Assembly: GCA_976226885.1 (NCBI GenBank)
Contig: OZ320314.1
Location: forward strand, 20,832,001-20,896,000
Direction: 5' to 3'
Source: Iphione sp. A-MEVVRFRX5
Lineage: Eukaryota
Length of the DNA: 64,000 bases
The first letter of the stretch is position 1. The number at the start of each line of letters is the position of its first letter. Below are positions 1-64,000 of this stretch, piece after piece. A program made the translations under genes and the position numbers. Below the pieces are notes generated by a model. The model saw nothing but the letters and a program-made list of their open reading frames with translations, was not told the origin of the DNA and made no database searches.

Positions 1-39
1 GAGAACCACCAGCCAGTGGACAGGAACTGGTTTGAGTGA
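1..39 (+). CDS. Possible C-terminal end of an upstream gene (…ENHQPVDRNWFE*)
   Basis: Frame 1 is open from the window edge to TGA at 37-39; 10 of 12 codons end in G/C, like the confident exons here. Too short to identify. Confidence 0.3.
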   Translation, partial: ENHQPVDRNWFE

Positions 40-1025
40 TCCCCCCCACTTTACCCACCTCGCCCGCCTGCTTCCCGTCCCCCGTACGTATCGGACTTCA
101 TGTTCGTCGACAGACGATGCGGGTCCTCTTATCGCTGTCACAGCAACAGAACCGGTCTGCCCGCAGGACGACAGCGGAGTGACCCACATTCTCTCGGTGG
201 CCAAGTGGTCCTTCGTAATAATGTCGGCAGATAACCATAGCAACGCGCCACGAACGGACATTGCTCGTTTCACGTGGCACCTGAATAAGCACAGCCAGGT
301 CTTATATCCGTTCGACAGACCTGAAGAGGTAAAGTACCCTGAGATATAAGATCGTGAAGAGGAAAACATTTTGGGGGTGGAATGGCTTCCACGTGCATCA
401 GTACATGTATTTGTGATGAACACGAAAAAAAATTAAAAAAAAGAGATTTCCTGTGGCTTCAGACCATTTCTAGAACGGCAGTAATTTGACGGAGTACATC
501 GTTGGTGAATTTATCTTATTAGAAGCTAGCTCTCCCTCTGTAGCCACACGACGGTCATAGTATTTGCTCTGAGCGGTACATCTGCAGTGGTGACTGTGCC
601 CCTAGCCACTGCTCGCAGTGACCGCTGGCAGTGGGTGGATTGTGATGGACGTGGCATTTGGTTATACGTAATCTTGCATTGCCATTATGGTGATTACCAT
701 ATAGCAGCGACGTGCCTAGCTTTAGCAGCTGTGTTATCGTCTGTTAAGACTTCTCCAAGACGCCGTGCTCTGTTATTTTACCTTAATGTAACTCATAAAT
801 ACAGCCATAATCGGTGTCTTGACCTATTTTTTCCAACCGAAATGCAAAAGCTTTCACGTCGGCATTCCCAAACTTAAGTTATCACACTGAACATTTGAAC
901 ATCGTGACAATTTCGGCTTTGCACGTAATGCTGAACAGCGGAATCTTGACAACGTCAATGCTAGTTTCGTTCTTTTTGGTGTTAACTCTGATTTGGTAGT
1001 TTTGGTACCTCACTATCCGCTGTGA

Positions 1026-1321
1026 TGCATATTTTCCATGTGTGCATGTTTTCACAGTGGTTTTTTTGGAGACTTTGGTATGCACGGGAGTGTTTCCATA
1101 CATGCTGGCAGCATGTAGTGTGTGCATATGTAGGATTTTTACAAATTGGAACTGTCCCAGTCTGCCATGTTTCCAGTTTGTTTTTTTGGGACATTATAGT
1201 AGTCGACTGAGGTGAGCAGTATAAACGCGGTACATATGCACACGTGCATGGCAACACGGTGCACGTTTCGCGGCACTTCATGATGCTCGAACATGATACA
1301 TGGGTGAATGGAAATTAAACC
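1026..1321 (-). mobile_element. MITE, family A (inverted, diverged copy of 43712-44013)
   Basis: The right end ATGGAAATTAAACC matches the family terminus ATGGAAATTAAGCC. The interior GTAGTGTGTGCATATGTAGGATTTTTACAAATTGGAACTGTCCCAGTCTGCCATG aligns by eye to the reverse complement of about 43850-43910. Confidence 0.65.
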
Positions 1322-4300
1322 TTACCAGCAATTAGCCACATGTGATGTACGATGATTTTTTCCCCGAAGCCCAGCAAACATATCTGGTGAGATTTAAAAA
1401 TGCAGCTGGTGTGATGTTGTTTATTATGCAGGGTATGTTACTCGACCAAAGAGAGGTGGAAGAGTTTAACAACTCATGTATTTCTAGGGCTCTCCATTAG
1501 AGGGGGAAGATTAGTGTGCAGGTGATACGGTGTGTTGGGTTTGTTCATCAACCAATGGAAAAGGATGGTTGCCGCTGGGAAGTATCGGAGGGGATGTATT
1601 TTTTATGGCAATTAATCAGGAGAAGAAACTGATTTTTAATGAGGTTTGAAAAGGGGTCTTTGTTGTGTTATAGGGTGGATTGTTAGTGGCAGAAAAGTTG
1701 GTCCAACTTTTTCATTTCCAGCCCCAGACCTCATGATTTGCATCACCATTGCACCCTGTCATTGACCAGTGGTGTTTCTGGGTCACCCATCGCCTGAGCC
1801 ATCCTAGAATTGGAGCCCTCATAACCAGAACAGCTGCCACCAGCAGACGTCCTAGGATAGCCTGCTTTAGCATTTCTCTCGTTCGAAAAAGGCGTATCTT
1901 GGCTACAACTTAAACCACGAATGCTTCAAACTACGTACATGCACATGTATCGAGTCCATTCTCACGTTTTACCGTATACATGTATTCATAAGTACCATTT
2001 TGCTTACTAAGGATAGTGTATTAACAAAAAACCAAGGTTTTCTGTGGTCCTCTTGTGATAACAGATCTGTCTACTGTTGAAAGCTGAGCAAGAGTAACGA
2101 GGCATTTTATTTCATTTTCGTTGTCTTCGGCGAGGCGGTAATGCATGACCTTATCCGTCCTGTCGCGATATAGGTCTACAGCATTCCGCATTTCATGACA
2201 TTTCCTGTTTCCTACCAGCGAGCGCACCGGAAGTTGTTTTCCATTCAATGTCCATAATGTATTGGATTTTTCGGGCGATATTTTGTCTTGAGGTGTTTGT
2301 CAGACATCATGGTGTACATGCATACGCATACGTTTACATTGTCCGTGTACATACTCTCATGAGTACAGGTACATCTTCATCACGTGCTCGTAGCACGTAG
2401 GGAGTGACTGTGATTGTGCTTTCCTGGGAATGAACCTGTGTGTATTGTCAGCTCGCTTTAGAAGTGTGTCGCAATAGACTTCCCACGCTGGGAAAATTTC
2501 CCAGAAGCAATACAATTCTAACATTGCGCTCCATCACATCCATCATACCCCCAATAGCTTCAGCTGAATTGGCTGGTGCGTATGTCGAATGCCTGTGAGG
2601 TGTGCGAGCTCAGGAGAACTGAGAAGAAGATGGTAGCACGTAATTTACGAACAATAACAATAGTTCTTTTCCCGGTCTTTTCAATTCACGAAGAATAGCA
2701 CACAGACTTCTGAAGGGCATCGCTGCAAGCAAGGCTTCGAGTGTGGGACTGTCCAGTGGGTCTGTGCCCAGACTGCTCATGGCACAGTTGTTGATGCTCT
2801 AATCATGGCCTGTGCTATTTTTAGTCTATACAGATTGTTCGATGTACTCGATGATGATGTGAATAGTTCCCAAGGAGGACGCCCCATCGAAGCACATGCG
2901 TCCTGAACGGTTTAATTTTTTGTCCTATTGTACTCCCGCCACGTTTCCGAGTAGAATGACGATTTAGGCTCATTTTCACTGTCTGCATACATTTATTTCT
3001 CATCAGTATCTTGATTCCATGTAGACCATGTACAAACAAGTACATGTACGTTTACTATCATTTTGGAGATATTTGCACAAAAAAGGAACATACTATGGGG
3101 AATCCACTTTTTCCAAATATGTACAATCCGGTCTTTTCCCAAGAACGTCTTACATACTTACAGAAAATTGTACCATCATACACAGATTTCCTGACCTTAT
3201 ATGGTGAAAATCACATGCACATATCTTCATCCTCACTGCCTATTCTTGTTCGACTTTCTGGATTCATGCACAATCCACATAGACAATGCATATATATCAA
3301 CTGCCACACAAATCGAAGGTGGGTTTAAAAGCGTGTGCTTCTTATCATCATAAAGTCTGCCGAGGATGCTTTCCGTGTATGTGTTCATACTTTCATATAT
3401 GCATTGCATATACTGGAAAGGTGGACATACATAGGTTTGAAGTATAGACGCAGATGTATGACAAGACAGTTAAATATTCCTGTATGAATATTTCCGTAGG
3501 TTAGAATACTGTGTATGTGTGCAACAACAAACATGGGTTGCAGTGTGTAGAATGACCGTCATAGATTGTGTTTCCATGAATGCATTTTTGGTGTGTGCAT
3601 GTTCAGTGAGCATTGTGTGCATACTGTGTGGATTTTAAAAATTTCTTCAAACTGGTCCTTAACTATGTACATGTATATTTTGTGTTTTGTTTAAATTTCC
3701 TTAAACTGATCTATGTCTGTAAATTGTGCAGTTTATTTACTAATGATGTGTCAAGTAAGTGCATGTACTTTGTACATGTATACATGTACCTGTTCTTAAC
3801 GCCATCTTCAATGCTCTGTGTACTTTCATGCATCTCTCTTCAGTTTTTTTGCTTGAAATTTACAAACATCCCTCACTCACGCATATCCCCTGCACCCATC
3901 AAAGCGCTCCTATGTACTCACATATGAGAAAACTTACCGACATGCACCCCGCATGTCTACACTCATAGAAGCGCCCCCTTAGTTGACTGAAATCTGAACA
4001 CATTACAATGTATTGCCGTTTTTTTTGGCCAGAAATGAAGAGAAAAGCATTTGTAAATTAGGTATCAGTTAAAGAGGAATGTTTAAGGTATTTTATCCGT
4101 GGAATCTTCAACAATCAGTTTACTCTCACTGTCAACGGTGAAGACAGCGGTGATGGATGAAACCAGCAGTTCCCTCGATCACTGACACCAACTTTATTAC
4201 CCCAACGGGGAGGGCGTGCGACACGGAATTGACCAAGCACCATTGTAATGATCATCAATTACAGCATTTAATCTTCGATCGAACGAAGTACACTGCAACG

Positions 4301-5750
4301 CCTACATCCTCAGCAATTGGGACGGTTGTACGGAGAGGAGCAATTGCTCATTCTTCCCATTTTCCCTGTGACTGGGAAGGTGGGTGATGTCCGCCCGCAT
4401 GGGGTTTGACGAAGGGGTCATTATGGAGCACGGGGCGTAGTATTGTATTTAAGTCACGTGTATGGAGTCTGTAGTGTTGCCCAAACCAATAACGTTTCCT
4501 GTGCCTAAAGTTGCCCTTACCTGTCACCTGTACACACATACAGACACACACACATACACACAGACATACGTCTAGATATCGCCGTTTGTGTTGGTCATTC
4601 AAGCCTTCACACGTGATCACAGTCGTATAGACAAACAAACAGGAGACGCACATTCATTGGTTGTAATTTGGATCCATTTGCAAAGCCATTATTCCTCGTT
4701 AGCCACAGCTGAGCAGGTAAACGAGACATTAATCACCGCCTTGCCCAGAATCGCCAGCATCGTCCATCACCCTCCGCAGGGATTCACTGAGTAGTACAGA
4801 ATCATTTAAGGAAAACATTTTCAGTACTCAAAGAAACACATCATCTGCGCAAGATGGATTTAGTTAACTTCAACCAATCGCTGTCATTAATTCGGATCAG
4901 TCTGTCCTGGTACGTAGGACCATGAACAATAGAAGTCATCCTGAATTGTCAATTAGAAGTTTAGTTGTGAATACCATCCCTAGTTTAGATGGGATTGCCT
5001 AAGTTAGTACAGGTGTCTTGTATGGTAAAAAAAACTGGCGATCTGTTTGCATTTTCCTGGTCAGGGTCTCCTGCATGCATAATTCTTTCATGAATATTTC
5101 TAGGCGGTTGGTTTCGAATGGATGACCTCTGGAGAACGGTGGAGGTGGTCGGCATAATTAAAGAGGTGGTGCGCCTCGACAACTGTTTGGCGTAGGTATG
5201 AAACACCCACCCCGTTCACCCCCTTTTTCATCCCCGTGTCCCGCTTTGATGCTATGTTCCTAGGTTAGGAACAGCAAATAGGCCACTGAATAGTCTCACC
5301 TGTGCTGGCTGATTGGCTGGGGGACACTAGAAAGTTACCGCCCACCAGACCAGAACAGCCCGTGGGCCTCGTGATGGCCTCCACGCAACCTGTTAGCAGG
5401 GATACACAGCTTCGGAGTTGAGCCTTGATATAGTTTCTGCCGACATGAGACTCCTGGCTGTTGTCGTTACAGCACATTGATGTTCTACAGGGGAAAAATG
5501 TAAGTTCCATCTACATTCATGTACCTTGAAATAGGTATGAGATACGCTACTCGACCAAACTTAGAGAGGAGAGCATAACATACCTCATGTGTTTATAGGG
5601 CCCACACGACGACCTTAGCTCCCACGCTCAGCAGCAGCAGCAGGCCTGACAAGAGGACAACTAGCGACAGACACAGGGACAGAGAGAGATACACACTGGC
5701 ACCATGGCACACACTGACACACTGTGATACATTGTGGCACACAGTGACAA

Positions 5751-5924
5751 NNNNNNNNNNNNNNNNNNNNNNNNNNNNNNNNNNNNNNNNNNNNNNNNNN
5801 NNNNNNNNNNNNNNNNNNNNNNNNNNNNNNNNNNNNNNNNNNNNNNNNNNNNNNNNNNNNNNNNNNNNNNNNNNNNNNNNNNNNNNNNNNNNNNNNNNNN
5901 NNNNNNNNNNNNNNNNNNNNNNNN
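5751..5924. other. Assembly gap (N run), with low-complexity CACA/GACA repeats on its left side
   Basis: Run of 174 N. Confidence 0.99.
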
Positions 5925-6190
5925 AGCTCAAGAGAGCGTCCAGCTTCGGGCTGGTTCTCTTTTAAGGACCACCTATTTTATATGCACTAGTTCGTGAATG
6001 ACAATTTGCTGTAAACGTTCTCTCCCGTCGTCACCCTGTGAATGTCTTGTCTCGCGCAGCATTGTCTCAGAAATCCCAACACATCCGTCTATATTACATT
6101 ATTCAAACCGGAGCATAGTTCATATTTTCACATAGCCAGTCTGTACGTCATTCATCCATATTCCAAGGAGATGGGAACTAGACCGGTCAG

Positions 6191-6352
6191 CTGTGCAGAG
6201 ATGCCAGCGGCCACTGTGGTCTTCTCTCGTTCAAAAGGGCGTGGCGTGAGAAACCACACGACCCCAGACCCGAGTCTGAAACGGCAGCTCGAGGTCATCG
6301 CAGCCTGGACGAGGAGGAGGAGGAGGCACTGACCGTCTCGGTGGACGGATGG
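6191..6352 (+). CDS. Weak candidate coding exon (…AWREKPHDPRPESETAARGHRSLDEEEEEALTVSVDGW), phase 0-0
   Basis: Open frame of 54 codons, CpG-rich, with donor TGG|GTGGGT. The acceptor (ggtcag|) has no pyrimidine tract and there is no in-frame ATG. Confidence 0.2.
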
Positions 6353-6402
6353 GTGGGTTTCTGATTCCCTTACCCATTCCTGGGACTCTTCATCCCGAGG
6401 CT

Positions 6403-6444
6403 ATGGACGTGAATAATGATAAATGTGCCAGCGAAGGAGACAGG
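6403..6444 (+). CDS. Candidate first coding exon MDVNNDKCASEGDR, phase-0 donor
   Basis: gctATGG start context, 14 open codons, then a strong donor AGG|GTGAGA. Its splice partner is unresolved. Confidence 0.3.
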
Positions 6445-7269
6445 GTGAGAACGACCGTATAGCAGTCGGTGGTACGGACGGCTTAAAGCCCGATAGTAAT
6501 TTATAGTGCTGCTTGCTCGGTGACCGGCTGGTGGTGCTTGGCCTCCTAGCAGCAGATGTGCGCGCTACCGGGCTGGGCTGCCCATCATCGCCTTTGTTAT
6601 CCCCTCGCAAGTTCAGCTTGTAGTCTGTAAATAAATGGGATCTCACTCCATTCAGAAAACCCCTTAGGGCTGGTTTCCATTCTTGCGTTAATGCCTTGTG
6701 TTGCGTTCGTGTTGCATATGCATTGTTGGTTTTCGGGTAGTGCGCATTAATGGCATGGAACTGCATGCAAATACTTGAGTAGCAAGTGGTTAGAAGGAGG
6801 CTGTGTGGTAGACAATCCGGCATAGTTGCGTATATTTCCACACATTCCACGAGTTATTTATGCTGTAGTGTGGTCTTTTTCTGTTGTTCGTTTTTTACCA
6901 GTGATATTTACACTGGACCATAATTGCCCTCGTCCATTGCATGTGCGTTGTGTTGCTTCTTCATTGACTGAAATGATGCATGGGAACACAGGCAGATGTT
7001 TTTTTGCTCGCATTTGCATTTTGTCATTTCCCATTGTTCTTCATTGTGTGGCTGTGTCTGAGGAATTTGCATTTTTCCCTGCAAATATCCCGAATTTTTT
7101 TGCTGATGACCTGAATTTGTGCCAGATTTCTTGAAATGTCTTGAATTTGTGTCATCCTGTGGGAATTCTGCGGTTTTTATCTAAACAGTTCCAAATATTT
7201 TTCATGTGCTTTAGTGATACTAAGTCTGACCCTAGGCCCGACTTCCATATCCTCCTACATGTGTGTTTG

Positions 7270-7356
7270 TATAAAATTTAAGAGGAATGTTAGTCTTTGA
7301 GCAATCGAGGTCAACGCCTCAACACAGCACAAGGGCAACACACAGGCACAACTCAG
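7270..7356 (+). promoter_or_regulatory. Candidate TATA promoter plus short, probably non-coding first exon
   Basis: TATAAAA at 7270-7276 and a strong donor CAG|GTATGA at 7356/7357. Confidence 0.25.
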
Positions 7357-8954
7357 GTATGAAAACTCCTCCACTGACTGTGCCTAGTCTAGTATTAATG
7401 CAAGTATAGAAACAGTCCCTTACCCACATGGACATCAGTCACCTACCATTGCTGCTACAAAGGTTGGTGGCTGGGACGGGGCGGGCCGACTGGCCCTTTA
7501 GCAGTGTATAAATTGATGTTTCGTTGGGAGTGCGGATGTACTAGTCAGGTTGCTGTCTTGTTTGGTGGGTCGTTTTGCAGAACAAAATTAGCGGGTAGGT
7601 GAAGGTGTGGAGCTAGTGCATCATCACCAAGCGATTCTTTTGCGGGAGGCAGTTATGTAAGTAATCCTCAGTTTTCGATGGGCAAGATGTGCTGTGTTAA
7701 TGTCTGTGTTATCTGCCCGATGTACGAAGCCGCCGTATCATTACCAGCGACAAGTCTTTCATTTGGAGCACTTTAGAGAAGACATCGGTTTGCCTCCATG
7801 GGTTTATGGTCTCCGCTTACGTTTCGTATATGCTGCTTGCTTTTGAAGGAGAAGCAGCTTACAGAGGACTCGCGAGTGTGCATCTAGTTTTCCTGTTGTG
7901 CGAACTGAGGCTATACACATAAGCTCCGTCGTGTAGCTTTTCTCTCTTGACAATGGGTGGTTTAAAAAGCTCTCTTTTACACCTATTTCTCGATGATAGT
8001 TCGTTATCTGAAGCCGTTCCACCCGTTCCAGTTTGTAGGTATGTTTAGCATCAAGTGCCTGTAACATTAATTTTTTTGCTGAAATATCTAGATGCGGTCA
8101 TTGCGTGTGTTACTTAACCCCCAAATGCACAAGTTAGGCGGAATGTGTATGCAGTATACACGTAATATACACTGTGTATGTTATTTGAAAGAGTGATACA
8201 TATAGTTTCACAGCAACGTACAAAAGTTTCCCTTGCATTTGAGATGAATGAGAACAAATATGTAAGTGAAAGGCAGGGAAAGGATGTCAGCAGTATTTTT
8301 TTAACCCACAAGACAGAAAAATGACGTTTCATTTGTATTCTTGAGATGAAGAAACTTAGCAGATCAGATCACAGTTAACCAGATGCATCTGTAGGGAGAT
8401 GAACACCGCTACTGATGACACAAGTCACTCCCTCTGACCGACTTCAGCAGTACGGTCGAACGCCCCCTGGCGGACACGTCTCCAATGCGACCGCGTCTGA
8501 AATGTAGACGATTGAGCTCAGAACGGATTCGTATTCCATAGTTAATCTATATAACTAGATGTCTATAACCAGGATAGTAGTTATCACGCGATGTCCGGCT
8601 GCGGACAAGGTGTCGAGGAACGTGTGAGAACATCAGAGGGACAATGTGAGCAAGGTGTGAGTGACCTAGTGATGCCCGTCGCTCTTGAGGGATTGGACCG
8701 CAAATCTGCAAGTCCGCGAATCGGCGAGTGTATACTGCCAGAGATGTAACCCCTCAGATGGCCTAGCACACGAGTCGGGAGACTAGGCAGATGTTGGCCA
8801 AAATTTGACAGGACAGAACGGTGAAGTTGCAGTGTCTTTGGCAGAATGTACATTCAAATGTCACCCGCTGGAGTTCCCATCCGGCCTACTGCGTTGCATG
8901 TAGGAGATGTAGTAAACAGGACATACAAAGAACAGGCTTCAAGACATGATGATA

Positions 8955-9301
8955 GGGCCAAAAAATAATAGGTGTGTTTCTGGTAACCCACCCCTACCTA
9001 GTAAAACCTCACCCGACCTAAAACTTTTTTTGCCCCAAAGAGATTCCAAGGCGAAATCACCTTAGATATGTGTTTTCACGACACATGTTTTGGGTAAATT
9101 TAGTAGAAAAACAACAAAACCCATGAAAATTCACCAAAAAACTGTAAAACTCAGAGATTAGTCAAAATTCTTTATATTGTCTTTATTATTATTGAAAACC
9201 AGAGAAAGAAAGTGGAAAATCATTTTAAAAAAGGTACCCCCCTCCCTACCTAGGTTTTTGGCTGGTTGTGACCAGAAACACACCTATTTTTTGGGGGGGC
9301 C
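8955..9301. mobile_element. MITE / non-autonomous DNA transposon with imperfect TIRs and TA flanks
   Basis: Left end ta|GGGCCAAAAAATAATAGGTGTGTTTCTGGT and right end ACCAGAAACACACCTATTTTTTGGGGGGGCC|ta are inverted repeats around an AT-rich non-coding interior. Confidence 0.8.
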
Positions 9302-9716
9302 TAGCCACTTCAAGGAAATCCAAGATGCAAAGCACCTAGATGCCGTGCATTTTACAGAAGTCAAAGACAGCAGGTCTCAGAAAAATCGAAATACACAGTA
9401 CATGGGCTCCAGTCACAACTCCGTTAGGATCAAATGCCACCACTAGATGGAGTAACAATCGATCAGCGTCCTGTTTCATTGAGGTCATATAGCCTCATAA
9501 AAATCTTTTCTTTTCTTTTTGTCAAGTAATGGAAACACGCTAATGGATTAACCAGTGATAACCAGTGGAGCCGGTTGAGCCTCTGCCCAAATATCTTACT
9601 ACCCCCCTGAACTGTTGACCGATCCACCAGAAACAAGTTAAAGGGTGCCGTATAATTTCTGTAAAATTTAAGTTGAAAGTAAAGCGTTTCTTTGTGTAAC
9701 ATAGGTGGTTCAGGAA

Positions 9717-10026
9717 GGCTGCGTTCACATGTATCCGGTTTTTTTCCCAAACGGATACAGACCCATAGACAGATATTATCAGATCCATAGCAGTTGTACT
9801 AAACAGTTTATATGTATCCTTTTCAAAACAGATACAGCCCCGGGTCCCTTTTCAAAACACATCCAGGACAGATTTTGTATGGCCTTGGGTGTGTTTTCCA
9901 TACGAAATAAAGTTGACGAGACATCTGGTATTACATATGGAAGGCCTTAAAATAAACACAGCAGATGGTTTTATATGTCTCTGGACCTGTAGACATTTTT
10001 TCCCTACGGATGCATGTGAAGGGGTC
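9717..10026. mobile_element. MITE, family B (related to 42968-43268)
   Basis: Left GGCTGCGTTCACATGTATCCG and right CGGATGCATGTGAAGGGGTC are imperfect inverted termini with the same TTCACATGTATCC core as 42968-43268. An extra terminus-like CATATGGAAGGCCTTA near 9934-9949 suggests a compound element. Confidence 0.6.
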
Positions 10027-10722
10027 TTAGACATGCAGTAGTGATTTCATATTCCACTAAACATTTCACTTGAGGTTCAGACCTCACCAACCACCTTGTT
10101 CTCACAGTGTATGATTATTTATTAAGGAATCAAGACCCAGCGAAAGCTGTTGAGGACCTTCTATTTTAAGTCATGCCTTCGGCGAATACCCAAAGGCCCT
10201 ATTCTAACTAGTTCCAGAATATTTACAAAGAAGACTGATGAATTGAAAGAAAAGGCTGACGAAATACCAACAGAAAGTGTAAATGGGTTTTAAAAAATGG
10301 TACTCTTGACACGGGTCTGAGGGACATACTTCCTGTAGCACAAGCACCCATCATGTTTTGGGGCTTGTAGGTGTGATGAGCTGTATTTGTGGGCAGGGAA
10401 CATCCTGTTGCTTAGTTTGTGTAACAGTAGAAACTGGACAGTCCTAGCAAGCATAAAGACAGATAGTCGGTTCCACCTTTCTGCGAGAAAAACTTAACCT
10501 ATTGGGTTTCGTTTCATGAACATATTTCTGTAAAAAATATGTACATATATACAAAACAGTTTGCATATATTGCTTTATCCTTCCTAGTGCACACATGGAA
10601 TCAAATTTACCAATGTAATTCCAAGCTTCCTGATATGTAAAATCTTGTATTGTTACTTAAAGTGTTTGTAATATCTAGTTTGTAAGCACCAACGCGTAAG
10701 AATTTCACAATTTTACTCTATC

Positions 10723-10749
10723 TTTCGGGGTGAGTGGAACCCTCTTCAG
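10723..10749 (-). other. Degenerate hammerhead-ribozyme-like core
   Basis: Minus strand reads CTGAAGA-GGGT-TCCACTC-ACCC-C-GAAA. Stems I and III do not close properly. Confidence 0.25.
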
Positions 10750-13700
10750 TAAGAAGTGCATTTCACTTGGCACCTAGAACATCCGTAAACAATTTGAAGA
10801 TGGGTTCATCCCTTTTTCATAATCATACGTCAGCCCAATGTAGGTGTTCTTGTACATGTATATCCGTCTGAATACTAGCCGCACTACATCAGTTTGAGAC
10901 CTGGAAGTAAACAAAGAAGATTTCGGGATAGGGTGCAATCCTTACTACTGCATTCTGTAAAATTACAGCATGTAGAGTGATAGTTGTAGATATAGTTTGA
11001 TATCTGCTGGGTAATTTGAGAACATCAATTCAAGATGCACTGGAACCGATCTTGAGAAACGCGACTGTTGAGTGGCCATTCAGATTGAAATAATCGGCGC
11101 AGGGTCTGGCTGGGTTCCACCTCTAGAGTTTTTTCCAAATTGCACACATTGACGTAGATAGTATAACTGTTCAAATTGGTTGATTTGACTCAGTATTTTG
11201 GAGTTAAAATTGGTTTTAGAGGACAGGATAAACACTTTGGCACAGACCCATTGAAGAATGTTTTATTTTACACATGCCTCTCGGAACTACATGCAGTTTT
11301 CAAATCCGCCATCCATGTTGTATTCACCATTTTCGATGGGACCTTATGGACTCCATCGCCTCCCCGCCCTATCCCCCCCGCTTCCTGAGTACCTGTATTT
11401 ACAGGGAGCACCTTCCATATGACGACCCTACCTGTATTGTGTACGCGCTCATTCCGATTCTGTGCAACACTTCGCGAGGGTTTCGCGCCAGAAGTCTCTA
11501 CAAAACAACAGAAGAATCGGAAGGTAGTGAAGTGTATGAGTGCTTCTGTTTAATCTGGCAGGCACTGTTGGGCGTGTTGCCAAGATGGAGAGGGTGCTGC
11601 TTTTAAGAGAGCAGCGTTATTGATTGAAATTACTTGTGTAGTTATGAATCATGATTGTAAGAAATATTCAAATTGTGAAAGAGTTGGAAGGCGGGCGTGA
11701 CGTTCATTCACCTGTGATTAGTTGCTGAATAATTGCATCCTCAATCGTTGTGAAAATCGGTTGAACGCGCGGAGAAAAAAACAATACAAGACGGAAAACA
11801 TCTGTTGTAGATATTGCCCCCTACACAGAGAGTGCACTGAGAAATGTTTTCCCCATTTCATAGCGGAAGGTTCCGAATGTGACGTTTACTTTTTATCCCC
11901 GTTTTTCATTTTAAAGGGACAGTTAGTTCATGGGAGTTCCTCGGTAATCTAACCAGTTTCAGTACACTACAGTTGAAACAGGGCCGACCCGATGGTCAAT
12001 ACGATGTAGAACTTGAATCTTATTGATGCAGTCATTAAGCCCACTGAACTTCCCTGGCGGGGAATGATAAATTAAGTTGGTTTGTGACCCATCAATCAGT
12101 GGGGGTAAAGCCCTCTCTCTCTCACGTGGCCCGGCCAGCGGCAGCCCGCTCGCACCTGAGCGTCGGCCCCGCTTTTACCGGCCGCTACTAATGACCTGTG
12201 CAAATTGCAGCGCCACAATATGCACCTTTTGTCGGTGGGGCGAAACCGCACGGCCCAAATTAAAACATAGCTGACAGGTGTTAAAATACGGTGGCCTTGT
12301 GGTACCTGGCGAGGTGGATCTTGACGGAAGACCACCAGCGATTGTTGCGGTCGGCGTGCAGGCCTGGATATCAGGGCGGTCTTTTGATCAGGTTTCCATA
12401 CATTGACAGGCGATCGACTTGGCTTAAGTGCTCGTCTTTTTACCCTTCGTACCTCTCCCGCCGGGCTGGTCTTATTACCTCCCACCAAAGCCTTGTTATG
12501 CCACCGCCAGGGGCCGCAGCAGGTACTGATCTTTTTACAGCGTTCGACCCATTCATCGAGAAAGGAGTGACCAGTGGCTCCACATCGCGCGAAAACCGTT
12601 GAACGTGCGTGGTACGTTCTATCGTCTCGATCACGTAGATCAATTTTTTTTCTCGACGTTTTAACCAGAACCCCCCACCGATGTGATAATTCTCGTCCCT
12701 AACAAACAGCACAAGTGTCCAGCCACGAATGATTGAAACTGTTGGAATATCTGAACGGTCTTTGTGTACATTGAAGAGGTTTCTCGTTCCGTTCAGAGGA
12801 GAAGTGCCGGCCGCATTTTTGAAGTTTGTTTTAAACCTATTTTAAGAACATTGTCGTGGAGACGGTGCTTAACAGAATGTTGGTTTAAGGCTAAGTATGA
12901 ACAGACAACCAACACTACGGGCTCCTCTGATGGGTTCGTGATGGACATGGGTTGTGAGGCGGAAGATGAGATCTGACCGCACACAGAGCACCCAACAGGT
13001 TCTCAAGAGAAATCCTGTGTGCATACCACTTCACTCAAAGTAATCCTGTTAGCCCGTATGTCACGCGGAGATGGGATAACAGCCCACCAAAGACCACTTT
13101 GGCTCACCCTACTTTCCTTGTAGTGGGGTACAATCTCCAATTACGATGAAGCGCGCGATTTCTCCGGTATAATTTTTAGCGGTTTGATCATTTATTTTTG
13201 CGCAAGAACTGCCTGTAGGGACAGAAATTTATGTACATGTATATATTCACGTATACTTTTTATTGATACTCTAAGCATACCCAAGCATACCCAAGTAAAT
13301 GGAGATCAAAAGCTTGAATAGAGCTGAGAATTGATTGAATGACATGAAAGAGATGAAAGAGGATATACATGTATACATATGTTTACTGTTATGTCACCAG
13401 GAACTATTTCAGTACTCCAAGTTCTTAAAAAAATCATGCAAAAAAACTATTTTTTCTTGGTTAAAAAAAGGTTTTCTACCTCAAAGGAATACATGTTTAT
13501 AGCAACAAATATTTAGATATATGTGAGTTATTTCAGTGTATGTGTATATATGAGATTGTAATGTATGCTAATTCTCGTACATGTTTGGAATGGCCTGTGC
13601 ATGTATATGAATTCATCGTCACATTAATGATTTACAAACTCATTTTCAACGAAACCTTTCAAGCAGATGTGATCGTACAATTAAAATTGTTCGCCTAAGG

Positions 13701-16700
13701 CATACCGACCAAATGACATTAAGTGGTCTCCAGGCTTTAAATGTCAGCGGCGACAGTGACAGAATTCTGTAATGAAACCCGTCGCTGTTTAATGGTTAGT
13801 TCATCAGCATTGTATATTTCTTCTGCTCCCTCGACCACCTACCACTTTGAATGCTCATTATGGTAAATTAAAGGCAACACACACCTAGTTAGGTGCCTTT
13901 CCAAAGGGGCTACCACATGCATGAGTCAGGGTCATTCACCGACATAGTCCTGTAGTTAAATTTCATATGTAACATCTTAGGACTTGCAAAACAATGACCG
14001 GTCTCAGCGATTGCATTGGACATTGCAACTCATCTCATTTCTTACGTGTTGTACTCTTCTAGAATTACGTATGCGCGTGCGGTTAAGATATATGTTTGAT
14101 GTATGTGTAATACTGTGTCGGCCAGTAGATACCATCAGATAACTGTCGTTTATTGAAGAGTAGAGCAAAATGTATGTTGATACGCAGGGTGATATGAGGC
14201 GTAGAAGAGAGGTGTCGCACAGCTGGTTGAGTACCATAAAGTTTTGTCCGGCTCCAGGCACAGCGACTGGAGGCATAGACGCGCTCTGAAAATAGGCTTT
14301 TGAGACCTCTAAAGGGTTGCTTTAATTAACGTGACATTTAGAAACACCAGCATTACATCTTGTTGCTCGTGACTGCCACTGTCTTATTAACAAGTTCGTT
14401 GGTCGATTATTAAGTGAATCACAGAAAGTGCGTTCGGGCGACTGTCACTCTCGAATATGTTTTCGATATAAGTTTGATGGCAAGATTCGTGAAAATAAGA
14501 AATAGGCCTAACAGGTTTTGCCACTTGTTCGTACGTGCGATCTTATCGAACGACTGACTGCTCGTACATCCGTGCAACCTTTAATGGGAAACCTTACCTT
14601 GGAGCCTACAGTTGCATCACCCCATAACTGCCAGGTGGGCAGTGAGGAGGTGCTTTTGTTGAGAGTCAAAACCGGTTTTTTTGGGGGGGTTCTGTACCAG
14701 CCTTTTGTGCTTAACCCACCTTCCACTCCCGCATGACATTTACATGTTGCTCTCACTATCAACAGCATTTGTACCATGGACAGTCAGTATTCATAGAAGT
14801 AATCGTGTCTTTCTTCAGTATTGTCTCCTATTCGTTTTCATGTCAAAAATGGCCTTTTCGTTCGTGCTAACCAAAGCTAACAACAATGAAGCAGTAGTGC
14901 TTCCTCAGTCACAGATGATAGCATGTATCTTATTTGAATAAGGGCCTTTATATTTCCCTGGGGCTGCAACACGTGGGAGGAGGGTATACGGAATGGAAAA
15001 GGGGAACCCTTCTACCTATGAATGGTTTTCCAATCCAATGGAGGTGGTTGACTACACTTCGTCAAGTACATGTTGTGTGAAGCACAAGAGATTGGAGTAA
15101 TTTCGAGAATAATCTATCTTATCATTACGAAATCATGACGTGTATTATTTCCCCGAACAATACAATGATGAAGCAACTCAAAAAATCATTTTAAAACAGT
15201 ATGGGTGGTTTCAATGCTTTGAGACACCTGATAATAACCGAAAATTGGAGATCTGAAGGGGTAAAAAAGAAGCATTCGGAAGTCTGAATCCAAGTGCACA
15301 GTCCAGTCCAGATGATGGCTTTTGTTTCTGAGATGGAGTTTGTACGACTCATTTGTAGCCTACCTACTGCTAGCAGACTGAAGACTTCTTTATACTACCT
15401 TGGACAGCATCACAAGCTGTCTTTGAAACTAAAGATGTTAAGTCTGACACAGGGTGAGATAAACCCCTGATGCCATGTCAAGATTGGAGAGTCAGGGTTA
15501 AAACCATATAAGAACTCTGGACAGACCAAGGTCATGAACCTATTCCTTTTCCCTTATCTCCCTGACATCTTGCCATTACCCGTTCTTCACATTTACTAAA
15601 TTCAAACAGGTGTTAACCACTTATATCAATCTTTATCATCTCACGCTCTTTTGTTTTATCTTGTATTGTACTTATACAAGGTAGCATTAAGGATTTAGAC
15701 TCTTTATGCTTAAGGCCTATATCAGGGCTCTTCGCATTACAATATGCTGTATCTTTTGTTAACGTTGTTAATGCACGTTAAACAATAAACACGTAGGCCT
15801 ATCCTTTTCTAAAGTCTGGAATAAACCTTTATTCACTTATTTTAAGATATAACGCAACTGTGTTACAGTGAATTGTTTATGTAAATAAGCCCTTTGTGTT
15901 GGCAATACGGGAACTTCGCTTTGTTCACGCCCTAGACGGGAGGTAATACTGACAGTGGAGGGCATGTCAAATGAAGCGATTTGTCAAATGCCCAACATGC
16001 TTTCATGGTGGCAGGTCGGTCTTTTGACTCGGCTAGAATACATTTGTATGGCATTGCCACGTCTCCGACCTCGCGGTGCGTTATTATGGACTTAATTTTG
16101 ACCCGGGGAACTATTTTAAGAAGGGCGCCCTGAACAGATGCTCGCCTCCTTTTAGTGTGTCACACGAGTAGCCGTGTCAGAAATTATAAATGTCCCGAAC
16201 GGATAGTACCAGAAATCAATTTGTGGGTCGCCCCGATTGTTCCCTCGAGGGCATTTTTCAGTGTTTGTCAAAATAAGGCGCTTAAAAAAAACAAAAAAAC
16301 AATACCCTGTGTATCTGTAACCAGTTTCCACAGGAACTTAGTTTTTTTTTTCATGGGTTGCGGTTTTTTTTACGAAAAATACTGCGGGGGGAAAAAGTTA
16401 CATGGAATAGAATAGACAATGAAATCATTACGCTGGTCATAATTCCGGGTGGAGATATAGTCCATAACATGGGGTGTTTCCTTTACAGTCTTTACACGGT
16501 CGAGACATGCCCCTTGTCGGCAGGTATTGTCTTGGACGTAACGCTGGGCGGAGCAAGTGTGCGCTCACTGCGTCATCTGGTGTCTCGACGCAGAATTATC
16601 GCTCGACACAAGGGTCTCTGACTGATGTTACCAGATGTAAGGCCGCGTGTTGAGCATGTGAAGCACGCTATAGCCACTTTACAAAAAGCCAATAAACAAC

Positions 16701-16849
16701 TGATGGCGACACGAACATAAATGTTTAACTTGCATGGTACCACGGGTTCAGGTACTAGGAAGCAATAAATTTTTACGCAGTTAATCCTGATTTTTTTTTC
16801 CCTGTCATTAATATGCGCTGCATATATATCTCGTTAATGCCATATGATC

Positions 16850-18069
16850 AAACCAAATCTTTGCACCAATCCATACATACTGTCCGTGTGTTCTTCATGC
16901 ATTTTCTCTTCATATATGACAGAAAGGACCACAGCATTTTCATGCATGCACATCCGTGAATCAACATAGATGTACATGGAAAGAGGATACACAGTGTCAT
17001 ACACACTGACCGGCAAAAAATGGTGTTTTGGGAATAGGTGACTGTAGTTTAACATATCATGTATAGCTGCAAGGTTAAATGCAGGAGATGCTTTGTAATA
17101 TTATATATCATATGAAAGCCCTTGAACTGTATGTCATTTTGAAAACATGATCATCTCACACATCTGGTTGCCATGGCAACATGACAGGATTGAACATGAG
17201 ACACAATTACTAAAATTTACATTCAATTTACCCTAATTTACATTATTTGAACGCAAACACTAAAAAATATTGCTCATAGAAGAAAATGGTCAATTAAGAA
17301 AGTGTTCAGCAGGTGATTTGCAATGTTCTGATACCTAATTTGTCTCTGTATATGATCTGGAACACACTTTATCATGACCTGTAAGTATACATGTTTTGAG
17401 CAAAAATAGTGCATCACCATGTGCATCAGCATCGCTGATGCAATTTTGATGCATCATGGGATATATAAAGCATAGACATAACCATAACTGGTCAAAGAGT
17501 ATTATTCAAATATGACTCCTTACAAAACAAACTATGAATTTCTTCATCATTTTCATGGTAGAAATTAGCAAAAGACTCTCTTTATTACATGAGACCTTTG
17601 CATAATAATCAGAAAATAGTATGTATTAATTACATGTAATTCTATGTCCTACTAAAGAAGGTTATTGGACATCACAAGATACACTTTGAGTATTATTCCC
17701 ACTAATGACTCATTAAAAACTTTTGATAGGCTATAGGAATAACCTCTCCAGTATTTCACGGAAACATTTTAATAATATAATGAAAATTTACCTATTAATT
17801 CAAGTTTTAACTCATAATTGTGTTAATATGTGTATAAACTTATATGAACATGCTGAATCTTGAGGTTTTTACAGGTCATGTGACCCCTTTACCATGGTAA
17901 CCCAATGTCTTTCACAAACTTATGTATTATAAAGGAAAAGTATATGATCTGCTCATTATTTTTCACCAAAAAGAAAGTAGGTAAATGATTTCATAATTTA
18001 GGGGCAGGGATCATTCTAAAATCGTTCATATATGAACGAAATTCCTATGGGTGGTCAGTAAGGGGTTAA
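16850..18069. mobile_element. AT-rich segment, possible remnant of a non-autonomous DNA transposon (piggyBac-like right end)
   Basis: Very AT-rich block ending …GGTCAGTAAGGGG|TTAA. No matching left TIR found, so the left boundary is approximate. Confidence 0.25.
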
Positions 18070-20569
18070 ACATATATATCTTATATACATTTTAGGTAAT
18101 GTAGGATTTTAGCACCATGAGAGTATAAGGTGACAGTGGCACTTTATCTTTAAACCTTATCAGTTCCAAAATGTTCAAAAACTACAAGAGAAAATACCAC
18201 TTCAATTGATGAAAAAGTCGTATTGCATGGTTTGTCGAAAATTTAGTGAAAAATTAAAATTTCAATGTAAGTTACATTTCATCAGTAATAAGCATGTTTT
18301 AAACATCTGCTTTAGATGTAATACATGAGCTCTATGAATTAGGAGAAGTCATGTTGTATTTGAGAAAACAAGAAAGGTTTCAACCTGCTTCGTACGCAAG
18401 TAGCCCTTGATAGTTGTCTCCCCTACATGCTTGTGAGTACCAAGAACAAAGCAAGATGTGAAGCTGTATGGCGCGTAAAGTTACATGTAGATGTACATGT
18501 ACAAAAAATCAAGGAGGTCCTTTTTTGTGCTCGTGAATGTATAACAGGTTAGTTTAGTTTTTTTTCGCTACGTTCTATTTTCATACGATATATATTGAGT
18601 ATGGAAGCAGGATTTGGGTAATAACCTGTACGTACAACTTAATCAGTCAGCACGTACATGTATATATGTTAGTGATAGCAATTGGACCATTGAATGACGA
18701 CGTGGCTAGAAACTCACCTGAGAGCCATTGGTACACACATGCTTACTAAAGACAATATTTGTTCATTCTGGAAATGACCTTTGTACATCTACGTAGTTTA
18801 TGTGAGAGTCAAATATTGTGTCCTTCACCGGATGGGCACGTAAGAATGTCAAGTCAGTCTGATATCGAACATGTCAAACGTAATTGTAATATCCCATTTG
18901 ACTTTATGACTCAGTCCTCGAACCGTGAGTTTCGGTCTCGGAAACACACCATTCCTCGTCTTTGAATCGGCCCTATCTATTATGCTCATAGACATCGATG
19001 CCAATCGGCACGTGGCAAGAGAGTCAAGTTTATTTACTGCCTGTGAGAAGGAAAACAAGACGGAGGTTTTCGAGCCCCTGATACTACCCTCATAGATTCG
19101 CCTTGAACACACACTTCTCACCGCTTCGGTAAGCAAGAGACGGTCGTCCGACCGGCGACCTTGAACCAGTGGGGGGCATGACCTTCTCGAGCTGCGTAGA
19201 GGAACGCACTATCGGCTTTCAAGGGACCTACGTGGAAGACGCTTTCGATGTCAAAGGGGGTGGACTTATAGAGGCGGATTTGTGGGGATTACTTGGTCTT
19301 GGTCGCCCCTCAAACCCACGGGAGGGTCATTCGCACTGTATGTTAAGACAACTTGGAGGAGGTTCGCGATCATAGGGTAACCCCGCGTCCTTTACCGTAT
19401 GACACCTGTCAGAAAGTGTGTGTTAACTTTGTCTGTATTGAGGAATCATGTCGATAAGCCTGTTTAAGGATGCACTGGCATGTCAGCATGCCTCCTAAAT
19501 GACAATTTTAGCAGGCGCAGTATTTGTAAAATCGTTTTGACATCAAGTGGGCATCATGGCATTTTTCCCGGGCAGATGATACAATTGTTGTTTCACAACG
19601 GTTTTTTTTTTATAACGGATGTTTGAGCAACTGTTCGAATCAGGTTTCAGGACCCAGCCGCGTCCTGAGAGAGGTGCACAGTACATATAAACAAACTACC
19701 GTCCCCTGCTGGTATGAAGAAGACGAGCACATCGGGTTATTCTCCCCATTCGGGCTGGGGATTGTTAAGTGGAAATAAACGCGAGAAAGTGCATCTTTTT
19801 ACCACCAGGCGGCCCACCGAACAGGTGACACTGTGGAACCCACTGTGCGAATTACCATACCAGGGATGTTCTTTGGGTACTGGTATGCTGGGAATCACTA
19901 TGTAGGTAGCAGTGTGGTATTGATTTAGTGATGGCGTGGGGTCTACCGTTGATATTCACAGTCTGTCCATAAGCAAAACTATTGGAACTAATAAAGACAT
20001 ATATTTGGGTAGACCGTTTCGGATTGGTGGCCGTAAAGGCCATTTCGTGCTGAGCTGTATGTAATTAACAGTTTAGTATTCATATATTGCCGGCATGTAA
20101 GTAGTACATGCCCAGTTGGACATAGAAACAGTTACTTTACTTCATGTAAACAATCTACAGTATGCAAATAGGAGACCGGTATGCAGACACATAATATCTG
20201 TGGTATCGATTTCAGTGTTCATAGGAAGGGTTTACGTGCACATGTACGTTATAGTTGACGTTTGATGTCAATAGGCTCCAGAATGATACACTTAGTATTC
20301 ATTCATTTCATTTCATTGTATCTTTTACCAGGAATATATTCACCTATCATATGACAGGACTCTTCCATATACTTTCAGTATACATACTACCATCTATTAT
20401 TGAGGATTGAGAGACCAGAATACCTTTGGTTGTCCTTTACTCTTATTTTGAATAGGTTTCTAGAGTCTTTTTGTGCATAGGGGATAGAATTATATAAACC
20501 CACAGCCTTTAAGAGTTGTGGACCACTCTGTGTTCAGGCTACAGTAAATCTGTCTGTTCGTGATCAAGA

Positions 20570-20641
20570 GTCCCAAGCCCGGGATTGAGCCTGTAACCTC
20601 TCAATCAGTGGACCAGTGCTCTACCTCTGAGCTACTGACTG
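20570..20641 (-). mobile_element. tRNA-derived SINE head or tRNA pseudogene fragment
   Basis: Minus strand CAGTCAGTAGCTCAGAGGTAGAGCACTGGTCCACTGATTGAGAGGTTACAGGCTCAATCCCGGG has an A box (TAGCTCAGAGG) and a degenerate B box (GGCTCAATCCC) at tRNA-like spacing. Acceptor and T stems do not pair well. Confidence 0.6.
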
Positions 20642-20789
20642 ACATTTGTACACTATATGCCACCTTCTAATTTTGGAAAAAAAGATAAAGACCAGTATAA
20701 AGAGAGATAAATCTAGAAGGGAAACAAACCTGAATACGTCTCATCTTCTGTATATGAATAAGAAGTCTTATATATATATTACTAACATT

Positions 20790-20851
20790 CACGTTAATAC
20801 CTCATACTTCACGTCTTGAGAAGTGAATAAAGATGATTTGATTTGATTTGA
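20790..20851 (+). mobile_element. Possible 3' tail of a non-LTR retroelement
   Basis: AATAAA at 20826-20831 followed directly by (ATTTG)x3, a polyA signal plus short tandem tail pattern common at LINE/SINE 3' ends. Confidence 0.3.
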
Positions 20852-21581
20852 AGTTAGCTTGCACATGGCTTCGGTTATCCTGTCTCTATATGTACGGCAT
20901 CGAGGTGTACGTTTCAGATTACTAGTTGCCTTTGCTTTATTTGCTTCCGCCACAACATTTTTTTCTATGTGTAAGGTTTTCCCACCTCAGATGTTACGAA
21001 ACAAAAGTCAAAGTTCAAAAAGTTTATTCACGTTCTCAAAATTACCCTCGAGAGGCGGAATTGAGAAAAACATTTTGTCCCGTTGCCGGGAATGTCTGTT
21101 TTCCATGTTGTTTCTGTGCTTGTACATCATTACTTACTTTTGAAAGATTTGGTTGTCAATATTGGGTCACCCCCTCCCTCTAATGCTACCATTTGATTTC
21201 CTGCAAATGATGAAAATACGTACTGCATATACGACATGTATATTGAAAGCAAACCCTGGCTGACAGCCGGCTGCCCTAAAGGGAACTTGATCTGAGAGAA
21301 TGCAGACAAAAGCCGTTTATGTAGGCCTCAACTTCGTTAGTGAACTTCTGGAACTGGATCTGTGTAATTGTGTTGCGAGGCGTTGCGTGTTATTTGTCAT
21401 GCCCTCCCCGTCGGGGTTGTAACGGTCAGGGATTCAAGAAGGAAAGGGGAGTCGTTAACGCGTTAACGTATACTACTGTCACCCTAACACGCACCCACCC
21501 ACCAACCCACCCACCCACCTCACCACTCACTACCTGCAGGCACGCGTCTCCTCTACAGACGCCACGCGTCCTGCCTCAGAC

Positions 21582-21604
21582 ATGATCAACGACCTTATAA
21601 CCAG
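21582..21604 (+). CDS. Candidate alternative first coding exon MINDLIT(R), phase-2 donor to 45392
   Basis: gacATG context in a GC-rich patch; ATG ATC AAC GAC CTT ATA ACC AG|GTAAAG; joins in frame to G GGC GTG CCC at 45392. Confidence 0.5.
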
Positions 21605-23231
21605 GTAAAGGTGGAGTGCGGGGGGGGGGGCAGGTGTCGCCGGATCCTGGATGCACCTGTGACATGCCGAGGGCCCACCTGTCGCGTTCCTCAACATGCA
21701 CGATCTCCGATCCGTCCCCGCCGCCTTTCTTATACCGGCAAGGCATGAGGAGTTGTTACTTCTTTGTGAGGGTAAATTTGCACGAGGACCGTGAAAGGGG
21801 AGTGCACTTGGGCGAATCGTATGTAGTTGAGCTGGTGTATATTTGAATTTTGGGGGCAGAAACGCCCGGAACGGTTGGTGGGGTTCAGGAAGGATAGGCT
21901 GGCGGCCGTTACGACGAGAACGACAGCTTGGGATAAACATGATGCACTAAACATAACTTGATCTTAAAAGACAAGGCGTTGGTTGTATAAACAAAAGGAA
22001 TCGCGGAAGAGCTTTTGATCTCACAATTACAAGATCATTGTGGTAGAGGATAAGGACGTCTGAAATCAACCAGAATTCCGGCTGTCCAAGCTCGAGGGAA
22101 TTTCCACCAGAAAACAGTTTCCAATAACTTTTCCTAGTGGGGCTCATCTATTTCGTTGTGTAAAGTGAGCTTTGTTGCGAAGGTTACCAGCCTACAAAAA
22201 ATGATAATGTATAATATTAACTAGAATTACCTATAATTACTGTCATTATGTCAAGGCAAGAATGTGTATGTTTCATATGTACGGATGTTTTTAGGCTAGA
22301 AGTACACCGAATCGGTCAGGAAAGTATGTGTGATGTTTTTACCCGCGGATATTTATGAAAAAGGCAAAATTTATGCAGAATTCGCTCGTTAACAAAGACA
22401 TCTGTAGGAAATGAAGCGCAGTTTAGTTAGTTCTTTTCCATCGATAAGTGTATACATTCATATATACATAATAGATACAAATACACACATATATTATAAA
22501 CATAGATCGATGCACGTCAAACATGTATGATGTATATGGATGCATGTTTATCTGTTTTTTTTTCTGAATCGCGCAGATAATATTTGCACGGAGCACGTGC
22601 TCATGAGCACATAAAAAATAGGGCTTTTATTCTATTTTCAGAACTGAAGATGGAATGCCGTTATTGGTTTCTTTTTCCGTAGAATTGATTATCTGATTTA
22701 ACAAAGAAATTATGCATAAGAAAGATGCCGTGCAGATCCCCTTTGTCTGATGACTTCGCGACATGCTCGTCCTTCGTTAGTGGTCGGGCCTGATGCTTGA
22801 GGTGAACCCTGACTGGAGAGACAGGCGGTCAGTTCCTCTGATGCCCTTAACGACCAGTCGCGTTACACTCTTCCGTGATTTACACTATTTTCTCAGGACC
22901 TTTAACACATGTCTGCAGACCCTTAACTTTCACGGAGATTCGCACACCTCTCCTTTGTGGAAGCCGTTTTTTGGTGATCCCCGAACTCTTACTAGCATTT
23001 ACACCTGCCAGGTCTTCCCGTCAGGTCCTCATGAACAGAATCACGAAGGTCGCCATCTGCTTAAATACGTCTTAACTCGATGAAGAATTCATACCTACCG
23101 TGTAGAAATTATGTCATGCCATGCCCAGATACCTGTAATCTGAAAGGACGAAGGTGTATCTTCAGATGATTATGTGTACTCATTGCTTATGGTAGTAATT
23201 TAATTTCTCTCTCTCTCTCGTTTCGCTTCAG

Positions 23232-23285
23232 GTGATGCCGATGTGGTTTTAGGACAGTTGTCAGGCACAGTTGGAGGCCCCTGAG
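23232..23285 (+). other. Candidate non-coding or poison cassette exon (54 nt)
   Basis: Long pyrimidine tract then TTCAG| acceptor, and donor GAG|GTAATT. All three frames contain a stop. Confidence 0.35.
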
Positions 23286-24300
23286 GTAATTATTTTAAAC
23301 ATGCTGATATCAACATAACCGTCAAAGCAAAGTCTTAATGTTGTTGTGTCAGAAATATGACAGATTCTCTTGCCATCTGCGTGCACTAGTTTTGATGTAT
23401 TTAACTATATATGTAAAAAGATATGATTTATATTTAAAGGTAATGTAGGCCGTCCATATATACATATGCACGTCCGTACGTAAAATGAAAGTTGTCAGTA
23501 AGGCAGGTCAAAACAATTACAAAATTACAAAAAAATGCCTTTCTAGCCTGATATATCTCTGTCAGGTTAGGGTTTATGTAACAGGTAGAAAGAAGCGCCT
23601 CGTTCGGTTGGAAGGGGTAGGTAGAGGTCATGCACAGCGCGTCTGAAAGCAACTAGCGAAGGAAAAGTAGTAATTAAATATAAAAACCAAATGTCATGAT
23701 GCTGACTTGGTGCTCATTGTGGCTGAGACCTGTGTTCAGTGGTGGGTGATCGGGTCAGGTGTGCCGGGCACACACCCTCGGGCGGGGCCGCCCATTTGGA
23801 CAACTGTCGAACCACACTCGGGCGCACCGAGGCCCCCCCGAGGGGGGGGGACGCACACAGAATCAGTCTTACATTTACTCATAAGCAGCGAATCATGAAG
23901 AGATGCAACCCGGGTCCTTTTTTGAAATTTTATTCAACTTGGCAGTCCAATGGTGCCAGGACAATACATTGTACTACATAGACTGATGCCGAAGTGTACT
24001 TCTACAATGAATATATATATTATATATAGCAGCAAGAATCATTCGACCGTGTAACATACATGTTCGACAATAACAATATGTACATACATGTATGTACAAG
24101 ATTAGAGCCGTTTAGAATAGGTTATATGTCGGTTAGTCTGACGAATTGAGATGTTTGGATGACACATTAGAAGCGGTAATAATATGGGGATGGATCTTTC
24201 TTAGAACTTATACACCTTGCACAAGTAGAAGTTGCCATGTACAGTTAAGACAAACGCCTGTGATAGATGGGTGAACAAAATTAGTCTGTGTGGCTTCTAG

Positions 24301-24474
24301 AAGGGAGACACCGAAAGCTGAGACCAGGTGGTCAGGAAGAAAAGAGGAATGGCGCGGTCACTGGGAACATGAGTCCGCGCCGTGCTGCCGCGACCAGTCC
24401 CTGTATAAATGTCCATTTGACATGGAGGATGTCGCCACAGTTGTACTTCACCACCACCAGTTGGAATGTATGAG
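24301..24474 (+). CDS. Candidate phase 2-2 cassette exon, or first exon from ATG 24422 (MEDVATVVLHHHQLECM(R))
   Basis: Open frame of 174 nt from ttctag| to ATG AG|GTGACT, with a stop immediately inside the intron. The internal gacATGG start is in the same frame. Phase matches 45392. Confidence 0.4.
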
Positions 24475-27400
24475 GTGACTGTAATACGCGGCTAAGCTTT
24501 CACTCTCCGAGACTAAAAGAAGAATGTACATGTACATGAATAGAGATGATGGATGGAGCCTTGATGGTCACGGAAGGTCTCATGTTGTAGAATTTTCCCC
24601 CTCCATTTGACGTATTTGGAATTCAGTTCATGTGTTATCACCGGAAAGCCATCTAATGAAATCGTTGGTTCTGTAGACGTGACAACACGTGTATGATGAT
24701 ACCACCAGATAGTGTCCAGTGCATCGACTACATATGGTCATACCGAATGACAACCACTGGATCTATTAAACGCGTTTACCCAGTTTTAGCCCAGGGCGTT
24801 TATTTCTTACGAATAAGCATGGCGGTCAGATTGACGTGTTAGGGTCCAGGCCCCTTTGATACTGCACCACACACCCCTTTAACTGGCCGCGGGTACAGTT
24901 CCATGTATCATTAACCCCAATGCAGCCCAGCGTTTAGCCAGTCAGGTGTGGTGTGACCACTCGCCCAGTCTGGCAGGTGGAGGGGTTTTGTTTGCTGAAC
25001 TAGTTGCTGGTTGCGGTCGGGTGATGTTAGCTGTGAGGGAGAGAAGTTTAGCACAGGTGGAGAAGTAACTGTCTGTTCGACGCTTCCCCTGGAGCGTTCG
25101 CATAATAGGGGTAGAAGACCCCCTGCACCGTCACCACCACTCATCGACCGTGGGGGGAAAGATGGTGGGTAGAGCGAGGGAGCTGGAGGGGGTGGAGGTG
25201 GGCGTGCCCGGCGCGGGAGACGTGGACTGAAGCCAGCCGAGTCTTTGTGAGAAGGGATCCCCCGTAGCCCGCCAGCGGCCCTAAGAGTCAATTTTGTTTA
25301 ATGATTGAAAAAGACACCCATGAAGCATTGTCACATCTTAAAAGGCCTTTTTTTAAAAAAAAAAACCTCAGTAAACGAAAATATTCGCCGTCCAGAAAGT
25401 AATATTAATAATAATCACTTGAAGACAAAATGTACATGTAGTCCTCACGAATGGCCTCAACCGTATCATTCCGAGAAGGGCTTCGCCGAGATACTGCATA
25501 TGTATATTTGTATTTCCATTTGGGGTTAGGTGAGAACCTTTGTAGCTGGCTTGTCCAGATGAGCTTGTGCAGCTATTCTCGTGTACTGTGGTCAAGCAAC
25601 AAGGATCCAACATTTAAATGTTTGTAACAGGAGACAGAAGAAACTGTTTAATTGCAATTCATTTACAGAGTATCTGGAAATAAGTTGGTGTAAATGTAAA
25701 GACAAGATGAATGCAGGATGGTTATTTGCACACGTGCTACATCTAACCTTTAGCCGAACAATGTTTTGCACATGTAAAGTACCTCATTTAAAAGTTCTTT
25801 GGGGCAGATAAACTGCAGTTAGTTGCTGTTGCCCTAGTCGCCCGCCATATTGGGCTGAGAAAGAGCAGAAAGAGCGGTACAGGGTGGGAGTCAGCGGAGG
25901 ATGCAAGACGCACCTGTCTACAGGCTTGTTCGACCGTTGATCACCGCCGTGACATTTCTGCTCGGATGGTGTTGAATTCCACCGGACTATTGTCTTTTTG
26001 TATCGATAATTAACTCAAAGCAAACAGAACTTGATTCATTCAAACGATGAAAGCCCCAGGGGGCCATTGCTCAGTCCGACATCAGTGCTTTTGTTAGTTC
26101 TCGTACCCAAGTACAAACATGCATACACACTGCAGGATTTGTGCGCGAAACAATGTTTGTTTTTGAAATTACGTTAACAATGCAAGCGATATATCACCTG
26201 CCTAAGACATAAGGTTACGATTGATTCCGTCTGCATAAACAAAATGTGCTGAGGCAAAATACACGTTCCTCGACTGGATTCAAAAACACTGATTGGCAAT
26301 CAGTGCTTCGGGTCGCTCATTGTGGATCTAATCCGCAATACAAACGCTTTGCTATAGAGGGAAATTATCCATATCATTAAGCAGCAATTAACCTGTCACT
26401 GTCTCCCATTTGGTTTTGTATCGTCTCGTGAATTGCGGGGCGAACGGGGTTCGGCGTTATTCCCGACTAGATTAAGTGTGGCCGCCGGTATTTCACACCG
26501 CTCCAGGACAATTTCCTCACCGCCGTACATGGTGTTGCATGAAGATTAAGCTGCCCACATGCATGGTTTCAATTGACATATTGTCTTAATTGTCCAGATG
26601 TACGACCGTTTACCTCCCTGGGTAGGAAGACAGCGACAAAAAAACAGAGACAGACAGACAGACAGACAGACAGAGTAACCGACGCTCCTCTGGTCAAATA
26701 TAGGAGGTAGAAAGATTCTTCCTAGGGATTGTATTATAATATTCCCGAGGTAGCATTAGACTCATTTTGTTGAATGAAACTGTATGATTATGTTGGATGT
26801 AGTGGTATTTGAAAAAAACAGTCTCTTTTAGGAAGAAGTACATGTATAAGGTTAGGTTAGCAGGAACGTGATTTCACTGTGTGCGTTTGGAAATACATGC
26901 ATCCGCTTTGGCCATGATTCTGCATCCTGCCGTATGCTTTGTTTCCGTAACGACATGTATAATGTGTGAAATTTTGTGTACAATTTCCTTAAATTATCCA
27001 TAAACCAGCGCAGTGAAGCAGTGCAAATTTATTGTTTCTTATATAAATTTCTTGAATCTGTCCACTGCTTTTGTCTTGAGTTTCAGACATGCTTCAGACA
27101 TTGTCTTGAGTTACAGGCATGCTCGAAATTGCTTTATTTGTCTCACATTATCATTCCTTCTTCCGTAAGTATTTGATGGCTTTCGTTGTTGGAAGTGTGA
27201 CTGATATTTCTGAATGTCTCAAGACAGACGCTCTATTCCTGTGTCTGGCCCTGAAATCTCTCTGCCTCCCCATTGGACGTTGAACGTTCGTGGTAGATAG
27301 TAGTGGAATTTTGGCAGGCTTCATGCTTGATATCCCCGCTGCTGAAGATGAAAGCAGATACCAGCAGGGCGACGTGCGTCCGCCCATGGGCACGTGATGA

Positions 27401-30400
27401 CAGGTGTCTTCTTACGTCACATACCATCGTCGTGATTCCCGCCCCTGCTTCGAGGGGGCGCTAGTAACGCACGCTCGGCCACACGCACCTCCATAAAATT
27501 GGCCTCGTTATCTGCCGTCGTTTAAAGAGGGGGGTAACTGCAAGAAGCAACTCCTCCGACTCATCAGCCTGTCCGTTTCTCTCACCTGATTAACACCTGG
27601 TTGGCTTAATTACGCCCTTTTGCCATTTTCGGTCAGTGGGAGGATCCGACGACTCAAAGGACCCAACGTTTGGTTGGCCCTTCGTCAGCATCAACCGTTC
27701 CCCATACATCATTAGGACACCCTTTGACAGATGGCAGTAGTGTTCCACGCGAAGCCCTCATGCCGCTATGGCTTCGAATGAAGACCGTTCGGCGTCTTCC
27801 ATTCAGATCACAGCAACTCGAAGTATCTTTTGTGAGGAACGCTGTGAAGTGATGACTTTTTTTAAAGGAAAATTAGACGGTTTATCTGATACAAAATTCC
27901 AATCGGTAAGTACAGAGGGCTAATGGCACACGTGCGCCTCTGAGTAGAAGAAGGCCCAATATTCAAACCCCATTTCTAGTAGTCGAAATGATGCCAATTC
28001 GGCACACGATGTATTTAAGTCCCGTCAGAAATAAAGTTCGCCTCACTGAGCCAGTTAGGGGGACCGGGGCACGTAGGACTTTCGCCTGACGTAAAGGTAC
28101 GTCATCATTGGCCACTGAATGTTGGTGGGAGAGATGCCCGTGCTGCGCTATTGTAGTCGTGGTCGTACTTGCACCTATTGTGCAATACCTGTTTCTTATT
28201 TTTTTTTCCGATGGTCAGGTTTAGCACCCGGTTCTGGCCAGTAAGGTGAGCTAGCGTGCTGTGTGGCACGCACGTATTCACCCCAGCTCATTGGATACTC
28301 GGCGCACTATACACGCCACACACGCTGTTCAGGTTTTTTTCCCCCTAGCTATGTCTTCTTCCGTACATCACGAATTCCCGCGCATTCAAGTGTTACATAA
28401 TCCAATCGAATCAGGGGTGCATTTTTAGGTACTCTTGGACACCAGACTCCCCGGTTGTCTTGTTATTATCTCAAGGCCCCGAAATCGACCAGGAACTTGA
28501 AAGCGTTCCGATATGCAGATAACGCAGCGCCATCTGTGCGGGACGCTTTGTTCCGTCGCAGTACTAATTGTACGGTCGGTACTTCTTTCGGAATATTGAA
28601 GGGATATAACTCTCGTCTCATAATCATCCTTATGTAAAACTGATGTAACACTTCACGCGTGTGTCTTAAACGTTCTTCTGACCAGCTGGCCTTCGACAGG
28701 TTTCATCTCGTTATCAACAGCGGCAAGATTAAATGGTTCAAATTTAACTTTACTTGAATAGACTATAGGGACAGTATAAGAGACAAGTGTGGATGTTGTC
28801 AATGGAAAGCCTACGTAAATCGTATGCCTTTTCGCTATAGCAAAAATTCAAAATGCACAAGTACTCATTTAATGACATTCAAAGCTGTGGCGCCACTTGA
28901 TTGTCAGGCACGTGTACATTGTACTGAAAATGATAGTGCGCAGTTAAGCAGCGCTCAGGGATATATATTTTCTTATAACTAATATTTCAACTGGAAGTTG
29001 GTAGGCAGTCGTCTAACATATCCAGATAAAATTCAGAATTACGTGCTACTAAGACAGCACTTATAATACACTCAAAATAAACTAGAATGATAATACACAT
29101 CATACCTAATCTTGTTGAAGACCTTGTTATATACGAGACTCAGGTAGGAAATGAGATACAGGTTAGAAAAGGGGGGGGGTTTATATATGTGAATACATAT
29201 GTACATGTATAGTGAGATGTACAGTGTTTCGGTAAGCTCCATAGGTGACCTACATCGGCTCCAATTCAATCGGTGACTAATTTCAGCCATTAACCAAGGT
29301 GGCGAGATTGAACCGGGCGACGACATGCCCACCCTGGTCACGATGTCCAGGCTAGACACGACATCGATGTCGTGATAACGGTGCATAGCTTGCTGATAGC
29401 TTTAGTGGTGCTGTTGTCTTGACAATGCACACCTGGCATTCTGAGTGGCATCTTCTATCCGGTTATTGTTTGTCCCTCACCCAGTTTTGTCCGAGTTGAA
29501 CGTGGCTGGTTGTAACAGCCCTGTACGGTTACAGGACCAGCATGCAATGAATATTGGACAAAGTAAGGGGGGCATATTGTGGTCACCACGCCGCTGCTGT
29601 GGACCTGGGTGTGTCGGGGTTGTCGATGGGTATCACCTTGAGGAAAGACTAGGTTGGGGCCGCGGGCAAAGTGACTTTCTGACCCTTGAAAGTGGCCCCT
29701 GTCGCCGGTTCTGCGCGAAGCTTATGTTGCAAAGCGTCCTTCTGGCCGCCGAGTTATTGGACGTTATCCCATAAGAGCTGTGCTGAGCCAGCGGCGATGT
29801 TCTGTTAATGCACCATGACCCTGGTTAAATACCATATTTGTGCTGCATAATCGGGCGTTCTTGTTCAAGATGATGCATCGTCCGGTCATGGAATCGAGCC
29901 GTTTAAGAGTATTTACCCAGTTCGTGATGGTGGGAAAGGTATACATGTAAACTTGTGTCGTATACCTGTATGAAGGTTTAAATTTAAGTAAATGCACCCA
30001 TGTTTTTTTTTAACCGAATTGTGTTTTCAATGCGTTCTGTCCTGTTGTCCATGTGCATGTATGTGTGCATGTCTACAAATGCCCTGATTTTCTTTCTCAG
30101 TTTTTATGCCTTAAATAGATCTTGTCCATGTCCAACAAATACATGTAAATGTGAATTGTGTATACAAAGTAAAGACAAATACTCGTTCTGTTGACTTTGC
30201 TTGGTATCCCCCAGAATCTTTGAAAGTGACGAAGAGTACAACCCAGAAGCAACAAGAGCCTCCTAATTGCTCGCTAACCAGCTAACAGCTTACTCATCCA
30301 GGCGCCAGGTGGTAGCACTTTCTCTGGGCGCCGTCCCTTCTCAGGCCCGCTATATGTCCTGTAGGCCAGCCGGGTTTTATCGGCGACTTCATCACCAAAC

Positions 30401-32679
30401 CTGTGATCCCGGCATTGTCCGGTTCTACCGCAGGACCCCCCGCTGACCGTCCGATATTTGCCGTTGTAATGAGCGGGCGATAACAGCGCGCAGGTGATCT
30501 GACTGATCAATAATACATGGCCTCCATGCCTTTATCGCTGACAACAGTCGATCGGTGACCGTTATACTGGTGTATCATTGTAGTACTCAACTGATCGATT
30601 GCAACTCGACGGCAGTGTCACCGTCGCCAGAGTTTACCAGGGAAGCATTTTTTTTATCGTTTTTAACTGGATAATTTGAGTCTTTTTTGCCATGATATAT
30701 TCAGATAATAACAGATACAGGTACAGTCAAATGTCATAATGCGGACACCTATTGATTCTGATTGAAAATGCCCTTATTCTGGGTAATATCCACATTGTGA
30801 CATTTATTTAAATTAGTTTATAAAGTGAATGATCTTTGATTAACTGTCCATAGTTGTGGTAACGTCTACGCTGTCGTTTTTCGTTTATCTGACAGTCGAC
30901 TATACATGTACACCTTTTTTTGGGTAACTCTGGTCCCTAACCCTGACACGAATTTCCAGGAGCGGTTTCTAATGTACGGACTGTAAAAGTAGTTCGCCCC
31001 ACAGTCACCGTGGATTTATTGAACGCAGTCCGTAATCGAGTACTGACACTCATTGCATTGTGTGCGGTTCACTAATTGTTAGCGGTTGCCGTTTCAAACT
31101 GGTTGGTGACAAAAGGCATAGCGGTCATTTGTCGCGAGTATTGTCCACTCCTGAGGAGTATTTCCGACACCGGCCAGCTGCATCGGTATTGACCTAGCCT
31201 CGGAGCTGAGAACGTGCTATTTCGCGCCTCCCTACTGCTATCTGTCTGTCTGTCTCTATCTGTCTGTCTGTGCTTTCTTTCTATCTATATCTTAACGCTT
31301 TTGACTCCTCTGAACAGTTCCATGTGATTAACCTAATGTTTCATCGTGAAATCTTTTGACACTACTAATTACAATCTACTTCTATTAATTTTACTATTTC
31401 TTTCAAAGGTAACGTCATCATGCTATTGCTTTTAAGTATAAAGAAGACGTTGCCGAAAATGCATCAGATATCCGTAGATAATTATATCGCAGTCAACCGT
31501 TGAGGAACATGTGTATTGCAGTAGATTTCTCGATAGACCTTCAGCCAGAGCTGAAATACCATTTAACTTACCTATTATTTCCGCATTTATCTGCTACGTA
31601 ACCTGGTTTGTGTCTGTGTGCGCGTATGCTTTGTTTTGTCTGTAGTCTTGCATTCTTTATTCTAAGAAATCTTCTCTTCAAAGACTGAGGGTTGAATGAT
31701 TGTGTACGTGTAAGCTGCCAATTATCTGCTTGATTACAGGCCGTTTCGGTAGTCAAACAATCGTCTGTGCGCCGTGCGTCTTACATATTTATTCTGGATA
31801 ATCCCACTAGATTTTGTAGATAATGTACATATACATGTATCGGGGAGAGAACAGGAAGTAACAGACGGTCGTATTGCATTAAGCAATGACATAACACTGA
31901 CTTTAAGTGACAGTACGTCAAACAACTACCTTTTGACAAGGTTACATGAAGTCCCAGTAAACAGTTCGTGTACACATATGCATGTAAATGCGAAATATTT
32001 GTTGTTTTCTATCCTTTGTATTTTGCGGCTTTTCACCCATAGGAGTGAAAAAGAGCCAACAATTATTCACAGAAGACGACAGTGGCGAAAAAGTAACATT
32101 ACCGCAGGCTGTTTGGCAGGTGAATCTTGTCAGCTAAACAGATATACCTCCAGTGAACAGCTTCAACAGATTTCTGATTGCAGACTTTCTCTAAAATGTG
32201 ACTGGAACAGTATGCCGTCCCTGAAATCGGACATAAACACTATGGTTCCTGCCATTCAATCGCCTTTATCTGTTGGTCGGTGGTCCACGGTGAACGCGGA
32301 CACTGCGTGTAGTTAAAAGAGACTACCTGGAAAGCAGACGACATTTAGTCCTAGTAGTAGTGACAGGTGTGTGCAGCAGGGGGCGCCACGGCTGATTCCT
32401 GTATCTGCTGGCTGACGGAAACTGAAGCGGCATCTGAAAGTGGCGACTCCAGGTCTAATAGGCGTTGATGTAATTTTCCCCCTTTTACCAGTATCCTTTC
32501 TTGTGTTGTCCATAGACCAATTTGTAGTAGGACAAGGGGCCTAGCACAAATGGTCAGCAGTTAGACTTTTCATGGTACATGTGTACATATAAAAAGCAAG
32601 TCTTCATTTTCGAAGAACCCTTTACAATTGCTTTTATTTCGACATGACCAGAATGGACGGGTATTATTTACGTCGCCCA

Positions 32680-32866
32680 TCCTTGGTAGGCTACCCGTCG
32701 CCATTTCTGTTCATATTGATGCAAATCGGCCTTGTGAGGGATTTAGTTTGGAGCGTTGGCTTGGTCGTCTACAAGTGGATAAATCGAAACCATGAAAAAT
32801 GAACACATGGAGGGAAGGTGGAGATAATTTACTTCATGGATCTTGTGTTTTGGCCTACCGTCACCT
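32680..32866. mobile_element. Possible Kolobok-like transposon end fragment
   Basis: Ends …GGCCTACCGTCACCT|TTAA (CCT plus TTAA flank). No complete left terminus seen. Confidence 0.25.
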
Positions 32867-33194
32867 TTAAATGTACGCTCGTGTCCAAACGAGAGAAGCA
32901 TACATCATAATTACATGTTAAAGATATTGACACAGCTCCAGTCGTCATCTTGACGGGTAAATGATTTAACAAGAGTGGGACTTTAAGGAAGAGTAGAAGA
33001 ACTGTTATTGTAGTGCAGTGTAGTTATCAACGCTCCCGCCGACCATTTGGTTAAATCATGCCGGCCCTCCCGGAGTTGCATGTTGGGTCAGACTGGTCAA
33101 GAAGACACCGTTATCTTGCCTGCCTGATGTGCAATGCGGTCAGGTTGCTTGGTGAAGAAACCCCTGCTGGATCTAAGCGGGTGGCCAATCATTC

Positions 33195-33244
33195 ATGAAG
33201 AAGGAGTGGGTCTACAACCCCCCCCGCCCCCCCCCGTCTTCACG
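33195..33244 (+). CDS. Candidate alternative first coding exon MKKEWVYNPPRPPPSS(R), phase-2 donor to 45392
   Basis: Sixteen codons plus CG|GTAGGC, with an in-frame TAG immediately inside the intron; GC-rich context. The phase depends on two C homopolymers being correctly sequenced. Confidence 0.45.
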
Positions 33245-35356
33245 GTAGGCGTGGCCTGGAGACGGCCGCCCCACGTCCACTGTTGGCTCTGTGGGCGCTG
33301 CTCTCGTTCATCAACGTCAAGGGGCACTGATGGTTGGCGGCGGTGGAGGTTGCTGCTGCTGCTACCCGCACATGTGCACAGCTTCACCGCATCGAGCAGC
33401 ATCTGTCTGTAAAGTCACTTTTATGACCATATATAACCTGTGTTTCCGTAAAACCCAGAACAAATGTTGCTTGCTACCTTTTAGCGTTTTGTGAGTACAT
33501 ACATGTACATGTATCCATATCCACGACGCGCATTCCAGCGGATGCATGTTCTGCACGAGTGGTTTCGATAAACCCTTCCCGCAGAAGAGAGGCGCTTGCT
33601 GATTGGCTGTTGCAGAAATGACTTGCTGGGGCTGCAGCTGAGTTGCCGTGGCCGGAGAATGCCAGGGAGGTGCTTGTCAGTTGTCCTGTGGCTGGCACCA
33701 CAGCAACAACGATGCCAGAGTGGTTAGTGCGCTGAATGGACTTAACGCTGAAATACTTTGGACGTATCCTCGTGTTTAGTGAAATGATATTTCACTGTGA
33801 GAGGCAAAGTATTTACTTGGCAATAGGAAAGTCGGAGATTATACTTGCACAGCTTTATATTTGAAGCGACAACAGCAGTGTTGTAGAGCAGTTGGACTCT
33901 TGATTTTTTTTTGTACTTGGATCCTTCATCTACTAAGGACAATGATTGTGAAAGTGGACGATTTAGTGCAGTCGCCACCACTGAGCACGTCGAGCACCCC
34001 AGTAGACTCGCCGGATAAAGAGTAAGTAGTCTTCAATGTATGACAAGCAATGCCTTGGCTGTATGTTGCAGGTATGTTTCTCTATACATTAAGTGTAATA
34101 TAGAAATCTGCACGTCAAAGGGTTTTTGTGCATTGATACATGCTGGTTTGACAATCGTTCGACAACCACTTTGCCTGGCACTAATACCTTGCAGTAAATC
34201 TGCCATGATTGCCCGTGTCATTCCCTCCTTACATTTGTTGGGATTTCGTGAGCAAGATGGGGCACTACTTAGCCCCTGGAATCCCTCGTCTAGACCTCCT
34301 TTAGACACCCGCCCCCGCCCCCGACCCCCGGGGAACCACTTCTCACGCAATTGACCTGACAGTAACGCTGTCCGCAAGCCTAAGGGAAACTACTTAGTGT
34401 CCCCCCATCAAGGAAAGCAAATCCCCTCCATTGTTTTATTCGAGCGGACGGTCCTTGTGGTGATGGATGGGATTGCTGCTTGTAAGCCGCACACATTATC
34501 ACCCTTTAATTCCATTAGTAAGCATGTCCCGCCTGGCAATTATCGACTTAAGCCCCGGACTCCCCGATGGCGCCGTCCCTCCTCCCGATTGGCCAGGTTA
34601 ATAGTTGCCGCAGAGAACCACCAGTCGGGTACCTTGTCCTCAGGACATCCGAGCTGTCTCTGCACAGACCTTTAATCTCAGCACACATAGCATATGTCTT
34701 CAGCCCTTTGGCCTTCTTGCGTTGTTTGTATACCTGGAGCTCATTGACGGTATTGTCTGGTGTCTCGTCGGGGACCAACCCCTCCAGGGCCTCAGGAGAG
34801 GAGGCCCCGTCCAGGACAGCCTATTCATAACACTCTCCTTAAGTATCAGTCTACTATTGAATACCTGTATAATTATGTGCGGGATTGTAGCTCGTCCGGT
34901 GCTGCTGAAAGGTTGTATGAACAAAACAAGTGTTCCTAGGGGTGATACTCATTGAGCAGATGGAGAGGAGGGCATCAGTGAGTGATGTGGTGTGAGAAAC
35001 ACTAGCCGTGAAAAATGGAAACCAGTGTTGCTCCAGGAAGTACACCATGTACTACATCTCTTCACTCATGATCATCCTTCCATTCTGTACGGCTGACATT
35101 CGGTTTTTAAGCCATTACAGCCGCCGTTCTCGTCGCTGACCTTATGTTTAGTTGATGTTCAGACTGTCGGGCATGTGCGTTTACCGAAGGTGTTGCTGTG
35201 TATACTCAACTGTTAAGAAGTGCTAAAACAGCTAGAGGACGGCTTTATTTAGAAACAAGGTTGCCTGAAAGTAGGTCTGGTGGGGATAATGATGTCAGAA
35301 ATGTCATTTCTGCACATTGACTGCACGTGTATAATACTACTCAATAATTACATGTA

Positions 35357-35358
<2 letters not shown>

Positions 35359-35441
<83 letters not shown>
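35359..35441. repeat. (TC)n microsatellite, about 41 units
   Basis: Perfect dinucleotide run; explains the ERERER stretch of ORF 35348-35701. Confidence 0.98.
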
Positions 35442-35443
<2 letters not shown>

Positions 35444-38400
35444 TTCTCTGGTAATGTTTAAATCATGAATTGTCATGTGAAATAGCAGTCGCAGCATTGA
35501 GGGACTATAGGAAGTTAATGCGAGTATGATGGAAGAGAGAAAACAGAAGAACAGACAGACCGACACAGGGAGAACGTGTGATATTTTGAACTGACAAAGT
35601 TTGAACCTGCAAGTGCCATCGGTGCTTGTCAACAATAACAGACAACAGAGAGCAGGGATGTAAACTACTATATGTCGAAACGTCTGGAAAATGAAGTCCA
35701 TCTAAAAGTGTACTTGCTGTGATGGTTTATTACCTACATAATTGTAATAATAACCTATGACTAGTACTTTAAAGAAGGCAGGATTGGATATGTCTATGTA
35801 TTCAGCATCTGCAAGTGTACTCGTTATCCTGACTGGTTGCGCTCTTTGTAGATAGGTGGCGCACTTGTTCATGTCGAACTGGTATATGTATATTACATTC
35901 GTTAAATGACTCTCACCTGCAATTATGAGACATCTGTCATTCCATTTGGTATGGTTATTTTGGGTTTTATTTTCTTGGACAGGGAACACCTCATGACAGA
36001 GCTAGCGTGGTTGCACCGGGGCTCTGCACTGGTTTTACCATGTCGACTTGTACATGTTTTAGTCAGAATTTCTTGTACAGTTATCATTCTTTGTTTTTTG
36101 TTTGGGTTCTGGAAAGCTAGGCACCTGCCGGAATGGGACGGTGATGCGGCCTTCGCCCTCCCGTCCTGAGTTCTCTTTCACGCCCAGTAAGTGGAATACG
36201 GGTTCCTCATAGAACAGCAGGCAGGGTTACTAAGCCTGCGACATATCGTCATGCATGCAGTTCATAGAAATATGTATTGTAATCGAATATACATGTATAC
36301 ATGCACATATATACATGTGTATTCATTGGAAATATATATCAGTACATACAAATGGAAAACGGTCTCGAATGATCTTCAAGACATAGTGTGGGTACAAGGC
36401 TTTCCAACTGAACGAATGAGCTAATAGAATTTATAAAGGTAAGATGGTTCGACTGGACGATAGTGGTGATGTGATCTTGCCTAAGGGCTTTACGTACTCC
36501 TTGATTCGCATCGAGCGGGATGTGTCAAAATGAACACATCCCTTGTGATAATGGACAATCCGGTTGTAACTACGCTCCTCCCCTTTCGTCAGTTGGTTAC
36601 GCGCCCCTCGCCAGCAGAATGTACGCGCACACCCAGCACCCTAATCAAGTCCAAAGACGCTTCGCACGTCAGCATCAAGTCTTGAAAAGGCAGTTGGCCT
36701 GCTGTATTGATGGATGGTGGCTCGTGTATAGTTCCATCGCTAGCCACTAGGCGGCTCATAAACGCTAACTGCGTATGCGCCTTTGTCTGGAGGCCGCTCC
36801 CAGATGGCGCTGCGGCGCGGGCGAGGGTGCCAGTCCGGCCCCTGAAAACCTCAAATTGACGGTCCGGTGCGATTTTTTGATCTCGTGTGTCTTTATATTG
36901 GCACTCGAAGGTGGACCGCTGATTAGTTCGTAGGCATTGACTGTGCCTCTTCCCCGCCCCATTGACGGCTCATATTATAGAGGGGTGCGAAGGGAGATGA
37001 ATGCAGAGTATTCAGGAGTAGGACAAACCAGGAACAGGGACTGTGATGTAACGAGAGGTGGCTGAAAAGCTAAATAAACGGATCCTAATCCGTCAGATGA
37101 AAGTAACTGCTGCGAACAGATGGTTCGAATTTGAATTCAGCAAACAAGGATGGAGCAATTCGATAGACAAGGATGAACCATATTGCGAACGCAAAGGCCG
37201 AAATATGCGGACTACAGGCCCAAGAGTGAACCAATTTTCAGAGTTCCTTTCATGTGCTAGTAGTCTTTTGCACAAAGGAAATGTAAAAAGTCTCCTAACT
37301 ACCTTCGATCACCAAGCCAAAAAAAAATAAATTCGTATTCCCCGGTCCACTTAGATACGAATGTGTTGATAAATTGTAATAGATCTCACACGAGTCTTGT
37401 GTTCCGCTGTTGGAGAGAGGGGGGGGGGGCGCGAGCTTTGATGAAGTCGGTGAATAACTGCCGACCCTGTGTGACAAGCGGAACATGTCGACAAGTGAAA
37501 GGAAGCTCTTCATGGCCACCCTATCTATAACCCGAACCCCGGGCTGAAGTGACCTGTACCCTCTGCCCAGCCGACACAGATGACCGTGCAGAAATGAATG
37601 TCAGCGACGAGTGCTGCGGCTTTGGAAGGGCTATATGGTACGTTAAAAGGGCTTCATTCGAGTTGCGTGTCTTGTGTTAGATCAGCCGAACTTGACAAGC
37701 CTTGCTTTATCTAGGCCCTCTCGACTATTAACCCCCGACTTTGAGATCTGCCCCATCTGCCGACCTCCTCACCAGCTCCCTCCGCCAATCATCCCGTCAA
37801 GGCGGTCGTCGTCGTCTCCTCGGTGCTGCACTCGCTCTGCGCTCACTTAGAGCCCCACTTTTTATGGCACGTTGATATCCTCAAACACTTTATATAGTGT
37901 AGCTATTGAGTGGGGTTTATGCAGTTGTCATTACGGTCAGAGGGAAATACCTGGTAAAATTAAGTGGTTTTTATTCAGATCATCCTTCAGCTGTTGAATA
38001 ATGGGAATCTGATCACAGCGAGGTTTGGTGTGCGAGATTTCTGTCATGATAAGATATATTAATTCCTCACGAAGAATCCTAATGTCTGAACAGCGGCACA
38101 GTTAAATGCACGTCTCATTGCGTTGTTCCAATCATTATCCGAAACCTTTGCCCTTCGGTGAAAATCACCAAATTGGTGAAAATTGGTTAAATCATTAATT
38201 CCATAACATAGAGTATGTGGAGGCCAGAATGTTTAAACCAGGCCAGTGTACATGAATTTCCTTACTTAGATTGGGAAAATGTTGCCTATTTTAGAGGGGA
38301 ATCATACTGTTAAGAAAAAAATGTTTACAATTTTACATGAAAATCTTGGAACTGTTATTGACTAGAACGACACACAAGCAGGTCCAGAAAGTTAAGAGAC

Positions 38401-39190
38401 AAAGGTTTAAAAGACCGAGTATGATAGCGGTGTCACCCGTGTACAATGTATAGAATCACCAGAGCGTGAATTAGACGCGAGGCGGCCGAGGGTAGAAGGG
38501 CGATGGTTCTTAACGCCCGGCCTCTCGGCAACAACGACGGCAAGTGGGTCCCTTGTCCCGAGCGTAGGACAACAGGCCATGTGCAAAACTCACATCCATT
38601 CCCCCTCGGTGTACCGTCCGCTTCTTACGTAGGTGATCAGCTGTCGCAGAGGTATCTCTCCACGGAGTAATAATGACTGACAGGTCGGGAGTTTCCGTGT
38701 CGGGGAGGGACTCTATCCGGGGAGAACAACTGGTTTCTTGCCCTCGCCGTTTTGTCACGGTGAAATGCTCCGGAGCGTGACGCCCTCTGCGGAGGGGGGA
38801 GAGGGCGGGGGTGTGTGTACGTGCGTCAGCGGTGGTGGAGCCTGTGCGTAGATGAGCCTTTTTGGAAAGGTTGACAAGCCCCTGCCAGGAGACGGGAAGG
38901 GACAAGACAGGAGGGTGGGTTGTCAGCCCCATTCGTCTGGTCGTCGTCTTGCGCTATTACATGGCTTAATTCGGAGGTGCACTTGGGAATGACTGTACAC
39001 CGACTTCGTGCCCATGACAGTCGTCCAGCCCACGCAACCTCCTCTCGCAGATATACGCCGTCAGTGGTACACCCCCCAGACAGCAGAAAGGCATCAAGGC
39101 AGGTGTTCACAGTGTAAGATGGCATGGCCATGGATGTACGTTTAGCAGAGCTCGAGCCGAGTAGGAGACACGCCTGGAACTACCGCAGCG

Positions 39191-39276
39191 ATGTCTGGAA
39201 CTCTGACCGTCCCCTGGAGCGCCTGGCTCCAGGGCGACGACACCCAGGATGCCTTAGAAGAAGCGCACCTGTACAG
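39191..39276 (+). CDS. Candidate alternative first coding exon MSGTLTVPWSAWLQGDDTQDALEEAHLY(R), phase-2 donor to 45392
   Basis: gcgATG start at the end of a GC-rich island of about 0.8 kb, high GC3, strong donor TAC AG|GTAAAT. The frame is open back to a TAG at 39143-39145, so it could instead be an internal exon from 39146 or 39149. Confidence 0.55.
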
Positions 39277-42200
39277 GTAAATATCTACGCGTCCTACCAG
39301 CAAGGTCGGGCCCTTACCGAAACGTCAGATGGTCTGTAACCGGAAGTTCGCTTAATTGTCGGTGTCTGCTCTGCGAAAACGTCCATTTATTCACACTAGT
39401 TTGCGACACAACAGTTGTTGCCAACAGGATTTTGTGATCTAGTAAAGGGAATATCGTACGAAAGAGGGTGTCACCTATTTGGTGTAGGTGTTAGGGTCCT
39501 GAAGATGGCTTCCCGAGTACTGTCAGAAAAGGCAACAAACATGGCGGCGCACAAGCCCAGCTGTGACAGGACTATTGTAGTGACACTTATAAAGACGAGA
39601 CGGAGGTGTCACTCGGGCGGTGCGTGCCTCGTGCGACTCTACCCACATATATATTCTTCTCAATGAGTTTGTTGACTGTCTAAGCACATATATCCATAGC
39701 AAAAGTAAATAGAGCGAGTTGTCCTTGTTTACTGCCGTGGCCGAGGAGTGGAGTGGAGGATGGTTGTCTTCCCTCCTGAACCGCCAGGTAAACAAAAGCC
39801 CGGTTTTCACCCTCTGTGCAAATATTTAACTCTGAGGGTAAGATGTTCCAGGATCACATACACGACAGTCTCGTCCCTTCCATAGATGTAGGTGTCAGTA
39901 TCGAAAGATGACATCAGAACTGTCTGTACAGTGTGCATATACCTCAGCTTAGTTATTGTATTTGTTGATTGATCACAAGAAAAAAAGAGAACAGGACCTT
40001 TTGGGGCAGATAATATTACTGTTATACTTAGAATGGCCCCGGCCTCCCTTCTAGAGAAACAGATCAGTCTTCTGGCACGTAGGCCAGGGCTTCCATACAC
40101 TCCTTACATTTTCGGTTTGAATTTGTTGCTATATTCCTACATTTCTTGAAATTTTGAGCAACAGGAAATAAATGAAAATGTGTATTTAATGTTTAAATTA
40201 TATTCTCTCCTGAGGAAGGTGCAGATATGATTCATCTGCACCCAGCTGCGAACTGCTTATTGTTCCTCGGGAGAGTCTTAGTCATTGGAGAGTAATTAAG
40301 CTAATGATAAGCTTGCGGATACATGTACGTTATTTCCATGTGTACTCTCTGACGTCAAACACTTGACTATAAATGACAAATAGAGGATCACACGCTTTCA
40401 TCCTTCTTGAAATGAAAACCACGGGTAGTAAAAGAAACTGTCGATGGAAGGTTTGCTGATCTTGTGTTTCCATTAACGCATAATATTGCCGTACGGGAAG
40501 TTGACATATAATGGTACTCTAGCATCTACAAGACAGACGTTTAAAAGCTATGAACTGGTAGCAAGGGTGGCCCCATTCAACGCTTCAGTTGCATGGATCC
40601 TTACCCCTACCTATCCCAATTATTCGTCGTTCTTTGATCTCGCGGCGATATCGGTTGCCTGGACGCTCCTGTTTTGCTTTCATCGTCATCATGCGTCAAG
40701 TGAGGTTCCCACGACTTATTAGTGTGGAGAGAAAGATAAAAGCATAGCCATTGTTGAACACAAAAAGATTCATAGACCAGGAAAGCAACCGCTAAAGGAA
40801 CGATTACTGAAATAACTCACGTTAGTTTTTGATCAACTTCCAGCGCATAGTTGTGGGTTGAATAGTTCATAAATGCCACATCTCGACTATATTCTAAACG
40901 AAACTGTTGCCCTGTCTCGTCACGTCTATTTTAAAATGGTCATAATCCATTTGAAATGGCATTGATCTGGCTGCTTTAGAACCCGGATATCGTTCGGATT
41001 CGGATACCTTGTATGTGCGCATTGCTCCTACAATATGCAGGTGTTTGGTGTTTCACCATTATGCACATGATAGATAAAGTACGAGGATAGTCCACTAGAC
41101 CATTTCCATGTGTTTGAAAATATGCACTTCCCCACTTGGTTCTGAAAAGTGCACATGACATACAAGAGGCCTTTCCATGGATACATACTTTAACAATAGG
41201 CACAAAGACATGTGGAGGGACGGTAAAGAACTGAAAGTTGGTAGTAATGTACAAAATATACACAATGTTCTCGGAACTATGTGTGCACTTACTGGCACAT
41301 TCACCAATCGACCTGCACTCTCCTGCAGACTGGTGCGTACTAGTACATAAACTCCTGCGTGCATGAAAAGGCTTTATTAAAATACAGTTAGTTCGGATTT
41401 GCGCCAGTCCCGACCGCAATTTCATGTGCGTATTTTACATATACATGGAAAGACTGCCCTACTGGCTATAATGCACGATGTCCTCAAGCACCAAGTATAT
41501 TATAGTACCATTAATGGAGTGTCCGAGGACTTAACAAGGATTATATTTGTCGATGAAATATATGTGTAGGTGACCCATCCTGAGGGAAGGTACTGGTGGT
41601 TGGGTGTGATGGCAGAGGAGTGAGAATTAAGTCCTTTTGTTACGCCTGCCTCAGTAGTGACCCCTGACGGTCTCGGACACGTGGGCGATGATTCTAACTA
41701 ACACACCAACCCCGTGTCCTGTCTATGCCCCAGCACCCGTCGTCCCACATATGCCACTGACAGTCGCGATCGCTGTGCCTCGAATCAGGTGCTTGATACG
41801 TGTTGATTGTTGATGATTCCGAGGTCTCTCCCGCTGCAGGCAGGTTACCTATATGGGTCAGCGAGCAATGCCTGAAACACCACAACTATGTCGGTTCTCT
41901 CCGCCCCCCGTCCATTGCACGGTTAATTTGTAGCCTTTCCGCTCGCAATTTTCAGTGAAGCTCAGAGCTCAGTTTCTTATTCCAAATACATGTACATGTA
42001 CAGTGAAACACCGACATCATATTCTTACAGGGTTTTATACTCCCCTTTAATCGTGATAGATTAAGACGAAAACTCGTGAGGATCTTCATTCGTCCAAAAT
42101 AGCCAGCATTTACCCAAATTATGTGTGGATACTGATAGAATGTCCTCGCCATGTACATTGCCCTGTTGGAAAAAGTAAATGATACACATGTACCACCCTC

Positions 42201-42967
42201 AATGCTGGAGTTATATGTGTATGTATGCAATAGTCTCTTCGTTGGAGATTATGTACTCAGAGCCGATTCTCAGATAAAGGTAAATAAGTAAATCTGGCAC
42301 ACATATAGGTTTCCCCACGAAAGCGCTGTCAGTGTTGACACCTAGCTCTCAAAAGCGTCGATTGCATTACGATGGATTACAGATATTTAACACCCCCACC
42401 ACCGGAACAGAAATCGACAAACGGCTTTTATCCTTCGTTAAAAATGACCCCCTTTTCTCGTGGTGTTGAAAGATTGCTTCATTTGGGAAACATTGACCAT
42501 CGCACCTTAGTTCGCATTTTAGAATGTTGTTCTACGTGGCAACTTTAGACGGCAAGGAAATTCCCAGCTTCCTCATGTCACACACTCCTACCTCCCAGAG
42601 GGGAGCTGGGGACGACGTCACAGGGTAGTGTAGGCGCTGGAAGGTCATTATCCATTGTTGAGTGTCGTTGAAAATCTGAGGTCGTCTGGATTAATGCCTT
42701 TTCCGTCGGTTAAAGCCGGCGGCTATGTCGCTATGTGTCATTGTTGATACCGTTGTTGGACGTGCGGTGGCGTAACATCAGCACAGATTAGTAGCTGGAC
42801 CTTACGTCACCCGCCGGCCGTACGCATGCAGCGGGGGGGGGGGGGAGGGGGCTGTATCCGATGAAGCGGTAAGATGCCACCAGAAGCCAAAAAGCAAGCC
42901 CGTGCTGTTAGACGGGTTTTTTCCTGCGGAACTTTACCTTGGCAGCAGCTCACAAGATGTCTCCTTA

Positions 42968-43268
42968 GGCACTATTCACATGTAGCCATCAAAAAGTTAC
43001 ACTAACGGATCCGTTTGCATAGCTGCCCCCGCCCTCCGTGTTTTACACTAGTTCATGACTTCTATATGCGCACCAGATGTGTTTCACTATAGAAGTCTAC
43101 GAGATATGCATCCGTTTGCATAGAAAAAAACATCTCTCCCGGGTTCTTACATACAGATGTGTTTGCATAGTCTATGGACACATCTGAATGAGTTAGTTGA
43201 TTACGGCTTAAAACATACATAAATGAATCCATTGGGGTTACTGAATATGGATACATGTGAAGGGCCCC
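42968..43268. mobile_element. MITE, family B (PIF/Harbinger-like termini)
   Basis: tta|GGCACTATTCACATGTAGCC … GGATACATGTGAAGGGCCCC|taa inverted termini; internal repeats of CCGTTTGCATAG / GTGTTTGCATAG. Confidence 0.7.
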
Positions 43269-43711
43269 TAAGTGTTTACACTACCCTATGAAAACATTGC
43301 GGGGAATGAGTCCTGTGTGTGATGACAAATCTTTTACGAAGAGTGAGGCTATGTATCAGTGGGCAATGTGTTCAGTGAGGAAAAAGGGCTTTCTAAGGTG
43401 CTGTTTACATACAGTTGGACAAAAAAATCTGCGTCCGTGTTTTGATGCTGAGGCCCCTCCTGCTGTTTTGTGATTTTAATTGCCATCGTATGGTCTGTTG
43501 ATGTCTCTTAACCATTGCGTTCTATGGGAATCCACGTGCAGGTCCAGATTTTTTCCATGTTTGCTGGATAAAAACCTGCACCCGTGTGCAGACGCGGAAA
43601 GGTCTGTGCATATGTAAATGGCTACAAGAGTAAAAGCAGGGATTGAAAAATATCCACACCCATGTCTAGACGTGGAACGGAAAAATCCAGCTGTATGGGA
43701 ACAGCATCTTA

Positions 43712-44013
43712 GGCTTAATTTCCACGCATGTCTGTAGCGTGTAGTGTATTTTAGTGCTGAGGAGTACCAGGAAAAGTAATATTATGTCAGCTTTTGCACG
43801 TGTAGGGTGTTCATCATGTTTCACTTCAGTAGGTAACCATTGGAGACAGGGGAGCATGGCCAATCGGGACACTGTCCAATCAGGAAACATGCTACATGTG
43901 CACACACTACGTGTGTGCATGGAAGCATTCCTATTGTTTCCCTAGGTCTAAAATCAGTCTGTTGAAAATATGTCATCATGGCCATGAAAACATGCTTGCA
44001 TGGAAATTAAGCC
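43712..44013 (+). mobile_element. MITE, family A (PIF/Harbinger-like termini)
   Basis: tta|GGCTTAATTTCCACGCATG … CATGCTTGCATGGAAATTAAGCC|taa, with about 13 bp of perfect TIR; second copy at 1026-1321. Confidence 0.8.
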
Positions 44014-45391
44014 TAAAAAGAGAAAGACATTACACCTAGTGCAAGTTTTAAATAGAGGGTGGAGGGGTTCGACCAACAAATGGATAGTGTTGAGATGTGC
44101 TGTCATAGCAACATCCTGCGTCTGTAAGTGAGATGAGTTGTGCTAATTGGGGTCTCCAAGCCCCAACAGAGCACTTAGAGGACCTCTCTCTGCAGCAGCC
44201 TCATGCAAACATTACTTAATAGATTTTAACTGTTTGAAACCTGTGAGTGCACAGAAGTATAGTTCACATTATGTTGGCCATTTCTTGAAGCTACAAAGGG
44301 TTTCCTAATGGTTGATTTATGAATACAACAAGCCCTCGGCAAGGCTCTTAAAATAAAATACGTGTACACATAGCGCGCTTATATATGTTTGAAATTACAT
44401 GTATTAAGGTTATATGGGGCCTTCGGGGCTGTTGCCTTACTATTGTAGACGCATACCTCTTGATAGTCATGTGTTATTTCTCCCTGATAACTGGTTTCAG
44501 TATACAGTATTAACGTTATTTCTTCAGTGTTCAATCAGGATTCACAAGTTTCTTATATCTTTTGCGAACCTCAACATTGTGCTCACGAAACCTTTGGTAT
44601 AATTTTTATACAGAGATTTATACAATACAAATATTAAATTTTAAACCGTTGTTTCCCATCTACTCCTTGCCAAATAGATTTCTTCTCGGCACGCTTTTAT
44701 TTTAGTTCGTCTCCGAGTCCAAATTCGAACATATAATGTCAGACGTAGAGAAGATCACCGATTCGATTAAAATGTAATTTTTAATTAGAGCCAGTATTAG
44801 AAATATGGAAGGATGCCAGAACTAGGTTAAGATGGAATGACAAATCACCGACAATGGGAGATCATCGGACACTTTGGTTAGCATGTGAATGGAAATTATA
44901 TAGGTAGCAGGTTAAAGTTCATAGCAATGAAGTTACTTATTCTACTTGTAGGTAACCTTATCTAAATATTGTTTCGGACTTCCTAGATCGGGGTAATGGT
45001 ATCCAGGACAATCCAGGATTAAACGTCTGACATGAAGTGTGGTTGAACCATAGAACACGCTATCATGCTGCCTGAAGTGGATTTTATCGATTACGTATTT
45101 TAACATGTACTAGTGAATGGACCGTGCGATGCACGGAGAATTTAGGGCATGTGTCACCTGATGGATCCCCCCAAGAAATATACATTCATATTATTACCTT
45201 ATTACAAGCTTATTTGATGAGCACTCAGTTTGAAGCGTATTGCCCAACGTTGGACACTCTGAAGTCGCCATAACTTCGACACGCTTTTAATCTTGTTTTT
45301 ATTTGGTAAGGCAAACACCGTGGGCCATGATGACCCCGTGGACACACCTCTCACCTGTGTGAGGCTAATATAACGATTTATCCTCTTCCAG

Positions 45392-45839
45392 GGGCGTGCC
45401 CAGTGGCGCCGTCTGCCGGCAAGATAGCATGGACGACGCGCGCAGCGTGGGCAGCAGTCACGGCCGATCCAGCCACAGCAGCCACTCCCACCACAGCCAC
45501 AGGTCCTCGTCGGGCCGCCGGCTCCGTAGCCATAGCAAGGCCGAGCATGCGCACGGTAGCGGCAGCGGCGCCAGAGACGACGACGACGATCCGCACAGGA
45601 AGAGGGAAAGGCGTAGAAGGAGCGAAGACTACCGTCACCACCAACATCAACACCAACAGCAGCAACACCCACATGAGTACCGTACCCAGAGAGAACGCTA
45701 TCCGCAGCAGCAACAGCCACCATCCGAACTAGGGGGACCTCTGGGGCCGAAAGGCCGCGTTCAAGAGAAGGAAGGGTCAACTTGCAAGTTGGACAAGGGG
45801 GAAATTGCCAAGATGTACCTCGATACCAAGCAAAACATG
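45392..45839 (+). CDS. Internal coding exon of an unidentified large gene; Ser/His/Arg/Gln-rich disordered segment ending …DKGEIAKMYLDTKQNM
   Basis: Acceptor tcctcttccag|G (phase 2), 149 open codons with high GC3, donor ATG|GTAAAT (phase 0). Composition drops to AT-rich exactly at the donor. Internal agcATGG start at 45429 (MDDARS…). Confidence 0.9.
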
Positions 45840-48800
45840 GTAAATATCTATTTTAAGTCTTCAGCCGTTTACTCAAAACATGTGGTTATATATAGGCACA
45901 TTTTCTTTAAACGTAACCATGCATCACAGAGCTTCTCACTTCATACCTTGAATTCTCTTTTCCGTGCATGAAAAGTGTCATTACATTATGTATACGCGTG
46001 CCGTGTCAAAGCGACTCGGAACAGAAGCCTGAGGCAGGTACTGCCACCGGAAGCAGTGACCTTTGCAGTGCTGCAACTAGTGTTGTAAAAAAAATCTGAT
46101 GGACTTGAAAAGAGAATACTTAATTCCTCTGACCCAGAAATAGACGAGACAACAAAAGAAATTAATGTTGGTGGGAATATCGAAGGGACGCTCAGTTTAA
46201 AATGAAAGCAAAGTGGATGGTTGTAAGAAACAATAAGACACCTAAATTTGCGAACCATAATGTGGATAGTATACATACCTGAAAAGTGTAGCTGCAAACT
46301 TCAAAGATCCTCAATAATGGCACATATTAGAAAGAAAAAACTTATGATAAAAGAAAAGAATTCTATTTGTTTCGATTGAGGTAGGGCAGTGTTTTGTGCA
46401 ACAACCGCGAAGGACACTTTTTGGAACAGGTACATGTATCCCTTGGTCATGTTTTTCATATAACGATACCTCAATTAAGATTTCCTGCATAATATTCATC
46501 TATCAGCGAGTGGATTCAGAATACATATAAAACTACAAGTTGTTGTAAAGTACACGGTATGAGTTTGAGCGAGAATAGCCGGAGTACATGTACATGGCTG
46601 CTGGTAGCATTATTGTGCAGTGGCTTTAAGTTGAGCATGCTCCTGTTGAAATGCACAGTCAGTCAACACGCAGCTATTATTGGATCTCTGATAATAGCGC
46701 CGTGCCCCAGCCAGGTCTAGGATTATATATAAGGACACGGGTCGACACACACGCTGTATATGTTTATATATGTACATGCATTTTGTCTAGTCTTGTTGAT
46801 AGCATGCTGAGTGTAGACACACCACATTTTTTTCTAGTTCCCCAATCACGAATACACCGTTCTTCTTGAGACCCTCGGTGTGTGAGCATGGCATGATGTA
46901 CCTATCAATCTTTTAACCAAAGGACTTGATCTAAACTATTTTACGCGTGAGCAGTACTGACAGTCAGATTTTTTTATTCACCAAAGCAGAGAACTGACAC
47001 AAAACTCAGCTCAAATGCACGATATACGCCACCGCCGCCGCCACCGCCCCCTAAAAATAGGGCATTGTGGGAGATGTGCTTGCTTACCCTTCAGGGGATT
47101 CCCCTCTATGGGAAGATTCGGGGAGGGAGCAGGGTTAACCCCAACATGCGAAGGTGTAACGCATGGCTGGGCTGGTAGTGTCCTACACTATCTTGACATT
47201 GGATGGCTGAAATCACGCGAACGCACGCTATGGTGTCTCGTGCCGGAGTTCACTGCCGTTTGGTCTGGGTCGAGACTGACCAAGCTGTACCTTGCGTAGG
47301 TCGCTAGGTTAGTCCGGTCGGTGTAATCGATAGGATAGGCCATTTTGTTCGTGTCCCTTTATTGATTCCTTGTGATAGCAGTATCGAAATGTTACTAGTA
47401 GTGCGTGACAAAGGACATCCTGTCAGGAACCATGTATTCTACTTTCATGTCACGATTTTCAAATGGGTCGGGCTCGCAAATGTGGACATTAAATACATTT
47501 AAGACTTTATAATATCTGTCCATCTTATGACGTGACAACTAAATTGTTTATTTTGCCAAGCAAGTGGTTAATATATTGCATACTCTGGTGCTTGAGAATT
47601 ATTAAGAGAACGAGTCAAAGACGGTGGTTGCATCGTAGTTATATAGTTCTATATAACTCCGCTGGTGATTGTTTTTACTGCACCTTGTGGCGCCACCTTG
47701 TGTTAAAGAGTGAACAGTCAGTCGCACGGGTGAGTCATGAATCGTCCCTTTGCATTACACAGCTGACAAAGAGCAACAGGTTGATTACAGAATGAGTTGA
47801 TGTGTTTAAAAGAAGTAGGCCATATGTTATAATTCGTTCATATATAATTGCACATCGGTGGAGTGATCGCTGGGAAAGAAAGGTCCTCAAGACGAGAGTT
47901 AATGCTTTAAATTCATATTCGGCAGCTCATGAAACATAAGAAGAACATGCTGATGCTGCTTACGACCCATGTGACATAAGAGGAAACTCGGTTATTTGCA
48001 CGGTTTTAGATGCATGTATGCTGTGCAACACTTGGTAGACTTCTAGATTGTTATTTATTGGTCTTTAACGGTCAGATTTCTGCCACTCAAAAGTCAGACT
48101 GCTGGCCATAGTCAGAAAGTAGCCATTTTCTGTGCAGAAGATTTCAATTACGATAACCGGGCGGTTTGAATGTAGTCAAACGCGTCAGTTGTCGACACAG
48201 CTAGTGTAGATTCGGCTTGGTAGGCGTACAACATGATGACAGTTGACTGGATGACGGTTGGTCGGCTCCCTCGCCCGTCGAGGATCGCGCGCGCGCGCGC
48301 CCAGACAGGTGCCTGTTCACGGCGGCAGGTGGTGCTAGATGATCCACCCTCACCCTTCTTACCTGAGTGGATATCAGGCGACAGGTGTGCCGGCAAGATT
48401 CGCCAAGCCTCACCGTCACCATCTTCACTCGCTGCCCCCCCCCCAGCGGTACTCGGCCACCCACCGCACCTTCATCTTTAATCTGCTCAGGCAACCCATC
48501 CCAAACCAACTAGGACTAGCCCCCCTTTTGCCGTCTGCTTATTTTAGTTCCCCCGTCCACAGCTTACATAATGTTTACCGGACTTATTTTTCTCCTGGGC
48601 AAACAACCCTCATGACACCTTTTAGTGACCAACGTAAAGTGGAATTGGCTGCGAGAAATGACAGCTTAATCTGGTTTATTGGAAAGATGGACAGTTTAGG
48701 TGGCGCGGTGCTGAGGCCGGCCATACCGGGAACTAACGTGATAAAATATTCACAAAACCATGGTTTTCTATGTAGGAAACAGGGATAGCAGACACATAGG

Positions 48801-51800
48801 ATCCTACTTATGCCTTACAGGACGTGACTGTGTATGAACGGGAATGACGCTTTTCTATTCCTGCTGATTAATCGGTTTCTAGAACCTGGCCGCTCCGCCT
48901 TTCGTTTTAACCCGGCGACCCCAAGACACCTTCTCACGCTCGTTGGTGTACATCGTAACAGCTGGTCCACCCCTTCCTCCCTTCCATTGTTCTCTGCTCC
49001 CCACCACCGCCCAGTCCCAGGCTATTCGAAACTTCGGATGCTCTCAGGTTTTTTCTCCCTTTCCACCGGGGCCTGTTGTACGAGCCTGTGACATCTTGCC
49101 ACGGCCTGTGGGAGATGAAAAGCTGTTTTTGTTCGAATAAGACAGTCAGTTATCTGTCGCACTGTTCTCGTAGTGGCCACTAATACTCTGGCAGGGAACA
49201 CCTGAACGTATGCACCTGTGCAGCTATGTGTTCCATATTAAACAAGTCGTATTGGCTTTCGCTATAGGGTAGCAGCAAACAGTGCCATTCTCAGGTGACA
49301 CTTTAGGAATGAATCACACTTATGATAACGGTATGCCCATGAAATGCACGTGTGTTTCGGACAGGGACATCTGCAGGGCTCGTACCAATAGTATTCGATT
49401 GCCTGTAGAATTTTCGCGAATATTCCTTCTACTATATGATCATGTGCACACGCAGTCGATATATCTTGTTCACATATAACCAGATTTTTTCATTGAACCA
49501 GCCATTGCAGGTACATTGTTGGAGGTTTTGACAACGTGATGAGTGTTGTACACTTATGTGGCCGTTTGTAATCTAACATCGCAAGAACCTACTCTTTCGT
49601 TGTGGGGTGCTAGTAATCTGATTCCATCTAATTTGGTTTATGCGAGGCCTATGTCGGTCCGTTCTGTAGATGAGAAGCATGTGACTTTCTTGAAATTCAC
49701 TGGCCTCTCAGCAGGTGTTGCGGCTACATGCTGTCAGGCCTTGTTTGCGGCGCCTTTGGTGAGGACATGTAGAGGCCGCCTGTAGGCTGCGAGAGGCCTA
49801 TTCTCACGTTACGCTGTGACGCCGCCTGGTGGCCACGGAGCGAACTGCAGTGGGCGAGGTTTAACTCGGGCTCCTGCTGTTCTTGTGCTTACTGTTTGAT
49901 GGAAGCTCCGAGCTCCAATCCCGGAACTATTGTCCGTGGTGCCTATGCCAGTTTTATTGGCTGCTGGGCGTCGCAGGACTTTTGGGTTGTTTGCCAGGTG
50001 TGAAAGGCCCATCCATCAGTGGGGATCAACACACTTGTAATGACAGGTGTGGCCCACGTTGATGTTTGAGTGATGGATGAACGCAGCCAGTTTGCGCCAT
50101 AGGTAACAGGTGGCGCCAGGGGCGTTAAAAAGTGTGAGGTCCAAGGCGCCCCATTACGCCAGCCCGCATTAGCAAAGAACAACACATGGACTGTCACGAC
50201 GAGAAAATATCTGGCTTACGAAAACTAGGGAGCATAGCTTCTACATAAAACCCCACACAGCCCCATTTCGATCGACTGAGAGTAGAAGAAAGTTTTTCAC
50301 TGCCACCTCGCGGCCATCTCTTTATTACTTTGAGTTGTCATGACGGCCGTGGAATTAAGTGCCAGGTGTTCGTTCTGTTGTCATTTTTTGGGGAATGATT
50401 TGGCACACAGAAGGGTTTCTATGGGCTCTTCCCTCACACACAGAAGGCTAGTTGCTTGCCAATGGGGCTATCTAAGTTGACCCACCAGAGGAATCTGACG
50501 CCGTTATTTTTTTTAACCAAGCGAAAAGGTTCTCTCTTTTTTGTGCTTTTACCGGCCTGTAAGGCGACAAGGTAGCCTACTCTGTGTTTTATTGCATTTT
50601 TATATTCACAAAGTGCTTATCGGCACTTTATTATACTGTGAACAAACATGGAGTATCCGACGAGGCGCTGTCGTTTAGAATAGTATATGAACGCCTTGAA
50701 GACAGGACATACCTCGCTCTTGGAGTAGCTAGTCTCGGAGGCTTTGACATGAAAAGAAGAGGACGCTTGGGCCAGTTGTCAAGTTACCTGTCATTAAAGC
50801 CAACACCAATCTTGGGGTGGTCCGTTTCAGAAGACAAATGATTTTGGGCCACGAACATTGGCTTCTTCGGGGTAGTTTATTTAATGTGACAGACTCGGGT
50901 GTCCGCTCCTTATTAATTGCTCTAGTAACTGCCTTTACAAGCTTCTCGTCTCCCTATCAGCAAACGTGTCCAAATGGCCGCACCTTTTTCACCACCCCAT
51001 CACTCTTCATCCTCTATCTGTCGCCGTTTCCCGCACCAACCACTACTGAACCCCTCTCAGCAAGTCACTCCTTCCACTTTACCACCGAGCCCTGTGAAGT
51101 GGTGATTTTTTTCATTAGATTCACCGGGGCGGCCCCTTCGCAGCGGTCCTACGTCGGAACTAAAAGATGCTTTCTTTTTTTGGCAGTAGTGGCTGTAGGC
51201 CGCTGGGACAGGTGCATGTAGGACTGTGTACACAAGGAGACGGTGGGCGTGGCCTGGGGCCACCGCCCTCCATGCCGCTCATTACGTGGACGGGGCTAGT
51301 ATGACGAAGGCTACCCGTCCCTTACCCCTAGGAAGACTGCTATAGAAGCTTAGAAACCATCTTAGTTTATGATGCCCCATATTTGCAGATGAACACTCTG
51401 AACTGCTTTTGTCCTTTTGTAGCTAGTTAATCGATTGCAAATGTCGGGACAGAATGTATCATTCCTATGTAGAACGTAATGTACAGATGAAACACATGCC
51501 GGGAACGGGATTCTGCCAGTATGTACATGTTTGGGAATCTTTAGTGAAGTAACGGCCAGAGAGAAGATCTCTCCCACAGCTGGCGGTGCGGAGGAAGGGG
51601 AAGAGGTAGAGGTAGGGGGCAGAGGGGGCACTGACATAACAACTGGCAGTGACGAGTAGCCCTCAGGGTGACAGCCGGTAAATGACATCTAACGGGAACA
51701 GTTGCCAACCTTTGGGAGGTAACTATTCTGGGGAGAGGTAGGCCGAGTGAGAGCCTTCCAACACCCCTTACTTCCGCACCGTCACCAGCTCGTCCATAAC

Positions 51801-51810
51801 GACGTCAAGT

Positions 51811-51995
51811 NNNNNNNNNNNNNNNNNNNNNNNNNNNNNNNNNNNNNNNNNNNNNNNNNNNNNNNNNNNNNNNNNNNNNNNNNNNNNNNNNNNNNNNNNN
51901 NNNNNNNNNNNNNNNNNNNNNNNNNNNNNNNNNNNNNNNNNNNNNNNNNNNNNNNNNNNNNNNNNNNNNNNNNNNNNNNNNNNNNNNNNNNNNNN
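51811..51995. other. Assembly gap (N run)
   Basis: Run of 185 N. Confidence 0.99.
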
Positions 51996-53304
51996 TTCAC
52001 CTGCCCTACACGGACATTGGCCGCAATGGCCTGCCCCTCCTTTCCGTCCTGTGTTATGTTCTTACCGGGCAGAACAGTGAAACCCCATACTAACAGCGAG
52101 GCCACACATAGCTCCACCGCTACAGCAGATGTCGCGTTGTCTGTGTCAGTCAACTCCCCGCCTTGCTGACCACCTAATGCAAAAGGTACACGCTGACATA
52201 TTTCTATTTCTATACGTGTGTGGTCAGATTCCCGTATATATGGATAAGGCTAATGCACACACTTATGAACTGCGTCCCAGACAAAGCCTGTGAGAAGAAC
52301 AGAAGGGTTGACTATGACGCACGTCAGATCATGTACAATGTATCATTGTAACAGTTCCGACAAACTCCCCGTCAAGCCATTCGCTTTGATTTTTTTTCTC
52401 GTGTGCCTCACAAATCTAGTTTGTTTTGAAATTCTTTGTATATGTTTCCCTGGAGATTACACATACGTTTATGTATTCATATGTACATGTACATAACTGG
52501 CATGACAGATGATGTATGGAGCATGGTCGGTGAAAATGAGCAACCATATACGACCATCCCTGTATACCTGCCAAGTAGATTATAACCAGATTTAATAGGG
52601 CCATTTTGCCCAGGATGTCGTAAATTCATAAAAACGTCGTAACCAGATGGTCCTCTTTGGCGTTGTCATGATTGGCGGAGGTAATAACAATTTCCGCACG
52701 TCACAGGTTCTGCAAGCCGTTTACCCTCATGATGCGGATGCACATATGCATGTATTTATGTAGGTATATATAGACAAATACCCACAGACAGAAAGTTTCG
52801 TCCTCGCTGGCGTATTCATAGATACCAGCCAAGTCAATAGGCGTCGCACGCTCCATACACCCTTCCCCTACCGTCGTTTGCCCTCATAGCTCATACTGCC
52901 AATGCCCTCCCACTCTGCACCTTCCCCGAGGCTAACCTCTACCCGGCATTTACTCCCCCGCCTCTTGTACCGTATGTACTGTCCCCATTTTCTCACTGGC
53001 GTTTCGTATAGCTGCCGCCTCGCGGCGCCACTGTGCTAGTCTTCATCTTGGCGTTGCGATATCGGCACGCATGCTCAGCTCCTGTCAGCATGCGTTAACA
53101 CACGCATGTTTGACCAGTACTCCTCAGTGTCGGTTCATCCGTCGCGCAGAAACTAACGCGCACACAAGCAGCCCGATGGCAAGAGCACATGTGATGTGTT
53201 TGCATATATGAAGACAGCAACGTCATCGCCGTCTATGTTGTATTGTCGACAAAGCCTGTGCAGTGGTGGGAGCTAGTGGAGAAATAGGCAGGACAAAAGG
53301 ATGG

Positions 53305-53400
53305 TAGGGGGCTGGCGGCGGCGGCCATGTATGGTTATATAAGCCCTGCCTTGTACCCGGCGGGAGGCGGACGTGGAGTGAGGAGTCGTCTCACCTGCCA
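53305..53400 (+). promoter_or_regulatory. Candidate internal TATA promoter
   Basis: TATATAA at 53336-53342 between GC-rich runs. Downstream donors are GTG|GTACGG at 53589 (phase 0 from ATG 53488) and CAG|GTTAGT at 53838. Confidence 0.35.
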
Positions 53401-54586
53401 GTCACCCTCGGCGCGGCCAGCAGGCAGCAGGCAGGACGGAGTCTGAACGTCCCGTCCGAGCAGGAGGAGGAGCGGATCTACATCTGCATGATACCATTGT
53501 CACTGCATGCTTCAAAGACCGACCGGTTCACTGGAGACCACCTTATAACAACATCGTTGACAACCTTCAGCCGTCCAATGGCAGGCGTGGTACGGACAAA
53601 CTCTTGCAGGAATTGTCTGACGTTGAACGTCGTTCGACCCAGCGCTGGTTAATGCCCAATGCTGCTACGCAAGGAATCGGACATATACTACTCAACATGC
53701 GTCACCGCTATCTGAATCTTGACGGTCTATCGGTTGGAACTATCTGTTGTTGGAAAAGTACAATTCATTGGCACTATAGAGTGTGATCGCCCCGATCTCT
53801 AGTCGAGGGACTTGCGGAACTTATACCCTTAAAAACAGGTTAGTAATACCTACGGCTGACGTGCTGCTGTCTTGTATATTGAAACTTCATCCAGACATTA
53901 TACACAGGTATACATATATCCTTATTTTAGTTGAAGTCTGCATAGTACTAGCATTGTCAGCGAGTTTAAAAGCAGTCAGTGTTTGAACACGTTCAACTGT
54001 TGGCCTGAATCTTACATGCACATGTATATCGCCTTATTTGCGGTACACTATTCACCCTTCCTTAACTGCATCGTCAGTAGCACCAGTTTGAAGTGGTGTT
54101 CTTTGTGTGGAGGTTACCTAGATATACACAGTTTATGTGCGAGAGGTTATACCTAGGCGGTCCCTTAATACATGTACCGTCGAACCTCGTTATCCGGAGA
54201 CCCTCTGTTTCATTGTACATGTAGGCGGAGAGAGGCACTATGTCTTGTAGGGTTGCCTAGTGCCTTTCTGCACACCTCTTGTGTCTGTTTACACGATTAC
54301 TGTGGCGGTGTGCCGCACTGTATCGCGTCGTTTCATGATGTGTGTGTATTCGGCTTAGGGTTTTTGTTGGATCGTGAATGTAGCGATGTCGACTAGGCCC
54401 TTGAGCCCCTCGCTACAAGCTGCGTCGGTGGACGAGGGTCGGGCGGGAGAGGGGCGTGCGTTTGGCCGCCTCCCAGGTGGACAATAGCCGGGTTAACACC
54501 TTCCATTAGAAGCAGGCGTATTCGTAGGTGATACCGGAGCAGCCGGACGGTCCTCTATTCTGTGAAATTATATCACCGGGAGAAAG

Positions 54587-54877
54587 ATGGCAGCCGGCGA
54601 CGAATCCCTGGGTCGCCATGGGGACCGCTGGTCATGTTTACTCACCGACCTGACCTTTTACTTTCCTCCGCACGTCAGATTACCATCCCCCCCCCCGACA
54701 GGTCAGCGCACCTTTCGCGACATGCCTTGTTGTCCCCCCCCCGAGCCTGATGACCACCTCAGCCCCCGAACAACTGCTGAACCCGCTGATGACGCTGACT
54801 CGCGCAAGCTTGACCGACTTCAGATGTCCTCACCCACGTTTTTACCTGTCTCTCGTTGTTTTTTCAACATCCCTTAA
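54587..54877 (+). other. CpG-rich 96-aa ORF MAAGDESLGRHG…, status unclear
   Basis: Good start context aagATGG and coding-like composition, but the only decent donor (CAG|GTCAGC, 54701) is phase 1 as sequenced. Confidence 0.2.
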
Positions 54878-55811
54878 ACGAAGAGAAGAGCAAGTCATCG
54901 CATAATCCATTAAAACACTGGCCCAAGACTAGAAGAGTGAGCTGCTTCTTGCAGTTCTCATGCAAAACGCGAAGCCGCACCCCCTCCCACTTTTAGTACC
55001 AGCACAGTTAGATATATGAGATAGAAACGTGTAATTATTGGACTGCGCATTTGCAAATTCAGTTAAACTGAACTAGTTTAACACTGCACACAGATGCGAA
55101 CGTTGTGTAGATATCAACGTTTACGAGAATCATCACCTAAAATATATGACTGAAATTATATACAAAGACTTTGCTGCACTTGCTTTACAAGAAACATCAT
55201 GATCATCGTATAGGGCTGTTGAGAACTTGGCCGGCTTGGGAATACAGCGTACGCTCAGCGGTGGTCATGATTTCAGTTTGGCTGACGAGAGGTGGGGCTT
55301 GTGGACGAAGGCACAACCAGCCGACACGTCAGCCTATAATTTGTCGGCCAGTTTATTGCCGTGTTAACTGAGTTAATGCCGTTATTGAGGCAGACGTCTA
55401 TCATCGACTGTTCGGCCGTTGTTGTTGATATGGTCGGTGGAGGGAGTGGCCAGTACTGTCATCCGATCCTTTGTCGCCGACCATCCATCACGTGACTGTG
55501 AACGTCCCCCTCGTCCGGTCGGTCCGTCCCTGGCGACGACAGACCAACACTTCCCCATACCTCCGGGGCCAGGCGGATGCGATCCCCGAGTGTACATCTG
55601 GACATGTGTCAGATGTATCTTGATTTATCAGGCCGGTCGCCCAACTCCCCCCGACCGGCTTAAATCCCTCCCGAAGAGTCAGAATCGTCCGTTGTCAAAA
55701 ACCCCAGCTGTGAATTCACCCCCGGGTATACGGTAGATGTGTCGCGGAAGCACCTGGCAGGGAATCTGGGTGACAAGATAGGAAACCTTGGGTCACAAAT
55801 GGCGCCTCCGA

Positions 55812-55949
55812 ATGCTGTTTGACCCCAGTGTCAGTCAATCGGCTGTTTTAGACGCCCCTGACAAACTCAGAACAGGCGAAGACGAAGGTCCAGCCTTAAA
55901 AAGGCGCTGTCCCTCCGGTCTTCCCCCGTTCGCCCCAGTAGTTGCAGTC
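55812..55949 (+). CDS. Candidate alternative first coding exon MLFDPSVSQSAVLDAPDKLRTGEDEGPALKRRCPSGLPPFAPVVAV, phase-0 donor to 63165
   Basis: Forty-six open codons ending GTC|GTAGGT; phase matches the 63165 acceptor. The exonic side of the donor is non-consensus. Confidence 0.3.
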
Positions 55950-58840
55950 GTAGGTGTTTTTTCCCATCCGTGGGAATGAAAAGGTATAGAAAAGGGTGAT
56001 GACGTAATAGTAGGATGTCCAAGCAAAAGGGAAAGTGCCGATGGACAGTCCGAGACAAAAGGGCCGTTTGTGTTTCTTCCAAACACAAGCATTCCATAGA
56101 AAGTATCTTTATGTCATTCTTGTCCTTCCATTCCACCTTTTTTTCCCGTTTCCACACATCTCAAAGAGTTATTTGTTCAGTTGTATAGCTTTTAATGAGT
56201 AATTTATTCTGTTGTGTATTTTTTTCATGAGTTATTGCTCTGCTGTGAATTTTAGTTCCGTGGGTGATCAGGGATAACAAGAGGGGCCGTGTACATGGAA
56301 TTACCCGTTCCGTGAGAGTGTGGGAAAGTCTGTCGAAACAATAAAATTCCTCCGACGCTTACCGTACGGGGAGAAACTCAAGCCAGACACATGGAATACC
56401 AGCCTTAAGTTCGAACTGTCAGGGCAAACCAGGGTCGCATTATTACGAGTGCACTAGCTGAATGTGTTAAAATTTCTGGTTAGAGCTTATCCAATGTGAA
56501 CCCTGATTAGAGACTGACTCAAACACTCCTGAGAGAAAAATAGCAGGTGTGTCAAGCTTAATTACAGGTGCCTCAGATCGAGCCTGTCGAACCACCTGTC
56601 CAGCTCCTGGACAACATGGCCACCTTCTATCTCTCTTCATCTGCTGTAGGATGCGTCGGTCCAACTAACGTCGAAGTATGAAAATAAACGTCGAAGCATA
56701 TAGTGTACACTTGAAAACATGAGCTTTGAATGGGAGGGTAGAATACAAAGCTGAGAAAGGACCCTGGATGTACTGGTGTACAGGTGAGTGTACAGACGAT
56801 ACGAGCCTGCGTTAGTAGGCCACGCATTGTCAGCACGGTCACAGCCAATTACGTCTCACGTGTCTTTGCCAAGTTATAACTCAACCATGTTAAGGGACTA
56901 ATTCGAATCCCATATCGGGTTGAAGGGGGGAGGGGGCGTTTTTACACCCGGGGCGTGAGAATCCATCCACAAAAAGAGACCCCCAAGGCAGCAGTGGGAG
57001 ACACCCATGTCCGCAGGTGGTGTGATTAAGACGCCCTAACCCACCTTGTGTCCCACGGGGTGCACTATAGAGAGTATTAACTCCATGTGAAATCATTCGC
57101 GTTTGGCATCTTCAATACACGAAGATTGGCTTCGCATATCGTAGCAGTCACATTGATATATTTGGTTAAAACCGATTAAGGATCGGCACAATGCTGCAGA
57201 AGATGAATTTCTGGATATTGTTAATGTGCAGCACGGATTTGTCGGAGGGTTCAATAATGCTTTGTACACACACACGCACACACACAATCATTATTACAAG
57301 TGATCGGCCTCTCCCCGTAATATCAAACTGCTTTGTACATGTGCAATAACATTTCTTATGAAGAATCCATCAATTAGTCAATTCAAAATAGAGCATTGGT
57401 CGGGGGGGGCAGTTGCTTTACATTAGTCTATTTCCCTTTGTCTCTCTCTACTCATAGCGGTCTTCCTATTGCAGAAGAATCGCTTCTCGTCGAGTAAAGA
57501 GTAAAGAGAGAGTAAAGAGTAAAGTACACAACCTGCAGAGTGTAACGTTTTTTCCCCTACCACTTCAACTACATGTGAAAAAAAAACCCACAAAGGGTCG
57601 TGGTTCATGTGGGTCTCTTATGAGACCAGTTCCTTCAAGGGCCGTGTTTTACGTACGCTCCCATCAAAGCAGCTCTTCTAATGGCAGTGGTCCGTTGGGC
57701 GTGGCATCATAAACTTCACTAAACTGGTCCCCCATACCTTTTGAAAGGATGTTATCAGTCCTTGGCTGCCAGTAATAATGAGCTCCAGAGTGGGAAGATT
57801 ATCTCCATGGAGAATCCTAGAAGAGAAGGCACCATGCCCTCGAGCCATTCAGGTTTCCTGGATGGTCATCAGGCAGGCCAGTTTGAAAGGCTGAGTAGGG
57901 AAGCTGTTGGCCGAAGTGTTGGCGGGCGGTTACTTTGATGTGGAGAGGTTTCTGATGACCGTGCCGTGCCTATTAGCCGCCGCCGCCGCTGATGACCACC
58001 GGTCCTCACGCACCTGATGCGGGCCCGCCGCATGCCTATTACAGAACCCGGAGGCTCTCTCGCCCCGAGGCGCCAACCGCATCTGGCCGAGACGCTTAAT
58101 ACATGTATATACTGTCGTTGTTACATGGACCTCAGAATTAACTCGAGGCTGACTTGCCAAATATACTTCTCCCGGCTTGTCTATATACCAGCACGTACCG
58201 ACGGAATCCACGTTTACATCTACATTGCGAAAGGTAAGATAGGAGCTTACATGCATAAAGCATGAGCCAGGCTTACGTGGAAGACATGTTACGCTGAACT
58301 TAATAGAATGCACGCGCCATATTTCATCACGTGTCACAGAGCATTTAAGGTTTAATGACGTTGTCATAAAGAACGGGAGCGTCTTGGAAATACCGAATTA
58401 GCCCTGTTACTGACGCCTTAATGACCTGCCTCACAACAGACCCCAGGCCCACATTGAAGGCGCTTTCATAGCAAGGTCACATGGCCAATAATGTAGACAG
58501 GGCGGACTTGGAAGGCAGCCTGACAGGCACCATAGTAGTGGGGACGGTGGCATGGGAAGGCCCCAAGCCTGCAGTGATTCACACTGTGCAGGACCTCGAG
58601 TTATTATCTCCGACTCCCTAGCTTGGTGAGTCTCCTCCTCCCCTCTGACCCGCTTCCTTGGTTACACAGGCAGTTGGCCGACAGTGGACTGTCGCTCCGG
58701 TGATACCTGTGTTATCAATCACGCTTGCTGGCGTAGGGACATATTGCATTATAGAAAGTTGGGTAAAGGGCACGCCCTTCGCCAACCTGCGGGGGGAGGG
58801 GGAGCTTTTCTGGGGTGACGGTGGGGCCCCCACCTGCTGT

Positions 58841-58987
58841 ATGCTAGTCCGGCGGGGACGACGTCTTCGCCGCTGGGCGACTGCAGTGACCCCTAGAGGA
58901 TACCTGGAGGAGCGGGCGTCGTACCGAGGGAGGGGGGTGGCAGGGGTGGAGGCGGGAGAGAGATGTCCGCCGCCGGGGATGGGGCAG
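58841..58987 (+). CDS. Candidate first coding exon, frame B (MLVRRGRRLRRW…CPPPGMGQ), proximal donor, phase 0
   Basis: Forty-nine open codons ending CAG|GTGAGG; the start context is weak. Confidence 0.3.
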
Positions 58988-59010
58988 GTGAGGCCCCGCC
59001 GGGACCGCAG
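58963..59010 (+). CDS. Candidate first coding exon, frame A (MSAAGDGAGEAPPGPQ), distal donor, phase 0 to 63165
   Basis: gagATG start, 16 codons, strong donor CAG|GTGAGG, inside a very GC-rich island. Confidence 0.5.
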
Positions 59011-61526
59011 GTGAGGCGGGTCATGCCAGCCGCCCCACCCCCGCGTTCAGGCTCCAGCGTCGAGGGTGGAGAAGGAAACCCCGAGTAGCCCAACCTTGCG
59101 AGCTGCAGTCGCGGTCATTCACGGAGAAACGAGTCAGAAGTCTCCTCGTTGCCGCTGACCCGGCGCTGACAGCGGCTGAAGGGTCAGACTTTCAGCACGT
59201 TAAACGTTCAGTGTCTTGTCTACGTGTCACGAAGGGCTTGGGCTGGGGCCCCGGGGGGGAAATGATTGATGAGCATGATTTTACCCTGCGCTATAATGGC
59301 CATAGCGGGTGGAATGTCTGGGTTGAAAATATTCCATTCAGACTTTTTAGCCATGGCGACCGGAAGACTCCGAGTGGGCAGAATATATCGATGGTGTTAC
59401 CTGTACATAAACGTCAGGGACCAAACAATGAATCAGTCAACACTAACACCTTTTCTTTCCCTCCTCACTTCCATGGACCGTGTGATTCCATTAACCAGCG
59501 ACTGCATATAGGCAACTTTCTTGTTAAGCCGGCCCCCATCTTCTCATTAGGCCAATTAAGCTGGTCCGGCGGTGTTCTCTTCTGACTCATTGACTCCCTT
59601 GTTGTATATCAGAAAGGGCCTGTGACGAGATAAAGACGGGCTAATCCTTAAATTCTCTTATGTTTAAACGGTCAGAAAGACAACAAGAAGCACTTACAGT
59701 GTTCCCGGGAAATTTCGAATTTGAACTGTGTTATGAAATTTCCATACATTAAGTTTCATTCTATTTAAGTTTCTTTTATACCGGTCAATAAAATTGAATG
59801 TGATTCACAATCAGCACGATGTTCAATTATGCACATCCCTTTAGGAAAAAAAGTACCGTTAACATTTATGCAACAATTAAATGGTGAAATCGCTTACTGG
59901 TCATACTCGCGTGAAGAATGCTAAATTCTACTGCTAACAATTTTTTGAAAGGCAAAAAAAAGGTGACTTTCCTCCGAACAGCCTATTTCTGATGGCCTAG
60001 TTGACCCCCTACCTTTTAGGTGAAACCAGTACCTGATACACCTGTACACATGACTGTTTTTTTCCATCTGAAAGCCAACAGGTGCACCGACCATATCAGG
60101 AACGCGATATATCGTCCCCTCTTAAATTCCATATCTAGACTTTCGTCTCTTCAAGTGCTGAAGGGCAAGCCGACCTAATAGTTTTGATTGCAGGCGTCTT
60201 TTAAGAGGAGGGGAGGTGTTTTCTGGTTATATGTAGTTATAAATCTAACATAAAGCCGTCGGGGGCACCTCGGAGAATGGAAGAGGCTGGTTGGTGTTGA
60301 CAAACATGCCGCCAGGTGCCCAATCGCCTGACCATTTGTTTGCTGGATCGACAGGTGCAGCTGGCGAGGAAGGATTGAACACAGTCGGGAAGGGCGACAG
60401 GGAAAGGGCAGAGTTCCTCCTTTACCGCTCGTCTAAGTTGGTTCTATTCGCATAATCGTTCGAGCAATATATATCACAGGATTGTCGAATAGTGATACAT
60501 GTACATGCACACACTTAAGATGGTGTAGTACAAGGTGGTATTGTCTCACAGTCTCTGTAACTTTCCAACAAGCCAGGCGCCTCTTTATCTCATACCTGTA
60601 ACCCCACTTTTTCTGTCAAGTAATATTTGCTTTATCTTATCTCTAGCCGTGATAATTGAAATCCCGCGCCACAGAAGCTCTGGAACAGCACCATGCAGTA
60701 GGAATGATAGTTTATATTTCACTTTTGATCTCGGTCTAAGCCACCGAAGCTACCTCTTGTAATCTACTTCAGAGCCTTACCTATCATGGGGGTAGTTTTC
60801 TCAGCATACTGTGAGTATGCCCATACTGCTCAACCCTCGGTCTCTGCCGCCCTCCCCCCCACACACACACCCAGCTGACCGCTGCAGCTCGCACGTATCT
60901 CCGATAGTCTGCATTCCTGTCTGAGACCACTTCAAAGTTGACTGTTATCAGCGGGTGCCGCCCGCTGCTCAGAGACCGTGCGGCAGCTCAGCCTTTCACG
61001 TGCAGCAGGTGGATACAAACTGGCTGCCTATCTATCCAGCCGTATTTACTGACATAGTGAAAATGAATGTTAAAGTTTATCTTTGATTTTTAGAAGTACA
61101 ACACTAGTTCAGAAGCAAAAGAACTTTCATCATTGAAAGCAGTTGGACGATTATAGTTCGAAAAACGTACATGATTAGCATACTAATTAATAAAGCTCAT
61201 TAAGATAGCGTCCATTGATTTAGTAGTAGTGGGAATGACCCTGTGACCCGGCCGAGTTGGTAATGGTGGTTTTCAAGTGGTTGACGACGGCGAGTGATAG
61301 AGCGCAGGCTCGGTTGGTTGCTCCCCCCCCCCCGCCGCCCGCTATCAACATCAGCCTTCGCGCCATTAGGGGCAGAGCGTTACCGGGGGCTGCTGTGTCA
61401 CCTGCCCCCAGTGTGCGCAGGGGCGCTGCAGCAGCGGGTTGTCAGTTGAAAAGGGGGACAGTCTCCGGACGGGGAGAGATGCGACTAGAGCATCCATGTG
61501 GTCTGCCTGCCACTTGAAGCGTGGTG

Positions 61527-61591
61527 GATAAAAGGAGCCACCAGCAGACGCTTTAGTATTGAGGAGCGCTGCACGTGAAGCTGGCCACGTG
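61527..61591 (+). promoter_or_regulatory. Candidate promoter elements for the MGMQ exon: TATA-like GATAAAA and two CACGTG E-boxes
   Basis: GATAAAA at 61527-61533; CACGTGA at 61572 and 61586; GC-rich island upstream (61250-61520). Confidence 0.3.
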
Positions 61592-61751
61592 AAACGCCTG
61601 TCAATATTTGCATCCTGGGCCCCTGGCTATTGACGAGGAAGGCACGAGCTGACAGCCACTACAGAGTCAATGTAACCCAAGTAGAAAGAGGGCAGGGTTT
61701 CCCCAAGCACAGGCCAGGGACTCACCTTCACTGTCACACCTGTCCTCTACG

Positions 61752-61763
61752 ATGGGCATGCAG
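61752..61763 (+). CDS. Candidate alternative first coding exon MGMQ, phase-0 donor to 63165
   Basis: acgATGG start context and a perfect consensus donor CAG|GTAAGT, 1.4 kb upstream of the phase-0 acceptor; gives MGMQ-FEIIEEG…. Confidence 0.65.
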
Positions 61764-62195
61764 GTAAGTGCCGCTAGCTCGGCGGGATCGTGTGGGCCAG
61801 CCCAAACATACACACAGACATGCATCTCCAACAGACTCCGGAGAAGGCAGCAGGTGTGTTCAGCTGCTTCACCAAGAATAGCCTACAGTTCCCTCGGCTC
61901 TAGAGAAGCGTTGCTGGTCTACTCTCTCCCAATACCCCGTCCTCGTTATTTCATCTGATCGTAAGAACTCACTGAAAAAGGACATGTCAGGGACAGGTCA
62001 GCACTGGGAAGAATGTGAGGGAAAACGTGGACGTTGTGACTGAATACTCTTCTAACTTAAGCTTGAAATGATCGGAAAGCATTTACATTCTGCTCATATT
62101 GACCGAGAACATTGGTCTACGTTGTCCATAGACTACTCTAAAACATGTGATATGTATTGACTAGAGTGCAAGTTTTCTACTTCTATTATACGGAC

Positions 62196-62223
62196 TTTCG
62201 TCCATTTTTGTGGACCTCTTCAG
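62196..62223 (-). other. Degenerate hammerhead-ribozyme-like core
   Basis: Minus strand reads CTGAAGA-G-GTCCA-CAAAAA-TGGAC-GAAA-GTC with a perfect 5-bp stem II; no stem I partner found. Confidence 0.3.
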
Positions 62224-63164
62224 GCTTTTGAAGAGCACTGTTGGGAATTCCCGATACACAATTGATAGCCTGTTATTCGCTTTCTAGTAGCCCTCAGCTT
62301 GGATTAGAATACGTTCAGATGCGGTCAACTGTGACCCTGGGGAGTATGTGCATTTACCTCACGTGTTTTGTTTAAGAAGTGACCGCTTTGGCGCGAAAGA
62401 CCTTTGCCATCTTCCACCTGACTGAATGAGTCCACCACCATTCTCTTGTGTTGTCCAATTACGGACCTCCTGTGGTCCTAGGCCACACATAGCGGTATTT
62501 ATTGAAAGGCTATGTCAGGTGGGCGCTTTATTCAGTACCTAGGGGGCACAGGTAAACTGCCACTTTGTAGCTGCGCCAGGTCTTAAGCCCATGAACAAAA
62601 GAGCAAGGTCGATGAGGCCGACTGAGACAATCCCTGCCAGCGACCCGGGCCAGAGCTTATAGGGCGTCGATGTAATGAAACCTGGCTCATACAAGGCCAC
62701 AAGAGTGGTTGGTTTTCAGCTGAAGGGTGGGAAGTATCCCTGTTAAATCCCCTCCTCATGCGGGAAACCTTTTGTGAATGAAAGAAGTAGCGATCTTAGA
62801 AGTGATAGCCCAACTCGGAACGGTGGGAAAGTCTCGGGGCAAGCACAGAAGCACAATTAGTATATCTCTTCAATGGAGTTCAAAAAGGACTTTTGTCATG
62901 TTCCTCGCGCAAATTTGGGTAACTATGTTTTCGAGGACGGTTTGAATAATGATTGTGAATGTTTTCCCTGGGATAATTCACCTAAACTGAAGTGACAATT
63001 CATTAATTCATTGAGTAAAAAGTGTCTAATAATACATTTTAGTTTCCCCTCCATGGAAATTCTCCAGGACACAGATAAATTATCAGTCATAATGTTATTG
63101 GATATTGTTAATATGTTGATGCATAAACATGTGCTCATGCCTTTCCTTCTTTTTACCCTTACAG

Positions 63165-64000
63165 TTTGAGATCATCGAGGAGGGCCTCCACATGAAGCTC
63201 GAGCTGAAGAACATCAAGCAGCAGTTCCTGTCGCTGCTTGAGAACTACGAGGCCTACGAGCAGCGGCCGGCGCTCCTGCCCAGCATGAGGGCGTCGTCGG
63301 GCGTGCCCCTCACCGAGAAGGCTATCCCCAGTCCCCGCGCCCGGGTGAGGGCGCTCTACGACGCGCGCCGGGCCAGGATCCAGGCCCGGCGTACCATGTC
63401 GTCGGCCTCTGCACCCCTCTCGGCTGCGTCTGAAACGCCGCGTCGGTCGCTGCGGCGGTCCAGCTTCCCTCATAACAATAACAACGACGACAAGGAGAAC
63501 GATAAGGAGAACGCGTGTGCGCGAAAGCATCGGCAGTGCAAGCAGCACGAGAACATCATCTCCAGCGAAGAGAAGTATGGTGGGAAGGTCACTACGTCGA
63601 CGCCCTTCTGCAAGCCCCATAAACACTGCGCCTGCCACCCGCGGACGGCGCCCAGCCAGCTGCTGACGCCCATCGCCGAGGAGGGGAGGCGGCGGGTGCG
63701 GCGCCGCGACCCGACCAGCGCGGGGTCGAGCTCGGGCGCCGCCTCGCCGACCCTCAGCGAGCTGGAGGGAGAGTACGTCATGCTGCGGTCGCCCTCGCAG
63801 GAGGGGATCGTGTCGATGGAGGTGGACAGCTACACCGACGGGCCCTCCCCGGCCCCGGCCCCGCCGCCCCAGCCGCTCTACCAGAGCCGGCAGTCGGAGA
63901 GCAAGCTGGCTGCTGACCAGACGTCCATCTGGATCAACACCAACGACAATCTCGGACTCTATTGCCCGCAGCTGCTGCAGGACGAGTCGTCCAACAAAGA
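63165..64000 (+). CDS. Large coding exon (partial, runs off the window) of the same gene: FEIIEEGLHMKLELKNIKQQFLSLLENYEAYEQ… then a disordered Ser/Pro/Arg-rich region with EYVML and PLYQ tyrosine motifs
   Basis: Long pyrimidine tract then ttacag| acceptor; 278 uninterrupted codons with very high GC3; in frame with the phase-0 donor at 45839. Missing from the ORF track because there is no stop in the window. Confidence 0.93.

What the first reader, a model, noticed from the sequence alone, without database searches (positions are those of the whole stretch)
21582..64000. Two-tier array of phase-matched alternative first exons feeding one gene
Seen: GC-rich patches upstream of the 45392 acceptor (phase 2) contain ATG-open frame-donor units that end in phase 2 (21582, 24422, 33195, 39191). 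Patches between 45839 and the 63165 acceptor (phase 0) contain units that end in phase 0 (55812, 58841/58963, 61752, weakly 53488). The phase switches where the downstream acceptor's phase switches, and two units have a stop immediately inside the intron. Inference: a multi-promoter gene with about 7-9 interchangeable N-termini, giving long isoforms with the His/Gln-rich exon and short isoforms without it. Established: such architectures occur in signalling genes such as PDE4 and several Rho GEF/GAP genes, but I cannot assign this gene. Caveat: GT sites are common, a phase match occurs by chance 1 time in 3, and I also saw mismatched candidates.
Basis: partly seen in the sequence, partly recalled or inferred. 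Interest (0 to 1): 0.72.

Follow-up and report, generated by a model that had tools for sequence, protein, structure and literature searches.

The report
Worm gene with probable internal start exons
This is the front part of an unnamed gene found only in annelid worms; two or three of the nine proposed alternative start exons have support from related worms, the rest look like chance, and no RNA data could be found to settle it.

Summary
The stop just inside the intron follows automatically from a phase-2 GTRA or GTAG donor.

The gene is not from Branchiostoma. Every homologue found is annelid (Capitella, Paralvinella, Dimorphilus), and there is no Pfam domain.

- **Shown:** exon A (45392-45839, conserved acceptor, conserved ATG at 45429) joins in frame to a terminal 895-codon exon B (63165 onward). 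This structure is conserved in three related worms.
- **Best-supported start exon:** the 17.3-kb intron holds three conserved non-coding modules. The one at 61185-61763 ends in a 12-base ATG mini-exon with a consensus phase-0 donor. The same arrangement recurs in two of three relatives.
- **Weaker candidates:** the module at 58712-59011 is a weaker second case. The unit at 39191 has only a faint echo in one relative.
- **Unsupported:** 21582, 24422, 33195, 53488 and 55812 have no support.

No RNA run was listed, so no junction or start site could be tested. Verdict: an ordinary multi-promoter architecture, probably real for one to three starts rather than seven to nine.

The parts
45392..45839 (+). 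Exon A: internal coding exon, 448 bases, His/Ser/Gln-rich, phase 2 in and phase 0 out
   Evidence: The acceptor and donor sit at the same places in three related worms. Exon lengths are 448/322/352/280, all 1 mod 3. Its last residues match the Capitella and Dimorphilus gene models just before the exon B motif.
45429..45431 (+). Probable start codon of the long isoform
   Evidence: The ATG has A at -3 and G at +4 and is conserved in four species. Downstream differences by codon position are 12/14/27 of 72 (coding pattern). Upstream they are 12/20/21 of 36 (no such pattern).
45840..63164 (+). Intron between exon A and exon B
   Evidence: Donor atg|GTAAAT and acceptor ttacag|. The same junction is present in four species.
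51811..51995 (.). Assembly gap inside the intron
   Evidence: Run of N. It touches no exon or unit. Continuity was not testable.
63165..64000 (+). Start of exon B; the open frame runs to 65849 beyond the window (895 codons, then a stop)
   Evidence: There are 33 annelid homologues, most covering the whole exon, and those read share its C-terminal motif.
61185..61249 (+). Conserved module 2, upstream part: a 26-base core plus a direct repeat of TGACCC spaced by 2
   Evidence: The core is found 1.86-2.3 kb upstream of exon B in all four species. The repeat is in three species and is unique in the window.
61592..61751 (+). Conserved module 2, downstream blocks: AATATTTG at 61603 and CACCTG at 61737; possible core promoter and leader
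   Evidence: The blocks are shared by the window, L010 and L012.
61752..61763 (+). 12-base ATG mini-exon (MGMQ) with donor cag|GTAAGT at 61764, phase 0: the best-supported alternative first exon
   Evidence: Donor score 8.7, the best in the tested window stretch. Counterparts with ATG, purine at -3, G at +4, a final CAG and a phase-0 donor lie in L010 (donor 8197) and L012 (donor 8445). None is found in the third relative.
58712..58772 (+). Conserved module 1 core
   Evidence: 84% identity over 62 bases to L010 5084-5143 (E 2.6e-10). Found 4.4-5.2 kb upstream of exon B in all four species.
58841..59010 (+). Units ATG 58841 to donor 58988 and ATG 58963 to donor 59011 (both cag|GTGAGG, phase 0): possible second alternative first exon
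   Evidence: L010 has ATG 5283 to donor 5343 in phase 0 with a near-identical donor. The GT aligned with 58988 is kept in four species, but there the ATG-open unit is in phase 1 in all four.
54533..54657 (+). Third conserved intronic module, with no donor unit attached
   Evidence: A 23-base core is identical in three relatives, 8.3-10.4 kb upstream of exon B. A profile match in the window has E 5e-5.
38956..38983 (+). Short match to a relative, upstream of the 39191 unit
   Evidence: 24 of 28 bases match 5.5 kb upstream of exon A in the L012 species (E 0.2). The 15-base core is unique in the window.
39191..39276 (+). Unit with donor cag|GTAAAT at 39277, phase 2: the only tier-1 candidate with any echo
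   Evidence: The relative has an ATG unit ending acag|GTAAAG in phase 2, 370 bases after the shared element. Donor scores are only 4.9 and 3.7. It is absent from the third relative.
21582..21604 (+). Unit without support
   Evidence: Donor score 3.7. No conserved sequence nearby.
24422..24474 (+). Unit without support
   Evidence: Donor gag|GTGACT, score 3.5. No conservation.
33195..33244 (+). Unit without support
   Evidence: Donor acg|GTAGGC, score 2.2. No conservation.
53488..53589 (+). Unit without support
   Evidence: The phase-0 GTs scored reach only 1.1.
55812..55949 (+). Unit without support
   Evidence: The phase-0 GTs scored are below 0.

Best explanation
The stretch is the 5' part of a + strand gene of an annelid-only family without known domains.

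**Shown.** An internal coding exon A (45392-45839), with a conserved acceptor and a conserved ATG at 45429, is joined in frame to a terminal exon B of 895 codons (63165 to 65849, beyond the window). The intron between them is about 17.3 kb.

**Inferred.**
- The intron carries three conserved cis-regulatory modules.
- The module nearest exon B (61185-61763) ends in a 12-base ATG mini-exon with a consensus phase-0 donor. It most likely works as an internal promoter plus alternative first exon, giving an isoform of 4 + 895 residues that lacks the His/Gln-rich exon A.
- The module at 58712-59011 is either a second such start (16 + 895 residues) or an enhancer.
- At least one exon must lie upstream of exon A. 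It is probably untranslated and is not identified.
- The other five units are chance ATG-GT pairs.

So there are one to three alternative starts, not seven to nine, and phase matching is not the evidence for them.
For: **Gene and junction**
- Exon B has 33-35 homologues; all those that carry a source name are annelid.
- The Capitella and Dimorphilus models carry the exon A end motif directly before the exon B motif.
- Exon A orthologues lie on the same contigs in three relatives. They keep the same acceptor, and their lengths are all 1 mod 3.

**Module 2**
- The core is collinear in four species.
- The TGACCC repeat, the AATATTTG block and the CACCTG box are in three species.
- ATG mini-ORFs of 4, 4 (or 9) and 8 codons all end in CAG|GT in phase 0. 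They lie 453-593 bases after the core in the window, L010 and L012.
- Background: strong donors occur at 0.25 per kb per strand, and 0.345 of them carry a phase-0 ATG unit. That gives about 0.07 per 800 bases, so two of three relatives has p of about 0.01.

**Module 1**
- E 2.6e-10 to L010, and the module is present in four species.
- The donor at 59011 has a near-identical phase-0 counterpart in L010.

**Control and exclusions**
- The third module has no donor unit in any species.
- The modules showed no other copies in the own-genome search.
- They match no Rfam family and show no RNA fold signal.
Against: - No RNA run was listed, so no start site or junction has been seen.
- The third relative has both modules but no matching ATG-donor unit.
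- In module 1, the GT conserved in all four species carries its ATG unit in phase 1, which does not fit exon B. The phase-0 donor is seen only in the window and L010.
- The motifs in the modules (nuclear-receptor half-sites, forkhead-like, GATA-like, named from my own knowledge) suit enhancers as well as promoters.
- Upstream-ATG depletion in the putative leader is not significant: 2 observed against 3.6 expected.
- The donor matrix was written from memory and is rough. The real donor at 45840 scores only 2.7.
Confidence: 0.5

Rival explanations
1. The gene has one promoter. The conserved intronic modules are enhancers or silencers, and the ATG-donor units beside them are chance or by-products of GC-rich, AG/GT-rich regulatory sequence. 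Every transcript runs from an upstream exon through exon A to exon B.
For: - The exon A end motif is kept from Dimorphilus and Capitella to this species, so the A+B form is the ancestral one.
- The modules are built of transcription-factor-like motifs.
- One relative keeps both modules without the units.
- The module 1 units disagree in phase with exon B at the conserved GT.
Against: - Three species place a Kozak-like ATG, a short open frame ending in CAG and a strong donor in phase 0 at the same spot after module 2. The chance of this is about 0.01.
- The third conserved module has no such unit.
Confidence: 0.33
2. One reading: seven to nine interchangeable coding first exons in two tiers, each phase-matched to its acceptor.
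For: The units exist with the stated phases. The frame before the ATG of exon A is open in four species, and its only length change is 6 bases.
Against: - The phase tallies are flat.
- Five units have weak donors and no conservation.
- The pre-ATG stretch has no codon-position signature.
- The intronic stop is automatic for phase-2 donors.
Confidence: 0.05
3. The donors at modules 1 and 2 belong to a separate transcript nested in the intron, such as a non-coding RNA or a small gene that does not join exon B.
For: The module 1 conserved GT has a phase-1 ATG unit in all four species, which does not fit exon B.
Against: No conserved coding block lies between the modules and exon B in translated comparisons with three relatives. 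There is no Rfam match.
Confidence: 0.08

Closest known systems
Multi-promoter genes with alternative first exons joined to common exons
   Same: A large common downstream exon. Candidate first exons each have their own upstream conserved module. Long and short forms would differ by an N-terminal region.
   Different: Only one to three starts have any support. No transcript evidence exists. The gene is unrelated to PDE4 or Rho regulators. The candidate first exons encode only 4-16 residues.
Annelid hypothetical proteins CAPTEDRAFT_207223 (Capitella teleta), LSH36_12g11012 (Paralvinella palmiformis) and DgyrCDS12014 (Dimorphilus gyrociliatus)
   Same: They share the exon B motifs from the first residues to the C-terminus. 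The short exon in front of exon B ends in a conserved motif.
   Different: They have 31-42% identity over the aligned part, which covers 33-100% of exon B. Exon A is far longer here (149 codons, against 93-117 in the near relatives and about 23 residues in Dimorphilus). None of these proteins has a known function, and no paper mentions them.
Conserved non-coding elements in introns of regulated genes
   Same: Three short blocks are kept in order and at similar distance from exon B in four species, while the rest of the intron is unalignable.
   Different: Two of the three are followed within 250-600 bases by strong splice donors with in-phase ATGs, which plain enhancers need not have.

Membership tests
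Gene with alternative promoters and mutually exclusive first exons | Two or more separate transcription start sites | not testable with these tools
   No RNA run was listed for this DNA, so read laying could not be used. No CAGE data are on hand.
Gene with alternative promoters and mutually exclusive first exons | Splice junctions from each first exon to the common acceptor | not testable with these tools
   For the same reason.
Gene with alternative promoters and mutually exclusive first exons | Donor phase of coding first exons fits the acceptor more often than chance | tested here: not met
   Units by phase 0/1/2: 45/35/34 and 8/3/3 upstream of exon A, 7/7/4 in the intron.
Gene with alternative promoters and mutually exclusive first exons | First exons conserved in position, ATG and phase in related species | tested here: inconclusive
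   Met for 61752 in three of four species, and for 58963 in two of four. The echo for 39191 is weak (two of three species). Not met for 21582, 24422, 33195, 53488 and 55812.
Annelid family of CAPTEDRAFT_207223 / LSH36_12g11012 / DgyrCDS12014 | Shared motifs along the large exon, including the first residues after the acceptor and the C-terminal end | tested here: met
   E-values from 0 to 1e-27. The 16-sequence alignment has 46 invariant columns.
Annelid family of CAPTEDRAFT_207223 / LSH36_12g11012 / DgyrCDS12014 | Short upstream exon ending in the Y-L/F-D/E-T-x-x-x-M motif, joined in phase 0 | tested here: met
   Window, three relatives, Capitella and Dimorphilus.
Known protein domain families (Pfam) | A match above the curated cut-off | tested here: not met
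   No family reached its cut-off for exon A or the two halves of exon B. Atlas look-alikes scored 0.83 or less.
   All homologues that carry a name are annelid. Earlier notes on this genome also call it a worm.

The most novel reading that the evidence does not exclude
An annelid-restricted, domain-less gene keeps two internal promoters fused to micro first exons across several worm genera. These produce isoforms without the fast-evolving His/Gln-rich N-terminal exon. Each promoter sits behind a module with nuclear-receptor-type TGACCC repeats and forkhead-like sites, which hints at hormone-type or stage-specific switching between long and short forms.
Probability: 0.35. Interest if true: 0.35.

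Novelty: new member of a known kind. Interest (0 to 1): 0.25.

Why it matters
If real, this is an ordinary case of alternative promoter use in an unstudied lineage-specific gene. Its value is practical. It gives a corrected gene model: exon A, exon B, a likely start codon and one to three candidate internal starts. It also gives three conserved regulatory modules that could be tested in a worm with few functional annotations. Finally, it shows that counting ATG-to-GT units by phase cannot by itself reveal first exons.

Tried and rejected
- **CpG islands as promoter marks.** Overall CpG observed/expected is 0.80 and does not pick out the units.
- **Repeats.** The units and modules do not overlap the interspersed repeats found in the genome.
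- **Structured RNA.** No Rfam match and no fold signal at the modules.
- **Upstream coding exon by translated comparison with two relatives.** Nothing conserved within 10 kb upstream of their exon A. One apparent hit was not real.
- **More exon A orthologues.** The full profile search returned only the sequence already in the profile. The word search gave one hit.
- **Family assignment.** The Pfam scan, the Atlas search, two word searches and a paper search all left the family unnamed.
- **Upstream-ATG depletion in the putative leader.** Not significant.
- **Myristoylation signal in the mini-exon.** MG is followed by residues that do not fit the usual rule, and one relative has MA. Rejected by inspection.
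- **Mini-exon as an internal exon fed by module 1.** A fitting acceptor exists in the window but not in L010. Dropped.
- **Paralvinella gene model as evidence for a short isoform.** Its first exon, 353 bases upstream of exon B, may simply be the exon A counterpart.
- **Joined protein.** The spliced protein was not searched as one joined sequence. The exons were searched apart, by reference.
- It was rerun from stored files.
Full report
**Observation.**
- The two acceptors are real-looking and have the stated phases. At ttccag|G (45392), one base completes a codon. At ttacag|TTT (63165), the phase is 0.
- The frame from 63165 stays open for 895 codons to a stop at 65850, beyond the window. Exon B is therefore a large terminal exon.

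**Gap.** The N run 51811-51995 lies inside the intron between the two exons.
- No exon or proposed unit touches it, and the nearest unit (53488) is about 1.5 kb away, so no frame depends on it.
- The intron length of 17,325 bases is therefore an estimate. The same intron is about 16.2, 19.0 and 20.6 kb in three related worms.
- A conserved element that I first missed in the window lies at 54533-54657, not in the gap.

**Is the phase pattern more than chance? No.**
- I scored donors with a rough matrix written from memory. It is only a coarse filter: the real donor at 45840 scores just 2.7.
- At score >=4 the split is 8/3/3 in 21000-45391 and 7/7/4 in the intron.
- The phase-0 GTs of 53488 and 55812 that I scored have poor donors.
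- The stop immediately inside the intron is forced. In phase 2, the codon after the split one begins with the T of GT, so GTAA, GTGA and GTAG always read as stops.

**What the gene is.**
- Exon B finds 33 proteins, and 35 with a profile. Every hit that carries a name is annelid: Capitella teleta, Paralvinella palmiformis, Dimorphilus gyrociliatus. The window is therefore from an annelid, not Branchiostoma. Earlier notes on this genome also speak of a worm.
- No Pfam family reaches its cut-off, Atlas look-alikes are weak, and no paper mentions the named homologues.
- Most database entries are open-frame calls on genomic DNA that begin in the intron just before the conserved acceptor. They therefore say nothing about N-termini.
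- The Capitella and Dimorphilus gene models carry the end motif of exon A directly in front of the exon B motif. This supports the 45839-to-63165 junction.
- I searched the exons apart, by reference. The joined protein was not searched.

**Related loci.** I assembled the orthologous region for three related worms.
- L015 (reverse) plus L010: exon B is 70% identical.
- L018, L017, L016 and L012, all from one contig: 66% identical.
- L014 plus L013, from one contig: 66% identical.
- Exon A is present in all three, with the acceptor and donor at the same places. Lengths are 322, 352 and 280 bases against 448 here, all 1 mod 3. The His/Gln-rich middle is an expansion in this species.
- Because the acceptor is conserved, exon A is not a first exon, and at least one exon lies upstream.

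**Is the upstream exon coding?**
- The 37 bases between the acceptor and the ATG at 45429 (43 in one relative) are open in the gene's frame in all four species. That is the only frame open in all four, and the one length change is 6 bases. This fits coding.
- Differences by codon position there are 12/20/21 of 36. In the 72 bases after the ATG they are 12/14/27 of 72, the usual coding pattern.
- The ATG with A at -3 and G at +4 is kept in all four species.
- I judge it somewhat more likely than not that 45429 is the start codon and the upstream exon is untranslated. In that case phase has no meaning for tier 1.

**Tier 2: module 2.** Outside the exons the introns are unalignable except for three short blocks. 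These blocks keep their order and their distance from exon B. Module 2 is the best case.
- A 26-base core at 61185 lies 1.86-2.3 kb upstream of exon B in all four species.
- It is followed by a TGACCC direct repeat spaced by 2 (61236-61249, unique in the window), an AATATTTG block (61603) and a CACCTG box (61737). Each of these is shared by three species.
- Then comes ATG GGC ATG CAG | GTAAGT at 61752-61769. This is the best-scoring donor found in the tested window stretch (1-63164).
- L010 has a 4-codon counterpart (9 codons from an earlier in-frame ATG) with donor at 8197. L012 has an 8-codon counterpart with donor at 8445.
- Each counterpart has a purine at -3 and G at +4, ends in CAG, has a strong donor and is in phase 0.
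- Across all four sequences, strong donors occur at 0.25 per kb per strand, and 0.345 of them have a phase-0 ATG unit. Such a unit within 800 bases of the core in two of three relatives has p of about 0.01.
- The third relative has the core but no such unit.

**Tier 2: module 1.**
- The core 58712-58772 matches L010 at 84% over 62 bases (E 2.6e-10). It is found 4.4-5.2 kb upstream of exon B in all four species.
- Further shared blocks extend over about 330 bases: TGACCC, a CCAAT-containing block that this species has lost, CAG|GTG and GGGTCA.
- The window has two cag|GTGAGG donors, at 58988 and 59011. ATG 58841 reaches the first in phase 0, and ATG 58963 reaches the second in phase 0.
- L010 has ATG 5283 to donor 5343 in phase 0, with a near-identical donor.
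- The GT that aligns in all four species is the one at 58988, and there the ATG-open unit is in phase 1 in all four. That does not fit exon B.
- Module 1 may therefore be a start exon, perhaps non-coding, or an enhancer.

**Tier 2: module 3.** Module 3 (54533-54657) has a 23-base core identical in three relatives but no donor unit in any species. It serves as an internal control. The modules show no other copies in the own-genome search, match no Rfam family and show no fold signal.

**Tier 1.**
- The closest relative's contig ends 690 bases upstream of exon A, so only two relatives could be compared.
- Translated and nucleotide comparisons found no conserved block in their 10 kb upstream.
- The one exception is 38956-38983, which matches one relative at 24 of 28 bases (E 0.2) at a similar distance from exon A (6.4 against 5.5 kb).
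- In both species this match is followed by an ATG unit ending acag|GTAAA in phase 2: 39191-39276 here, 370 bases after the element in the relative. The donors are weak and the peptides are unrelated. The other relative lacks it. This is a lead, not a result.
- Nothing supports 21582, 24422 or 33195.

**Mechanism.** The most likely picture is as follows.
- A long form starts at or upstream of 45429 and includes the variable His/Gln-rich exon A.
- At least one short form is driven from module 2. It starts with four residues and continues into exon B.
- Module 1 is possibly a further start.
- The steps that are shown are the two exons, their junction and the conservation of the modules and units. 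The promoter function and the use of the donors are inferred.

**Comparison and novelty.** The architecture is of the familiar multi-promoter kind. The gene itself belongs to an unnamed annelid family. This is a new member of a known kind, with modest interest.

Noticed in passing
window 5751-5924: A second assembly gap (174 N), outside the finding.
   Followed up: no
window 54172-54213: A 40-base element with at least 33 copies at 91-100% identity across many chromosomes of this genome. It is probably the end of a small mobile element.
   Followed up: partly
window 30721-30911, 35972-36043, 21000-21066: Further interspersed repeats with many copies at 70-93% identity elsewhere in the genome. 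None overlaps a proposed unit.
   Followed up: partly
window 35359-35449: A (TC)n microsatellite of about 45 copies.
   Followed up: no
window 28211-28245: An ATG unit with donor aag|GTGAGC (score 6.8) in phase 2. No conservation was seen.
   Followed up: partly
window 45500-45720 (middle of exon A): The His/Gln/Arg-rich middle of exon A is about 40-55 codons longer here than in three related worms, while both ends are nearly identical. It is a fast-evolving low-complexity insert.
   Followed up: partly
window 58988 and its aligned sites in L010, L012 and L013: The GT conserved in all four species inside module 1 has an ATG-open unit in phase 1 in every species, which fits neither exon B nor any exon I could find. 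This is unexplained.
   Followed up: partly
window 48936-49022: A weak collinear translated match (E 0.012) to the intron of one relative, about 3-4 kb after exon A. At DNA level only short motifs are shared.
   Followed up: partly
P0037 (Paralvinella LSH36_12g11007): A second, shorter family member on the same Paralvinella contig as the main homologue, suggesting a local paralogue in that species.
   Followed up: no
L006 (exon B, window 63165 to 65849): The family has strongly conserved short motifs in an otherwise disordered-looking protein: a CKEHG..GGPCIF block, a TDCDSSYLSEC block, a DxYDYV block and a C-terminal TLGHF. No function is known.
   Followed up: partly
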